DNA of 64,000 bases from an uncultured Planctomycetota bacterium (GTDB lineage Bacteria > Planctomycetota > Planctomycetia > Isosphaerales > Isosphaeraceae), in assembly GCA_963823665.1 (NCBI GenBank), contig CAWGMQ010000010.1, positions 2,208,001-2,272,000 of the forward strand. The letters run 5' to 3'. The position numbers and the translations under genes were made by a program. Below, in pieces: positions 1 to 64,000 of the stretch. How positions within the stretch are numbered: the first letter of the stretch is position 1; each line of letters begins with the position of its first letter. Under the pieces are notes generated by a model that saw only the letters and a list, made by a program, of their open reading frames with translations, had not been told where the DNA came from and did no database searches.

Positions 1-918
1 CGCGGCCCCCCGCCGATGCTCCGCGAGCAACGTTGCGGGGTCGATCTTGTGTTCGTAATTCAGGAAGAACAGATAGTTGCTCTGGATCGTTTTCGAGCCC
101 GGCCCCAGGCGCATCGCCTCGCGGTAACTGGCAAGTCCCTCGGCGATCCGCCCCTGCTTGGCGAGGAAATAGCCGTGATTTCCCCACAACTCGGCCGTGT
201 CGGGAATCAAACGGATCGCTTCGCGAAAGCTCGACTCCGCCTCCTCGAGCTCTCCGCGACGCCCAATGAGGCAACCTCGCCCGCAAAGCGCCTCCTCGAG
301 TCGAGGCTCAATCGCAAGCGCCCGGGTGTAGCAGGCCATGGCCTGATCGTTTTCGCCCATTTCCGCGAGGACGATCCCCAGGTTGGTGAAGGCCACGGCG
401 AAGGCCGGCTGGAGGCGGATTGCCTCGCGAAGGCTGGCCGCGGCCTCGGCCCACCGACCCTGCGCATTCAAGGCAAGGCCCAGGTTGTTGTGGGCCTCGG
501 CATAGTCGGGCCGGGCCTTGATGGTCTGCCGGAAGCACTCGATCGCTTCGTCCGCACGATCGACCTGCACCAGCGCGTTGCCCAGGTTGTTGCACGCCTC
601 CACGTAGTCGGGCCGCAGGCGCACCGCCTCGCGATAGCTTGATACGGCGTCATCGAGGCGGCCCAAGCTCTTGAGGACAATTCCGAGGTTGTTGTAGGCT
701 TCGACAAATCCCGGCTGCAGCTCGACGGCCCGCCGATGGGCCGCCGCGGCCTCTTCGAGCTTGCCCAGCTCCTGGCGCGCCCTTCCCAGCAGATACCATC
801 CTTGGGCCCGGTCGGGGCCATGCGCCAGGGCATCTTCGCAGGCCCGCTCCGCCCCGGAGAAATCACGAGCAAGCAAAAGCCGCACCCCCGCGGCAAATGC
901 CGCCTCGATCTCCGCCAT
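1..918 (-). CDS. TPR-repeat protein, probably SPINDLY/O-GlcNAc transferase-like (partial, runs off the left edge)
   Basis: Manual minus-strand translation from ATG 918 (GGAG 7 nt upstream): MAEIEAAFAAGVRLLLARDFSGAERACEDAL..., with repeated EAYNNLG/EACNNLGNAL/EAHNNLGLAL TPR units, then SNYLFFLNY..DPATLLAEHR, the linker typical before the GT41 domain. It is absent from the ORF track because it has no stop inside the window. Confidence 0.85.
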   Translation of the reverse strand, partial: MAEIEAAFAAGVRLLLARDFSGAERACEDALAHGPDRAQGWYLLGRARQELGKLEEAAAAHRRAVELQPGFVEAYNNLGIVLKSLGRLDDAVSSYREAVRLRPDYVEACNNLGNALVQVDRADEAIECFRQTIKARPDYAEAHNNLGLALNAQGRWAEAAASLREAIRLQPAFAVAFTNLGIVLAEMGENDQAMACYTRALAIEPRLEEALCGRGCLIGRRGELEEAESSFREAIRLIPDTAELWGNHGYFLAKQGRIAEGLASYREAMRLGPGSKTIQSNYLFFLNYEHKIDPATLLAEHRRGAA

Positions 919-1103
919 GATCATGCTCCGGAGCTGTGCTCGAACGTGGCTCGCGATTCCTGCCGCTGTTTTGTCCGCGCAATTGGGTTATTATTGAGCA
1001 TCCGGCTCGGCGAAAGAAGCCGGTTTTCCTTGTTCCCGCGCTCGGCGCAGAAACGAGGACCGGATAGGGGCACGCAGGATGTCGCAAAACGTGGGCCGCA
1101 CCC

Positions 1104-2415
1104 ATGCGCACCGTTCGCTTTCCAATCGCCGGACTCATGTGGGCCGTGGTGGTCGCGGCACTCGCCTTGGCGGCACTGCGGAACTCCTCGGACGTCTGGG
1201 CGGGCGCCACTTTCCTGGTCACTTGCGCCGTGCTCTGCCTGGCGATCGTCGGCATCGTCTGCCGTACGAATGAATCACGCGCGTGGTGGCTCGGCTTCGC
1301 ACTGTTCGGGTGGGGCTACCTGGCGCTGGCGTTCTGGTCGCCGCAAGCGCTGCCGACAACGCCCCTGCTCAGAGTGCTCGAAGCGCGTCTAGGCGCGACG
1401 CACGGGGTCGACGGCGGCCTGCGCAGCGTCATGCTGGCCGGAGGTTTCGGCGGTGCTTCCGGCGGCGGGCCGGACGAGCACTTTCAACAGATCGGCCACT
1501 GCCTCCTGGCCCTGCTGGCTGCTCTGCTGGGCGGAGTCATTTCGAGCATTCTGTTCGGCCGTCGAAGGGAACGCGACGAAAGCCGCGTTGACGGGCCACA
1601 GGCCCCGGCTCAAGCTCGCCGCGCAGTGGTGGCGCTGGCCGGCGGCGATCCTCGGTCTGTCCGCATTTGTGCTCATCGTGGTTCTCGGAGCCTTCGCCGC
1701 GAGATCGTCACCCGGATTCTGGGCCGGGGCCACGTTTTTCGCAACCTGCGGGCTGCTCGGCATCATCGTCCTGGGAGCCGTGAGCGCTCAGGGGAAGCGC
1801 CGCCAAGTCTGGATCGGGGCCGCACTTTTCGGTGTCGGCTACATGACCCTGGCGTTCGGCCGTTCCGCCGATTCGGACCCGCTGCTCGGTCTGCCGACCG
1901 ACCCGTTGCTGGCCTCCCTCCGCCGCTGGTTTCCGCCCATTGTCAGCGGTTACTCGACCTCTTCACCCAACGTCGATGCCGCGAACGCACGCATCGTTGA
2001 GGCGCTTGAGCAACCGGTCCCGGTGCACTTTGCGGACGAAACGTCACTGGAAGATGTGGTGAAATTCATCAAGTCCGCGACGCGGGGCTCCGCTGGCAAC
2101 GGCATTCCAATCTACGTCGACCCGCTCGGGCTTACTTATGCCGATAAGACCATGTTGTCCGGGGTCCGCGCCATTGACCTGGAAGGTGTCCCGCTCAGGA
2201 CAAGCTTGCAGCTCTGCCTCGAACAGCTCGATCTCAAGTACGCCGTCCGGGACGGTCTGCTTCGGATCACCTCGTCGGATAGCGAGTTGCATCATCCATT
2301 CTATCATGATTCCTTCATGATCGTCGGACATTGCCTGCTTGCCTTGCTCTCGGCCGGGCTCGGTGCCATGGTGGCCCCGCTCGTGCCGGGCAAGCACCGT
2401 GAGATGGCAACGTGA
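1104..2415 (+). CDS. Multi-pass membrane protein with an internal duplication and an STN/secretin-N-like insert (frameshift at about 1600-1625)
   Basis: ORFs 1104..2000 and 1453..2415 each contain one copy of the same unit (WAGATF..TC..L...W.G.ALFG.GY..LAF...GHCLLALL.A.LG). Joining them needs one frame change. Confidence 0.7.
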
Positions 2416-2489
2416 GTTATCCAAGGCGAGGCCGCACAAGCACGGCTCGGTTCCAGGCCAGTGCCGACCGGTCGGTTAGCTCATTCGCG

Positions 2490-3413
2490 TCACTTCTTCT
2501 CACCCGACTTGGGATCGTCATCCTTCCTGAGCTTCAACATCGCGGTCGTTTCGCGGTCCTCGGTAATCTGCCGGCCGCTGACTGTCACCGTCGTCGACAA
2601 TTTCTGAAACATGTCCGATTCCCTCAGGATGCCGACCGAGTTGGCAAAGCGGTAGTGCCCCCTCGAATCCTGCGACGTCACCTTGTATTCCACCGGCAGG
2701 CCCTTGGTGGGCTCGATTTGCACCTTCACATCGATCCCGACATTCTCGATCGGGCCTGCTGGCGCCTCGAGCTTGTACGTGATGTCCATGACCATTGTTC
2801 CGTAGTTCACCGGCAGCTCGCGGGCCCCTTGCCATGAGTCGCCTTGCTCGATCGCCGTCTTCGGAAAAGGCACAAAGATCTGTGCGGCCAAGTCTTTAAG
2901 GCTCTGTTCGCTCCCGAGCATGACCCCGGACGGACCTGCGTCCTTTATGGCCTGCACGATGTTCCCTGGGATCGCAAAGTCGTGGATCTCTCCCAGCGGT
3001 GTGATCGTCATCGTGATCGAAGTTCCGGCAACCGTCCTGAACAGGTTTGCCATCGCCGCTGGTAGGTTCGACGGATCTTGGCCGTTCGCAGTATCCATCG
3101 TTCCCACACGGTCGGGCGGCGACAACGACTCGAACCGAAACCGGTCGATTGTCTGCACCATTCGCGCATTGCCATCCTTGTCGACGCTTTTGACTTCCCA
3201 CGTCATTTCCGCTGTTTGCCTGAAGCTCTGCTCACGCTTCTTACCCATCATCTCGACCGTCGTCGACGTCGTCTGAGTCAAAACGTAACCGAGCTTCTGG
3301 CCCGCCCGAAAATTCAAACGGAGCGTCTTGTCGACACTCGCCAATGCCGCCACAGCCCCGAGCATCGCGATCGTCAGAAACGCAAGGCATACGCCGAACC
3401 CTGACCTCTTCAT
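2490..3413 (-). CDS. Secreted protein, DUF6263-like
   Basis: Signal peptide MKRSGFGVCLAFLTIAMLGAVAALA, then LRLNFRAGQKLGY...MTWEVKSVDKDGNA...FPKTAIEQGDSW, a pattern typical of this family. Confidence 0.7.
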   Translation of the reverse strand: MKRSGFGVCLAFLTIAMLGAVAALASVDKTLRLNFRAGQKLGYVLTQTTSTTVEMMGKKREQSFRQTAEMTWEVKSVDKDGNARMVQTIDRFRFESLSPPDRVGTMDTANGQDPSNLPAAMANLFRTVAGTSITMTITPLGEIHDFAIPGNIVQAIKDAGPSGVMLGSEQSLKDLAAQIFVPFPKTAIEQGDSWQGARELPVNYGTMVMDITYKLEAPAGPIENVGIDVKVQIEPTKGLPVEYKVTSQDSRGHYRFANSVGILRESDMFQKLSTTVTVSGRQITEDRETTAMLKLRKDDDPKSGEKK

Positions 3414-3689
3414 CGCACCCCCCCGTTAGCGACCCATTCGCTGGTTGCGACCGCAACGCAAATTGAGACCCCGAGGAAATCATCGCGACTTTTCCCCGGA
3501 CTCTTCTCACTCTAATCGGCTATTCGTGATTCCGGAAGTGCGAGGCTGGCCCGGTGAAACGTTGGTCTTGGCGGGTCAAAGCGTTCATCCCGGTCTCGAA
3601 GCGAGAGAGTGTCTTCTCCGTCGCGCCCCGTCGGGGAAGAAGAGCATCCGAGGCCACGCGCCAGACATCGGGACAAGCATCTCCTTCTT

Positions 3690-3718
3690 CTTTGTTGCCT
3701 TCGTTACCTTTTGTTCAA
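3690..3718. repeat. Short intergenic REP-like element with 9-nt periodicity (CTTTGTTGC CTTCGTTAC CTTTTGTTCAA)
   Basis: Three imperfect 9-mer units ending in TGTTCAA. Resembles dispersed intergenic repeats of PVC-superphylum genomes (from memory). Only one copy in this window. Confidence 0.35.
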
Positions 3719-4054
3719 TGACTTATGGAATCGCGGGTCGAACTCGCATCGATTCGGACGGGCCCGTCGAAGAGACATTGGTCTTATCGCGTTCCGGAAT
3801 CGCTGTCCATCACATGACTCGGTTGTCTGGCGGTTACACGCTGGTGAGGCACGGTTTCCTCGCTGCGCCCCGCCCCGGGGACTCGGGACGAAGGTGCCCG
3901 GCGTCTCGCGATCCGAAAGGATGGAATAATTCCCGAGGCGTCGAGAATTCTCCGCCACTTCAGCCTCCTTCGGTCACTATAATCGAGCGTTGTGTTGACG
4001 CCAATGTCGGAGAAGATTACCACTGCCTCAACCGAATTTCGTGGGACTCCGCGA

Positions 4055-4885
4055 ATGGCTCGGAATCTTTTGATCGCAGGCGCGATTTTGCTCACATCGG
4101 GCTGCGGCGGGTCGCAGCCGTTGCCAGGGCCACGCGCGGGACCACCGGACCACGCGACCGATGCCCGGTCGCCCGCCACTGTGGGCAAAGACAAGCAGAA
4201 CTCCGCCGAACCCAAAGCGAGCTCTGCCACTCCCAAAATCCAGTCAGCCGATGTGAAACCGCAAGCCGGATCGACTCGAATCGACGCCATCGGCCCCCGC
4301 GCTGCTCCGGTCGACCTCAACCAGGACAAGCCCACGTTCTACCCGGTTCTCCGAAACTTCAAGGATGGGGATTTCTTCACTCAGAAAGTCGTGTACATCC
4401 AGGTCGCCCCCGGACTCGGAGTTTTTGCGTGCCGCAGGATCAATAGCCCGGATGGAAGAACACGGATCGACTATGTTATGAAGAATCAACTCGCGGGCTA
4501 CGGCCTCGACACGTCGAAGTTAATCGAGCTGTGTTACGAGAATTTCTTCAAAGCAAAGATCGAGGTCAAGACACTCGAGCAGGGTGACGACGTGATGTTG
4601 AGTTTCTCGAGCGCCGGGCGATTAGTGGCCGCCATCGTGGGTCACTCCTCGACACTTGAGAACCTTTCGAAAATGCTCGACTCGGAGTCGATCGCCATCT
4701 TGATCGACAGCCCGGACATCCTGCTGGCAACGATCCCGGGAAACAGCTTCGAGACGAAATTCTACGAAATCGCCAAGAAGAGTCGGCACAAGAACGACGC
4801 TCTTAATCTCGACCCGGCGGTGTACCATTGGACGAAGAGAGACGGCTTGAAAGCAGTTTCGCAAGCGAGAGAAACACGAAATTGA
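4055..4885 (+). CDS. Hypothetical lipoprotein
   Basis: From ATG 4055: MARNLLIAGAILLTSG-C (lipobox), a Pro/Ala-rich linker, then a globular domain. Lies within ORF 3992..4885. Confidence 0.7.
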   Translation: MARNLLIAGAILLTSGCGGSQPLPGPRAGPPDHATDARSPATVGKDKQNSAEPKASSATPKIQSADVKPQAGSTRIDAIGPRAAPVDLNQDKPTFYPVLRNFKDGDFFTQKVVYIQVAPGLGVFACRRINSPDGRTRIDYVMKNQLAGYGLDTSKLIELCYENFFKAKIEVKTLEQGDDVMLSFSSAGRLVAAIVGHSSTLENLSKMLDSESIAILIDSPDILLATIPGNSFETKFYEIAKKSRHKNDALNLDPAVYHWTKRDGLKAVSQARETRN

Positions 4886-4967
4886 GAGCAAGCGATCAGA
4901 CATCAACCATGAAAGGCCCCGCTGCGCGAGTCACCGCCCGGCAAGCACACACCGGAGGTCTTTTCGC

Positions 4968-6128
4968 TTGATCGACCCTCGCTTGATCCTGGGTACCGCC
5001 GCGGCCGGGATGTCTCTCCTGGTGGCCGTGCTGTTCGTGGCCGCCCTCAAACGCTGGACTTGGCACTCACAGCCACGGTCCAGCGCCTCGTCGCGCGCGG
5101 TCAAGGTCTCGGTCATCATGCCCGCTCGCAATGAAGCGGCGGATATCGGACGCTCGATCGAGTCGCTGCTCGCTCAGCAAGACGTTGACTTGGAGTTGAT
5201 CGTCGTGAACGACCACTCCACCGATCGGACCGGCGAAATTGCCGAGGCAGCCGCGCGAGCGGATGGCCGCGTCCGGGTCATTCACAACCCCGAGCTGCCC
5301 CCGGGCTGGCTGGGAAAATGCAACGCCATGCAGCAGGCTGCCGCGCTCGCCGGCGGCGATCTCCTTCTCTTCACCGACGCCGATATCATCCACGAGCCGC
5401 GTGCTCTGGCAACCGGCTTGGTTGAGCTCGAGAACCGAGGTCTTGACTTCTTGAGCCTGTTTCCGCGCATGGACACAATCTCGCTCTGGGAAAACATCGT
5501 CGTGCCCACATTCATTGGCGGGCTGGCGTTGCTCGCCACGCCGGGCATCGAGGATCCAAAATCGGGCGAGGCGCTCGGCGCCGGCGCATTCCTCCTGATC
5601 CGCGCCCCGGTCTTTCGGGCCATCGGCGGCTTCGAGCCGGTCCGTGGCGAGATGGCCGACGACCTGGAGCTCACACGATTGGTCAAGTCAAAGGGCTACC
5701 GGGTCGGATTTCGCTTCGCGCCCGAGTTCCTCCACGTGCGAATCTACAAGGGCGACCGTCACGCATTCTGGGCGATGACCAAGAACGTTCTCATTGGCAT
5801 TCAGGGTCGATTGTGGCTCGCGCCCGCCGTCATGATCCTGCCGATCTTCGGCTTCTGGACGCCTCTTTATTGCGCAATTGCCGGATTGATCGAGGCCGAT
5901 GCGCGGCTGACCCTGGTCGGAGCAGCCGGTTATCTCATTCCCTATGCATCCATGTGGTCCAGCCGCCGGCTCTTTCCGTTCCATCCGCTCAAGGCCCTCC
6001 TCTACCCGCTGGTCGCCATTCCGGTGATCTGTTGCATGGCCCGTGCTCTCTTCCTGTATCTGGTTCGAGGCGAGGTGGCCTGGCGCGGCCGCTCGATCCG
6101 CGTGCGCGACAGCCTCCAGACGAAGTAG
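4968..6128 (+). CDS. Family 2 glycosyltransferase (HpnB/CrtQ-like, membrane bound)
   Basis: VSVIMPARNE, VVNDHSTDRT, PPGWLGKCNA, FTDAD (DxD motif), ADDLEL, C-terminal TM helices and VAWRGR. Confidence 0.9.
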   Translation: MIDPRLILGTAAAGMSLLVAVLFVAALKRWTWHSQPRSSASSRAVKVSVIMPARNEAADIGRSIESLLAQQDVDLELIVVNDHSTDRTGEIAEAAARADGRVRVIHNPELPPGWLGKCNAMQQAAALAGGDLLLFTDADIIHEPRALATGLVELENRGLDFLSLFPRMDTISLWENIVVPTFIGGLALLATPGIEDPKSGEALGAGAFLLIRAPVFRAIGGFEPVRGEMADDLELTRLVKSKGYRVGFRFAPEFLHVRIYKGDRHAFWAMTKNVLIGIQGRLWLAPAVMILPIFGFWTPLYCAIAGLIEADARLTLVGAAGYLIPYASMWSSRRLFPFHPLKALLYPLVAIPVICCMARALFLYLVRGEVAWRGRSIRVRDSLQTK

Positions 6129-6158
6129 TCTCTTTTTCGGTTTTTCGCTGTCGCACTC

Positions 6159-9100
6159 TTGGTTCTTGTTTCGATTCCCGCGCGTCGTTACGCTCACCCG
6201 ATGGCACACTCCTGTAAGTCTGCGTTCGTTACCGAAGGTCGCAGCCGCTGGCGCTCGCGAACTTTGTTTTCCAGCATCGGCCGCCACATCCGCTTGTTCC
6301 TCGTCTTCGGGCTGCTCAATGCCTTCTTCGTGGTAGGCCCCGCCATAGCGCAGGGCGGCGCCCGAAATCAGGTCGATAAGCCCTCGCCGTCGCGGCCGCT
6401 CGAATCGTGGGCCGACCCAATTTTGAAAGTCACTCGAGGGCTCGTGCTCTGGCTCGACGCCGGGCGGTTGAATGCCGCCCGCAAGTGGTACGGCCGTGCC
6501 GATGTGGCTGACGGCAGCCGCGTCAACACCTGGTACGACAGCTCAGGCAACGGCCGCCATCTCGCTCAGATTCATCCGGAAGCGCAGCCGCTCTATCTGG
6601 CAGGTGCACTAAGATTCAATGGCACGTCGACGTTTCTGGAGCGAGCGGGCGCGGCGGCCAGGCTCGAGGATTTCACGCTCTTCATTGTCGCAGCCCCCTT
6701 CTCGAACGCCGGTGGCTACCGCGGCTTTCTCGCTACGCACGAACAGGGAGAGGTCGATTTCACAAGCGGCGTGACAGTCGACATGGGTGCAGCCTTCACC
6801 ATGAAATTCGAGTCACTGAACGTCGAGGGCGAGGGATTCGGGGGAGAACGAAGCCTGCTAGCCGATCCGTCCAGTTTCGGCGTCGTGCGCCAGATGGTCG
6901 TCACGTCATCGGCCCGTCTGCGCGCGACCAAGCTCGACATGGACGGCAAACCGGCCCGGGCGCGCGACCGCATGGCATCGATCCTCGACGTCGACCGCAT
7001 CGTCGTCGGCGCGCGTTACTTCGGCCCTCGTCCTGCGATTCAAGGCTTCCTCGACGGTGACATCCTGCAAATTCTGGTCTACGACCGCGTGCTCGATTAT
7101 GCCGAGCGGAAGCAGGTCGAGAGCTACCTCGCCGCGCGCACCGGCGGGAGCGGCCCGATCACGCGTCCGCTTCCATCAAAACCCGGCAAGCCGCTGGTCT
7201 CCGTCGCCAACCCGCCGCCGGTCCAGATGCTCGTTCTCGGTTTCGTCGCCCGCCAATTGCCCGTCGATCTGACGAACATCAACAACGTCAAGTATCGCGC
7301 CGACGGCAAGCTCGTCGCCCTTTCCTATTCGGGTGACATCAACCTTCTCTCCGATGCCGACGGCGACGGCCTCGAGGAAACAATCGATCGCTTCTGGAAG
7401 AACAAGGGAAGCCTGGTCGCACCCATCGGCATGGCGCTCTCCCCCAAGGGCAGCCGATATGGTGAGGGCGTCTTCATCGCATCAAAGGGGAAGGTATCGC
7501 TCATCGTCGATCCCGACGGCGACGGCAAGGCTAACGCGGAGATCAGCGTCGCGCAGGGCTGGAAGGAACTGCCGCACGGAGTCGATGCACTGGGCGTGGC
7601 GCTCGACGAAGCCGGTAACGTCTACTTCGGTCTGGGCACACCTGACTTCACCAATGCGTATGAGATCGACAGTTCCGGCCGGCCCAATTACAACCTCAAG
7701 AACGAGCACGGCACGATCCAGCGAGTCTCACTTGATTTCAGCAAGCGCGAGATCATCGCTACGGGTATTCGTTTTCCCGTCGCCCTCGCGTTCAATCGCC
7801 AGGGCGACCTTTTCGCGACCGACCAGGAAGGCGCAACCTGGCTCGCCAATGGCAACCCGTTCGACGAGCTCCTGCACATCCAGCCCGGCCGCCACTACGG
7901 CTTCCCGCCTCGCCACCCCAAACACCTTCCGTCGGTGATCGACGAGCCAAGTGTTTTTGATTACGGGCCGCAGCACCAGTCGACGTGCGGCCTGAATTTC
8001 GACGAGCCGGTGAACGGCGGCCCGATCTTCGGCCCGCCCCAGTGGGCCGGGGATGCGCTCGTCACCGGCTACTCGCGCGGCAAACTCTTCCGCACGAAGC
8101 TCGTCAAGACGCCGAGCGGATACGTCGCCCAGAACCAGCTTCTGGCCGTGCTCAACATGCTCGCAGCGGATGCCTGCGTCTCGCCGCACGGAGACCTGAT
8201 CGTCGCCGTTCACAGCGGCTTCCCCGACTGGGGCAGCGGCCCCAAGGGTAAGGGCAAGCTCTACAAGATCGAATACCGCGACCACGACGTGCCTCAACCC
8301 GTGCTCGCGTGGGCCCAGGGCCCGCAGGAGGCACGCATCGCCTTCGACCGCCCGCTCGATCCGAGACGATTGACCGACCTGACTCGCTCGATCTCCATTG
8401 AATACGGCGCGAGCGTGCGCCCCGGCGATCGGTTCGAATCGCTGCGGCCCGGCTACGAGGTCGTGGCCCGGCAGTTGGCCTCACCCCGATCCGAGCTGCC
8501 GGTCCTCTCGGCCCAGATTTCCGGCGACCTGCGCACCCTCTTGCTCACCACTACGCCGCACCCGGAGGCAACGTCTTACGCGATCACCCTGCCGGGTCTG
8601 GCGTCCCCGAATTCGCCAAAAGCCCGGCCGCGCGACCTGCCGCAAGTCGCTGGCGTCGAGCTCGGCTACGATCTCTATGGCGTTCTGGCAACGTGGCATC
8701 CCGCATCGGGCGGCCAGAACTGGACCGGCTGGTTGCCGCACCTGAACCTCGCCGTCGCCAGAGCCTTCACGGCCGGGAGTGCGGAACACGACCGTCTCTG
8801 GGACGCGATCAAGCTCCCCGGCCGCCTGACGTTGGTCACCAACCTCGATCTCTGGCACATGCTGCGCCCGGCAACTCAGCCCGGCTCGACGATCGACTAC
8901 TCCCTGCCGCAAGAAGTTGTGTCGCTGGAATTTTCAACCACCAGCCCGCTCGTCGTGAGCGTGCCATCCGGCATGGTGACCCCGGCGGGCCGTCACCGCT
9001 TTCGGGTGACCGTCAAGCCGAAGGAGCGGCAGCCGGCCCGGATCGAGATGTCCCTCGAAACATCCGGCCACCCGGCGCTCGAGGTGTCGTATACAACCCA

Positions 9101-10412
9101 GGAAGACAATCGCCCGCGAGCGCTGCCGCTCAGGAGGTTCGTGCTGCCCTGGGCCAGTGTCGAAAAGCAGACGGACGCAACGCCCGAGCGTGACCTCGCC
9201 GAGTTGAAGGATGGCGACTGGGGTCGAGGACGCAGCCTGTTCTACGGCGAGCAATCGAAGTGCTCATCGTGCCACAAAGTCCGCGGCCGCGGCGGCGAGA
9301 TCGGTCCGGACCTCTCCAACTTGGTGCACCGCGACTATGCGTCGGTGTTCCGCGACATCCACACGCCCGCCGCGGCCATCAATCCCGATTTTATCGCCCA
9401 CACGGTGGCGCTCGCTGACGGGCGAGTCTTGAGCGGCACGATTCGCACCGACGGCACGCGCATGATCGTCGGTGACACCACGGGCCGCACGACGATCTTC
9501 GACCGCGCCGCCGTCGAGTCGACGTCACCCTCCTCCGTCTCGATCATGCCCGAAGGCCTGGACACCGCGCTCGGCCCGGAACGGCTGCGAGACTTGCTCA
9601 CCTTCCTGTTGACTGACCCGCTTGTTCCGGCAGCGCTCGAACACGACGGCCCCCCTCCACCGCGCCGCCGAGCAGAGCTTGAGGCAGTCCTCAAAGGCAG
9701 CGTGCCGGTCGAGAATCCCAAGCGCCTTCGAGTCGTCCTCGCCGCCGGCCCGAAGGACCACGGACCGGGAGAGCACGATTATCCCCTCTGGCTCAAGCGT
9801 TGGAGCGCACTGCTGGCGACAGACCAATCCCTGAGCATCGAAACCGCGAACGGCTGGCCTTCCCCAAAGCAGCTCGAAGAGGCCGACGTGATCGCCTTCT
9901 ACTCGAACAACCCCGGCTGGGACGCCGCCAAGGCGGCCGCGCTCGATCGATTCTTCGCGCGCGGTGGCGGCGTAGTCCTGATCCACTACGCGGTCGACGG
10001 CCACGAGGCCGTGAACGAGCTCGCCGACCGCATCGGCCTGGCATGGCAACGCGGAAAGTCGGCATTCCGCCACGGACCGCTTGAGATCGATTTCTCAAAA
10101 TCCAAGCACCCGATCACGCGAGGGTTCGAGAAACTCAGGCTCCTCGACGAGAGCTACTTGAACTTGGTCGGCGACGCCGCGTCCGTCGATTTGATCGGAA
10201 CGGGCGTCGAAGACGGCCAGCCGCGTCCGCTCTTCTGGTCTCGCCAAGCAGGCGCCGGACGCGTGTTCGTGAGCATCCCGGGCCATTTCACGTGGACGTT
10301 CGACGACCCGCTGTTCCGCATCCTGATCCTCCGCGGCATCGCCTGGACCGCAAAGGAACCAGTCGACCGCTTCAACGAGCTGGCGACACTGGGAGCCAGG
10401 ATGACCGAGTGA
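6159..10412 (+). CDS. Large secreted multidomain protein: LamG-like + sugar-dehydrogenase-like beta-propeller + c-type heme (CxxCH) + ThuA-like domain
   Basis: LVLWLDA..WYDSSGNGRH..GDILQILVYDRVL (LamG-like); ATGIRFPVALAFN..DQEG (propeller); CSSCHKV..IGPDLS..SIMPEGL (PVC-type heme domain); GPKDHGPGEHDY..GRVFVSIPGH (ThuA). The start may be ATG 6201. Confidence 0.85.
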   Translation: MVLVSIPARRYAHPMAHSCKSAFVTEGRSRWRSRTLFSSIGRHIRLFLVFGLLNAFFVVGPAIAQGGARNQVDKPSPSRPLESWADPILKVTRGLVLWLDAGRLNAARKWYGRADVADGSRVNTWYDSSGNGRHLAQIHPEAQPLYLAGALRFNGTSTFLERAGAAARLEDFTLFIVAAPFSNAGGYRGFLATHEQGEVDFTSGVTVDMGAAFTMKFESLNVEGEGFGGERSLLADPSSFGVVRQMVVTSSARLRATKLDMDGKPARARDRMASILDVDRIVVGARYFGPRPAIQGFLDGDILQILVYDRVLDYAERKQVESYLAARTGGSGPITRPLPSKPGKPLVSVANPPPVQMLVLGFVARQLPVDLTNINNVKYRADGKLVALSYSGDINLLSDADGDGLEETIDRFWKNKGSLVAPIGMALSPKGSRYGEGVFIASKGKVSLIVDPDGDGKANAEISVAQGWKELPHGVDALGVALDEAGNVYFGLGTPDFTNAYEIDSSGRPNYNLKNEHGTIQRVSLDFSKREIIATGIRFPVALAFNRQGDLFATDQEGATWLANGNPFDELLHIQPGRHYGFPPRHPKHLPSVIDEPSVFDYGPQHQSTCGLNFDEPVNGGPIFGPPQWAGDALVTGYSRGKLFRTKLVKTPSGYVAQNQLLAVLNMLAADACVSPHGDLIVAVHSGFPDWGSGPKGKGKLYKIEYRDHDVPQPVLAWAQGPQEARIAFDRPLDPRRLTDLTRSISIEYGASVRPGDRFESLRPGYEVVARQLASPRSELPVLSAQISGDLRTLLLTTTPHPEATSYAITLPGLASPNSPKARPRDLPQVAGVELGYDLYGVLATWHPASGGQNWTGWLPHLNLAVARAFTAGSAEHDRLWDAIKLPGRLTLVTNLDLWHMLRPATQPGSTIDYSLPQEVVSLEFSTTSPLVVSVPSGMVTPAGRHRFRVTVKPKERQPARIEMSLETSGHPALEVSYTTQEDNRPRALPLRRFVLPWASVEKQTDATPERDLAELKDGDWGRGRSLFYGEQSKCSSCHKVRGRGGEIGPDLSNLVHRDYASVFRDIHTPAAAINPDFIAHTVALADGRVLSGTIRTDGTRMIVGDTTGRTTIFDRAAVESTSPSSVSIMPEGLDTALGPERLRDLLTFLLTDPLVPAALEHDGPPPPRRRAELEAVLKGSVPVENPKRLRVVLAAGPKDHGPGEHDYPLWLKRWSALLATDQSLSIETANGWPSPKQLEEADVIAFYSNNPGWDAAKAAALDRFFARGGGVVLIHYAVDGHEAVNELADRIGLAWQRGKSAFRHGPLEIDFSKSKHPITRGFEKLRLLDESYLNLVGDAASVDLIGTGVEDGQPRPLFWSRQAGAGRVFVSIPGHFTWTFDDPLFRILILRGIAWTAKEPVDRFNELATLGARMTE

Positions 10413-10504
10413 TTTCTACCCGCGCTGTCCCGAGCGTGTCCCCGAGTTCATCGTGCGACACGATCCGCTAACCGTTGAGGAATCCGAGGCGACGACTTGA
10501 CGCT

Positions 10505-10539
10505 CCCTCTCCCTCTGGGAGAGGGCCGGGGTGAGGGGG
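10505..10539. repeat. REP-like palindromic element between convergent genes
   Basis: CCCTCTCCCTCTGGGAGAGGG forms a perfect 9-bp stem and is followed by CCGGGGTGAGGGG. This matches the widespread CCCTCACCCC..CCCTCTCCC..GGGAGAGGG intergenic repeat type. Confidence 0.75.
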
Positions 10540-10574
10540 CTCGCGCACACGAATGCACTTCGCAGACAGGCGGC

Positions 10575-11552
10575 TCACCCCACCGGCCCATTCTCCACAG
10601 TTGCTCTTGGCACGTCCGGAATATGGAGCTGTTGCCGCGCCGCAGCGACTCCAATCAACCCGCCCAGGTTCATCGAGTCGACCATGCTGCTGGGCACCAC
10701 CATGAGCGCACCTTTTTCCTTGAGCCCTTCGTAAAGGATGTTCATCGCCCGGAGCTGAAGCGCCGTCGGGTTCTTCACATACGATTCGGCGGCGTTCGAG
10801 AAGAGGTGGGCGATCTCCACTTCGGCCTGCCCGAGTATGATCCGCGCTTCTTTCTCGCGCGCGGCCTGCGCCTCGCGCGACATCGCGTCCTGAAGTGATT
10901 CGGGAATAATGACGTCGCGCATTTCCACCGAATGGACGGTGACGCCCCACGGAGTCGACCGCTCGTCGATCAGCTTCTGGAGCTGAGCCTCGATCTGTTC
11001 CCGACCGCGCAGCAGGGTCGTCAGCGGCGTCCGCCCGATGATATCTCGCAGGGCAGTCTGGGCGGCCCAGCTCACGGCCAGCTTGTAATCCTGCACCTCG
11101 AGAGCGGCCTTCTCGGGGTCGTATACCATCCAGAAAAGGACCGCGTCGACGTTCACGGGCACGGTGTCGCTCGTCAGTGTTTGCTCGGCAGCGAAGCTGG
11201 TCGTGATCGTGCGCTGATCGATCCACGACGAGACCTGATCGATTCCAGGAATGACCCAGAAGAACCCCGGCCCGCGGAGTCCAACATATCGCCCCAGCCG
11301 TAGCACAATGGCTCGCTCCCACTGCTGGGCCACCTTGGGTGCCAGCGACGCGATGATGCCGATTACCACGCCTGCGACGACAGCGACCGGAGCGTTCCTT
11401 ACAATTCCCACGCCCATTCCTACCCCGAAGCAGATCAGGAACAGCAGTGCCGAGATGACGTTCACGTGCGGCGGTGTCGCTTGCGCCTGCTTGGCCTTCC
11501 TCTCCTCGCTGGCGTTCTTCAAAGATTCCGATGCGGCCTTCACTTCAGCCAT
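10575..11552 (-). CDS. SPFH/band-7 (stomatin/slipin) family membrane protein
   Basis: QWERAIVLRLGR..GPGFFWVIP, AQTALRDIIG, WGVTVHSVEMRDV, AMSREAQAAREKEARII, ALQLR. Likely ATG at 11552, overlapping the GntR stop. Confidence 0.92.
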   Translation of the reverse strand: MAEVKAASESLKNASEERKAKQAQATPPHVNVISALLFLICFGVGMGVGIVRNAPVAVVAGVVIGIIASLAPKVAQQWERAIVLRLGRYVGLRGPGFFWVIPGIDQVSSWIDQRTITTSFAAEQTLTSDTVPVNVDAVLFWMVYDPEKAALEVQDYKLAVSWAAQTALRDIIGRTPLTTLLRGREQIEAQLQKLIDERSTPWGVTVHSVEMRDVIIPESLQDAMSREAQAAREKEARIILGQAEVEIAHLFSNAAESYVKNPTALQLRAMNILYEGLKEKGALMVVPSSMVDSMNLGGLIGVAAARQQLHIPDVPRATVENGPVG

Positions 11553-11940
11553 GGAATTTCTCCCGTCTTCGTTGCCTTGATCGAGTGTTGATAACTTCAA
11601 TCGCTTGCTGCTGCGTGAACCCTAAAACCACGGATTTGTCGAGAAACTCATCCGCCAGCGCCGCAAGCTGCCGCTGGCGCTCGGAAAGCGAAAGCGCCTC
11701 GTTCTCGCCGTCCTGAATGAACGTGCCGACGCCTCGCTGAGTTTGCACGACCCCCGCCCGCTCCAGCTCGGCGTAAACCTTGGCCACCGTATTCGCGTTG
11801 ATTCGCAGATCGACCGCAAGCTGCCGCACCGTGGGCAACTGATCCCCCCGCCGCAGCTTCCCCGTCGCCACCGCCAGCCGTATCGCCCGGTCAAGCTGTG
11901 CGTAAATCGGCAACGGGTCGGAATGGTCGATCGCGAACAT
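11545..11940 (-). CDS. GntR family transcriptional regulator, YtrA subfamily
   Basis: PIYAQL..G.L..GDQLPTVRQLAVDLRINANTVAKVYAELERAGVV..RGVGTF, with a short C-terminal helical domain (131 aa). Confidence 0.93.
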   Translation of the reverse strand: MFAIDHSDPLPIYAQLDRAIRLAVATGKLRRGDQLPTVRQLAVDLRINANTVAKVYAELERAGVVQTQRGVGTFIQDGENEALSLSERQRQLAALADEFLDKSVVLGFTQQQAIEVINTRSRQRRREKFHG

Positions 11941-11949
11941 GAGCCACCG

Positions 11950-11977
11950 TGTCCTATTGTTCTAGGAGAATAGTACA
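11950..11977. promoter_or_regulatory. Palindromic operator, probable YtrA-type GntR autoregulatory site
   Basis: TGTCCTATT-GTTCTAGGAG-AATAGTACA: 9-bp arms with one mismatch and a central CTAG. It overlaps the -10 box and transcription start. Confidence 0.75.
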
Positions 11978-11998
11978 ACTCGGATCGGGTCATGTCAA
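11970..11998 (-). promoter_or_regulatory. sigma70-type promoter of the GntR-SPFH operon
   Basis: Minus strand reads TTGACA (11998-11993), 17 nt, TACTAT (11975-11970), about 30 nt upstream of ATG 11940. Confidence 0.85.
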
Positions 11999-12285
11999 GG
12001 GGGAGATCCCCCGGCGGGCCAGCAGGCGTAGTCTGGCGGGTAGACTTCAGCGGCGACGGCAAACTGCTGGCCTCGTGCTCCAGCGACAAGACCATCTGCC
12101 TTTGGGAGGCCCGAACCCAGGAGCGGCTCGCGGTCATCCGGCTGGGGAGTGTTGTCTACGGCTTGGCGTTCAGCCCTAACGGCATGCGGCTGGCCGCCGC
12201 TTGCCGCGACAACACCGACCGCCTAGTCGACGTCGCCGGCCGTCAGGAAGTCGCCGAGCTGCGTGGCCACAATCAATCGTCTTGA
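11992..12285 (+). pseudogene. WD40-repeat gene fragment
   Basis: VWRVDFSGDGKLLASCSSDKTICLWE, VYGLAFSPNGMRLAAACRDNTDRLVDV..ELRGH. About two blades only, with no credible start, truncated just after a GH dipeptide. Confidence 0.75.
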
Positions 12286-12686
12286 TCCGTCGTTTCCCAT
12301 CTGGTTTGTCTTCAACCATCAACGTGAGGCTCGCTTGATCGCCGGCCTTGCAGCGCTCGATATCTCCCGAGCGTCCGATCGAAATGACTGGGGCTCCTGG
12401 CCCGAACCAGTCCAATTTCGTGTCGATCCGATTAGCTTTCCAGAATGCTCTAAGCTCTACCTCATTGCGCACGGATACCTAGGTCTCGTCCAAGAGTCTT
12501 TATCACCGAGCCAAATACCGTGAATGTCGCGCCCGGCGGTGGAGTGCGTTGCTTCGCCTCGTTCGAGCCAGCCGATTTCTGCGACGCAGGCGAAACCGGA
12601 GCGGTGCCATCAGGATGAGCGAACTCTATTTCGAGTCCCAATACCTTAATGCCGCGTATCCGCATCCTGCGAAGCCACGAAAACAT
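12176..12686 (-). CDS. Hypothetical protein, apparently frameshifted at about 12470
   Basis: Two abutting minus-strand ORFs (12462..12686 and 12176..12472) read as one continuous protein-like sequence. The 3' end collides with the WD40 fragment. Confidence 0.4.
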
Positions 12687-12809
12687 AATTCCTCGTCGTG
12701 CTGATTCCCATTTAGTCGCACCGTCCCTAATTATCGTCCATACGCGGTTCGGTCGCTAGACCCTGCCAAGTCAGTTGCGCATGCGCTTCCGATCGACTAT
12801 CCTTGTCGA

Positions 12810-13241
12810 ATGATTGAAAAACCACCCGCAAACCCAGCGCACCATGCCGAGGACTTCAGCCGCCGCTACGCCGACCGACTCGAAGAGTATTGCAGCATTC
12901 GCATGCAAGAGCTTGGCCTTCCTGACGACAAGATCGGCTCGGCACCACTTACCAGGCCGGGAATCTGGCGTGCGTTCGACCCAGAGGAAGGGACTGGCGG
13001 TACGATTGAGCGCGGGATCGTCGTCAATTCCGGCTGCCTGAATCCTGACTTGATGAAGGGGAAGAAGGGCAGTCGGATTTGAACGAAGGCTAAGTTGCGG
13101 GACCGCATCGACTCGATCATCGCTCACGAGTATGAGGAGGACCGCACAGGGTCACACGAGGCCGCAGTAAAGGAGTCCCCCAGGACGAATCTGCTGATTA
13201 CAGAAGGTGCGAGAAGGATCTGTCGGGCGATGGCGAGGTAG
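12810..13241 (+). pseudogene. Small hypothetical gene with an in-frame TGA; HExxE..H motif
   Basis: The frame continues past TGA 13080-13082 (probably a former TGG): TKAKLRDRIDSIIAHEYEEDRTGSHEAAVKESPRTNLLITEGARRICRAMAR, to TAG 13241. Confidence 0.65.
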
Positions 13242-13308
13242 GCTGCGAGGCTGCACGCGCCGCCCGTCGGACATTCTTACTAGTTGTTCGAAGGTTTCGA
13301 TCATCGTA

Positions 13309-13755
13309 TCATCCCGCTTCCTTAGCGCAAGCCAGAAGTTCGAATCGAAGTTTATGACCCCAATACGTCCACCGATACATCGATTCATCGCCCTCGGCGA
13401 AGGAGTGGCCGAGCATGATGATCCTGGCCACCATCAGTTCCCGGAACGCCGGTCTATTCTGCAGTGTTACCTCAACTCGGCCAGCAATAATCTGCCTCAG
13501 CAACTCTCTGGCGGCGGGTGATAGGTTTCTCGCGTCCGGCGGCTCAAACCGTTCGCGTTCAATATGTTCCTCGGCCTCGGCTATGTATTCCTCACGCCGT
13601 GCCCAACCATCCTCCGTGAATTTGAAGTCTTCGCCGTCAGGCACCATGATGCCGGCAGCGACCAACTCGCGGTAGGCGTCCCGGCGAGGGTGCGTGATCG
13701 GCCAGTTATTTGCTCGGAAGCGAAGGACGAGTAGGGCACAGGCGGAGAGTTGCAT
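13309..13755 (-). CDS. Hypothetical protein with two internal (A(Y/F)REL) repeats, winged-helix-like
   Basis: ATG 13755 preceded by GAGGA; MQLSACAL..RDAYRELVAAGIM..FTEDG and NLSPAAREL..RPAFRELMVARII..WTYWG. Confidence 0.6.
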   Translation of the reverse strand: MQLSACALLVLRFRANNWPITHPRRDAYRELVAAGIMVPDGEDFKFTEDGWARREEYIAEAEEHIERERFEPPDARNLSPAARELLRQIIAGRVEVTLQNRPAFRELMVARIIMLGHSFAEGDESMYRWTYWGHKLRFELLACAKEAG

Positions 13756-14080
13756 CGTGTCCTCGTTGGATGTGTACGGGGCCGCGCCGACCGAGACGAT
13801 CCCGAGTCGCGCGAGAACGTTTAAAGTGGGGTTGATAGCCATCCCGAGCAGCCTGTCGGCCGCTTTCAGCAGCGCGACCGCCTCGGGAGTCGTCAGCACG
13901 CGGAGGTCCCGATGAGTTCGTTGAGACTGAAGCGCTTGATTCCGAGGGGATGAACGAGGACGAGACTCGCCTGGAACGACCCGTAGCTCTGCAGAAGTAC
14001 GACATCACGATCAAGCCGAGAATCACATCACCCCTCCGAAACTCGCTCCGGCTGGATGCCTGATTCGCAACTCGACAGGT

Positions 14081-14809
14081 TCATGCCAACCGAGCCTTGC
14101 AACAGCGGACTCGGCGTACTCCGACGACAACCGAGAGCATCAGCATGCCGGTCAGGCCGGAGATAATCGAGGATGGCTCGGGAACGGAGGATCCGGCCGT
14201 GTTGATAATCACGTCGGAGATCGTGACCGTGGATGAACTGGATGGATCTGTGCCTCCGATAAGACGGAAGAAAACCTCTGCTGTCTGGCCATCCAGGTTC
14301 AGGGCGGAGAGGTCGACGGAGATCAGGGCAAGCGATCCCGGCGAGCTCGAGACGGTGACCCCGTTCCCGGCGAGTCCCTGCGTCACGCCATCCACCACAT
14401 CCCGGGTGTAGAAAGAGTCGGTGGTCGGATCGACCGTCGGCACGAGCGAGGCCAGCGTGTTCGGGTTCAGCAACGAGGCCCCGAACGCATCGGGCAGGTA
14501 GCCATTGGCGTTGTTGTCCGCGACGGTGGAGTCGGCGAAGACCGAATTGAGCGTGAATTGCAGGCTCTGGGCGCCGGTCGGGACGGTGAAATTCATGAAC
14601 AGATCCGTCTCCGCCGCGAAGGTGCTCTCGGCGATGGTCGCCAGGCCGCCACTGGCGGTCACCGTGCCGGAGTCACCGGCGGTGCTCCAGCCCGTCAACC
14701 CGTTTGGAAAGCCGAGGACCTGGCCGGCGCGGGCAGGGGAGCCGATCATGAGCAGAGCCAGGAAGGCGAGCAATGGGATGAGAAGTGGTCTGTCCTTGGG
14801 AGATCTCAT
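14081..14809 (-). CDS. PEP-CTERM sorting-domain surface protein
   Basis: Signal peptide ending in ARA; C-terminal VPEPSS, then a hydrophobic helix and basic tail (RRVR). Confidence 0.9.
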   Translation of the reverse strand: MRSPKDRPLLIPLLAFLALLMIGSPARAGQVLGFPNGLTGWSTAGDSGTVTASGGLATIAESTFAAETDLFMNFTVPTGAQSLQFTLNSVFADSTVADNNANGYLPDAFGASLLNPNTLASLVPTVDPTTDSFYTRDVVDGVTQGLAGNGVTVSSSPGSLALISVDLSALNLDGQTAEVFFRLIGGTDPSSSSTVTISDVIINTAGSSVPEPSSIISGLTGMLMLSVVVGVRRVRCCKARLA

Positions 14810-15376
14810 GGTTCGACCCCTGTTCGAAATGATTCAAATTGCCGTGGTGTTGATCGGACGGACCGACTCAGGAATAACAACGGGACAAACCGCGCACAAC
14901 CCGCCTCGACTCGGAATAGGACGCGGTCTCACGCCCTCGTGAAACTTTGATTTCGTCGATGGAGAATAGCTGGTCGGGCATAACGGAGCAATGTGCTCGA
15001 TCGTCTTCCAGAGTGGTTCGTCCAATTTCGCGGCATTGAGGCCCCCGATCGTGGGTCGATTGTTGATTTTGGGAAACAATATGCTCGCTCTCTGACCTTT
15101 GTGGATGACAGAGCGGAAGTCGCTCCTTCGATGTTCGTCGTTTTGCTCGAGCTGTCGGCAGTGAGCGAAGCGCCCCAAGCTGTAATCGACCAGGTGTGGG
15201 ATTCTCGTTACGCTGCCAAGGTCCGGAACAGATCAAGCGGCGACGTGAATCGGAATTCCTCAGACGACGCAAGACACCAACTATGATCACGTCGTTAATG
15301 GACTGTCGGCCATCACGCGAAAGAGTCGCCACGCCGTTTGCCGATTTCTCTCGGTTTATACCAGTGCGTAACTCGA

Positions 15377-18300
15377 CTATTGGTCCGCGAAAGGGTCGTC
15401 GAGGTAGACGTAGAGCCCCGACCCATCTGGCTTTCTCGTCGCGGAGGGAGGAACCTCTGGGAAGAGCTCCATCGCTGCGTTGGCGGTGTATGTAAGGCCA
15501 CGATCGAATGCGGCCTTTGCGATATCGTATGTAACGCCGGCCGCTGCTTCGCCGAACTTCCCGCCGAAATGGTTCCCAGCGACGGCCAGGGTGCCGCCAA
15601 GACCGAGACCCACAACAGCTGCTCCGGGGAATCCGCCGCCAAGCGGCTCGAAGAATTCGCCTGCCGCAAACCCAGCGGGAACTCCGATTGCCAGGCCAAC
15701 CGTCCCACCGATTTCAGCTCCAACTGTTCCGAACACCTCCGACCCCAGCGTTTGGAACGCGGCCCTGACTGAATCATCTGGATTTTTTTCGAGAGAATCT
15801 TCAAACGTCAGTACACGACCCAGCCAACCGAGCGCTGGCGCCTCCGCGGTGCCAATCGCTTTATGGAGGAACTGCACCGAACTGTCGATCGCCCCCACGA
15901 CATCATCCGAAGTGACCGAAGAATTCGAGTCCCGCAGGCCGCTCGGGTCGATTCTAACAGTCGGCGAGTTTCCGGCGTACCGGTACAGATTGACGTCGCC
16001 AGCGGAGAGCCCTGATGGATCCTGACTGATAAACCGACCCACAGCAGGATCGTAGTACCGCGCCCTGTAGTAATCGAGCCCGGTCCCCGGGTCAGTCTCG
16101 CGGCCTGTGTACGTGAACCTCGGTTGGAGGCTCGGGTTGGTCTGGCTGATGATCTGCCCGAAGCTGCTGTAGACCAAGTGATCCTGGACCACGCCGTTGG
16201 AATCGACGACGTCTTTGATCGTGCCCTGGTAGTCGCCGAGGTCCCAGAAGATCTGCCCCATCGCGTTCTCGTCGGCAAGGACCTCGTCGACGGCTGGCCC
16301 GTAGAGGTAGCGATCGGTCTGGTTGCCGGAGCCGTCGAAAACCAGGTCGATCTGGCCTCGGTCGTAGACGAACCGCTCGACCACGGGCGGGGCCGGGCCC
16401 GATCCGTCCGAGTCGTACGACGTGCCGATGCGGTTGTCGAAGACGTCGTAGGTGTACTGCGACTCCTGGATCACTGTGCCGCTAGCGTCCTTGACGATCA
16501 CGGCAGTCAGCCGGTTGCGGTTGTCGTACTGGTAATCCGTGACCGTGCCCGTCGCGATGTCGGTTTGGCTGATCCGGTTCCCGTCCGCGTCGTAGGTGTA
16601 GTTGTAGGTGCCGTCGGAGAGCAACTCGTTGTCCGGGCCGGTCACGTAGCCGGAATTGGTCCGATTGCCGTTGGCGTCGTAGGAATAGCTCTCGTTGGGC
16701 TGGGAGGAATTCACGGCGCCCGTGAGCTGGCCGGTCGCATCATAGCTGTAGGTTGTCGTGCCGTCGTCGGAGACTTCCTGGGTGATCTGACCGGCGGGGT
16801 CCAGGGTCAATTGGTACTGTGCCAAGACGGTCCCCGCATGGTCATGGGTCAGAGAATCGAGGCGTCCGGCCTGGTCGTAGCCATAGGTCGAGCTGACGAC
16901 GGGGTCGGTGCCGTTCAGGTTGGCGTAGCGCTCGATGGTTGCAGTTTGCCCGTCCGCGTTGTACGTAAAATCAACCCGCTTGGCGGCAACACCTGCGCCG
17001 CTCTGCTGGATCGAAAGCATATCGTTCAGGCCGTCGTACTGGTAGGACGTCACGGCGCCTGGCTGCCCATTGATCGTCTCGCTGACCGAGGCGACGTTCC
17101 CGGCCGGGTCATAAGCGTAGGTCAGGATAACCCGCGGGACGCCAGGTGTTCCCCCGTTGTCGATCGAGATGGTGTTGCCGTCGGCGTCGTAGGTGTAGGT
17201 GTAAGCAGAGTAGTTGTCAGCAACGCTGGTCAGCTCACCGTCCGCGTCATAGTGATAATTAATCGTGTTGACCAGGTTCCCGCTTGCGTCGTACCACTTC
17301 TCCTGGGTCTCCCGATCGAGTGCGTCGTAGAAGAAATTGGTTACACGGCCATCGCCATCGGTCTGGGAGATCAAATTGCCTGCCGCATCGTACGAATAGG
17401 ACTCGGTCGCGTTCAACGCGTTGGTCTCGGTCAGCAACTCGTTGTCGGCGTCGTAGGTGTACGTCGTGGCATTGCCCGCCGGATCGACGACCTTCGTCAC
17501 GTTGCCATCGGCGTCATAGGCGGTCGTCGTGGTGTCGCCTAGCGGGTCGGTGACGGATATCTGGCGGTTATCGGCGTCGTAGGTGTAGGTCGTGGTGTGA
17601 CCGTCGGGGTCGGTCGTGCTGGTTACGTTGCCGTCGGCATCGTAGGTCGTCGTCGTGGTGTCACCTAGCGCGTCAGTCACCTGCGTTTGCCGGTTGTCGG
17701 CGTCGTAGGCGTATGTTGTGGTGATGCCAAGCGGGTCGGTGGTGCTCGCCACGTTTCCGGCGGTGTCATAGACCGTCGTCGTGATTCCACCCAGGGGATC
17801 GATCGTCTCGACCGGGCGATCGAGGGCGTCGTACGTGTAGGTCGTGGTATGCCCATCGGGATCCGTCGTGCTGGTCACGTTGCCGTCGGCATCGTAGGTC
17901 GTGGTCGTGACGTTACCGAGGGGATCGATCGTCTTGACCAGGCGATTGAGAGCGTCGTACACGTTGGTTGCCGTGCGGCCGAGGGGGTCCGTCGTGCTCG
18001 TCACGTTGCCGTCGGCATCGTAAACGGTGGTGGTGACCCCGCCCGTCGCGTCGGTGACCTTGATCAGCCGGTTATCGGCATCGTAGGCGTAGCTCGTGGT
18101 GTGGCCGAGGGCATCCGTCATGGTCAGCACATTGCCGGCCGCATCGTACGTGTAGCGCGTAACTTCACCGAGGGGGTCGGTCTCGGTCAATTCCCGCCCA
18201 TACTGATCGTAGGTGTAGGTCGTGGTGTTCCCGAGCTTATCGGTCTCGGATGCAATCTCGCCCAGGTTCGTGTAGGTGTAAGTCCACGTGGCGCCGGTGG

Positions 18301-21064
18301 GGTCGGTCATGGAAACCAGTTCACCCCACGGATTGTACTGATATCGAGTCGTGTTCCCGAGCGCATCCGTTTCGCTGATGGGCTCGTTGAAAACCAGCGC
18401 GGGGTTCGGATTGCTGGTATCGTAGGTGACACTCGCAGTGGTGCCCGTGAGGTCGTCTTCAATGGAAATGACGTTCCCGTCGTCGTCGTAGGTGTAGGAC
18501 GTCTGCTCGGAGGGCGTGGTATCCCCGCTGACGTCGTCCAGCGCATCCCGGTTGCTGGTGCTGACCTGCCCCAGCGCATTGGTCACGGTGACAATCTGGC
18601 CCCGCTCGTTCAGGGTGACGGCGGTGACGTTGCCGTTGGGATCGGTATAGCTTGCCGAGGTGAAGCCCGACGCAGCAGCCAGAACGGTTGTTTCCGGGTT
18701 GGCAGTCAGCGACGGCGGATATAGCCCCTGGGATTGCAGGTAATTGATCGTGTACGACGTGCCATCAGCCTGCACAACCTTCTGAATACGGCCGGCAAAG
18801 TCGCTGATGAGCGTTTGCTTATCACCGAGTGGGTCAACGATCGCCGACATGTGAACTCCGTCGGCGTACTGGTAGCTCGTCTTTGCTTCATCCGGGTCCG
18901 TGATCTGAACCAGATTCCCGCTCGCGTCATATTGCAGGAGTGTCTGACGGCCCGCCGGATCGGTGATGGCGGTGACGCGATTCCCGGTATAAGTGAAGGT
19001 CGTCGTCAGACCAACTGGGTCGACGATACTATCGATCTGGCCGGCACCGTTGTAATTGTAATGCGTCGTGTTGCCGACGGGGTCGGTGACCGTACTCAGC
19101 ACATAACGCGGCTGGCCGCTGTTGACATCGCCGGCTGGCAGGGCCATGGGAATGAAGGTGTAAACCGTCCCGTCGGTGAGCGTGCGGGAAAAGGTATTCG
19201 TGCCAGGATCATAGGCGAATCGGGAATTGTCGCCCGTCAGCCCGATGTAGGAAATCACCCCCGAGGAATTGGTTTGCTGCGTGACAACCGGCTGGAAGAG
19301 CTCGTCCGATCCGTCTCCATCCACCAGGAGAACCGTTCCATCGGGATTGACGTAGAGTTGCTCCAGTCCCGCGATTCCCCAGCCCTGGCCAAAGGGGCTG
19401 TCGGTGTTGTTGACCACGAGCAGCGTGCCCGTGGTCGTGCCGAGCGGTGTATCCGCCGGGTCGTTCGGGTCCATGAGCGCGGCATTGATGGTGAAGTCGT
19501 ACTCACCAGTGGGCTCGTTCTGGAGGTTGATCTGCATGCTGGCAGAAACCGCTGTGGCGCCGCTCGGAATTTGCCAGAAGTTGAGATTCTCCAGGTCAGG
19601 GTCCGGAGTCGTCGGCTGGTACCCCGGAACGGTGTATTCGAAGTCGCCGCGGCTGATGGAGATTTCGGCAGCGAGGTACGGCTCCGTGGTGGTGACGTCG
19701 GAGTAGCCGAAGGTCAGGATCGGTCGCGGGTCGGCAGTCAGGGAATTGTAGGTCAGTGTAATTCCTTGCTCGACGCCCAGCGAGGAATAGGTCGCAAGGG
19801 TCTGCGTCTCGGTGATCGCACCGGTATCGAGCGAGACGCCCTGGTACGTCGCCTCCGTGGTGTCTTCTAGTGTCACGCCGTCGCCGGTTCCCTGGTCGAC
19901 ACGATTTCGAACCGTTGGAGGCGGCCCCTGGCCGGCTTGTATGGCGATCCCCCACGGACTTCCGCCGAGGCCGATCGGGGATTGAGCCTGATCGTAAACC
20001 GTCAGGACGGGGAAGGGGCCGGTATTAGTGGGGTCAACCGCAATGGCTGCGAAGGTGTCGATCGCGGTGTTATATCCGACCTGTCCATTCACAAGGTCGT
20101 CGATGGCGTAGCGATCGAGCAAAGAGGGATCAGTGCTTCTGATTGCCGCCTCGATTGCATTGATGTTGTAGACGAAGAGAGCACCCTTTGTGGAATTCAC
20201 CACAGGGACGTTGGGGAAGCTGGCGTAGAGGTAATCGCCGTCGGGCGAGATGGCCAGGTCGGGCGGGTTGCCGTTGGGGATGGTGCGGGTCGCGGCAACC
20301 ATCGTCGGAGTGGGGCCGAGGGGATTCTCGATGATGCCGATCGTGCTCCCGCCCGGGTCGTCAGCGGGGTCCTCGGCGTTGTGACTGGGAATGTTCGGGT
20401 CCGGGAAGCTCCATCCCGCGACGAAGGCAAACTTTCCGTCAGGCGTGATGACGACCGACCGGACATTGCTCACGTCGAAGGGGCTGCCGGGAAGTCCCAG
20501 ATTGACGCTGACGAAGCTGGCGCTGGCTTGCAAGCTCGTCGCATTATGAATGACGCCAAAGCCATTATTGTCGTCAAGATAGTCGGTGAAGATCATGACG
20601 TTGGGATCGGACGTCGCGGCCACACCGAAGGGATACTGGTCGGCCGCGATCGAGTCTGTCTGCTGCCAGTAAGTCTTCGATGTATCGCTGCTGGTGTCGA
20701 TGACCTCGATATGTCCCACCGTGTTCGACTGAAGCCGCGTGTAGTAGGAAACATCGTTCGGCGAGGCGACGAAGAGCCGGCTGCCGTCGCTGTTGAGGGC
20801 TAGGCCCAGCAGGCCCTGGCCGTCATCGGAGACCCGGATTGTCTGAATCAGTTGGTCGAACTTTGATGAATTGGGATCGATGTTGACCACGTAGACAAGA
20901 CCGTAATTCGCGCCGTTCGACGTGTAGTTGTTCTGGTCGGAAATATACGCATACTCGTCGTCCGGATCGATGACGATCTGGAACGGCGACGCCCCACTCG
21001 GAAGCTGGATGTCCCCGGTGCTGCTACCGACATTGATCTGGTGAAGAGCGACGGTGTCGATCAC
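15377..21064 (-). CDS. Segment 5 of giant gene: YVTN-like beta-propeller, RHS/YD shell, RHS core and C-terminal tip
   Basis: Dozens of YD repeats (TTTTYDADGNVTSTTDP); core FTYTGRETDPGTGLDYYRARYYDPAVGRFISQDP..NLYRYAGNSPTVRIDPSGL. Confidence 0.9.
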   Translation of the reverse strand: MIDTVALHQINVGSSTGDIQLPSGASPFQIVIDPDDEYAYISDQNNYTSNGANYGLVYVVNIDPNSSKFDQLIQTIRVSDDGQGLLGLALNSDGSRLFVASPNDVSYYTRLQSNTVGHIEVIDTSSDTSKTYWQQTDSIAADQYPFGVAATSDPNVMIFTDYLDDNNGFGVIHNATSLQASASFVSVNLGLPGSPFDVSNVRSVVITPDGKFAFVAGWSFPDPNIPSHNAEDPADDPGGSTIGIIENPLGPTPTMVAATRTIPNGNPPDLAISPDGDYLYASFPNVPVVNSTKGALFVYNINAIEAAIRSTDPSLLDRYAIDDLVNGQVGYNTAIDTFAAIAVDPTNTGPFPVLTVYDQAQSPIGLGGSPWGIAIQAGQGPPPTVRNRVDQGTGDGVTLEDTTEATYQGVSLDTGAITETQTLATYSSLGVEQGITLTYNSLTADPRPILTFGYSDVTTTEPYLAAEISISRGDFEYTVPGYQPTTPDPDLENLNFWQIPSGATAVSASMQINLQNEPTGEYDFTINAALMDPNDPADTPLGTTTGTLLVVNNTDSPFGQGWGIAGLEQLYVNPDGTVLLVDGDGSDELFQPVVTQQTNSSGVISYIGLTGDNSRFAYDPGTNTFSRTLTDGTVYTFIPMALPAGDVNSGQPRYVLSTVTDPVGNTTHYNYNGAGQIDSIVDPVGLTTTFTYTGNRVTAITDPAGRQTLLQYDASGNLVQITDPDEAKTSYQYADGVHMSAIVDPLGDKQTLISDFAGRIQKVVQADGTSYTINYLQSQGLYPPSLTANPETTVLAAASGFTSASYTDPNGNVTAVTLNERGQIVTVTNALGQVSTSNRDALDDVSGDTTPSEQTSYTYDDDGNVISIEDDLTGTTASVTYDTSNPNPALVFNEPISETDALGNTTRYQYNPWGELVSMTDPTGATWTYTYTNLGEIASETDKLGNTTTYTYDQYGRELTETDPLGEVTRYTYDAAGNVLTMTDALGHTTSYAYDADNRLIKVTDATGGVTTTVYDADGNVTSTTDPLGRTATNVYDALNRLVKTIDPLGNVTTTTYDADGNVTSTTDPDGHTTTYTYDALDRPVETIDPLGGITTTVYDTAGNVASTTDPLGITTTYAYDADNRQTQVTDALGDTTTTTYDADGNVTSTTDPDGHTTTYTYDADNRQISVTDPLGDTTTTAYDADGNVTKVVDPAGNATTYTYDADNELLTETNALNATESYSYDAAGNLISQTDGDGRVTNFFYDALDRETQEKWYDASGNLVNTINYHYDADGELTSVADNYSAYTYTYDADGNTISIDNGGTPGVPRVILTYAYDPAGNVASVSETINGQPGAVTSYQYDGLNDMLSIQQSGAGVAAKRVDFTYNADGQTATIERYANLNGTDPVVSSTYGYDQAGRLDSLTHDHAGTVLAQYQLTLDPAGQITQEVSDDGTTTYSYDATGQLTGAVNSSQPNESYSYDANGNRTNSGYVTGPDNELLSDGTYNYTYDADGNRISQTDIATGTVTDYQYDNRNRLTAVIVKDASGTVIQESQYTYDVFDNRIGTSYDSDGSGPAPPVVERFVYDRGQIDLVFDGSGNQTDRYLYGPAVDEVLADENAMGQIFWDLGDYQGTIKDVVDSNGVVQDHLVYSSFGQIISQTNPSLQPRFTYTGRETDPGTGLDYYRARYYDPAVGRFISQDPSGLSAGDVNLYRYAGNSPTVRIDPSGLRDSNSSVTSDDVVGAIDSSVQFLHKAIGTAEAPALGWLGRVLTFEDSLEKNPDDSVRAAFQTLGSEVFGTVGAEIGGTVGLAIGVPAGFAAGEFFEPLGGGFPGAAVVGLGLGGTLAVAGNHFGGKFGEAAAGVTYDIAKAAFDRGLTYTANAAMELFPEVPPSATRKPDGSGLYVYLDDPFADQ

Positions 21065-24000
21065 CGCGATGGAATCACTTCCAGCAAGGATGACGTAAGC
21101 CCTGGTGTCGTCGTGGGTGAGCGCGAGGTAGGTCGGCCGCGATCCGCGCCGACGTTGATGGTCGTGACCAGGTTGCCGTAGTCTGGGTTCGGAATCTGCT
21201 GGCCGGGATTCTGGGAGTCGGGCACAGTGGCCTGGCCGTCGAGGATGGCGACGGAGCCAGCGGCATTCTGTGCGGTGAGGACGTAGGCGTCTCGCGTTTC
21301 AAAGGGTATCGGATCGCTCTCCAGCGTGATCGGCTGTCCGGTCCCGTTGGGGATTTGGCGGATGACCGTGATCTGGGCCGATCCCAGCGGTACGCCTGCT
21401 GGTACATTGACCGTGATCGTGTTGTCCGTCACAGAGGTAGGCTGGGCGACAGAGTCCTGGCCGCCCTCTGCCTGGCCCGGTAAGTCTCGTCCGCCAACCT
21501 GAAACAGAACGGAAATCTGATTGAGCGTATTGCCGAATCCCTGACCATCGAGGACAAGTTGATAACCTCCGCCGGGAGCGCTCGCGAGGCCGGCGTCGGA
21601 AATCTGGGGTGGACCGTTGGTGATCGTGGACGTTGGCACCGATGCGGTGTATTGCGTCACGCCGGTTTGAGCGACATCGATCTTGACCTGGGTTGCCAGC
21701 GCACTCTGACCATCCTGGGGAACTTCGACGATGTTCACGGAATCCGAACCGGTGGGGAGCTGAATGACGAAGTGGGAGAGCAAATCGACGTAGGCGCCGA
21801 CGTTTGCCCATGCGCCCTGGGTGTCGAGCACCATGAATGAGCTGCCACCCAGCGCAAATCCGGCATCGGCCTCGAGATATCCGGACACCAGGCCGCTTTC
21901 GAGTGTGTTCACGATGGCGGCAATGTAGGTCCCTCCCTCGCGGATCCCATCGTAGGGAGGCGAGGCACTCCTTGCGAAACCGTCGGAACCGACGACTCCA
22001 TCCTCCACCTCCATCCAGGCCGGCACCATGCTGCCGGAGCCATCCGGGATCTGGTCGGCGCGATAGAAAAGGACCGGAGTCCCAGCGGCAATCCCCGGGG
22101 CGACCGGCACCGCAATCTGAACGGGGTCGGCTAGCTGCTCGTTACCCAGATCGAGCTGGAATGCCCCCGCGAAATCAAGGGCCGCCGGCAGAGACATCGG
22201 AAGATCAGCCTGAGCGACCGGCTGGATGTCCACAGTCGCGCCTTGCCCCATCGCGCCTGGCGGCACCGCGACGGTTGACCCGTCCGAACCTTGCACGATC
22301 GCTCCCGCCGGCCCGACCTGGATCGATCCGCTCTGCGGTAGTTCGACCTCGACCGGTATGACCTGCTCCGCGGGCCCGTTGATCACGGTGATCTGAGCGA
22401 TTCCCACGTTGCCCGCGTTGACGAGTCCGTCCGGGGTGACCGTGACGACATTCGGATTGCTCACAAAGTACTCGGTCCCGGTCGAGGCTGAGGTCAGGTC
22501 GATCTCGCCTCCCACGTCGATCTTGAGCTGGCGCGAACCGACATGGGCAGCCAAGCTCAAGGCCTGCGGGTAATCGTCCAGACCCAGCTTGACCAGGAGC
22601 TGCTGCGTCTGGTCAGTCGAGGTACCAACACTGACCGCCGTCGCGGCCTGGATGCCGTGGCTTGATACAAGCAGGACGGTCGTGCCGTCGGCCACGGCAT
22701 GGAGCTGGCCGCCGGCGCTGATCGTCGCGACGGACAAGTCGAGGGTCTGGAAGGTCAGGTAAGAGCTCGGCAACACAGCTCCGTTCTCGTCGGCGAAATC
22801 GCCGACGACCGTCACGTTCAAACTGTCACCGGGCTGGAGGCTGGGGGCGCGATCCTCGAAATCGAGGCTGACGAGCGGCGCAGCACTGACGTTGATTGAT
22901 ACTGTCGCCGTCGCCGAGGTCCCGTATCCGTCATCGGCCACGTACTGGAAGCTGGCCGGGCCGGTGTAGCCGGGGGCTGGGACAAAGGTGACGGTGTGAC
23001 CGTCGGGCGAGAGTGTGGCGGTCCCGTCCTCGGGATTTAGCACGCGGAAGTAGATCGGGTTGCCTTCGGGATCGGTCGCCAGGGTCGCCAGATCAACCGT
23101 GACCGCCAGGTCGATGTGTGTCGTTGCCTGGCCGGCCGTCGAGACCGGAGGCAGGTTTTCCTGGAAGCCGAGATCACTGGAGAGGAGCTGCATGTCCGTT
23201 GCGTTGATCACGCCGTCCTGGTTGGCGTCGGCAGCGGCCAGATAGCCGGGCTGGCCCACGGACGTGCCCAGGGCGCCAGCGAGGAGCTGGCCGTCGGTGC
23301 CATCGACCTTGCCGTCGCCGTTCACATCACCGGCGACGAACATGTGCAGTGTGTAGCTGCCCTTCGTTGCACCATTGGCCCCGGATACATCGAGCAGCTC
23401 GAGACCGGCCTCGCCGATGGCGTACAGGGCAAAGGAGCCGAGTGCGCTGGTGTGGCTCACGAGCGGAGTCAGGCCGACGATCAACGGCACGCCCGGCTGA
23501 AGCGCGCTGCCCGACGTCGCCTGGACGGTGATCCCCAGATAGATTTCCCCGGAGGCCGTCGAGAGGAGCTCCGAGGGACGGAAACTGAACGCGTAGCGAT
23601 CGGTCCCACCGGCGGCCAGTGTCCCGGTTTGGTTCGAGGCGAGGAACTCGCCCGAGCTGCCCAGGTCGGCGGTAAGCGGCAAGACCTGGAAGCTCGGCGC
23701 GTACTGGACCACGGCGCTTGTCCCGTTCGCGGGCGACACCGCCTCGATCAACAGGTGGATCGGTCCAGCCTGATAGCCGTACCGGCTCGACTGGCCTGAG
23801 ACCAGATTGCGAGCCGAGACGAGATTGCCTGAGCTGTCGTATGTGTAGATCACGCGCGTGCCGTCCGGCGCGATGATCGACGTGATCCGCCCCTGGGCAT
23901 CGTGCACGAACTGGATCGACTCGCCCGTCGATGCGGTGATCCCGCTATCGGAGAAGTAGAGCCGCGTGCCGTCGGGCCGGATCATTTCCTGCACTCCTTG

Positions 24001-27000
24001 GGCCGTGCTCAGGTCGTAGGCCGTTCCGTCGGGGGCGGTCAGGACGTATTCGGGGCCGGCATAGAGGTCAGCCGCCGGGTTGTACGCCAGCCCGGTCTTC
24101 AAGTCGTAATACCGGTTCCCGGCCTGGATGAGCGGCCCGCCGGCCGAGCTCAGCGTGTACGTCACTCCCGAGTCGGCTGTGTAGGCCGGCATGTAATACG
24201 TCAGCCCATTGATCTGTTCCTTCACCGGCGTGAAGGTGAAGCCGACGCGCTGGCCGGTCGGCAGGGTCAGGTAGACCCTTGTTCCGATCAAGAAAGGATT
24301 GTAGATGCCGGTCGACTCCTGTCCGGTGGGCAGGACTGTCGTCTGGATATCCGTATCCTCGACGGCCAGCCGCCAGCCGTAGCCGAATGTGCCCGACTGG
24401 TCCGCGGTGAGCGAGTCATACGTGCGGACCAGGTTGAACACCGAGCCGGCCAGGACCACCGACAGGTCGGTCTCCGTGCGGAGATACTGGGCTGGCTTGG
24501 TCGTGCTGTCAGCCTCGACCACGATCGTGGTCTGGCTGACGCGCCCCGCGATGTCGGTGGCGGTCAGACGGAGAACGTACGGACCGTTGGCCAGCACGGT
24601 CGGGTCGAACGTCGCCAGCGTCGCTGATGACACCGGGGCAGTGCCGCTGGCCAGGGTGGTGAACGTGGAGGAGCCGATCGGGGCGCGGTCGAGGACCCAG
24701 GTGTCGAGGTTCGTGTCGCTGATCGTGCCGACGATGGCCGCCGCGGCGGTCAGCCGCGCGTTGGCCAACTGGGGGCTGAAGGCGACGACGGGCGCGGTCT
24801 GGTCGCTCGGGTCAAGCACCTTGAGCACCGTCGCATACTGGCCGACGAGCCCATCGCCGTCGGTTGCCGTGGCGGTGATCGCAATCCGGCCGGGCGCCTG
24901 GGCGTGTAGGTCGCCCGGCCCTGGCTATCCAGTGTCAACGGCTGCCCGCCGACCGTCACCGACAATCCGGTGATCGGGGCAAGGCTCGAGGCCGCGACAT
25001 GGACGATCACCGATTGACCGGGCACGGCCGGGAAGCTCGGCGTCAAGACGACGATCACCTGCGGCGGTACCGCGGCGATCGTGCCCCGGAGCACGACTGG
25101 CACCGTATCGGACAGCTCACCGTCGGAGACCGAGAACTGGACGGAATAGTCGCCAATCTGAGAGGGGCCAGGTGTCCACGAAAATGCCCCTGTCTGCGGG
25201 TTTAGGCTGGACCCTTCGGGCAAGCCCAGCGCCGAGTAGGTCAAGTCGATGGGAATCCCCTGGTCGGGGTGGCTGCCCAGCAGGGTGAAGCCGAGCGGCT
25301 GGCCAACCACGGCCTGATGGTTGGTCACCACCAGACTCGGCGGCAGGTCCACCTGGTCGATGTGGACATTCACGCTGATCTGATCGCTCAGGCCGCCGGG
25401 GTCGCTGACGCCGAACTGGATCGCGTAATCGCCCGCCTGCGAATAGGTAGGGGTCCACTTGAACTGGCCCGTCATCGTGTTGAACTGCGCGCCCGAAGGC
25501 AGCCCCGAAATCACGCCGTAGGTCAACGGGTCGCCGTCGCCGTCGGCGGCTGCCAGGGTGAATTGCAGCGGTGTCCCCTCACGGCCGTCCTGCTCGACCA
25601 GCGGCACCAGCACAGGCGCCTGGTTGATCGCGGTGACGTCGATTGTCAGAGTCTGTGAGGCGGTCAGGTTGCCGTCGCTTGCGCTCAAGACGATGTTGTT
25701 GAATGTGCCCGACTGCGACAGGTTGGGCGTCCAGGTCAGGATGCCAGAAACCGGGTCGAGCGCGGCCCCGGCCGGCAGGTTGGCGGCCGAGTACGTCAGG
25801 GTGTCGTTGTCCGGGTCGGTAGCCTGGAGCGCGACGGTGAGAGTCTGCTGCTGAGCGACTGTCTGGTTGCCGACAGGAAGCAGAACCGGTGCACGGTTGC
25901 TCAGGCGGACCACAAGGTTGATGGATTGCTGGCCGGTGAGCACTTCGGCGGGATTGCCGTTGCCGTTGTCTGCGACCTGGAAGACGACGGTCGTCTCGCC
26001 CAGGGCGCTCGAGGTCGGCGTCCAGGTGACGACGGCGTCGCCGTAGGTCGAGCTGGGAGCCAATGTCGCACCGGCGGGAAGCCCAAGGGCGCTGAAGGTC
26101 AGCGGGTAAGAATTGGGGTCGGTTGCATGGATCGTGAACTGTAGCTCCTGGCCCACGACGGCGACCTTGTCGCCGATCGGGGCGAGGTGCGGTGGGGTGT
26201 CGTTGACCGTCACGATGAAGGCCTGCGAGGCGGACAGGACCGCGGCCGGGCCGCCGCCGTCGCCGTTGTCGGTGGCCGTCAAGCTGATCGTGTAATCGCC
26301 GCCGTCGTCAGGCCCGGGCGCGAAGGTGAACGTGCCGGTGCCATTGCCGTTATCGACGAACGACGCGAACGCGGGCAGACCCTGGTCGGTGGTCCCGCCG
26401 GCCGTCAAGACCATCGGGTCGCCATCGGGGTCGATCGCCTGAATGGGCAGTGTCAGTACCGCCTTATCGTCGACGGTCTGGTTGGCGATGAAAGTGATCT
26501 GCGGTGCCCGGTTGGTGTTGAGGACCGTGATCGGTACGCTCACCGAGATGGAAAGCGGCGCGCCGGTGCCGTTTCCTGGCTTGGTGGCGGTGAACGTGAC
26601 CAGGTAGCTGCCGGCGTCGGAGTAATTCGTCGGCCAGTCGAATAAGTCAGTCTGCGGGTCGAACGTCGCTCCCGCGGGCAGACCGCTGACTGTGTAGGTG
26701 ACCGTCGGATCCGTCCCTTCGAGCGCCGTCAAAGTGCCATCAGCCATCCGGTCCGGCGGCACGTAGCCGGGATTGTTGGGGTCGAATGCGAAGGCCCGGA
26801 AGTTGATGTCCTGCCCCTCGGCGACGCGCCAGGAGGACAGATCGTCAAACTGCGGTGGGGCGTCGACGGGCAGCACTGTGATCGTCGTCGTTTGTGTCAC
26901 CGAGAGCTGGCCGTCGCTGACCGTGAACGGGATCTGAAAGACCCCTTGCTGGAAGTAGGCCGGTGTCCAGTCGAAGACGCCGGTACTGGGGTCGAAGTAG

Positions 27001-30000
27001 GCGCCGCCGGGAAGCATGGTGCTGGAAAAGCTGAGCGGGTCGCCCTGGGGATCGCTGGCCTGGAGCGGGATGTGGACCGATTCTCCTTCGAGGACAGTGC
27101 GGTTGGCCGGCTGGACCAGTGTGGGCGGCTGTTGCGTCGGGGCGATCAAGAGGGTGGTCGCAGCGCTCACCTGGTTCACGCCGTCGCTCACGAAGAACTG
27201 AACGTCCGGGTAAGTGCCGGCCTGCCCCGGTGCGGGAATCCAGGTCAGGGTGTCGTTCGTGGTGTCGTAGACTGCACCCGGCGGCAGGTTGTCCGCCCAG
27301 GAGATGAGCGGCAGCCCCTGCGGGTCGGTCGCGCTCAGGGCAACCTGAAGCGTCTGATCCTCCTGGCCCGCGATCTGGAGGGGAAGCGGCTGGAGCACAG
27401 GCGGCTGGTCCACTCCACCGACCGTGATTGTATAGGACAGCGTCGCGCGGCTGCCGAGAGAGTCGTAAACCGCCAGCACGACCGGCGCAAGGGCGGGGCT
27501 GGCGATCGTGGGCAGCCAACTGACCAGGCCGCTGGTCGCGTTGACGGTCATCCCGGCCGGCCCCCTGACCAGCAGGTAGCCGAGAGTGTATTTGTTCGGA
27601 TCGTGCGCGGCGACCGGGAAGTTGTAAAGCTGGCCAGCGGTCGCCGTCGTCAGGGGTTGTGAGTCGAAGATTGGATCCGCGTTGGGCGCGGGCATAGCCA
27701 GCAGGCCGGTCTTGAACGAGAGCCTCAGCCCCGAGGGGTTGGAGAACGTGACGGTCGCGGCGGTGGTCGCCTGGCCGGGCAACAGCTTGCCGCCGGGTAC
27801 ATCGCTGCTCAGGTCGAGCCATACGGTGCCGTTCGCGGTCAGGTTCGTCGCGCCGATAACCTGGTCGTTGATCGGCTGGAGGCCGTCGAAGGTCAGGTCG
27901 AGTGGGGTCAGCAACGGGGTCGGCCCGTTGTTGGTGACGATCACGCTGTACGAGTAAGTCTTGGTTGCCGCGTTGGCCCGCCCATTGGCGAAACTGATGT
28001 TGACCTGCGACGACACGTCGTCGAGCCCGCGGAAGTGGGCCGAGAACGGCTCTGCCAGGCCGAGACCGTCGGTGCTCTGGATCGACGTGGCGACCTGGAG
28101 CGTGTAGCCGCCCGCCTCGATGGAGTCGAACGACAGGGTGGCGGTACGGCTGGATGCGTCATACACCACGGCGCTGACGGCAATGGGGCCCGCGGTGTCG
28201 CCGATGATCTGATAATTGGATGGGTTGAGGACCGAGTGAGGATCGGTGGAGGCGCCCTGGAACATGTCGTGATCGAACGTGACCGTGATGGTCCCCAGCG
28301 GCAGCCCCACCGTCGCGCCGTCGGGCGGGTTCGAGCCTGCGACGCGGGGAGCCTCGATCGGGGAGAGTATGTCGACCTGTTGAGACTGGCTGAGCAGGAT
28401 GCTGCCGAGTGCCGTTGTCTTGATCTCGTCGCCGCGGCTGCCGCCCGTGGCGACGGCCAGGGTCTGCAGCGTGGCGAGGTCGACCATCGTCAGATCGGTC
28501 CCCGCGCCCGGCGACGCCTCCTCGTCGTGGCTGATGAACAGCAGTCCCGCAAGCATGGTGCCCGGCAGGCCGAAGGCGATCGAGTCAACGTCGGTCGTGA
28601 ATTGAAACATCAGTTGGGCGTGATATTGCGGAGTGATCGGGTTGGGGGCAGGGGAATCCGGGACGAACTCGACCACGTCGTTCTGGTTCTGGGGCCAGGT
28701 CGCGGCCCAGAGTGAGCTGTCCGGGTCGAAGGCGAGGCTGCCGACCCGCAGGTCGCTGAAGTGAGCGAAGGTTTGGGTCGTGGGATTGAAGATCTCGATG
28801 CCCTTGCCCGACGAGACGTAGATCAAGCCGGTGCTCGGCTGAATGGCCAGGCTCTGGGTCAGGCTGTCGCCGTACTGGCCGATTATGGCGCCGGTCTGGG
28901 GATTGAGCTCGAGGAGCGGTCCGCCGCCGGTCGTCGCCCAGAGATTGCCGGCGGCATCGAGCGCCATGTCGTAGATCGGGAACGGCTCGGTGGCCAGAGG
29001 CGTGCCAGCCTGGCCGCCTTCGGAAGTGAACGAGAAGAGCTGGTCCCGCGCCGGGCCGCCGCTGACCAGTGCCGACCCGTCGGGGAAAGTGACGATCGCG
29101 AGCGGGCCGATGTTCGCCTCGCTCTGTGTGATGCCAGTCGCGAACGCCCGCGCGGTGAACGGCTGGAGGACCTTCTGGAACTCGGAGGGCTGGCTGACCT
29201 GAACCGGTGAGGGGATTCCCTGCTCCGCCTGGGTGAACAGCGGATTGGTCGACGGCTGCGTTGTGGGCTGCGCCGGCGTGCCGAGGTCGGTCGTCGTGGC
29301 GGGGACGGTCGGCAGAGCGCCCAAATTCGCTTGCGAGCCATCGCTGGGAACCGCGACGCCCGACGGCGGTTGCTCCTGGTTGCCGGCGTTGTCGGTCGCG
29401 AGCGCGAGGAACTGGTAGGTGTGCCCCGGCTGGCCGTCGTAGATTCCCGAAGTGGTGGTCGTCTGGTCGAGCCAGATCTGGTAGTCGCCGCCATCCTCCG
29501 CCACGTAGACCGTCACGCCCTGGACCCCCGAGCCTCCGTTGTCGTCGGTCGCGGTCCACTGCACCTGGTAGTCTGAGCTGCCCGGGACGATGGGCGTCGC
29601 CGTCAAGGTCGTCGTGGGTGCCACGGCGTCGACTGTGTTGGTGACCGTGTTCGTATCCTCCGGCGCCGACGTGTCGAAGAGTATGCTCGCCTGGGCGCTG
29701 ATCTGCGTCCCGGTGGCCACGCCGGCCAGGGGCTCGGCCGTATAGGTGACGAATCCCGAGGCATTGCTGCCCGGCGGGAGGAGTCCGCGCGACGGGTCCG
29801 TGACAACCTCGCCGGTCGCCGGGTCGATCGCCTGCAACAGCCAGGTGATTGTGTCGGACTGGATGTCGATCCCCGCGCTCACGCGGAGGATGAAACCCTC
29901 GCTCTGGGTGAAGTCGAAATCCCCCTGGAACGAGCCAACGGTATTGGGGATGTGGACCTGGAGATCGCCGATCTGAAGGTCTCCGAGCCGGAAGCTGCGC

Positions 30001-33000
30001 GGGTCGAGGTTGGGGTCGAGCTGGCTGACGATCCGGATCTGGCCGACGGTCGAAGTGCTGGAGGGGTTGCTGAAGTTGATCGTATAGGGAAGCGGCTGGC
30101 CCGTCGGCACGAAGTCCGGTGTGCCCGAGCCGAACGGTCCGACCAGTTGCGCCTGGCCCGTTGTCCCCTGCCCGTTCAGGAACGGCGAGAAGTCCGTGGG
30201 CTGAACCGGAACGTAGTTGGGGTTTTCGGGGTTGCTCGAGTCGATGTCGCCGTTCATATCGTAATCGTTGGCGTAATTGACATAGACCGTGAATGACTCG
30301 GTTTGCGTCGGGCTTGACTCCTGCAGGTCGAAGGCGCTGTTGGGCGGTGCATTGCCGGCCACGATGGTGCCCGCTGCGTCCGGGTCCGGGCTGTCGACGT
30401 AACGGCTGCCGATGTATGGGCTCGTCTGGGTCGGGTTACTGCCGTACCACTTGATGACCTGGTCGAAGAACTGGGGAAGGTTGCCGGTTGTGATGATCTG
30501 CTGCCCGGCGGGCCCGGCCAGGATGCCCGCCGCCAGAGTGTCGATCAGGGTGATGACGTCGGGATCTTGCTGGGCCGCCGGGGGCACGTCCGACGGGAGG
30601 AGGAGCCCGGCCTCTGTCAACGCGGCGAGGTAGAGATCAGTCCAGGAGGTCGGGTCGGATGCCAGCACCTGCAAAGACGCGGATGCCGTCGGATCTTGCA
30701 GGATAGCCGAGCGCAGCGTCAGCGCTTCCTGGGTCTGCTGCGCGATGAACTCGGCGGTCGTCAGCGGGGTCGCCGACGCCGTGATATCGAACTGGAACGC
30801 GGTGTCAGAGGGCGGATTCTCACTGGCGTCCGGAGGCAATCCGTCGGGGTAGGTCTGAACCGCGAGGGTCTCGCCCAGGTTCGAGCCATCGGCGAAATCG
30901 AGGGCGTAGGCAGTCGACAGGTCCTCGCCTCCGGTGTTGACCACGGGATTGACGCTCGCCCACGGGACATCGGCAACCTGCGGGTTGTCCTCCGCCCCCA
31001 GATTGGTGGTGAGTGCCAGGTACGGGTACAGGCCCGTCCCTGGATCAGTCTCGGTGATCCCGCCAAGCTCGGGGATTCCGACCTCGAACTCGACGTAGGG
31101 GATGTCGACGTTGGTCAAGCTCTCGAGCGAGAAGCCGTAGATGGCGTTCTGGCCGGCCGTCAGGACCCGCGGGCCGCCAAGCGCCACGGCGACGTCGGGA
31201 GGCAGGGCCTGCTCGACGAGATACCGATAGGGGGCAATCGCTTCAGTGCCGTCGGGGTTGATCACCACGACGTCGTACAGGCCATGCGGCGCGTTTGTGA
31301 AGTCAAAGACTGCCGTGATCGTGGTGCTGTCGACCACCTGGTAACTCACCGGCTCGTACTCGGCGATGCCCGGGCGGACCAGCTTGACGATTGCCTGGAG
31401 GTCGAACTGTGCGCCGAGGATTGTGGTGGTGACGTACTGGCCGTCGCCCCCCTCGTCGGTCTGGACGTCGGTGATCTCGAACGGCAGGACGTTGGCCACG
31501 ACGCTGACGGGCGTGTTGGCGGCCGACTCTGACTGACCGCGCACCAGGATGAGATATTCGCCAGCCTGGGTCGAGGGAATGACCGCGAACTGGTTGGCTT
31601 GCAGCGCCCCCTGGTAGGCGGCGTCGTACTCGGAGCCGCTCGGCACGGCCTGGTAGCGCAGGTACAGTTCGTTGGAGGCGGATGCATCGGACGAGGTCAG
31701 GTCAACCCGGAGCGTCTGGCCGAGCCCGACCTGGACCTCGTACACTCTGTCCTGGCCGGTGCTCAGGGTTGTCTGTACCGGCACTCCCAGTTGCAACTCG
31801 GGGACGGTCACGTTCACGACGTCGGCCGAAGCGGTGGTGTTGTTCAGGTAGTTGCTCTCGACGACCTCATCGAAAATGTCGGTGCGGACGATGATCCGAT
31901 ATTGGCCGGCGGCGGCGTCCGGCAAGTTTGCGTTGAGAGTGGAGGTGTACGTGCCGCCCGGGAGCACCGTCCCGCTGTAGACCACCTGGCCGATCAAAGG
32001 GTCGCTGATGTCCCAGGTGGCGCCGCTGGCGAGATAGACCGAGTCGGTCCAGGAGCCGCTGGCGGCATTGGCTCCGACGTTCTGGACCGTCCACTGGATC
32101 TGCACCGGGTCGCCCGACTGGGCCGACGACGGGATCGTGATCGTCTGGACGGTCAGATCCGCCGGCGGCGGGACGTCAAATACCAGCGGGGTCGCCGTGG
32201 CCGTCGTGTTGTCGTACTTGTTACCCCCCTCGTAAACGACGCCTCTCGGGTCAGTGATGACGATGATATACCAGGGGCCGGAGAGATTGCGCGTCGCTTG
32301 GAAAGTGGCTGTCACCTGATAGCTCTGGCCCGCGTTCAGCCCGCCGGTGTGGTCCTCCTCGGCGAGGAAGGTGTCGCCCGAGTCGAGCAACTGGTCGCGA
32401 GACAAGAAGATCCAATCCACCCATGACGATTGCCGCGCTGGTGTACCGCCGGCGCCCGCGTTGGTGACCGTGTAGGTGACCGTGTAATTCTGCCCGGTCT
32501 GTACATGATCCGGCTGGCTCGGGTCGGGTCCCACCGCGGTCACCGATGACACCTGGAGGTCGGGCGAATTGGCCAGCAGCACCGGGAGGGAGGCCGCCGT
32601 GATGTTGTTCCCCTCACCCTGGTACTCGTCGACGCGCCCAAAAAACGGATCTGAGCCATCGTTATAGAGGCCAGGAACCGTGGGACTACCCGTCTCATTC
32701 GAGTCCGTGAAGACCAGGATGTAGAAATTGCCGTGGATCCCATCGGGGAGCTGCACGTTCAACGACGCGTTGTACTGGGCCCCGGTCATGAGGATCGACG
32801 AATGCGTGACCTGGCCGAGCATGTACGACTGGTCGTCGAGCGACGGCGAGTCCGAGAGGTAGACACGGTCGATCCAGTAGCCAACGCGCGTATCGCGGTT
32901 GCCGACGTTCGTCACGGTCCAGCTCACCGGGATCACATCGCCGGAATACACCGGTGTGGAGGGCACGACCAGGTTCGTGACCTCCAGGTCCGGCTCTCGG

Positions 33001-36000
33001 TAGATGACCGTGAGGGTCTGCGATCCCTGGTTGTTGGTCGGGTCTTCGTAACCGTTGGTCGTGTAGTAATCGCGGCTCGTGTCGTTGTCGCGGTACCCCG
33101 TGTTCGTCGTGCCCGATGGATCGGTGATCACGTAGACATAGAAGGTCTGGGGGTCGGCCGCGGTCCCGCCGATCCCCTTCGGCAGGGCGAACGTGAGCGA
33201 CTGCGTGTAACTCTGGCCGGTCCCAAGCGTCTGGACATTGTTGTATGCGACCACGCCGGCGAGAGTGTTGCCGTTGGTATTGAAGGTCGGGTACGGCGAG
33301 ATGTACACGTCATCGACCCAGTATTGCGTGCCCGACCAGACGGTGTTGCCAAAGTTCGTGACCGTCCACTGGACGGTCGTGTTCTCGCCTGAGTAATTCG
33401 GTGACTGGGTGACGATCGACGTAACCTGGAGGTCGGCCGGCGCCAGGGGCGTGACCAGCGTCGGGCCGGTGTTGGTGTTGTTGTTCGTGTTGGGGCCTTC
33501 CCATGTCGGTGGGATCGAGTTATCACCAATGGAGCCGCCGGTGTTGGCGTCAACGATGACGTACTTACCGGCGATCTCGGGCGAGAGCTGGAACGTGGCC
33601 TGGGCGTTGTAGCTGCCGCCGACCGGCACGATGCCGTCGTGCTCGATGGTGCCGAGGGTCCACTGGTTCGCCCCGGGGGCGTTGAGTGTGGGCTGGTTCG
33701 ACAGGTAGACCCGGTCGAACAGGGTCGCACCTTCGGTAGGGCCGGTTCCCTGGTTCAGTACCGTCCAGTTCACCGTGAAGGAGTCGCCCCCCACGGCCGT
33801 CGGCTGGGCCGCGACCGAGCTGACCACAAGGTCCGGCGGAAGGGGAGCGGGGGGTGGCGGTGTGAGAAGAACGGTGATGGGTCTCGCCTTCCAGTTGTCG
33901 TTGTAGAGCTCGTTGGGGTCATCGGGATTGATGTTTGCGTCGAGCGTCGTCTTGAGCACCTGGTCGAAGGTGTCGGCCCAGGCGGTGATGTAGTACTGGC
34001 CCGAGATTCCCGAAGGGAGCGTGACCGTCGCGGTCTCGGTGTAACTCGTCGGTGGGATAAGTACGCTGGGATCGTTGCCGAGCACGCCGTTGTGCGACAG
34101 CGTCGCCAGGACCACATCCCCTTTGCTGGCGCCCGGCCGGGTGGGATCGTGCGCCAGCCAGATCGTGTCGGTCCAGCTCGGGACATCGGTGACATTCAAC
34201 CCCTTGTTGGTAACGGTATAGCTGACCGTGAACGACGTTCCGTCGAACGCCTGATCAGGGGCGGTGACCTGGCCCGTGACGAGGTCCGCGGGGGGCAAGG
34301 CGTTGACGTAGATCGGCGAGACGAAGGTGTTGTTCCCCTCGTTAGGCGTCTCGTTGACGGCGTTGCCCGAATCGGTGTACACGATCAGGTAGCCGGCGCC
34401 GGCGAAGGTGTCCGGAATGAGCAAGTCGCCGGTCATGGTCTCGTAGCTCTGGCCGGGTAGAAGCGCCGATTGGTTGGGGAAGGAACCCAGCACGATGGCA
34501 TTACTGTCGAGCGTGCCGTCGAGTGAGAGGTAAACGGTATCGGTCCAGTGCGGAGTGGTGGTGGGGACGGTCCCCTGGTTGATGACCGTGAAATCGAGCG
34601 AGACCGTTCCGCCGGCGTTAGCCTGCGAGGGGGCTGTCACCGATGAGAACCTGGAGGTCGGGGTTGGGCGGCAGCGTGAGAGTGAGCTGATTTGGGTCGA
34701 CGTACGTATCGTTGGCCGTGGCCCCGTTTTCGAAGAGACCGGTCGCCGTGGTCACGGCGAACTGGAAGACCCCTTGCACGTTCGAAGGCAGTCCCACCAG
34801 CTCGTCCCGGCTGTACGACTTGCCGGCCTGGAGGGGCAGCGTGTAGGAGAACTGGCCCAGGTTGTACACCGCCCCGCCGCCCACCTGACGCAACTGCAGC
34901 GAGTCGGTCCAGGGCGTGTTGGCATCGCCGGGTCCAAGATTCTGGACGGTCCAGGAGACGTCGACCTGGTCGCCGGCGCCGGCGGTGGTCGGGGCGACGA
35001 TCTGAGTCGGGGTCAGGTCCGGAGCGGGGGTCAGTGTCACGGTCAGAGGGCCCGAGACGTTGGTGTTATTGGTCGTGTAGATGAACTCGTAGGGCCCGCC
35101 AGTGTGGACGACGACATAATAGGTTCCCTGCAATGTAACCGGCAGAGTGACCTCGACGGTGTGCGTGTAGCTGCCGCCCGGGGCGAGGACGCCGATGTGC
35201 TCGAACCCACCGAGATCCACGACGATGTTGGTGCCGGCGGGGTCAGTCGCCAGGCTGACTTCGTCGCTCCAACTGCTGGTGTTGGTGACGCCGATTCCCT
35301 GGTTGGCCACGGTCCAGGAGATCTGAACCGGCTGGCCGCTGGCTCCAGTCGGAGACACGGTCACCGAGGGTACCACCAGATCGGCGTAGGGGATGGGGCT
35401 GACGTCGAACAGGTTCGGGGCCTCGGCGTAGTTATTCGCCGTGTTGCCGTTCTCGAAGACGGCGCCCGTCGAATTGGTCTCCACGAACAGGTGGTACTGG
35501 CCCTCGAAGTGCGGCGGCAGCAGGAACGTCTGGGTCTGCGAGTAGCTGGCTCCGACGGCGAGGAGGCCCTGGTGAGTGAACTGAGCGATGGTGGTGCCGT
35601 CGGTCGGGTCGTCATCCGGAGAGGCGATCACGGCATCGGTCCAGGTGGCGACTGTGCCGGGGCCGTTCCCCTGATTCGTCACCGTCCAGCCCACGGTGAC
35701 CTGCGCCGGGTCGCCGATCGTCAGGCTCGGGGCCGAGACGGCGGACGCGGCCAGGTCGGCATAGGGCGCCAGGCTCGCGGTCACGGTCTGGCTCGTGGAG
35801 TTGTTACTCTCGGCAGTGCTCGTGCCGCCGGGGCCGGCCTCGTTCCACTCGAAGACCTGGTTGTAGTAATCAGTCGTCACCGTGACCTGGATCTGGCCCG
35901 CGCCGGGCGTGCCCTGGGGTAGCGTGAAGCCGATCTGCCTGGAGATCGCCTGGCCGGCCGCGATCGGTCCGTTGCCGCTCGCGGTGGGATCATACGGGAC

Positions 36001-39000
36001 ATCCTGGGTCCCCAGCGGCTTGCCGGTCGTTGTGTTCTGGATGACGACGTGATCGATGAATGCACCGTTGACCGGGGCGTTCCCGGTGTTGGAATCGCTC
36101 CACTGGATCGAGAGATTGTCGCCCGACTCCAGGCCCGTAGACGGTGACACGATCAGGCTCGGGACGGTCAGGTCGGGATAGGGCGCCAGAGTCGAGGAGA
36201 CAGTCAAGCTGGAGGTATTGTTCGATTGCGCGGTGCTCGTGTCGTTGGGGCCGGCGGTGTTGTACTCGAAGACTTGGTTGTAGACGTTAGTCGTGACCGA
36301 GAACTGGATCTGGCCGACGCCCGGCGCCCCGTTCGGAAGCGTCACCATGAACTGGCGGGCGCGCGAGTCGCCAGCCGCGATTGGACCGTTGCCTGCGGCC
36401 GACGGGTCGTAGAGAAGGGTCGATGTGCCGAGGACCTCGCCGGTCGTGGAATTGGTCACGGTGATGGAGTCGTACCACGAGCCCTTGGTGGCGCCGTTGC
36501 CGGTGTTAGCGTCATCCCAGCTCAAGGTCACGTCACCTCCTGATTGGAGCCCGGCGCTGGGGGTCGCGGAGAGCATGGTGACCTGAAGGTCGGGATATGC
36601 CGCGAGGGTCGACTTGGTGGTGATGCTCGCGCTGTTGTTTCCGTACGCGGGGTTGCCGCTGCCATCGTATTCCTTGACGGTTTGACCGCTGTCGGTGGTC
36701 ACCGTGATCTGGAAATTGCCGGTTCCCGCCGGGCCGTCGGGGAGTGTGAAGGAGAACTCTTGCTGCGCGCTTGTGGCGCCGACGGCCAGGCTGGCGTTGC
36801 CGGAGACATTGCCCGACGTGATGTTCGTCAGGCTATTGTCGGGGTTCACCCTCTGCACCAGCACATAGTCATTGAAGGCGGCGCTCACCGCGGCGTCGCC
36901 CTGGTTCGTGTCGTTCCAGGTGACCGTCACCGCGCCGCTCGATTGCGGAGTCGCCGGTGTGACCGCCAGCGAGCCGGAGGCCACGACCAGGTCGGCGTAG
37001 TTCCCCAGCGTTGACGTGATCGTGATGCTCGAGCTGTTGTTGCCATACGCGGGATTGCCGTTGCTGTCGAATTCCTTCACGGTCTGCCCGCTGTCGGTGG
37101 TCACCGTGATCAGGAAGTTGCCCACTCCCGCCGCGCCGTCGGGGAGAGCGATGGTGAGTTGCTGCTGGTCGCTGGTGGCGCCGGCGGCCAAGGTGGCGTT
37201 GCCACTCACGGTTCCGGTAGCGATGGTGCTCAGGCTGTTGCCGGAATTCACTTTCTGCACCAGCACCGAGTCGTTGAAAGCGGCACTCACCGCGGCGTCG
37301 CCCTGGTTCTCGTCGTTCCAGGTGACCGTCACCGCGCCGCTCGAATACGGATTGGTGGGCGTGGCCGCCACCGAGCCGGGGGACACGACCAGGTCGGCAT
37401 AGCGCCCCAGGGTTGACGTGGTGGTGATGCTGGCGCTGTTGTTGCCGTAGGCGGGGTTGCCGTTGCTGTCATACTCCGCGACGGTCTTTCCGCTGTCGGT
37501 GGTCACAGTGATCAGGAAGTTGCCCACTCCCGCTACGCCGTCGGGAAGAGCGAGGGTGAGCTGCTGCTGGGCGCTGATGGCGCCGGCGGCCAGGGTGGCG
37601 TCACCACTAACGGTGCCGCTCGCGACGGTGGTCAGGCTGTTGCCGGAATTCACTTTCTGCAGCAGCACCGAGTCGTTGAAAGCCGCGTTGACCGCGGCGA
37701 GGCCCTGGTTCTCGTCGTTCCAGGTAACCGTCACCGCGCCGCTCGAATACGGATTGGTGGGCGTGGCCGTTACCGAGCCGGGGGCCACGATCAGGTCGGC
37801 GGAGTTCCCCAGCGTTGACGTGGTGGTGATGCTCGCGCTGTTGTTGCCGTAGGCGGGGTTGCCGTTGCTGTCGTACTCCTTGACGGTCTGCCCGCTGTCG
37901 GTGGTCACCGTGATCAGGAAGTTGCCTACCCCGGCCGGCCCCTCGGGGAGGGTGAAGTTGAACTGCTGCTGCGCGCTGGTGGCGCCGGCGGCCAGGCTGG
38001 CGTTGCCACTGACGGTTCCGGTAGCGATGGTGGTCAGGCTGTTCTCGGAATTCACTTTCTGCACCAGCACCGAGTCGTTGAAAGCGGCACTCACCGCGGC
38101 GTCGCCCTGGTTCTGGTCGTTCCAGGTGACTGTTACCGCGCCGCTGGATCGCGGATCGGTGGGCGCGGTCCCCAGCGAGCCGGGGGCCACGATGAGGTCG
38201 GCGTAGTCGGCCAGGGTTGAGGCGAAATTGATCGAGCTGCTGTTATTGCCTCCAGCGGTGCCGGCCGTGTTGTACTCGGCTTCGGCGTGGTTGGCGTTGA
38301 CCGTCACCGTGGCCTCGATCGTGCCCACGCCCGGGGCGCCGTCGGGCAAGGTGAACGACGTGGAGAGAGTCGCCGATGCGCTGCCGGGCTGAATGCTCGC
38401 GCCGGTGTAGGGGACATTGGCGCTATACAGGGCAGCGCCGGTGGTGGTGTTGACCACCGTGACCTGGTCGCTCCAGCCGCCGGTCGTGGCCAGGACGCCC
38501 GTGTCGGCATCTGTCCAGGTCAGTGTGACCGGATTGCCCGACTGCGGACTGGCCGGGCTGGATTGGGTCAGGTTCGTGACCGTGAGATCGCGCGTGGCTG
38601 TGAAGGTCGTGGCCGACGTGTCGTTGGCGACGGCACTCGCGTGGCCCTGGAGGTTGTCCTCGTAGATGCTCTGGTCGGAGTTGGTGGTGACTGACACGTC
38701 GAAATCACCGGCACTGTCGACCGTATAGCTCCCGGTGAACGGCTCGGTGTGCGCGGAGGTGCCTCCGTTGGCCGCCAATCCGCCGCTGAAGCTCAGGGGC
38801 GTGTTCACGACGGTCACGCCGGTGGTCACGTCCTTGACGACGAGCTGCTCGGCCCAGTTGTTGGCCACGGCGCCGTCGCCCTGGTTGACCGTGTCCCACG
38901 ACAAGGAGAAGCTGCCGGCGGCGCTCGGCCCGTTGACTGTCAAGCCCTGGACAATGAGGTCGGCGTAAGGGGCCAGGTTGACGGTAAAGGTGCCATTGCC

Positions 39001-42000
39001 GTTGGGGCCGCCGCTGGAGACCGTGACGGAATCACCTCGGCCGATGGTACTCTCGTCCACCTGCTCATTGGTGTCGGTTTGCACGATGATGTAGTAGTTG
39101 CCGCTGATGCCGTCGGGCAACATGACGGTTTCCGTGGCGGTGTAGCTCTGCCCCACGGCCAGGACGCCCGAGTGACCGAAGACACCGTTATTGCCGCCCA
39201 AGGGGATGTCGTCGCTGTTGCCGTAGGTGGTGTCCAGGGAAAGGACGGCCCGGTCGCTCCAGTTGTCCACGTTGGTCGCTGCCTGGCCGTCATTCGTGAC
39301 CGTCCAGCTAAAGGTGACCGGCTGCCCGCTTTCGATGTTGCTGCCGCTGGGGAGGGAGATGCTCGTGACTTCCAGGTTCGGCAATGCCGTCAGGCTGCTG
39401 GTGGGAACAATCTGCACGTTCATGACGTACTGATCGAGCAATCCGCCGTTGCCGCTGCCGCCTTGCATGAGCGCGTAATACGTACCCGTCTGCGTGATAT
39501 CGATCTGGCCGACGCTGTCGAACGGGCGCCCGTTGGTCTTGTTCTGGTAGACGTCGGAGGCGTTGTAGACCGACACCACCGGGCTGAGCACGCTCAGCGA
39601 GGTCAGTTGCGTGCTCAGCAGGATCGAGTAACCGGCCTGGACCGTCCCGAGATTGAAGTAGTTGAGATCCGACGAGTTCATGATCGTCCCGCCGACGTTC
39701 GCCACCTCGCTGTTCCCGCTGGCGGCCAGCGAGAGGGTGTCGGCAGTGGCGATCGTAGTGTTGGGCTCCTTGTCCAGTTGCAATGGCGGCGTCGCCGAGG
39801 AAACCCAGAACCGGTACTCGCCGTAGTAGCCGTTACTGATGTGGACCGAGATCGTGTAGGTCCCGGTCCCGGGCAAGTTGACTGGCGCGCTCTCGGCATT
39901 CCCATTGTAGTTGGTGTTGAAGCTGGTCAGGGTCGTCGAGCCGTTCGGTTCAGTGACCACATAATTGAGCTGGGACCCGGAAGGACTGTTCGGATTCTGA
40001 GTCGAGATGACCAGTGAATTGCCGGACGTGCCGCTGAACGTCCAGTAATCGACGTCGGAGTTATTGATGAGGGCGCCACGGCCGCCGGCCACGAATAGCC
40101 CCGTTCCCGCCGGGTCGCCGGTGAGCGTCAGTGCTGTGGGGTTTGCGGAATTGTCCGAGGAGCGGCCCTGGTTCGTGAAGGGAGTCACGCCGGCAACCGA
40201 GAACTGGAGGCTGAACGGATTCTGGGCGTTGCCCATGCGGTCGGTCAGCCCGGAGATGGTGAGCGTGTAACTTCCCGGCTGGAGCGGGCCGTCAGTGATC
40301 GAGTAATAGGCCGAGGTGCCGCTCGTGTAGCCGGGGTTCGACAGGTGGTAGACGTTGCCGTTGCTGTCTTGCAGCACGTAGTTGGCCAGGTTGTTGACAG
40401 TCGCCGCGTTCAGGTCTTCCGAGAAGCCCAGCGTCACTTGATTGATGATGCTAGTGGACATGTTGCCCTGCGCTGGCAGGCTCGGAGCTGTGATAGTAGG
40501 GCCGTTGGTGTTGGCGACGTCGATCGAGAGCACGTACTGGCCCAGGAGTCCGGTCGATTCGGGGACCACGGCCGAGATCGAGCCGCCGCTGAACTGGTAG
40601 GCCGTGTTGCTGTCGTTGCCCAGCGCACCAGACACGCCCAGGGTGATGCTGCCGCCGAATCCGGCGTTGTCGAAGTTGCCCGAGCTGTCGTAGGCTACCG
40701 TGCCGTTGCTCTCGCCCAGACGGTAATAGGCCACCGGGTTCTGGCTCAGGATCACCGAGCTGTAGCTGCCGCTGTTGCGGGCAGCGTACTGGGCCTGGAT
40801 CTGCGCGGCCGTCAATGTCCCGTCGAAGTAGGCCACCTCGTCGAGCACGCCGGTGAAGGCGTAGCCCGCCCCGACGTAGTTGCCGATGACGGTGCTGGTG
40901 GCGACCAGCGGCGCACCGACGGTTGTACCCACACGTTGGGTCAGGGTCTGCTGCACGCCGTCGATCCAGAGCTGATCGTTGGTGACGACGCCATCGACAA
41001 AGACCGCCGTGACCAGATGCCAACTGTTGGCCAGCCCGGCGCTGCTGATGCCGTAAACGTAGCTCTCGTTGGTGTCGAAGCCAAACGAGCCGCTGTTGAG
41101 GAACAGGTTGTAGTTGTTGCTGAAGCTGATCGGCATCTCGCTGTTGGTGCCGTTCCAGTTCATCCAGAACGAGACCGTGGTCGTGCTGGCCGAGCTGACC
41201 CGGGCGTAGTAAGTACCCCCCTGGCCGGCGGGCACGGTGTAGCTGAGCGTATTGCCCGCCGTCACGTTGTTGGTCTCGTTCGTGCCGGCGGCATTGTAGA
41301 TGTTGAGCACGCCCCCCAGCAGGCTGGTGGCCGGCTGAGACAGCGTCAGATTCAACTGGGTACCGGCCAGCACGTTGCCCAGACTGAAGAAATCGCCGCT
41401 GCCATCATTCTGGCTGATGTAGCCGGCCACCGTCGCCGTCAGGTTCCCCGGCGAGGTGTTGGTCAGCACCGGGACATTGGGACTGCTGCTGACCGAGTCG
41501 TTGTAGTGGCTCACCAGTTGCAGCGTCGGCGGCGCTTCGGTGACCCGGAAGCGATACTCGCCGGTGTAGCCGGAGTTGGGCGTGACCTCGATCAGGTAGG
41601 TGCCCGTGTACGGCAACGTGATCGGGCCCGACTGGCCCTGGCCGTTGTTGTTGCTGGAGTTGCTGGAAGTGAAGGATGTCAAGATGCTGCCGAAGGAGTT
41701 CTCGACATAGTAATTCAGGTAGGTGTTTCCGGCGTTGCCCGGCGTCTCCGACGCCACCTGCACCACGTCGCCGGCCTTCCCCGTCCAACTGAAGAAATCG
41801 ACATCCGAACTGCTGGACATATTGCCCCGGCCGTAGCCCGACTCCAGCCCGGTGGTCGCATCCACCGGCAGCGCCTTGACCATGTTGGGCACCAGAACCG
41901 TGACGCTATTGCCGTTGTAGTTGGCGGTGGCCAGTTCGGTGACGCCGTTGCCGTTGAACACCCCGGCGGTGATCCCGATGGGGTTGCCCCCCCCGACCGA

Positions 42001-45000
42001 GATGCTGATTGCCGGCTGCAAGGTACCGTCGCCGTTGCCCAGCAGCATCCCCACCACGTTGTTGCCGTAGCCAGCCACCGCCAGGTCCTGGTTGCCGTCG
42101 TCGTTCAAGTCGGCCGCCACCAAGTGGTAGGGACTGCTGCCGCCGGCCGCGTAGTTCACCGCCGTCGCAAACGTGCTCGCCGTGAATGCCGCCCCTGGCG
42201 TCCCCTGGTTCAAGAGCACGCTCACCGTGCTGTTGCCGTTGTTGGCTGTCGCCAGGTCAACCTTGCCATCGCTGGTGAGTTGCACGGCCACCACGTCGAT
42301 CGGGTTGGTGCTGCTGCCGGTCGCGTAAGTGATCTGGGTGCCGAACGTGCCGTTGCCGTTGCCCGGCAGGATGCTCACCGTATTGCTGCCGTAGTTGGCG
42401 GTCGCCACGTCCAGCTTGCCGTCGCCGTTGAAGTCGGCGATGACCAGGTTGCCGGGGTTCGAGCCCACGGGATAGTTGACGGCGCTGGCGAAGGTGCCAT
42501 TGCCCTGGTTCAAGAGCACGCTCACGTTGGCGCTGTTCCAGTTGGCCACCGCCAGGTCGTTGCCGTTCTTGCCGTCCAGGTCGGCAATGGCAACGCCCCG
42601 CGGGCTGGAGCCAACCGCGTAAGTGACCGGGGTCTGGAAGGTGCCGTCGCCGTTGCCGAAGAGCACACTGACGCTATTCGAGCCGTAGTTGGCCACGGCG
42701 ATATCGGCCTTGCCGTCACCGTTCAAGTCGCCGATGGCAACGGCGATCGGGTTACTGCCGACCGCGTAAGTCACCGGGGCCTGGAAGGTGCCGTTGCCGT
42801 TGCCCAAAAGCACCGAGATCGTGCCGCTGTTGTAGTTGGCCGTGACCAGGTCAAGCGGCTGGCCGGCACCGCGCAGGGCCGCCGAGGCGGTGAAGTAGGG
42901 CTGGTTGCCCGAAACCGAGTACGAATTCGGCGAGTAGGTCCCGTCCGGCTGGCTGGTGGGTGTCACCAGCGGCGTCGCCGTCCCGGGGCTGTTGTTATTA
43001 CGGCTCTCCAGGGTGTAGGGCGCGACGCCGGTTACGTTGAACGAGAGGGTGTAGGGCACCAGCAGGTTGCTGGTCCGGTCGGTCAGCCCGGAGATGGTGA
43101 GCGTGTAGCTGCCCGGCTGGAGCGGGCCGTCGCTGATCAAGTAACCGGCCGAGGTGCCGCTCGAGTAGCCCGGGCTGGTCATATGGTAGACGTTGCCCTG
43201 GCTGTCTTGCAGCAGGTAGTCGGCCATGTTGTTGACCGTTGCCGCGTTCAGATCCTCGGAGAAATTGAGCGTGAAGCGGTCGATCACCGCTGATGAAGTT
43301 GAGCCCTGTCCGGGCAGCGTGTCGCCGGTGATCTGCGGCGACGTCGTGTTGGCGACATCGATCGAGAGCACGTACTGGCCCAGCAGTCCGGTCGATTCGG
43401 GGACCACGGCCGAGATCGAGCCGCCGCTGAACTGGTAGGCCGTGTTGCTGTCGTTGCCCAGCGCACCAGACACGCCCAGGGTGATGCTGCCGCCGAATCC
43501 GGCGTTGTCGAAGTTGCCCGAGCTGTCGTAGGCTACCGTGCCGTTGCTCTCGCCCAGACGGTAATAGGCCACCGGGTTCTGGCTCAGGATCACCGAGCTG
43601 TAGCTGCCGCTGTTGCGGGCAGCGTACTGGGCCTGGATCTGCGCGGCCGTCAATGTCCCGTCGAAGTAGGCCACCTCGTCGAGCACGCCGGTGAAGGCGT
43701 AACTCCCGCCGACGTAGTTGCCGATGGCGGTGCTGGTGGCGACCAGCGGCGCACCGACGGTTGTACCCACACGTTGGGTCAGGGTCTGCTGCACGCCGTC
43801 GATCCAGAGCTGATCGTTGGTGACGACGCCATCGACAAAGACCGCCGTGACCAGATGCCAACTGTTGGCCAGCCCGGCGCTGCTGATGCCGTAAACGTAG
43901 CTCTCGTTGGTGTCGAAGCCAAACGAGCCGCTGTTGAGGAACAGGTTGTAGTTGTTGCTGAAGCTGATCGGCATCTCGCTGTTGGTGCCGTTCCAGTTCA
44001 TCCAGAACGAGACCGTGGTCGTGCTGGCCGAGCTGACCCGGGCGTAGTAAGTACCCCCCTGGCCGGCGGGCACGGTGTAGCTGAGCGTATTGCCCGCCGT
44101 CACGTTGTTGGTCTCGTTCGTGCCGGCGGCATTGTAGATGTTGAGCACGCCCCCCAGCAGGCTGGTGGCCGGCTGAGACAGCGTCAGATTCAACTGGGTA
44201 CCGGCCAGCACGTTGCCCAGACTGAAGAAATCGCCGCTGCCATCATTCTGGCTGATGTAGCCGGCCACCGTCGCCGTCAGGTTCCCCGGCGAGGTGTTGG
44301 TCAGCACCGGGACATTGGGACTGCTGCTGACCGAGTCGTTGTAGTGGCTCACCAGTTGCAGCGTCGGCGGCGCTTCGGTGACCCGGAAGCGATACTCGCC
44401 GGTGTAGCCGGAGTTGGGCGTGACCTCGATCAGGTAGGTGCCCGTGTACGGCAACGTGATCGGGCCCGACTGGCCCTGGCCGTTGTTGTTGCTGGAGTTG
44501 CTGGAAGTGAAGGATGTCAAGATGCTGCCGAAGGAGTTCTCGACATAGTAATTCAGGTAGGTGTTTCCGGCGTTGCCCGGCGTCTCCGACGCCACCTGCA
44601 CCACGTCGCCGGCCTTCCCCGTCCAACTGAAGAAATCGACATCCGAACTGCTGGACATATTGCCCCGGCCGTAGCCCGACTCCAGCCCGGTGGTCGCATC
44701 CACCGGCAGCGCCTTGACCATGTTGGGCACCAGAACCGTGACGCTATTGCCGTTGTAGTTGGCGGTGGCCAGTTCGGTGACGCCGTTGCCGTTGAACACC
44801 CCGGCGGTGATCCCGATGGGGTTGCCCCCCCCGACCGAGATGCTGATTGCCGGCTGCAAGGTACCGTCGCCGTTGCCCAGCAGCATCCCCACCACGTTGT
44901 TGCCGTAGCCAGCCACCGCCAGGTCCTGGTTGCCGTCGTCGTTCAAGTCGGCCGCCACCAAGTGGTAGGGACTGCTGCCGCCGGCCGCGTAGTTCACCGC

Positions 45001-48000
45001 CGTCGCAAACGTGCTCGCCGTGAATGCCGCCCCTGGCGTCCCCTGGTTCAAGAGCACGCTCACCGTGCTGTTGCCGTTGTTGGCTGTCGCCAGGTCAACC
45101 TTGCCATCGCTGGTGAGTTGCACGGCCACCACGTCGATCGGGTTGGTGCTGCTGCCGGTCGCGTAAGTGATCTGGGTGCCGAACGTGCCGTTGCCGTTGC
45201 CCGGCAGGATGCTCACCGTATTGCTGCCGTAGTTGGCGGTCGCCACGTCCAGCTTGCCGTCGCCGTTGAAGTCGGCGATGACCAGGTTGCCGGGGTTCGA
45301 GCCCACGGGATAGTTGACGGCGCTGGCGAAGGTGCCATTGCCCTGGTTCAAGAGCACGCTCACGTTGGCGCTGTTCCAGTTGGCCACCGCCAGGTCGTTG
45401 CCGTTCTTGCCGTCCAGGTCGGCAATGGCAACGCCCCGCGGGCTGGAGCCAACCGCGTAAGTGACCGGGGTCTGGAAGGTGCCGTCGCCGTTGCCGAAGA
45501 GCACACTGACGCTATTCGAGCCGTAGTTGGCCACGGCGATATCGGCCTTGCCGTCACCGTTCAAGTCGCCGATGGCAACGGCGATCGGGTTACTGCCGAC
45601 CGCGTAAGTCACCGGGGCCTGGAAGGTGCCGTTGCCGTTGCCCAAAAGCACCGAGATCGTGCCGCTGTTGTAGTTGGCCGTGACCAGGTCAAGCGGCTGG
45701 CCGGCACCGCGCAGGGCCGCCGAGGCGGTGAAGTAGGGCTGGTTGCCCGAAACCGAGTACGAATTCGGCGAGTAGGTCCCGTCCGGCTGGCTGGTGGGTG
45801 TCACCAGCGGCGTCGCCGTCCCGGGGCTGTTGTTATTACGGCTCTCCAGGGTGTAGGGCGCGACGCCGGTTACGTTGAACGAGAGGGTGTAGGGCACCAG
45901 CAGGTTGCTGGTCCGGTCGGTCAGCCCGGAGATGGTGAGCGTGTAGCTGCCCGGCTGGAGCGGGCCGTCGCTGATCAAGTAACCGGCCGAGGTGCCGCTC
46001 GAGTAGCCCGGGCTGGTCATATGGTAGACGTTGCCCTGGCTGTCTTGCAGCAGGTAGTCGGCCATGTTGTTGACCGTTGCCGCGTTCAGATCCTCGGAGA
46101 AATTGAGCGTGAAGCGGTCGATCACCGCTGATGAAGTTGAGCCCTGTCCGGGCAGCGTGTCGCCGGTGATCTGCGGCGACGTCGTGTTGGCGACATCGAT
46201 CGAGAGCACGTACTGGCCCAGCAGTCCGGTCGATTCGGGGACCACGGCCGAGATCGAGCCGCCGCTGAACTGGTAGGCCGTGTTGCTGTCGTTGCCCAGC
46301 GCACCAGACACGCCCAGGGTGATGCTGCCGCCGAATCCGGCGTTGTCGAAGTTGCCCGAGCTGTCGTAGGCCACCGTGCCGTTGCTCTCGCCCAGACGGT
46401 AATAGGCCACCGGGTTCTGGCTCAGGATCACCGAGCTGTAGCTGCCGCTGTTGCGGGCAGCGTACTGGGCCTGGATCTGCGCGGCCGTCAATGTCCCGTC
46501 GAAGTAGGCCACCTCGTCGAGCACGCCGGTGAAGGCGTAACTCCCGCCGACGTAGTTGCCGATGGCGGTGCTGGTGGCGACCAGCGGCGCACCGACGGTT
46601 GTACCCACACGTTGGGTCAGGGTCTGCTGCACGCCGTCGATCCAGAGCTGATCGTTGGTGACGACGCCATCGACAAAGACCGCCGTGACCAGATGCCAAC
46701 TGTTGGCCAGCCCGGCGCTGCTGATGCCGTAAACGTAGCTCTCGTTGGTGTCGAAGCCAAACGAGCCGCTGTTGAGGAACAGGTTGTAGTTGTTGCTGAA
46801 GCTGATCGGCATCTCGCTGTTGGTGCCGTTCCAGTTCATCCAGAACGAGACCGTGGTCGTGCTGGCCGAGCTGACCCGGGCGTAGTAAGTACCCCCCTGG
46901 CCGGCGGGCACGGTGTAGCTGAGCGTATTGCCCGCCGTCACGTTGTTGGTCTCGTTCGTGCCGGCGGCATTGTAGATGTTGAGCACGCCCCCCAGCAGGC
47001 TGGTGGCCGGCTGAGACAGCGTCAGATTCAACTGGGTACCGGCCAGCACGTTGCCCAGACTGAAGAAATCGCCGCTGCCATCATTCTGGCTGATGTAGCC
47101 GGCCACCGTCGCCGTCAGGTTCCCCGGCGAGGTGTTGGTCAGCACCGGGACATTGGGACTGCTGCTGACCGAGTCGTTGTAGTGGCTCACCAGTTGCAGC
47201 GTCGGCGGCGCTTCGGTGACCCGGAAGCGATACTCGCCGGTGTAGCCGGAGTTGGGCGTGACCTCGATCAGGTAGGTGCCCGTGTACGGCAACGTGATCG
47301 GGCCCGACTGGCCCTGGCCGTTGTTGTTGCTGGAGTTGCTGGAAGTGAAGGATGTCAAGATGCTGCCGAAGGAGTTCTCGACATAGTAATTCAGGTAGGT
47401 GTTTCCGGCGTTGCCCGGCGTCTCCGACGCCACCTGCACCACGTCGCCGGCCTTCCCCGTCCAACTGAAGAAATCGACATCCGAACTGCTGGACATATTG
47501 CCCCGGCCGTAGCCCGACTCCAGCCCGGTGGTCGCATCCACCGGCAGCGCCTTGACCATGTTGGGCACCAGAACCGTGACGCTATTGCCGTTGTAGTTGG
47601 CGGTGGCCAGTTCGGTGACGCCGTTGCCGTTGAACACCCCGGCGGTGATCCCGATGGGGTTGCCCCCCCCGACCGAGATGCTGATTGCCGGCTGCAAGGT
47701 ACCGTTGCCGTTGCCCAGCAGCATCCCCACCACGTTGTTGCCGTAGCCAGCCACCGCCAGGTCCTGGTTGCCGTCGTCGTTCAAGTCGGCCGCCACCAAG
47801 TGGTAGGGACTGCTGCCGCCGGCCGCGTAGTTCACCGCCGTCGCAAACGTGCTCGCCGTGAATGCCGCCCCTGGCGTCCCCTGGTTCAAGAGCACGCTCA
47901 CCGTGCTGTTGCCGTTGTTGGCTGTCGCCAGGTCAACCTTGCCATCGCTGGTGAGTTGCACGGCCACCACGTCGATCGGGTTGGTGCTGCTGCCGGTCGC

Positions 48001-50998
48001 GTAAGTGATCTGGGTGCCGAACGTGCCGTTGCCGTTGCCCGGCAGGATGCTCACCGTATTGCTGCCGTAGTTGGCGGTCGCCACGTCCAGCTTGCCGTCG
48101 CCGTTGAAGTCGGCGATGACCAGGTTGCCGGGGTTCGAGCCCACGGGATAGTTGACGGCGCTGGCGAAGGTGCCATTGCCCTGGTTCAAGAGCACGCTCA
48201 CGTTGGCGCTGTTCCAGTTGGCCACCGCCAGGTCGTTGCCGTTCTTGCCGTCCAGGTCGGCAATGGCAACGCCCCGCGGGCTGGAGCCAACCGCGTAAGT
48301 GACCGGGGTCTGGAAGGTGCCGTCGCCGTTGCCGAAGAGCACACTGACGCTATTCGAGCCGTAGTTGGCCACGGCGATATCGGCCTTGCCGTCACCGTTC
48401 AAGTCGCCGATGGCAACGGCGATCGGGTTACTGCCGACCGCGTAAGTCACCGGGGCCTGGAAGGTGCCGTTGCCGTTGCCCAAAAGCACCGAGATCGTGC
48501 CGCTGTTGTAGTTGGCCGTGACCAGGTCAAGCGGCTGGCCGGCACCGCGCAGGGCCGCCGAGGCGGTGAAGTAGGGCTGGTTGCCCGAAACCGAGTACGA
48601 ATTCGGCGAGTAGGTCCCGTCCGGCTGGCTGGTGGGTGTCACCAGCGGCGTCGCCGTCCCGGGGCTGTTGTCGTTTTCTTTCTCGGTTACAAACCCTGGC
48701 ACCTGCGCGATCCCGAACTGGAGTTGAAACGGCGTCAACGCGTTCTGGGCCCTGTCGGTGATTCCCGAGCCCACGTTGAGGGTATAGCTTCCGGGCAGCA
48801 GAGGGCCGGTAGTGATCGTCAAGGTTTCGGACAGACCGCCGTTATAGCTGCCGGGGACCAGCGCGTAGCTGTTGCCGTTACTGTCTGTGAGCGAAAAGTT
48901 TGCCGAACTTGTGACGGTGGCGGGGACCAGGTTCTTGGAAAAACTCACTGTGATCTGGTTCAAAAGCGCGTTGGTCGTCTCGCCCGGGGCCGGCAGCCCG
49001 GTCGAAGTGACGGTCGGCGGAACACCATCGATCACGCTGGCATCGAGCAGGTACTGGGCGCGGATGCCCTGATTGCCTGCCGAAGTCTGCACGATCACGT
49101 AGTAGGCGCCGTTGCCGCCGCTGGGGACGGTGTAGCTCAGATTTCCCGTGTTGCTCGTGAACGCGGGTGCGCTGCTACCGGCCAGCTCGACGCTCAGCTC
49201 GACGGCGGCCGGCGAGGCCGAGCCCGTAGACAACGAGCTGATCGCAGGCGCGCTCGTGGTCAGCGATATGGTATTGCCGGCCACGAGAGTCTCCAGCCCG
49301 TAGTAATCCCCATTATCACCGACCGGCAGGGCGCCCGCGACGACTCCGCCGAAGCTGCCCTGGACCGGAGAGGTCACGTTCAGCAATGTACTGTTCGACT
49401 GACTGCCACCCGGCGTGGCATCGAGCTGCGGCCCCACGCTCGCTTCAGATTGATCGACCCGCAACTGGTACGAGGCGGTGTTGTTGTTGCTGAAGACATC
49501 GACGAAATAGGTGCCGGACGTCGGAATCGTGACGTTATCCAGCTCTGCATTGCCGACGGAGCTGTTTCCACCCGTGCTGGCAATCACGGTGCCGGATACG
49601 TTCTCGAGGTACAAATAGGGGTCTACGCCATTATTGGGGTTCCTGGCTTCGAGGCGGATCGTGACGTGATCGCCGGCGTTGGCATTCAGATACCAGTAGT
49701 TTGGGTCGTTGGTGCTGGCGAAGGTGCCGACGCCAAGTGCCGTAAAGAATCCGGTGCTGACCTCGGTCATGGGCAAGGGAGTGGCGCCGGGGACGAACCC
49801 TATCTGGTGGGTGGTCAATGCGATCTGTCCGTCTGGTGGGTTGCTAATCGTGAACGCCAGCGCGAAGGGGGTCACCTCGTTGCCGTTTGAGTCGATGAGC
49901 CCGGAGAGGCTGTTGAACGAGTACGTGCCGGGCTGGAGCGGCTCCGGGGTCATGGTGAAATTCACGGTCGTCGAGCCGGCAGTGTACGACGAAGCGAGCA
50001 CGTAAGTGGGATCGCCGCTGCTGCCCGTGAGGCTATAGTTGCTTGCCGCTCCGGCGGACGCCGCATTGAGCGGCTGGTTGAACGCCACCGCGAAATGGTC
50101 GATGGCGGTTTCGGTGTTGGCCGTGCCGGTCGAGACGACGCCGTCGAGGGGGGCGTTGCTGGTCACCCAGGCCGGCGGCGCCGGCGGCGGTTCCCCCTCC
50201 AAGACTCGCGTTGTGATTCCCGCCCGACGAATCGGCGGCCGTCAGGCCGGTCCCATCGTCGAGCTGGTAGTCGGCCACCAATCCGGTCTGGGGCGTTGCG
50301 GGCGGTTCTACCATGTCCGCCTGAATTTCAGCGTTCGAGCGGGCGACGTTCCAGATGCTTACGTCGTCAATCGAGCCGCTTAGCCAGGCGCCATTCCCCA
50401 GGTTTGTGCCGTCGGTAGAGCCAAGGGCGTAGTACTGCCCGTAACTGTTGTTGAATGGAGCCGAGCGATTGCCTGAGACCGTCGTCGAGCTGGGGACCCC
50501 GTTGAGGATGCCGTCCAGGGTCGACGTGGTGCTGTTGTAGCGCAGGGCCACGAAGTTCCAGTCGCCAAAGCTGGCCGTTCCTAGCGACACTGCGTTGAGG
50601 CCCTCGACCCGCGCCTCGACCTGGCCGGAGCTCAAGATCTCGATCTGGCTATCGTGCCAGGCCGTGTTGAGCGAGGTCTGACCCAGCTCATCCAGGATGA
50701 CACCCGGAGCATTGGCCTTGAACCATAGCTCCACCGTCACCGATGTCGTGGGAAACGAGCTTGCGAGGTTCGGCGTGATGAGGTAATCGCTCGTCCCGTT
50801 GAACGACAGAGCCGAGCCTGCGGTGCTTACCACGGTCGGCAGCGACGTGCTTATCACGGCTGTGTTGGCCAGCACGATGCGATTCTCGAGAGCTTCGAGA
50901 AAAACGCGATTCAGGTGGCCGCCCCGTTTCGTCGAGCGCGTCCGGCGTTTCTGGCTGGACCTTTTTTGCAGCCATTTCCAGATGCTAGCGGTGGCCAT
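15377..50998 (-). CDS. Giant (about 11,870 aa) RHS/YD-repeat surface protein with LamG, PPC, FG-GAP, CARDB, Ig and dockerin domains; interrupted by four single-base indels
   Basis: ORFs 50033..51064, 34618..50202, 24750..34640, 21061..24828 and 15377..21064 overlap and join mid-domain: GTAAGA/PAWVTS (about 50178, one extra base), PDLQV/SSVTAP (about 34648, one extra), TYTP/QAPGRIAITATATD (about 24900, one missing), INVGA/GSRPTYLALTHD (about 21144, one missing). ATG 50998 to stop 15377 is 35,622 nt with net zero correction. Confidence 0.85.
17400..18260 (-). repeat. Highly regular YD repeat tract (21-aa units, 42-aa/126-bp super-period)
   Basis: GTCACGTTGCCGTCGGCATCGTA-like blocks recur at about 126-bp spacing (for example near 17500, 17625, 17875, 18000). 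Confidence 0.8.
21061..24828 (-). CDS. Segment 4 of giant gene: short RHS-like module, dockerin, Ig-like domains
   Basis: TDLSV..LVRTYDS..FGYGWRL; HDAQGRITSIIAPDG..YTYDSSGNLVS; GDVNGDGKVDGTD...ADANQDGVINATD; FVPAPGYTGPASFQY. Confidence 0.85.
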   Translation of the reverse strand: MLKVLDPSDQTAPVVAFSPQLANARLTAAAAIVGTISDTNLDTWVLDRAPIGSSTFTTLASGTAPVSSATLATFDPTVLANGPYVLRLTATDIAGRVSQTTIVVEADSTTKPAQYLRTETDLSVVLAGSVFNLVRTYDSLTADQSGTFGYGWRLAVEDTDIQTTVLPTGQESTGIYNPFLIGTRVYLTLPTGQRVGFTFTPVKEQINGLTYYMPAYTADSGVTYTLSSAGGPLIQAGNRYYDLKTGLAYNPAADLYAGPEYVLTAPDGTAYDLSTAQGVQEMIRPDGTRLYFSDSGITASTGESIQFVHDAQGRITSIIAPDGTRVIYTYDSSGNLVSARNLVSGQSSRYGYQAGPIHLLIEAVSPANGTSAVVQYAPSFQVLPLTADLGSSGEFLASNQTGTLAAGGTDRYAFSFRPSELLSTASGEIYLGITVQATSGSALQPGVPLIVGLTPLVSHTSALGSFALYAIGEAGLELLDVSGANGATKGSYTLHMFVAGDVNGDGKVDGTDGQLLAGALGTSVGQPGYLAAADANQDGVINATDMQLLSSDLGFQENLPPVSTAGQATTHIDLAVTVDLATLATDPEGNPIYFRVLNPEDGTATLSPDGHTVTFVPAPGYTGPASFQYVADDGYGTSATATVSINVSAAPLVSLDFEDRAPSLQPGDSLNVTVVGDFADENGAVLPSSYLTFQTLDLSVATISAGGQLHAVADGTTVLLVSSHGIQAATAVSVGTSTDQTQQLLVKLGLDDYPQALSLAAHVGSRQLKIDVGGEIDLTSASTGTEYFVSNPNVVTVTPDGLVNAGNVGIAQITVINGPAEQVIPVEVELPQSGSIQVGPAGAIVQGSDGSTVAVPPGAMGQGATVDIQPVAQADLPMSLPAALDFAGAFQLDLGNEQLADPVQIAVPVAPGIAAGTPVLFYRADQIPDGSGSMVPAWMEVEDGVVGSDGFARSASPPYDGIREGGTYIAAIVNTLESGLVSGYLEADAGFALGGSSFMVLDTQGAWANVGAYVDLLSHFVIQLPTGSDSVNIVEVPQDGQSALATQVKIDVAQTGVTQYTASVPTSTITNGPPQISDAGLASAPGGGYQLVLDGQGFGNTLNQISVLFQVGGRDLPGQAEGGQDSVAQPTSVTDNTITVNVPAGVPLGSAQITVIRQIPNGTGQPITLESDPIPFETRDAYVLTAQNAAGSVAILDGQATVPDSQNPGQQIPNPDYGNLVTTINVGADRGRPTSRSPTTTPGLTSSLLEVIPSR
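24750..34640 (-). CDS. Segment 3 of giant gene: CARDB repeats, beta-propeller, putative-Ig (cadherin-like) array
   Basis: Repeated PDL.V..V...V.WTV.N.G....W.D.VYLS (CARDB) and ATDPD.D.LTYS...LP.GA..D..TG...WTP (putative Ig). Confidence 0.85.
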   Translation of the reverse strand: MTAPSQANAGGTVSLDFTVINQGTVPTTTPHWTDTVYLSLDGTLDSNAIVLGSFPNQSALLPGQSYETMTGDLLIPDTFAGAGYLIVYTDSGNAVNETPNEGNNTFVSPIYVNALPPADLVTGQVTAPDQAFDGTSFTVSYTVTNKGLNVTDVPSWTDTIWLAHDPTRPGASKGDVVLATLSHNGVLGNDPSVLIPPTSYTETATVTLPSGISGQYYITAWADTFDQVLKTTLDANINPDDPNELYNDNWKARPITVLLTPPPPAPLPPDLVVSSVAAQPTAVGGDSFTVNWTVLNQGTGPTEGATLFDRVYLSNQPTLNAPGANQWTLGTIEHDGIVPVGGSYNAQATFQLSPEIAGKYVIVDANTGGSIGDNSIPPTWEGPNTNNNTNTGPTLVTPLAPADLQVTSIVTQSPNYSGENTTVQWTVTNFGNTVWSGTQYWVDDVYISPYPTFNTNGNTLAGVVAYNNVQTLGTGQSYTQSLTFALPKGIGGTAADPQTFYVYVITDPSGTTNTGYRDNDTSRDYYTTNGYEDPTNNQGSQTLTVIYREPDLEVTNLVVPSTPVYSGDVIPVSWTVTNVGNRDTRVGYWIDRVYLSDSPSLDDQSYMLGQVTHSSILMTGAQYNASLNVQLPDGIHGNFYILVFTDSNETGSPTVPGLYNDGSDPFFGRVDEYQGEGNNITAASLPVLLANSPDLQVSSVTAVGPDPSQPDHVQTGQNYTVTYTVTNAGAGGTPARQSSWVDWIFLSRDQLLDSGDTFLAEEDHTGGLNAGQSYQVTATFQATRNLSGPWYIIVITDPRGVVYEGGNKYDNTTATATPLVFDVPPPADLTVQTITIPSSAQSGDPVQIQWTVQNVGANAASGSWTDSVYLASGATWDISDPLIGQVVYSGTVLPGGTYTSTLNANLPDAAAGQYRIIVRTDIFDEVVESNYLNNTTASADVVNVTVPELQLGVPVQTTLSTGQDRVYEVQVGLGQTLRVDLTSSDASASNELYLRYQAVPSGSEYDAAYQGALQANQFAVIPSTQAGEYLILVRGQSESAANTPVSVVANVLPFEITDVQTDEGGDGQYVTTTILGAQFDLQAIVKLVRPGIAEYEPVSYQVVDSTTITAVFDFTNAPHGLYDVVVINPDGTEAIAPYRYLVEQALPPDVAVALGGPRVLTAGQNAIYGFSLESLTNVDIPYVEFEVGIPELGGITETDPGTGLYPYLALTTNLGAEDNPQVADVPWASVNPVVNTGGEDLSTAYALDFADGSNLGETLAVQTYPDGLPPDASENPPSDTAFQFDITASATPLTTAEFIAQQTQEALTLRSAILQDPTASASLQVLASDPTSWTDLYLAALTEAGLLLPSDVPPAAQQDPDVITLIDTLAAGILAGPAGQQIITTGNLPQFFDQVIKWYGSNPTQTSPYIGSRYVDSPDPDAAGTIVAGNAPPNSAFDLQESSPTQTESFTVYVNYANDYDMNGDIDSSNPENPNYVPVQPTDFSPFLNGQGTTGQAQLVGPFGSGTPDFVPTGQPLPYTINFSNPSSTSTVGQIRIVSQLDPNLDPRSFRLGDLQIGDLQVHIPNTVGSFQGDFDFTQSEGFILRVSAGIDIQSDTITWLLQAIDPATGEVVTDPSRGLLPPGSNASGFVTYTAEPLAGVATGTQISAQASILFDTSAPEDTNTVTNTVDAVAPTTTLTATPIVPGSSDYQVQWTATDDNGGSGVQGVTVYVAEDGGDYQIWLDQTTTTSGIYDGQPGHTYQFLALATDNAGNQEQPPSGVAVPSDGSQANLGALPTVPATTTDLGTPAQPTTQPSTNPLFTQAEQGIPSPVQVSQPSEFQKVLQPFTARAFATGITQSEANIGPLAIVTFPDGSALVSGGPARDQLFSFTSEGGQAGTPLATEPFPIYDMALDAAGNLWATTGGGPLLELNPQTGAIIGQYGDSLTQSLAIQPSTGLIYVSSGKGIEIFNPTTQTFAHFSDLRVGSLAFDPDSSLWAATWPQNQNDVVEFVPDSPAPNPITPQYHAQLMFQFTTDVDSIAFGLPGTMLAGLLFISHDEEASPGAGTDLTMVDLATLQTLAVATGGSRGDEIKTTALGSILLSQSQQVDILSPIEAPRVAGSNPPDGATVGLPLGTITVTFDHDMFQGASTDPHSVLNPSNYQIIGDTAGPIAVSAVVYDASSRTATLSFDSIEAGGYTLQVATSIQSTDGLGLAEPFSAHFRGLDDVSSQVNISFANGRANAATKTYSYSVIVTNNGPTPLLTPLDLTFDGLQPINDQVIGATNLTANGTVWLDLSSDVPGGKLLPGQATTAATVTFSNPSGLRLSFKTGLLAMPAPNADPIFDSQPLTTATAGQLYNFPVAAHDPNKYTLGYLLVRGPAGMTVNATSGLVSWLPTIASPALAPVVLAVYDSLGSRATLSYTITVGGVDQPPVLQPLPLQIAGQEDQTLQVALSATDPQGLPLISWADNLPPGAVYDTTNDTLTWIPAPGQAGTYPDVQFFVSDGVNQVSAATTLLIAPTQQPPTLVQPANRTVLEGESVHIPLQASDPQGDPLSFSSTMLPGGAYFDPSTGVFDWTPAYFQQGVFQIPFTVSDGQLSVTQTTTITVLPVDAPPQFDDLSSWRVAEGQDINFRAFAFDPNNPGYVPPDRMADGTLTALEGTDPTVTYTVSGLPAGATFDPQTDLFDWPTNYSDAGSYLVTFTATKPGNGTGAPLSISVSVPITVLNTNRAPQITFIANQTVDDKAVLTLPIQAIDPDGDPMVLTAGGTTDQGLPAFASFVDNGNGTGTFTFAPGPDDGGDYTISLTATDNGDGGGPAAVLSASQAFIVTVNDTPPHLAPIGDKVAVVGQELQFTIHATDPNSYPLTFSALGLPAGATLAPSSTYGDAVVTWTPTSSALGETTVVFQVADNGNGNPAEVLTGQQSINLVVRLSNRAPVLLPVGNQTVAQQQTLTVALQATDPDNDTLTYSAANLPAGAALDPVSGILTWTPNLSQSGTFNNIVLSASDGNLTASQTLTIDVTAINQAPVLVPLVEQDGREGTPLQFTLAAADGDGDPLTYGVISGLPSGAQFNTMTGQFKWTPTYSQAGDYAIQFGVSDPGGLSDQISVNVHIDQVDLPPSLVVTNHQAVVGQPLGFTLLGSHPDQGIPIDLTYSALGLPEGSSLNPQTGAFSWTPGPSQIGDYSVQFSVSDGELSDTVPVVLRGTIAAVPPQVIVVLTPSFPAVPGQSVIVHVAASSLAPITGLSVTVGGQPLTLDSQGRATYTPRRPAGLRSPPRQPTAMGSSASMRRCSRCLTRATRPRPSSPSAPSWPTRG
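34618..50202 (-). CDS. Segment 2 of giant gene: Ig/PPC scaffold, three FG-GAP+LamG repeats, CARDB array
   Basis: GDLNGDGKADIAVAN-type FG-GAP repeats; DVDFFSWTGKAGD..TGTYLIEV PPC domains; WHLVTAV..LDEVAYF LamG; ADLIVAPGS CARDB units. Confidence 0.88.
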   Translation of the reverse strand: MEGEPPPAPPAWVTSNAPLDGVVSTGTANTETAIDHFAVAFNQPLNAASAGAASNYSLTGSSGDPTYVLASSYTAGSTTVNFTMTPEPLQPGTYSFNSLSGLIDSNGNEVTPFALAFTISNPPDGQIALTTHQIGFVPGATPLPMTEVSTGFFTALGVGTFASTNDPNYWYLNANAGDHVTIRLEARNPNNGVDPYLYLENVSGTVIASTGGNSSVGNAELDNVTIPTSGTYFVDVFSNNNTASYQLRVDQSEASVGPQLDATPGGSQSNSTLLNVTSPVQGSFGGVVAGALPVGDNGDYYGLETLVAGNTISLTTSAPAISSLSTGSASPAAVELSVELAGSSAPAFTSNTGNLSYTVPSGGNGAYYVIVQTSAGNQGIRAQYLLDASVIDGVPPTVTSTGLPAPGETTNALLNQITVSFSKNLVPATVTSSANFSLTDSNGNSYALVPGSYNGGLSETLTITTGPLLPGSYTLNVGSGITDRAQNALTPFQLQFGIAQVPGFVTEKENDNSPGTATPLVTPTSQPDGTYSPNSYSVSGNQPYFTASAALRGAGQPLDLVTANYNSGTISVLLGNGNGTFQAPVTYAVGSNPIAVAIGDLNGDGKADIAVANYGSNSVSVLFGNGDGTFQTPVTYAVGSSPRGVAIADLDGKNGNDLAVANWNSANVSVLLNQGNGTFASAVNYPVGSNPGNLVIADFNGDGKLDVATANYGSNTVSILPGNGNGTFGTQITYATGSSTNPIDVVAVQLTSDGKVDLATANNGNSTVSVLLNQGTPGAAFTASTFATAVNYAAGGSSPYHLVAADLNDDGNQDLAVAGYGNNVVGMLLGNGNGTLQPAISISVGGGNPIGITAGVFNGNGVTELATANYNGNSVTVLVPNMVKALPVDATTGLESGYGRGNMSSSSDVDFFSWTGKAGDVVQVASETPGNAGNTYLNYYVENSFGSILTSFTSSNSSNNNGQGQSGPITLPYTGTYLIEVTPNSGYTGEYRFRVTEAPPTLQLVSHYNDSVSSSPNVPVLTNTSPGNLTATVAGYISQNDGSGDFFSLGNVLAGTQLNLTLSQPATSLLGGVLNIYNAAGTNETNNVTAGNTLSYTVPAGQGGTYYARVSSASTTTVSFWMNWNGTNSEMPISFSNNYNLFLNSGSFGFDTNESYVYGISSAGLANSWHLVTAVFVDGVVTNDQLWIDGVQQTLTQRVGTTVGAPLVATSTAIGNYVGGSYAFTGVLDEVAYFDGTLTAAQIQAQYAARNSGSYSSVILSQNPVAYYRLGESNGTVAYDSSGNFDNAGFGGSITLGVSGALGNDSNTAYQFSGGSISAVVPESTGLLGQYVLSIDVANTTSPQITGDTLPGQGSTSSAVIDRFTLNFSEDLNAATVNNMADYLLQDSQGNVYHMTSPGYSSGTSAGYLISDGPLQPGSYTLTISGLTDRTSNLLVPYTLSFNVTGVAPYTLESRNNNSPGTATPLVTPTSQPDGTYSPNSYSVSGNQPYFTASAALRGAGQPLDLVTANYNSGTISVLLGNGNGTFQAPVTYAVGSNPIAVAIGDLNGDGKADIAVANYGSNSVSVLFGNGDGTFQTPVTYAVGSSPRGVAIADLDGKNGNDLAVANWNSANVSVLLNQGNGTFASAVNYPVGSNPGNLVIADFNGDGKLDVATANYGSNTVSILPGNGNGTFGTQITYATGSSTNPIDVVAVQLTSDGKVDLATANNGNSTVSVLLNQGTPGAAFTASTFATAVNYAAGGSSPYHLVAADLNDDGNQDLAVAGYGNNVVGMLLGNGDGTLQPAISISVGGGNPIGITAGVFNGNGVTELATANYNGNSVTVLVPNMVKALPVDATTGLESGYGRGNMSSSSDVDFFSWTGKAGDVVQVASETPGNAGNTYLNYYVENSFGSILTSFTSSNSSNNNGQGQSGPITLPYTGTYLIEVTPNSGYTGEYRFRVTEAPPTLQLVSHYNDSVSSSPNVPVLTNTSPGNLTATVAGYISQNDGSGDFFSLGNVLAGTQLNLTLSQPATSLLGGVLNIYNAAGTNETNNVTAGNTLSYTVPAGQGGTYYARVSSASTTTVSFWMNWNGTNSEMPISFSNNYNLFLNSGSFGFDTNESYVYGISSAGLANSWHLVTAVFVDGVVTNDQLWIDGVQQTLTQRVGTTVGAPLVATSTAIGNYVGGSYAFTGVLDEVAYFDGTLTAAQIQAQYAARNSGSYSSVILSQNPVAYYRLGESNGTVAYDSSGNFDNAGFGGSITLGVSGALGNDSNTAYQFSGGSISAVVPESTGLLGQYVLSIDVANTTSPQITGDTLPGQGSTSSAVIDRFTLNFSEDLNAATVNNMADYLLQDSQGNVYHMTSPGYSSGTSAGYLISDGPLQPGSYTLTISGLTDRTSNLLVPYTLSFNVTGVAPYTLESRNNNSPGTATPLVTPTSQPDGTYSPNSYSVSGNQPYFTASAALRGAGQPLDLVTANYNSGTISVLLGNGNGTFQAPVTYAVGSNPIAVAIGDLNGDGKADIAVANYGSNSVSVLFGNGDGTFQTPVTYAVGSSPRGVAIADLDGKNGNDLAVANWNSANVSVLLNQGNGTFASAVNYPVGSNPGNLVIADFNGDGKLDVATANYGSNTVSILPGNGNGTFGTQITYATGSSTNPIDVVAVQLTSDGKVDLATANNGNSTVSVLLNQGTPGAAFTASTFATAVNYAAGGSSPYHLVAADLNDDGNQDLAVAGYGNNVVGMLLGNGDGTLQPAISISVGGGNPIGITAGVFNGNGVTELATANYNGNSVTVLVPNMVKALPVDATTGLESGYGRGNMSSSSDVDFFSWTGKAGDVVQVASETPGNAGNTYLNYYVENSFGSILTSFTSSNSSNNNGQGQSGPITLPYTGTYLIEVTPNSGYTGEYRFRVTEAPPTLQLVSHYNDSVSSSPNVPVLTNTSPGNLTATVAGYISQNDGSGDFFSLGNVLAGTQLNLTLSQPATSLLGGVLNIYNAAGTNETNNVTAGNTLSYTVPAGQGGTYYARVSSASTTTVSFWMNWNGTNSEMPISFSNNYNLFLNSGSFGFDTNESYVYGISSAGLANSWHLVTAVFVDGVVTNDQLWIDGVQQTLTQRVGTTVGAPLVATSTVIGNYVGAGYAFTGVLDEVAYFDGTLTAAQIQAQYAARNSGSYSSVILSQNPVAYYRLGESNGTVAYDSSGNFDNAGFGGSITLGVSGALGNDSNTAYQFSGGSISAVVPESTGLLGQYVLSIDVANTNGPTITAPSLPAQGNMSTSIINQVTLGFSEDLNAATVNNLANYVLQDSNGNVYHLSNPGYTSGTSAYYSITDGPLQPGSYTLTISGLTDRMGNAQNPFSLQFSVAGVTPFTNQGRSSDNSANPTALTLTGDPAGTGLFVAGGRGALINNSDVDYWTFSGTSGNSLVISTQNPNSPSGSQLNYVVTEPNGSTTLTSFNTNYNGNAESAPVNLPGTGTYTISVHISNGYYGEYRFWVSSATPPLQLDKEPNTTIATADTLSLAASGNSEVANVGGTIMNSSDLNYFNLGTVQAGYSILLSTQLTSLSVLSPVVSVYNASDVYQNKTNGRPFDSVGQIDITQTGTYYALMQGGSGNGGLLDQYVMNVQIVPTSSLTALPNLEVTSISLPSGSNIESGQPVTFSWTVTNDGQAATNVDNWSDRAVLSLDTTYGNSDDIPLGGNNGVFGHSGVLAVGQSYTATETVMLPDGISGNYYIIVQTDTNEQVDESTIGRGDSVTVSSGGPNGNGTFTVNLAPYADLIVQGLTVNGPSAAGSFSLSWDTVNQGDGAVANNWAEQLVVKDVTTGVTVVNTPLSFSGGLAANGGTSAHTEPFTGSYTVDSAGDFDVSVTTNSDQSIYEDNLQGHASAVANDTSATTFTATRDLTVTNLTQSSPASPQSGNPVTLTWTDADTGVLATTGGWSDQVTVVNTTTGAALYSANVPYTGASIQPGSASATLSTSFTLPDGAPGVGTIEATVTVNANHAEAEYNTAGTAGGNNSSSINFASTLADYADLIVAPGSLGTAPTDPRSSGAVTVTWNDQNQGDAAVSAAFNDSVLVQKVNSENSLTTIATGTVSGNASLAAGATSAQQQFNFTLPEGPAGVGNFLITVTTDSGQTVKEYDSNGNPAYGNNSASITTTSTLGNSADLIVAPGSVTATPTNPYSSGAVTVTWNDENQGLAAVNAAFNDSVLLQKVNSGNSLTTVASGTVSGDATLAAGAISAQQQLTLALPDGVAGVGNFLITVTTDSGKTVAEYDSNGNPAYGNNSASITTTSTLGRYADLVVSPGSVAATPTNPYSSGAVTVTWNDENQGDAAVSAAFNDSVLVQKVNSGNSLSTIATGTVSGNATLAAGATSDQQQLTIALPDGAAGVGNFLITVTTDSGQTVKEFDSNGNPAYGNNSSSITITSTLGNYADLVVASGSLAVTPATPQSSGAVTVTWNDTNQGDAAVSAAFNDYVLVQRVNPDNSLTNITSGNVSGNASLAVGATSAQQEFSFTLPDGPAGTGNFQITVTTDSGQTVKEYDGSGNPAYGNNSASITTKSTLAAYPDLQVTMLSATPSAGLQSGGDVTLSWDDANTGNGATKGSWYDSITVTNSTTGEVLGTSTLLYDPSAAGNGPIAAGDSRARQFMVTLPNGAPGVGQIQFSVTTNVYNQVFEYNTAGPNDTSTAQSNNTSSLTVSSTLAPYPDLTVPSLIVSPSTGLESGDNLSIQWSDSNTGNAPVNGAFIDHVVIQNTTTGKPLGTQDVPYDPTASGNGPIAAGQAISRQIGFTLPQGTPGAGQIQVTVTTDYYNQVFEWNEAGPGGTSTAESNNSTSQTVTASLAPYADLAASAVSAPSLTIGDPAQVTVGWTVTNQGNGPGTVATWTDAVIASPDDDPTDGTTIAQFTHQGLLAVGASYSQTQTFLLPPHFEGQYHLFVETNSTGAVFENGNTANNYAEAPNLFDVSPIPYADLVVPSVTVSPTGASGQPVQISWTVANQGIGVTNTSSWSDEVSLATDPAGTNIVVDLGGFEHIGVLAPGGSYTHTVEVTLPVTLQGTYYVVVHTGGPYEFIYTTNNTNVSGPLTVTLTPAPDLTPTQIVAPTTAGAGDQVDVSWTVQNLGPGDANTPWTDSLQLRQVGGGAVYNLGQFSYTLPLQAGKSYSRDELVGLPSNVQGVFQFAVTTATGLFENGATANDTYVDPNQLTLTLPPNPDLQVLIGDSPLAG
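36595..38202 (-). repeat. Four tandem 402-bp (134-aa) CARDB repeats
   Basis: The AGGTCGG anchor lies at 38195, 37793, 37391, 36989 and 36587 (exact 402-bp spacing). Copies are similar but clearly diverged. Confidence 0.9.
40508..48671 (-). repeat. About 2.9 near-identical tandem copies of a 2838-bp (946-aa) unit
   Basis: Identical shadow ORFs recur at 2838-bp offsets (41405/44243/47081; 42522/45360/48198). Identity boundaries read by eye at 40508 and 48671. Confidence 0.97.
50033..50998 (-). CDS. Segment 1 of giant gene: planctomycete export motif + LamG domain
   Basis: Basic N-terminus MATASIWKWLQKRSSQKRRTRSTKRGG, then RVFLEALENRIVLA (RxxxExLExRxxLA type), then SALSFNGTSDY..TVELWFK..IDDVSIWNVARS. 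Confidence 0.85.
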   Translation of the reverse strand: MATASIWKWLQKRSSQKRRTRSTKRGGHLNRVFLEALENRIVLANTAVISTSLPTVVSTAGSALSFNGTSDYLITPNLASSFPTTSVTVELWFKANAPGVILDELGQTSLNTAWHDSQIEILSSGQVEARVEGLNAVSLGTASFGDWNFVALRYNSTTSTLDGILNGVPSSTTVSGNRSAPFNNSYGQYYALGSTDGTNLGNGAWLSGSIDDVSIWNVARSNAEIQADMVEPPATPQTGLVADYQLDDGTGLTAADSSGGNHNASLGGGTAAGAAGLGDQQRPPRRRRLDRHGQHRNRHRPFRGGVQPAAQCGVRRSGKQL

Positions 50999-51390
50999 GG
51001 AAGATCCCTTCGCCAAGTTGAGTTCAACAATGAAGAGGGATAGCTGACATACGGCAAGACTCATGAACGGGTGCGTCGCAAAGCGAGAACAGGATCAATT
51101 CCAGTGCGCGCACGTGCTTCGCGGCAGCGCACACGATCTCGATATCGCGCGGTCGCACTCACTCCGCAGCCGTCTCAAATCAGGCATCGATCTCTTTGAA
51201 ACGCCAATCCTCGGCCCGGCGCGATGAGAGCCCTTCACTGCCGCTATCCGACTTAGCATCCAGACAAGTGTAAAACAGGAACGCGCATGATCAGAATTGT
51301 TTGGGAATCTCCCGAACATGCTTGTAAGATGCAAAGTTATGTCGAGAAAAAATCTCGCTGGAAACGGAGCACAGGACGGCGGGAGGCGAT

Positions 51391-52005
51391 ATGTCTTCGC
51401 TGATTGGCGACACCACGCGGCTACGAGGGTGGGCCGATCGTCTGCGAAACCGAGACGACTCGGCCCTGAATGAATTACTGATACACTTTGAGCAACAATT
51501 GACTCGGTTGACGCGCCGCATGCTAAAAGATTTCCCGGACGTTCGCTGTGTGGAACAAACCGGTGACGTGCTGCAGAAGGCGACGGTGAGACTCCTGATT
51601 GCCATCCGGAAGGTCTCGGTGCCGGAGAATCCGCGCCACTTCTTGCGTTTAGCGGCGTTGCAAATTCGACGAGAGCTGATCGAGCTTGCAAAGTATTATG
51701 GGAATCGGGCGGATGTCGGCTTGGGCTCGGCCGCTGGTTCGTGGTCCGGAAGCGGTGCCAGCCAGGTTAAGTTTGACGACACCGACGGCCCCAGCCAACT
51801 CGCGGAGTGGACCGAGTTTCACGAGAAGGTCAAACTACTTCCCGACGAGGAGCGTGAGGTCTTCGAGCTTGTCTACTACGGAGGATTTTCGCAGTCGGTT
51901 ACGGCCGAGATCATAGGCGTTCACCCGCGTACCGTCCGGAAGCGCTGGCACGGCGCCCAGCTCGATCTTTTTGAAGCTCTCGATGGTCACCTGCCGGGAT
52001 CTTGA
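51391..52005 (+). CDS. ECF RNA polymerase sigma factor (planctomycete kinase-associated type)
   Basis: GGGAGG RBS; region 2 (ALNELL..LTRLTRRML..QTGDVLQ..FLRLAALQIRRELIELA) and region 4 (LPDEEREVFELVYYGGFS..AEIIGVHPRTVRKRW). Confidence 0.92.
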   Translation: MSSLIGDTTRLRGWADRLRNRDDSALNELLIHFEQQLTRLTRRMLKDFPDVRCVEQTGDVLQKATVRLLIAIRKVSVPENPRHFLRLAALQIRRELIELAKYYGNRADVGLGSAAGSWSGSGASQVKFDDTDGPSQLAEWTEFHEKVKLLPDEEREVFELVYYGGFSQSVTAEIIGVHPRTVRKRWHGAQLDLFEALDGHLPGS

Positions 52006-52022
52006 ATCGGGAGGTCGATTCG

Positions 52023-55000
52023 ATGGGTCACGACACAACCGAGTGCGAGTTGCAGGAACTGCTCTTACAGTGGGATGAGCTGCACGAGCGCGGAATCGCA
52101 GTTACCGCCGAAGAACTGTGCGAACGCCGACCTGAGCTTGCCGATCAGCTTACCACGAGAATCCGCATCCTGAAGGAGATGGGATTTCTCATGGACGGGG
52201 ATCAATCCCACGTTTCCGATCAAGAATCGGGCGCAGCACATGGCTCTGCCAGCTCGACGTTGCGGTTCATAGACCTCCGGTTTCACGCCCGCGGAGGCCT
52301 CGGCGAGGTTTATCGAGCTCACAACGTCGACTTCGGGCGTGCCGTCGCGCTCAAGTTCCTATCGAAAAAGCATGGCGAAGCGCAGCGCAACCGCCGTCGG
52401 TTCATGTGGGAGGCCGCAATCACCGCGCGACTGGAACATCCTGGTATTGTCCCGATCTATGCGCTGGGAACCGACGAGGAGGGAAACCTTTGCTACGCCA
52501 TGCGATTCATCGAAGGACGCACATTGAAAGAGGTCGTCGACGAGTTGTGCGAACAAGCTGGCATCCGATCCAATACACGGGGATGGGTCCGGAATCAGCG
52601 GGCGCTCTTGAATCGGTTCAAATCTGCCTGCAGCACGGTCGCGTTCGCCCACAGCCGGCAGATCCTCCATTGCGACTTGAAGCCTGGAAACATCATGCTC
52701 GGAGACTTTGATGAAACCCTGGTCGTCGACTGGGGTTCGGCGCGGACGATGAAAGGAGATTCGCCGCCGGAGCCCCTGGTTGCAGGTAACGGCACTTTTC
52801 GTTCGGATCAAGCACTATCGGAGACGGGGGCAGGGTCAGGGACCCTCGGGTTCATGAGCCCTGAGTATCAGAGTGGCCGTTGGCAGGAGGTCGGGCCGAC
52901 GAGCGATGTCTACAGCCTCGGTGCGACATTCTATTATCTGTTGACGGGACACGCTCCGTTCGAGGGAGGGAGCTGGACCGAGGTGCAGCAGCGGATGGAT
53001 CAAGGGCTGTTCGCGCCGCCACGGCAAGTGAATCCTTCGATCCCTAAGTCGCTCGACGCGGTCTGCCTCAAGGCGCTTGCGCCGAAGCCAGGCGACCGAT
53101 ACACTTCCCCCGCGCACCTGGCCGAAGACATCGAGCGCTCATTGGCCGATGAGCCGGTTTCCGCGTGGCGCGAGCCGTGGTGGACTCGGGCGCGTCGCCT
53201 GCTGGACAGACATCGCACGAAGGCTGCTGTTACGTTCACAGCGATATTAGTCGGGCTCGCGGCCCTCTCTGTGATTGCCATTCTCGAAGGCCAGTCCAAC
53301 CATCGCCTCGCGGCGAAGAATGAAGCGTTCCGGATCGCTAACATGCGAGCCGAAAGGCGGGTCAATCTCGCAACCGAAGCCATCGAGAGCTTCAGCAAGG
53401 TGGTTCTCGGAAAACCCTGAGCTGACCGATCAGCCTGCGATGAGATCTCTGCGCAAACGACTTCTAAAGGTTCCGCTCGATTACTACCGGCAGCTCAAGG
53501 CGGACGTCGACGAAACGGAAGCAGCGAGTCCGGAGAGTCGGGCTGGGCTTGCGAAAGCAATCGCTGGCCTCGCCTGGATCACTGCAAGCCTGGACTCGCA
53601 GGCCAACGCTATCAAGTCGTACCAGCAGGCGGTTGATTTATTGGATCCGCTGGTGCGCAATGACCCCGAACGACAGGTACTCCTCGGGAGGGTGCTTGAC
53701 GAGCTCGGCATGCTCCAACGCGCTGCGGGTTCAGTTGACGCCGCGCGGGCCAGCCTGAGCCGGGCCCGAGAGATCCAGGAGCGGCTGACGCGAGATCACC
53801 CGACCTCTGCTGCCTACCAATTTGATCTGGCCCGGACGCTCGATCGCCTCGGGTTGCTGCTCTTTACCAACGAGCCGAACGAGTCGCTCGACTGCTTCAA
53901 GCAAGCCCTCGGAATCCAGCGACGTCTCATCGGCAGCGATGCTCACTCTGCCACTGCCGGTGCCAGAGCCGACATGGCCCTTACCCATAATCACATCGGC
54001 ATGCTCAAGCGCGCGACCGGTCATCAGGACGAAGCCGGGGATAGCTTCAAGCAGGCGATTGAAATACTCCAGGCCGTGGCGAGGGAAAACCCCGGCGAAC
54101 CGATGTACCGGATGAACCTGGCCGCCTCGCATTACAACCTTGGGAGGCAGGGCATGGATCTGGCCTGCTTCGAACGTGCACGAGAAATTCAGGACGCGCT
54201 GAGTGCGCGAACATCCTGCGGTCGTGTCCTACAGAGCGTCTTTGGTACTGACGTGTGGGAACCTCGGTAACGTCCAGCGAAACGCGGGCCGACTCGGTGA
54301 AGCGCAGGCGAGCTTTGATCGGGTATACAAAATCCAGAAGGAACTCGTCGCTGAAAATCCAGATGTGCTCAGATTCCGGCGTGATTTGGCCTTTACAGAG
54401 ATCAATATTGGTGCGCTCAAGGGCGATTTCCGTCGTCCGGCTGAGGCCCTGAATTGTTACAAGAGAGCCCGCGCTATTCTTGAGGATCTCATTCGCCTGC
54501 ATGCGGACGACGTGGTTGGACGACAAGCTCTGGTCGCCGCTTGTGTCGGTCACGGCGACTCGCTCACGCAGCTTAAGAGAGACCAAGAGGCCCTGGACGC
54601 TTTCCGAGAGGCCAGGGCTCAAGCGCGAACTTTGCTCATCGGGCCGCCCCGTCTTGTCACCGAGCGAGCGTTGCTTGTTTCTTCGTTTCATAAACTTGCG
54701 AGAGCGCATCGAGAGCAGAGGCAACAGGAGAAGTCGGCTTCCATCATCGAAGAGCTGCGCACATTCTGCAAAGGCAACCCTGGCGAGTTGTACGAGATCG
54801 CCCGGGAGCTGGCGAGGTGCGCGACACTCGTCGATGCTGGTGACGTCGCCAACGCAGTCAGGCAGGCAACGCGCCGAAACTACGAGGACCAGTCGGTGGA
54901 TGCGTTGCGGCAAGCGATCCAGAGCGGCTTCGATGAGGCCAAAACAATCAGGACGGATCCTGATCTCGCCTCGCTGCGAGCACGATCGGATTTTAGAGCA

Positions 55001-55045
55001 CTGGTAATGGATCTATCGTTTCCCCGCGATCCGTTCGCGCGATGA
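52023..55045 (+). CDS. Hanks-type Ser/Thr protein kinase with TM helix and TPR repeats (about 1000 aa; frameshifts at about 53410 and 54202)
   Basis: ARGGLGEVY, VALKFL, EAAITARLEHPGIVPIY, HCDLKPGN, VVDWG, SDVYSLG; TM AAVTFTAILVGLAALSVIAIL; TPRs in ORFs 53275..54270 and 54203..55045; C-terminal DLSFPRDPFAR. Joins read VVL/ENPEL and DAL/VREHP. Confidence 0.88.
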
Positions 55046-55089
55046 CTGGATCGGACAGGAATTTCGTCGCACGACGGATCAATTTGATT

Positions 55090-55739
55090 CGACGCTCTTC
55101 GGCGACGACCTCCGTGAGTCGGTCGTGCAAGGCTTGGCCCGCTCTGGCCGGCTCAAGGATTTCCGCTACCTGCAATTTGCAACGCATGGCCGGGACGACC
55201 CCCGATCCGGTTACCGCGCGTCGTTGAACCTTGCCCCCGACCCCGAGCACTCTGACAACGCCGCCGCGTTCGACTCCGACGGCTAAAGCACCGCCGAGGA
55301 GATTGCCCGCACATGGGAACTCGACGCCGAGCTGGTAGTGCTCTCGGCCTGCGAGAGCGCCCTGGGCAAGCAGGCTGGTGGCGAGGGATTCCACGGCTTC
55401 GCCCCGCCACTCCTGGCCAAGGGGGCGCGGAGCTTGGTCCCGAGCCGATGGAAGGTGGACGACCGGGCCACGGCCTTGCTGATGGCAAGGTTCTATCAGA
55501 ATTCGTTGGGCAAGCGCGAGGACTTGTCGAAGCCGACGCCCAAGGCCGAGGCACTCGATGAGGCAAAGCGGAAGTTGCAGGAGCTGTCGGCGGATGAGGT
55601 ACAGGGCGAACTGGCCGGGCTGGACCGCGGCACTGAGCGCCGCAAAGACCCGGCCACGCCGCGCACGCCTGACTCACCCCGGCCCTTCGAGCACCCCTGC
55701 TACTGTGCCGCATTTATTCTCATTGGCAACGCCAACTGA
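55090..55739 (+). pseudogene. CHAT (caspase-like) protease domain remnant
   Basis: Single frame LFGDDLRESVVQGLARSGRLKDFRYLQFATHG..DG*STAEEIARTWELDAELVVLSACESALG..RWKVDDRATALLM..FEHPCYCAAFILIG, with internal TAA at 55284-55286, no start or N-terminus, and eroded consensus residues. Confidence 0.85.
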
Positions 55740-56237
55740 GCGTCGAGCAGCACCGGATTACGCGCGTTCTCGATGGTATTACGGTGCGGATCGTCATCCT
55801 GATCTGTGAGAACAGACCTCCTCGACCTGTTGGGACGTGAGATGATCGCCAAGGGCGCGGGCGGCATCGTAGGTCGGCACCGAGTCTCTGTCGGCATGGA
55901 GCCAGCAGCATGGACTGCCCCCACCGGCACTCGGCGATCCGCACATCCGGCCTGTGGGCTACTCACTCCTGGATAACCCCCAGCGGATCATCGACACGGG
56001 TATACCCGGCTTTCATAAAGCCGAATTGCGCGATTCGATACCGGGGCCTGGGCCATGCGGGCGCGCTGGTGCTTGGCCGATTTTCGTATGCTCGGATGCC
56101 GCGGATCGACTCCCCGGCCCGTGAATGACTTAGCCTGCCGATCCAGGAGGCGCAAAGTAGAGTCCCGTTTGACGCTTGCTGTCGGCCGAGATATCCTGAA
56201 CCTTTTAGAAGGCAAACTTCCAGATCCCGCGAGAGCA

Positions 56238-56534
56238 ATGAGCGCAATTACCGTCCAACTTGCTCCGGATACCGAGGCGAAGCTACGCCAGCAAGCGGAG
56301 CAAGCCGGCCAAACGCTTGAGGTTTATCTTCAACAGCTCGCGGAACGCGCGGTCGGGAACGGGATGCCCGCGGTGACCGGTGCGGAGTCCAAGCAAGAGC
56401 CGAGGTACACATCCGACCCGAATCCCACAGCGTCTGAAGTTGAGCGGCTCCTCCGTGAGCTTGCGGCGGGTTCGCCGTTGCCGGTCCTTCCGGCTGACTT
56501 CTCGCGAGCCGATATTTACGATGACCACGACTGA
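56238..56534 (+). CDS. Putative antitoxin (ribbon-helix-helix-like N-terminus)
   Basis: MSAITVQLAPDTEAKLRQQAEQAGQTLEVYL..DFSRADIYDDHD. Its stop overlaps the PIN gene start (TGATG). Confidence 0.8.
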   Translation: MSAITVQLAPDTEAKLRQQAEQAGQTLEVYLQQLAERAVGNGMPAVTGAESKQEPRYTSDPNPTASEVERLLRELAAGSPLPVLPADFSRADIYDDHD

Positions 56535-56995
56535 TGGACGTGCTCGCTGACTCCAGTATTCTCCTCCGTCTGCTAGAAGCTGGCGACCCGCTTCATCCAT
56601 CGATCTGCCAAGCGGTGAGCGTGCTCCAGGGTCGGGGCGAGCGAATCGTCATTGCTCCGCAAAATGCCGCTGAGTTTTGGAATGTTTGCACGCGTCCGGT
56701 GACGGCCAGAGGGGGCTATGGCCTGAGCGTCGAAGAAACGAACGCACGGCTCGTGATCATCGAATCGCTGTTCGCCGTGTTGTCCGAGCCTGCGACTACT
56801 TACGGCATTTGGCGATCGCTCGTGGTGACTCACGGTGTTCAAGGGAAACAAGTGTACGACGCCCGACTCGCTGCACTGATGCAGGCTCACGCAATTAGCC
56901 ATATCTTGACTCTCAATGGGCTGGATTTTGCTCGCTATCCAGGAATTATCCCGATAGACCCGTCAAGCGTGGAAGCACTTCCGCGTGGCACGTAG
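56534..56995 (+). CDS. vapC: PIN-domain toxin (VapC family)
   Basis: VLADSSILLR, PQNAAEFWNVCTRP..GGYGLS, GKQVYDARLAALM, ILTLNGLDFARY: the PIN acidic residues are present. Confidence 0.88.
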   Translation: MDVLADSSILLRLLEAGDPLHPSICQAVSVLQGRGERIVIAPQNAAEFWNVCTRPVTARGGYGLSVEETNARLVIIESLFAVLSEPATTYGIWRSLVVTHGVQGKQVYDARLAALMQAHAISHILTLNGLDFARYPGIIPIDPSSVEALPRGT

Positions 56996-57973
56996 TTTCA
57001 TCATCACGTCGTTGAGCGGTCCCCATCCACCTTCCAGGCGATTCTCCAGTGCACCAATTCTCCGGTCCAAGGCGACCTCGACCGGCGCGATGAAGTAGTC
57101 GTCGAGCCTCAGTTCGCGCTGAATCTCTTCTCTCAATTCTGATTCGAGCCGCTTCCGAAAATCGGTGCTCATGGAGCCAAGGGCCGAGGAACGCAATTGC
57201 GCGCCGGCCCCTGATTGTGGCAATCGAACTGCGGCCTCAATGGTTGGAATCGCCGATTCGAGCTCGGCCAGCTCGACCTCGACGCTCACGACCTTGTCGA
57301 TGAGCGCGGCGGCCTCACCTTCGGCACCGCTTGAGGCAGCCCTCGGCGTGAGCCTATCCAGACCCGCGCGTGCCTCCTCATTGACAGTCCGATGATGATC
57401 GACGCGAGCTTTGATCCTACTGATCGCGCTATGTAATTCGGTAAAATCGTGGTGACAATCCACAAACGATCGCGTCACCGAATTGACAATCGCAGTAGCC
57501 TCCCTCGGATCGGTCGATTCGAAGGATACAAAGGCACAGTCGCTGTCCGGCGAAATCTCGAATTTCAGCCTTCGGCGAATCTCGCCGACCGGATCGTGGG
57601 ACTCGTTGATCAGTGGAAATTCAGAAAGCTTGATCACCGAATCGTTGAGCACACCGTGAATCACGCGATCTTCCATGATCAAAAACCGCTGGGCTCGGGC
57701 AAATGCCTCGAATTCCGCACGCTCCCCGGCTCTGATCCTCGCATAGTCCTGTGGCGAGAGAGTGTGGTCGTAGAGTATACAACCGATCCCGTTTCGAGCC
57801 CGGAGCGTACTGACGGCCTCATAGGTTGGCCGGACCGCGACGAATAGACCGGACGTCGCCGCCAGGACAGTTACCCCGAGGCGAACACGAAGTCGCCTCA
57901 GAGGAATCACGCGCGCCTTGATACGGCGCCGCCAAGCACCTTCTCCTTCGCTGTTTCCCGCAAAGAGTTGCAT
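56963..57973 (-). CDS. Hypothetical membrane-anchored protein, Wzz/Wzc(GumC) N-terminal-like with coiled coil
   Basis: TM segment, then RPTYEAVSTLR, VSFESTDPREATAIVNSV and a coiled-coil region. No kinase domain. Confidence 0.55.
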   Translation of the reverse strand: MQLFAGNSEGEGAWRRRIKARVIPLRRLRVRLGVTVLAATSGLFVAVRPTYEAVSTLRARNGIGCILYDHTLSPQDYARIRAGERAEFEAFARAQRFLIMEDRVIHGVLNDSVIKLSEFPLINESHDPVGEIRRRLKFEISPDSDCAFVSFESTDPREATAIVNSVTRSFVDCHHDFTELHSAISRIKARVDHHRTVNEEARAGLDRLTPRAASSGAEGEAAALIDKVVSVEVELAELESAIPTIEAAVRLPQSGAGAQLRSSALGSMSTDFRKRLESELREEIQRELRLDDYFIAPVEVALDRRIGALENRLEGGWGPLNDVMMKLRATRKCFHA

Positions 57974-58007
57974 CGAATCGGCCCGCCGCGTTCACGCTCC
58001 GTTGCCG

Positions 58008-60039
58008 TCACTTGACCTTTTCCTTCGGAAGCTCAAGCCCGCTATTATGATACCCGCCCACCTGCCGCCGGTTGCTCGGGTCGTGCCGCCACTTCTTGCC
58101 TTCAACAACAAATTTATATTCATGGCTGCCTGCCGCCAGCGTCTGCTTCCGCTCAAACGTCCCCGACGCATCGGGCCCATCCATCTTCAAATCGTCGGGC
58201 TTCCACCCGTTGAATTCCCCGGCCAAATAAACCGCCTTCGTGCCCGCGGGCGCCTTGTACCGAAACGTCACTTCATACTTCCCATTGTCAAGCTTCCGCT
58301 TCGTTGGCCCTCCGAGGCCCAGGTCCTGGTCCGCCAGCGCAACCTCGACATACCCCACGAGCATCTCGTCCTTCGTTTGCTCGCCCCAGCGCACCTCGTG
58401 GCTCGGATCGGGATTCGACGGGTTTCCGGAGGAATTGTCATACCGCGCGATGCAGCGCAGCACCGTTCCCTCGGGCATCAGCTTGGGCTGTTCGAGCACG
58501 TAGACATTCTGCCATTCGAATTCGTACCGCGGCACGTCGAGCAGCACCTCGCGCTTGCGGTCGGGATACACCGCCTCGAACCGAAATGCCTTCCCGCGCA
58601 GGTGCATGTGCGGCAACAGTGAATAAACCAGCGTATCTTGATCGAAACGGTGGTACGCCTCGGCTCCGAAATCGGCATTGCCTGCAGGAATCTTCAAATC
58701 CATGTTGATGGCCGCAATCGCAGTCATCTCCTTGCGCACAGTCTTGGGATCGGCAAAAACCAGCCCGATCTCACTGCGGTCGGTCGTCGGCATGCCGCGC
58801 GGTGTGTAGTGCACCTGAAACATCAGCTTCGACCCGGCCGGAATCAGCTTGGCAGCTCCTTCGGGCAGTATTCGCGGCGGCATTCCGGGCGCATACGCCG
58901 CCAGGAAGTCAATGTTGTTCCGCGACTCGCGCTCGCCCGGTGGAACCACGAACACCACGAGATGATGCACCACCGAAGGATTCCCCGGCCGAACCTGCGA
59001 GGCACGCACCCAGACGTCTTCCTTGAGCTTGGGATCGACCACGAAGTTCTCGTACGGCATCGTCCCCTCGGCCTGGATCTTCACCGTCCTGGGCAGCGAG
59101 ATTCGCAAGTCCGGCGCTGGAATCCGCCAGCCTTTCACATACTTCGCTGGCTCGGGCAGGTCCTTGGCGTCGCCTTCGGGTGCTCCGGAAGAAACCCAGG
59201 CGGCGATCGTTTCCTTCTCCTGGGTGCTTAACTGCGCATTGTTTGAAAACTTGCCGAAGGCCGGGTTGGCGTGCCAGGGAGGCATCCGGCCGCCTTGCAC
59301 GACCTCGTCGATCATGCTCGCCCAGCCCGCGGCCTGCTTGTACGAGTCGAGCGCGAACGGGGCGATCTCGCCTTCTCGGTGACAAGCAACGCACCGATCG
59401 CGCAGGATCCTGGCAATCTCCCGCGAATACGTGACCTTCGCATCGGCCGACGCCTTGGCGACGCGTCCGATCCGGCAGCCCGCCGGCTCGGTGCGAGTCG
59501 TCGCGACAGCACGCCCGGCCAGCAGGTTTTCGAGTGCATCGCTCAGGTCGCGCGCGCGTCGGCGCCGCGCGGTGAATTCCCAGTCCGAACTGGTCGTCGA
59601 CCCGCCCGCGATAGCGCACCATCCGGTCCGAATCGAGCACGAACACCTCGGGCGTGCGCTCGACACTCAGCTTGTCGGCCAGCTCGTTGCCGACGTCCTT
59701 CAGGAGCGGAAACGGCAGGTCGCACTCCTTCGCAAACTGGGCCAGCCGCGATGGCGCATCCTGCTCGTTGGAATCGATGCCGAAGAACGCAACTCCTTTC
59801 TTCTCGTAGCCGCGCGCCAGCTCCGCCAGCCGCGGGGCGTAAATGTTGGCGAGCGGGCATTCCGTTCCCAGAAACGCGAGCACCACCAGCTTGCTCTCCT
59901 TCACCTGCTCGAGATCATGCCAGGCACCGCGAAAATCCTGCAGCTTGAATTGGACCGCCCGGCGCTCGAGCACCTCGTCCCCCGGGACCAGACCCAGGAG
60001 CACCACAATCACCATCGACAGCGGTCCGCGAACGAACAT
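58008..60039 (-). CDS. Redoxin + cytochrome c + copper type II monooxygenase-like + glycogen-binding (CBM48/AMPK-like) fusion protein (frameshift at about 59555)
   Basis: From ATG 60039: FLGTECPLAN..ERTPEVFVLD..YRGRVDDQF (redoxin); CVACH..MPPW; VHH, QVHY, PHMHLRGK, EQTKDEM; VYLAGEFNGW..YKFVVEG.KW.HDP. Confidence 0.85.
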
Positions 60040-60181
60040 GATCAAGCCTCGCGTCAAGGACGATTTTCGGAACGCGCCCGTTCGGAATTCCGACGGCATC
60101 CCGATCCTACCACATTCGTCGTAGATTCCCAAGCGGCGAATCGGGCGCCGCGAATGGTACTCTTTCGGCAAGCCTTCATTC

Positions 60182-61801
60182 GTGGTACATTTGTCAGGGG
60201 CAATCGCTGAGGCACATGCCGTGGACAGCAACCAATGGGGAGGCCCGATGGCGGGAAGTGTGGCCGAGACGGAAAGCCCGGCAGTCGAGCCGAGCGGCCT
60301 GCAGGTCAGCCTGGGCGGCTTGATGGTGCTGGTTCTGGCGGCCGGGGTGGCGGCGGGCGCTGCGAGAAGTGCACGCGAGGTTTGGGGCTTGCGGGTGTTG
60401 CCCCCTCCCTCGGGAGCGGCCGGTTCTCCGGTCGGGGGAGGCGCCCCGGTCCCGATCGAGAGGACGGCCGGCGTCGCCTTGGAAATCGTCGCGGTCTTCT
60501 TGCTCGTTGTACTGGCCCGCGCCCTGATCGGCTTGCTGCGAGGCAGCCGTTCGGCTGATCGCTCCGAGCGTCGAATTCGCTCGTGGGGCCTCGCCTGGCG
60601 CATTGGTGCGGCCTGCTTTCTCCTCTGGTACATTTCGGTGGAATCGCAGGTGCTGCGAATCGATTTCGTGCGAGAGCTCGAGATTTCCGCGATGGTTCCT
60701 GGGTGGGACTCCACGTATCGTGTGCATCAGCAGCTTCTCCCGGCCTGCGGCCTGTTTGCGATGCTCGGGCTGGTTCTGGGCAGCGGCGCCGGTTTCTTGC
60801 TGCCAGGCGCTCGGCGACGCAGTCGCCGGCCTTACTGGTTGTTCGTCGTCCTCGCGGGCGTGGCTGCGGTGTTGATCGTTGCGAACGACCGCACCGGATC
60901 GCTGATCGCTCATCTGGTCTTGATCGCGCTCGAGGCGGTCACCTACGCCATGCATCACGGGCCCGATCTCGGTCGAGGGCTCTGGACTCGTCTGCTTCAC
61001 GCCGGAAGTGACGCAGCAATCTGCGGCGGTGTTTGCCTGGCGCTCGCACTGGTGGTGGCGCGAGACTTCGAGATGCTCCGCCGCGGCAATCTCCCGGCGG
61101 CGAGCCGAACCGGCCGGTTGCTCCGCCTGCTGTTGCTCGCCGGTGCGGCGGGCGCAGGATTGTACGTCGCGGTCGTGACGATCCCCGCGATTCATCCCTG
61201 GTTTGCCACGGGTTTTCGTCAGGTACTGGGCCCTCTCGAGGTCGGCATGATCCTGAGCTGCTTCGGTCTATTCGGCGCGGGCATGACCGCGCGGGCACTC
61301 ATCGCCGCACCCGAGCACCAACCCTCACGGTGGCTGGGACGGCTCCGGGCTCTCTACAGGCTGTCGATCCTGGGCCTGATTCTGTTCGCCGTCTTGAACG
61401 TCTTGCCAGATTCCTCGCAGTTCCCGCCCTATGCGCCTCGCGTCGTCACCTCAGCCGTTGCCGTGATCAACGGAGCCGTCGCCCGCTTCTGGGATCAATT
61501 CCCCGACTCGTTAACCGCGAGCGCGCTGAGCATGCTCGCGATTGAAAACCTCCTGTGGACATCGCTGATTCTCACGATGATGTGTTTCGTGCTGGAGCTC
61601 CTGATTCGTGACAACTTGCAGCTAAACTCACCATTCGATCGCCTCGCGGAATCACCGAAGAGGGCAGGGCGATTCGCCTGGCTTGTCGCGGGTTTCGTCG
61701 TCGTGTGCGTAACGGCATTGCCCATTCTGATCGTCGCCGGCCAGGTTCTTGTGCTCGTGCGAGAGGTCGCGGGCAACATGCGGAACGGTTGGGGGAATTG
61801 A
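60182..61801 (+). CDS. Hypothetical multi-pass membrane protein
   Basis: About 12 hydrophobic segments. Likely start at ATG 60248 (..QVSLGGLMVLVLAAGV). Confidence 0.7.
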   Translation: MVHLSGAIAEAHAVDSNQWGGPMAGSVAETESPAVEPSGLQVSLGGLMVLVLAAGVAAGAARSAREVWGLRVLPPPSGAAGSPVGGGAPVPIERTAGVALEIVAVFLLVVLARALIGLLRGSRSADRSERRIRSWGLAWRIGAACFLLWYISVESQVLRIDFVRELEISAMVPGWDSTYRVHQQLLPACGLFAMLGLVLGSGAGFLLPGARRRSRRPYWLFVVLAGVAAVLIVANDRTGSLIAHLVLIALEAVTYAMHHGPDLGRGLWTRLLHAGSDAAICGGVCLALALVVARDFEMLRRGNLPAASRTGRLLRLLLLAGAAGAGLYVAVVTIPAIHPWFATGFRQVLGPLEVGMILSCFGLFGAGMTARALIAAPEHQPSRWLGRLRALYRLSILGLILFAVLNVLPDSSQFPPYAPRVVTSAVAVINGAVARFWDQFPDSLTASALSMLAIENLLWTSLILTMMCFVLELLIRDNLQLNSPFDRLAESPKRAGRFAWLVAGFVVVCVTALPILIVAGQVLVLVREVAGNMRNGWGN

Positions 61802-61968
61802 ACCTACACTCAGAAGAGATTGACCTTCTCACCCAGACCGCCTATGATCCCGCCTCGAGTAGGTCAGGCATTGGCCTGACGCATTTGGGAGAGACGTCAG
61901 GCTAGAACGAACCGCGAAAATACGTCAGGCTAAGGCCTGATCTACAGCGGACGGCACGGAGGCCGATC

Positions 61969-63636
61969 ATGCCCTTTGACGAAGCCGCCATCGAAGCCGT
62001 CGCTACTGCAACGACAGCCCCGGCCCGCTCGCGCCGGCGCCGTTTCGCAAGCGCGCTTCCAACTGCTGAGCGCGATCCAAGCCCGACGCACGCGCGCACG
62101 CTCTTCGCCTACCTCACAGCGCTCGGAGGCGGCATCGTCACCGCTTGCGCCTGGCTCATTCCCGAAACAGTCGCCGCCGCAGCGCTGGGTTGGATCGCGG
62201 CCATGCTCCTGGTTTATTCGCTGCGCCTGCGTGCGGCCTGCCTTCCGGTGTATCTTGGCGGAGCTGTCGGGCACGCGATTGCGTTTTACTGGGTGTTCCC
62301 GACCGTGGCCACGTTCGGCGGCTTCGGACTGATCATCTCGGGATTGATCTTCGCCGGCTTCGTCGTCACGGGAGCGCTGCTCTTCTTCGTTTTCTCATTC
62401 GTTCACCGCCATCTTCCCCCGTTCGTCGACCGATTCGCCCTGCGCGCACCGGTTTCCATCGCAATTGCCGAGCTGGTGACCCTCCGCTTGTTCCCCTGGC
62501 ACTTCGGGCACACGCAGATCGCGTTCCGTCCGTTCGTTCAGCTCGCCGGTCTGGGCGGGGCGATCCTGGTTTCGGTCGTGCTCTTCTGGGTCGCCGAGGC
62601 GGCGGTGCGGGCGATCGTTTTTCGCGAGCGCAGGAACGAGTTCCTGCTGCCGCTTCTGGCCTTCGGTCTCGCCCTCGGCTATGGCGCCGAAGTCACCGAT
62701 GCGCATGCGCACCGCCGCGATCCCGAGCAAGAGGTGATCGTGGTGCAGGGCAACGGATCACTCGACGAGATGAAAGAGCCTGCTTCAATTGAACGAGTGA
62801 TGAGGCGCACATTCGAGCTGACCACGCGAGCCACCAGGCCGGGGACCCTGATCGTCTGGCCCGAAGGTTCGATTCCCGCCTATCTGCCGGCCTATCTCGG
62901 GTCGGCCCGAAAGGATGCGTCCCTACCATGGTTGGGAGACGGTTCCGCCCTCCTGATCGGGGCTTACTCATTCACGGACGAAGAGCATCGTTATAACTCG
63001 GCGTTCGCGGTTTACCCCGACGGCACGGTCCCCAGGCCATACAACAAACAAATCCTCATTCCATTTGGCGAATATATACCCGGCGCCTCGATCTTCCCGT
63101 GGCTGAATCAGGCCAACGAGAACGCCGGGATCTTCACCGCCGGTACCGAGGTGAAGGTCTTCTCTTACCCCATGACGCGCACGAACGGCCAAGAATACCA
63201 GGCGAGAGCGGCCCCGCTGATCTGCTATGAAGACACGCTTCCCACTCTCGCACGGCAGGCGACCCGCAAGGGTGCGCAGCTCCTGGTAAACCTAACCTTT
63301 GACACGTGGTTCGGGAGCACCCATGCGCCCTATCAGCACCACTTGATCGCCGCATTTCGCGCCATCGAGAATCGGCGATACTTGATCCGTTGCACGAATT
63401 CCGGCTACACCGCCGTGGTCGACCCGACGGGCCGCACGATCGCCAGCATCCCAATGTTCACCGCGGGCACGCTCAAAACAAAGGTTCGCTTGATCGATGA
63501 AATGACGGTCTACACCGCGTATCTGGGTGAAACCCCATGGTGGCTGTTACTCGTCGTGGCGCTGGGCTTGATGGTGATGGAAGCGCGGAAACGGCGCCGT
63601 GCATCCTTGATCAGCCGCGTCCCCATGTCGACTTGA
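61969..63636 (+). CDS. lnt: Apolipoprotein N-acyltransferase
   Basis: N-terminal TM region; VQGN, IVWPEG, YNSA, YNKQILIPFGEYIP, LICYED, NLTFDTWFG, FRAIENRR..R.TNSGYTAVVDPTGR (E-K-C triad). Confidence 0.93.
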   Translation: MPFDEAAIEAVATATTAPARSRRRRFASALPTAERDPSPTHARTLFAYLTALGGGIVTACAWLIPETVAAAALGWIAAMLLVYSLRLRAACLPVYLGGAVGHAIAFYWVFPTVATFGGFGLIISGLIFAGFVVTGALLFFVFSFVHRHLPPFVDRFALRAPVSIAIAELVTLRLFPWHFGHTQIAFRPFVQLAGLGGAILVSVVLFWVAEAAVRAIVFRERRNEFLLPLLAFGLALGYGAEVTDAHAHRRDPEQEVIVVQGNGSLDEMKEPASIERVMRRTFELTTRATRPGTLIVWPEGSIPAYLPAYLGSARKDASLPWLGDGSALLIGAYSFTDEEHRYNSAFAVYPDGTVPRPYNKQILIPFGEYIPGASIFPWLNQANENAGIFTAGTEVKVFSYPMTRTNGQEYQARAAPLICYEDTLPTLARQATRKGAQLLVNLTFDTWFGSTHAPYQHHLIAAFRAIENRRYLIRCTNSGYTAVVDPTGRTIASIPMFTAGTLKTKVRLIDEMTVYTAYLGETPWWLLLVVALGLMVMEARKRRRASLISRVPMST

Positions 63637-64000
63637 GCCGCATGACCGACCAGTACGAGAGAAGCGCAGCGATCACCGAGTTGACGGCCGCCAGCGTGGC
63701 CGCTATTCCCAGCGGCGGCACGATTCGGGCCGAATGAGAGGACCCGGTCATGACCTCGCCCGTCAGCATGAACTTGAAGTCGCGATAGGATGCGAGCGCC
63801 AGCCAGAACTGATACGGCCATGTCGTGAAAATCGCGTACACGAAGAGCGCGGCCGCGGTCAGGAACAGTGCGCGCGTGGAGTTGGCGGCGAGCGTCGAGG
63901 CAAGAACGCCGATCGCCGCCGTGAGCCAGGCGGAAGTGGCGAGAATCGCGACGCCGGCAACAAGGCCGATCGGATGAATTGCACCCAGCACGAGGCCGGC
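63611..64000 (-). CDS. C-terminal part of an ABC-2-type permease-like membrane protein (partial)
   Basis: Open frame from the window edge with hydrophobic helices, LGAIHPIG..AAIGVLASTLAANSTRAL. The family call rests on resemblance only. Confidence 0.55.
   Translation of the reverse strand, partial: AGLVLGAIHPIGLVAGVAILATSAWLTAAIGVLASTLAANSTRALFLTAAALFVYAIFTTWPYQFWLALASYRDFKFMLTGEVMTGSSHSARIVPPLGIAATLAAVNSVIAALLSYWSVMRLKSTWGRG

Follow-up and report, generated by a model that had tools for sequence, protein, structure and literature searches.

Organization of the locus

We analyzed a window of 64,000 nucleotides from an uncultured member of the Isosphaeraceae (Planctomycetota); the assembly containing it (G000) comprises 16.46 Mb in 12 contigs and is 92% complete. 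A giant gene runs along the minus strand of the window, and 567 nt downstream of it lies a gene for a PEP-CTERM-type protein of 242 aa (Table 1), itself followed by small unassigned ORFs (12771-13899). Five minus-strand ORFs tile the giant locus in the ORF listing (50033-51064, 34618-50202, 24750-34640, 21061-24828 and 15377-21064), with neighboring ORFs overlapping at all four frame changes. Three-frame translation places these changes, hereafter breaks 1 to 4, near 50,180-50,200, 34,650, 24,900 and 21,140, each of them within a domain. Counted from the ATG at 50,998, which has AAGGGA a short distance 5' of it, the segments add up to 273+5176+3249+1253+1920, that is, about 11,870 codons; all five are free of in-frame stops, with a GC3 of 0.70-0.90.

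On the plus strand, an ECF sigma factor and Ser/Thr kinase-TPR pair (51391-55045) is divergent from the giant gene, its kinase being split into three overlapping ORFs, and a PIN-like toxin-antitoxin-type pair was recognized by eye at 56055-56995. Kinase-like or ECF/kinase-like genes were also seen by eye beside the giants of G000:C6 and G095:C1; this adjacency could reflect regulation, or chance in a kinase-rich genome. Further giant ORFs of the source genome encode 5,389 aa with several LamG domains (G000:C4 239435-250151) and a 7,189-aa frame (G000:C3 near 1867363).

Table 1. Features of the giant gene and its downstream neighbor (window coordinates)
Feature	Position	Strand	Basis or remark
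Giant gene	15377..50998	-	~11,870 codons; four frame changes near 50,190, 34,650, 24,900 and 21,140
Basic leader ending in NRVFLEALENRIVLA, LExR-type export-like motif	50867..50998	-	7 of 10 fixed consensus positions (PMC8567305)
LamG (spans break 1), then Big_5 and PPC	48680..50800	-	Pfam/NCBIfam, homolog read-through
Three tandem 2,838-nt (946-aa) units: FG-GAP repeats, PPC, LamG, Big_5	40175..48671	-	98% DNA identity
CARDB array across break 2, with 17 repeat starts counted by motif	31830..39380	-	Pfam/NCBIfam
PPC-like and DUF7619-like region, first propeller-like region, Big_5, He_PIG/Big_9 array	25050..31830	-	Order conserved in homologs
Truncated RHS module, first ~280 residues (N-terminal cap), no core	23677..24513	-	Pfam DUF6531 (weak) and RHS repeat
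PPC/collagen-binding-like, dockerin (23176-23334), Big_9, Big_2	22370..23670	-	Pfam/NCBIfam, structure match
ZU5-like domain without CxH motif	21901..22365	-	Profile of 39 homologs versus ankyrin ZU5 region, E 2e-6
Second beta-propeller (YVTN/lactonase-like), which crosses break 4 and closes the conserved trunk	19940..21320	-	Pfam/NCBIfam
Exchangeable tip, complete RHS cassette: shell start with FN3-like insert, YD repeats, core	15938..19850	-	Pfam, model, core motif
C-terminal cargo, 186 aa, after PTVRIDPSGL	15380..15937	-	16% Gly, nine GxxxG motifs, two stretches of mild hydrophobicity, GC3 0.61
PEP-CTERM-type protein with a beta-rich domain between a signal-like N-terminus and a VPEP tail	14081..14809	-	Conserved neighbor

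One gene or several

A preliminary description, made from the sequence alone, had joined the five ORFs into one reading frame through four single-base corrections, and the ORF layout, the position of the breaks inside domains and the read-through in homologs all agree with it. Break 1 is read through by homologous ORFs of G011:C3 (E 6e-39) and G004:C5, while breaks 2, 3 and 4 are read through by seven, nine and three ORFs, respectively (14 homologous regions examined). The ortholog in G033:C5 (87-92% DNA identity) differs from the window by a single one-base gap at break 3 (92%) and again at break 4 (88%); it is uninformative on breaks 1 and 2, since its N-terminal two thirds are absent from the 60 kb fetched. 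Full-length homologs, which the same description had proposed to look for, do exist: unbroken ORFs of 11,156 aa (G062:C270), 10,255 aa (G095:C1) and 9,428 aa (G139:C1) share the trunk order. Had the homologs been split consistently at the same points, the single-gene claim would have failed; their breakpoints instead lie elsewhere or do not exist.

The assembly itself is indel-prone, as its rpoC (G000:C3:1635894-1640276, L103) carries two compensating frameshifts, and three other stretches of the window probably hold frameshifted genes (1104-2415, 10575-11940 and 58008-60714). Across 80 GTDB loci, a hand count found an uninterrupted frame throughout the 10 kb that lie upstream of the match in 20 of 20 named-strain records, versus 2 of 13 in one series of metagenome-assembled genomes (MAGs). 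A codon-model frameshift scan recovered the four breaks, at 1.5-1.8 per 10 kb here versus 1.6 in the control G095; we did not use this rate as evidence because other genes of the control genome gave a similar one. Relaxed selection, the second observation that would have counted against an intact gene, is not seen: relative to the G033:C5 ortholog, four trunk blocks give dN/dS values of 0.21, 0.19, 0.27 and 0.18, and a fifth, which is saturated, gives 0.34.

Taken together, the read-through in homologs, the one-base gaps relative to the ortholog, the unbroken relatives, the frameshifted rpoC and a dN/dS of about 0.2 make it very likely that the four breaks are assembly errors in a single intact gene. 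That the indels are real and the gene recently died in the source strain is improbable. Four low-depth short-read contig sets cover positions 15,300-35,290 patchily, with no listed piece bridging the three breaks there and no indel listed at them, and thus do not disprove the indels; in addition, four of the five paralogous loci fetched from the same genome are likewise split, and the loss of the N-terminal two thirds in the G033 ortholog (within the fetched 60 kb) fits such decay. However, the same defect affects the essential rpoC and unrelated genes of the window, the segments have kept their stop-free frames and high GC3, and selection appears purifying, although a very recent loss would leave dN/dS unchanged. 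A true operon of five genes, or programmed frameshifting that yields several chains, has the ORF layout of the source assembly in its favor, but it is hardly credible given breaks that fall within domains, homologs that are broken elsewhere or unbroken, and the known full-length single ORFs.

Leader and export

The N-terminal leader contains FLEALENRIVLA in translation. A hand count gives 3 mismatches over the 10 fixed positions of the planctomycete consensus in PMC8567305, which, in the available part of that paper, tolerates up to four near the N-terminus. In Tuwongella, according to the same source, an RRLxxExLExRxLLA leader is carried by eight of the ten longest proteins, which reach 10,566 aa, and the accessible text of PMC10952558 names PF07595 as a signal peptide. 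The LExRxxLA motif that had been noticed at the start of the gene is present, but the curated Pfam model Planc_extracel (PF07595) does not match the leader at E<=1. Leader-like motifs also occur in the giants of G095, G062 and G001.

As had been stated, delivery domains of the PAAR, VgrG, WXG/LXG and TPS families are lacking from all nine segments searched with Pfam and NCBIfam, and a scan by eye of the neighboring ORFs revealed no obvious secretion system; one relative (P0018) has RTX repeats close to its C-terminus. A planctomycete-specific export route, as had been suggested, is possible only for members with an LExR-type leader: since the trunk is found across several phyla, export of the family as a whole is not planctomycete-specific. 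Titles of the trunk records include Planctomycetota, Cyanobacteria, Alpha-, Beta- and Deltaproteobacteria, Nitrospirota, Verrucomicrobiota and Lentisphaerae, and the closest titled record (89% identity over the 690-aa query) is an Isosphaeraceae MAG (L121). One family member (L156) lies on a cyanobacterial plasmid record, which suggests horizontal spread.

Architecture of the stalk and trunk

The nine segments matched LamG, Big_5, PPC, FG-GAP, CARDB, He_PIG/Big_9, dockerin, Big_2, propeller-like, RHS-repeat and TIGR03696 models, which include the LamG, FG-GAP, CARDB, Ig-type and RHS domains named in the preliminary description. Judged by this architecture, an adhesin stalk appears a sound reading. 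The copy number of the 946-aa units could be a matter of assembly. The preliminary description was right on the RHS core and the adhesin domains, but had missed a second, truncated RHS module in the middle of the protein. Like the dockerin, the ZU5-like domain and the second propeller, this lone RHS cap belongs to the conserved trunk.

The model of the cap (pLDDT 87) superposes on residues 23-279 of 8qja (Z 14.8, rmsd 2.9, 212 aligned), a 1,021-residue type VI secretion system (T6SS) Rhs shell of which it covers the N-terminal quarter. In the window, the cap runs on into a PPC-like domain and then the dockerin. Among 130 proteins with such a module, counted after removal of P0001 as a duplicate and possibly including further duplicates, a full shell follows in 67, the dockerin trunk in 56, and another or truncated arrangement in 7. 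The cap is thus a truncated shell that purifying selection maintains (dN/dS 0.19 for its block versus the G033:C5 ortholog), which shows that one quarter of such a shell can persist under selection as a stand-alone domain.

The ZU5-like domain was recognized through the profile of its homologs, only 1 of 39 of which matches Pfam ZU5 (E 0.15). Its C-terminal consensus is ARTxSPP, the Ser being conserved in at least 90% of the 39 homologs; self-cleavage at this domain is unsupported because the CxH motif is absent. A block of Big_2, ZU5-like and IPT domains (21278-22640) has only 43% identity to the ortholog, versus 83-93% in its flanks, which suggests a second block of recombination.

The RHS cassette and its cargo

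The core of the cassette has the spacing R..13..DPSG..24..DPSG, with the Arg 13 residues ahead of the first DPSG and the two Asp 24 residues apart. The core scores 81.5 bits with TIGR03696 (cut-off 32.5), and PF05593 and TIGR01643 match the YD-repeat shell. The best structural matches of the cassette start (pLDDT 87) are T6SS Rhs shells (Z 26.0, rmsd 2.4, 404 aligned), and it also aligns with the BiTLP structure 9ifo from residue 706 of the latter (Z 22.6, rmsd 4.1, 429 aligned). A sandwich inserted in the shell start resembles FN3 domains (Z 5.4-6.9) but has no Pfam FN-plug match; it passes directly into the YD hairpins, leaving no room for an NHL propeller, and none is found there.

The cassette is mobile, and its join to the trunk is not a misassembly, since the propeller-to-RHS junction recurs in a separate protein (P0121, 63% identical) and close RHS cores (65%) stand behind He_PIG arrays in other proteins. 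The source genome has 23 RHS cores over the cut-off. The C-terminal domain is variable, and the cargo differs in each RHS member seen.

The order of core, PTVRIDPSGL and 186 further residues argues for a caged C-terminal cargo, as had been claimed. Neither Pfam nor NCBIfam gave an assignment for the cargo, and structure gave none either. A search of 1.84 billion representatives returned two matches, one a repeat protein over 37 residues, the other (36% identity) the C-terminus of an unrelated 562-aa protein, P0241, in which a weakly L,D-transpeptidase-like N-terminus (E 0.07) and a Gly/Ser linker precede the shared domain. A Gly-zipper lead (Atlas) was weak, under the recognition threshold. 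From its composition, our best guess for the cargo is a membrane-inserting glycine-zipper toxin.

Neither a convincing immunity gene nor an HExxH remnant was found between the cargo and the PEP-CTERM-type gene (14,810-15,377). This 567-nt gap holds two ORFs of 154 and 114 aa (GC3 0.50 and 0.62), which may still include a divergent or frameshifted gene; the 154-aa ORF has no Pfam match. Likewise, no convincing immunity ORF follows seven of the eight RHS genes checked (the window and six of seven others). The exception belongs to another family and reads as a 10,387-aa RHS-tipped ORF, a candidate immunity gene and an ORF of at least 6,823 aa (G054:C1 2986251-3040000, L046-L048). The lack of a convincing immunity gene speaks against a toxin, as it is unusual for an antibacterial one.

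Two further observations concern RHS cargos elsewhere. At four loci (G000:C8 341443-346701, G000:C11 354526-357903, G000:C4 2414397-2423615 and G001:C5 427353-453107), the chain runs 570-1,640 residues beyond DPxG, with a variable cargo, an HExxH domain and sometimes more; such tails are probably too long for caging, and by analogy with teneurins the chain may thread out of the shell. The RHS cargo at G086:C6 1504803-1512416 (L117-L118) has HxxxxxxD and HxH motifs, which resemble those of an M15-type peptidoglycan peptidase.

Exchange of the tip across the family

The G033:C5 ortholog matches the window up to position 19,933 and then again at the neighbor gene (14,072-14,777, 86.5%). Between these points, the place of the RHS cassette is taken by a domain that resembles pesticin/lysozyme (Pfam score below cut-off) and by an HExxH domain. 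The slot that follows the propeller is exchangeable, the whole tip having been swapped between close orthologs, and entire RHS cages can be exchanged in the manner of toxin tips.

To survey this slot, we retained the 51 of 80 GTDB loci that reach the propeller with at least 120 further in-frame residues; the other 29 were left out because the frame was broken, the contig ended or the propeller was absent. Tips were classed by clustering and Pfam, in genomes that are not independent (five are Sphingobium). A tip class with an HFIGHSRG-type motif, presumably alpha/beta-hydrolase-like, accounts for 30 of the 51, an NS endonuclease coming next in four of the 30; Pfam and PDB profiles gave no confirmation of the hydrolase assignment. 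The second class has seven members, six of them with a peptidase S8 match. RHS cassettes form the tip in three loci (L173 clusters with the window), with a cassette start only in one more, pesticin-like (lysozyme-like) domains are found in two, below cut-off, and the remaining eight are mostly without class. In 35 of the 51 loci an HExxH domain comes next, whereas the window allele has none. In L122 and L175, the tip was seen by eye to have a peptidoglycan-binding repeat and then a peptidase motif that we assume to be MepA-like; there was no Pfam match. The caged payload described earlier is therefore present but does not define the family, most relatives having an enzyme-like module in the slot.

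These results bear on what the giant protein is for. The main rival of an attacking function, because most tips are hydrolase-like and immunity genes are missing, is a real giant protein that serves foraging or biofilm adhesion: the tip enzymes would break down extracellular polymers or reshape the matrix of the cell itself, with the caged peptide serving as a signal or recognition tag and not as a toxin. Lipase-, protease- or nuclease-like tips do predominate, seven of eight RHS genes checked lack a convincing immunity ORF, and, in the part of the text available, Zhang et al. 2012 (PMC3482391) ascribe matrix degradation to large surface proteins in which ZU5 accompanies adhesion modules and lipases. 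Yet an entire tip has been swapped in an ortholog at about 90% identity, the cargo domain differs in every RHS member seen, and the lysozyme-like tips, though below cut-off, point to bacterial targets. We consider this rival unlikely, while giving it appreciable weight.

A conserved PEP-CTERM-type neighbor

The earlier account of the locus was correct on the giant gene but mentioned neither the missing immunity gene nor the conserved PEP-CTERM-type neighbor. The PEP-type domain was found in 14 of 121 family genomes. The nine other copies that are short and stand alone are all found at most about 2 kb from such a giant gene, mostly downstream and in two cases upstream; one of these contigs, G062:C15, bears the N-terminal part of the giant only. 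In P0002, G062:C270, G000:C8 and G057:C28, the domain is fused into the giant itself, and elsewhere it opens a following protein with an LExR leader. This distribution points to a shared function of the PEP-type protein and the giant. The neighbor resembles PEP-CTERM/DUF642 clusters; its VPEP tail scores 12.1 bits (cut-off 16), one paralog passes PF07589, and the genome has two exosortases over cut-off. We also considered whether the neighbor might be a cohesin that partners the trunk dockerin, but it has no cohesin signal.

A proposed function

Domain order, read-through in homologs, purifying selection, exchange of the tip and the conserved neighbor are observed. On balance, we favor, with some reserve, an adhesin-effector platform, that is, an exported adhesive filament that presents a damaging tip, here an RHS-caged membrane-active peptide. 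The basic LExR-type leader would direct export of a filament of about 1.2 MDa, whose conserved stalk would consist of adhesive heads and Ig-like spacers. Displayed at the surface, the Ig/CARDB filament would stand off the cell, and its LamG, FG-GAP and propeller heads could bind surfaces. The variable slot at the far end would carry a module that attacks or digests neighboring cells or polymers. In the window allele, the RHS shell would undergo self-cleavage at the DPSG motif and enclose the glycine-rich peptide of 20 kDa, which may insert into membranes once adhesion has reached a target.

A wider version of this proposal is possible, and we put it forward tentatively: a multi-phylum 'warhead on a stalk', with an adhesin of 9,000-12,000 residues, a fixed distal cassette, an exchangeable effector, a PEP-CTERM partner and no immunity genes. 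Effectors would range from lipases and lysozymes up to entire RHS-caged toxins, and the dedicated partner might tether or assist the giant. Such a device could do without immunity genes because it would be aimed at other phyla or at micro-eukaryotes. If true, soil and aquatic bacteria would have here a common, hitherto overlooked means of reaching and attacking neighbors without a type VI needle. The family has gone unnoticed because assemblies fragment the gene and annotation reads 'putative Ig domain protein'. Titled records include cultured carriers (Aquisphaera, Sphingobium, Bradyrhizobium and Nostoc), which makes the proposal testable.

Comparison with known systems

Size alone is not new, as planctomycete proteins of more than 10,000 aa with such a leader are already in print. 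Those of PMC8567305 (PF07595) are similar in leader and size; the portion of that paper available mentions no RHS cage, exchangeable tip or partner gene, and the leader of the window misses the Pfam model. In open-access main texts, we found no paper that joins CARDB and RHS repeats with either a dockerin or He_PIG, none on planctomycete Rhs-adhesin polymorphic toxins since 2013, and none on giant cyanobacterial proteins with CARDB and putative Ig domains. Giant proteins of PVC bacteria, for which a role as predatory weapons has been proposed (bioRxiv 2023.11.21.568195; PMC12057145), also combine adhesion, hydrolase and Rhs-like parts, and one of about 6,000 aa has Rhs and adhesin domains (PMC12057145); they differ in domain sets and phyla, and the accessible parts of these reports do not mention an exchange slot, a lone RHS cap or a PEP-CTERM neighbor.

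The ZU5 large surface proteins of Zhang et al. 2012 (PMC3482391) likewise have ZU5-like, adhesion and enzyme domains such as lipases. As far as the available text goes, their ZU5 autoprocessing domain has a C-terminal CxH motif, whereas the ZU5-like domain of the window lacks it and lies near the distal end.

BiTLP (9ifo; PMC13018210) shares N-terminal adhesion domains, an FN3-like insert in the shell start and a small hydrophobic cargo, and the R/D/D spacing of its cleaving core, as given in the accessible text, equals that of the window. The giant differs in lacking an NHL propeller between plug and shell, its own propeller preceding the cassette, and is far longer, with no immunity gene seen. 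We rejected membership among teneurin-like proteins (TLPs) as the NHL insert is missing; the six phyla with TLPs that are listed in the part of PMC13018210 available do not include Planctomycetota.

Finally, Rhs polymorphic toxins (RhsA 7q97, Tse5 8cp6 and 8qja; PMC3482391, in the part available) have the same YD shell, double-DPxG core and variable C-terminal cargo. In contrast to them, the giant protein has neither PAAR or VgrG nor a convincing immunity gene; a stalk of about 10,000 adhesin residues stands in front of its RHS cassette, which is one of several tips.
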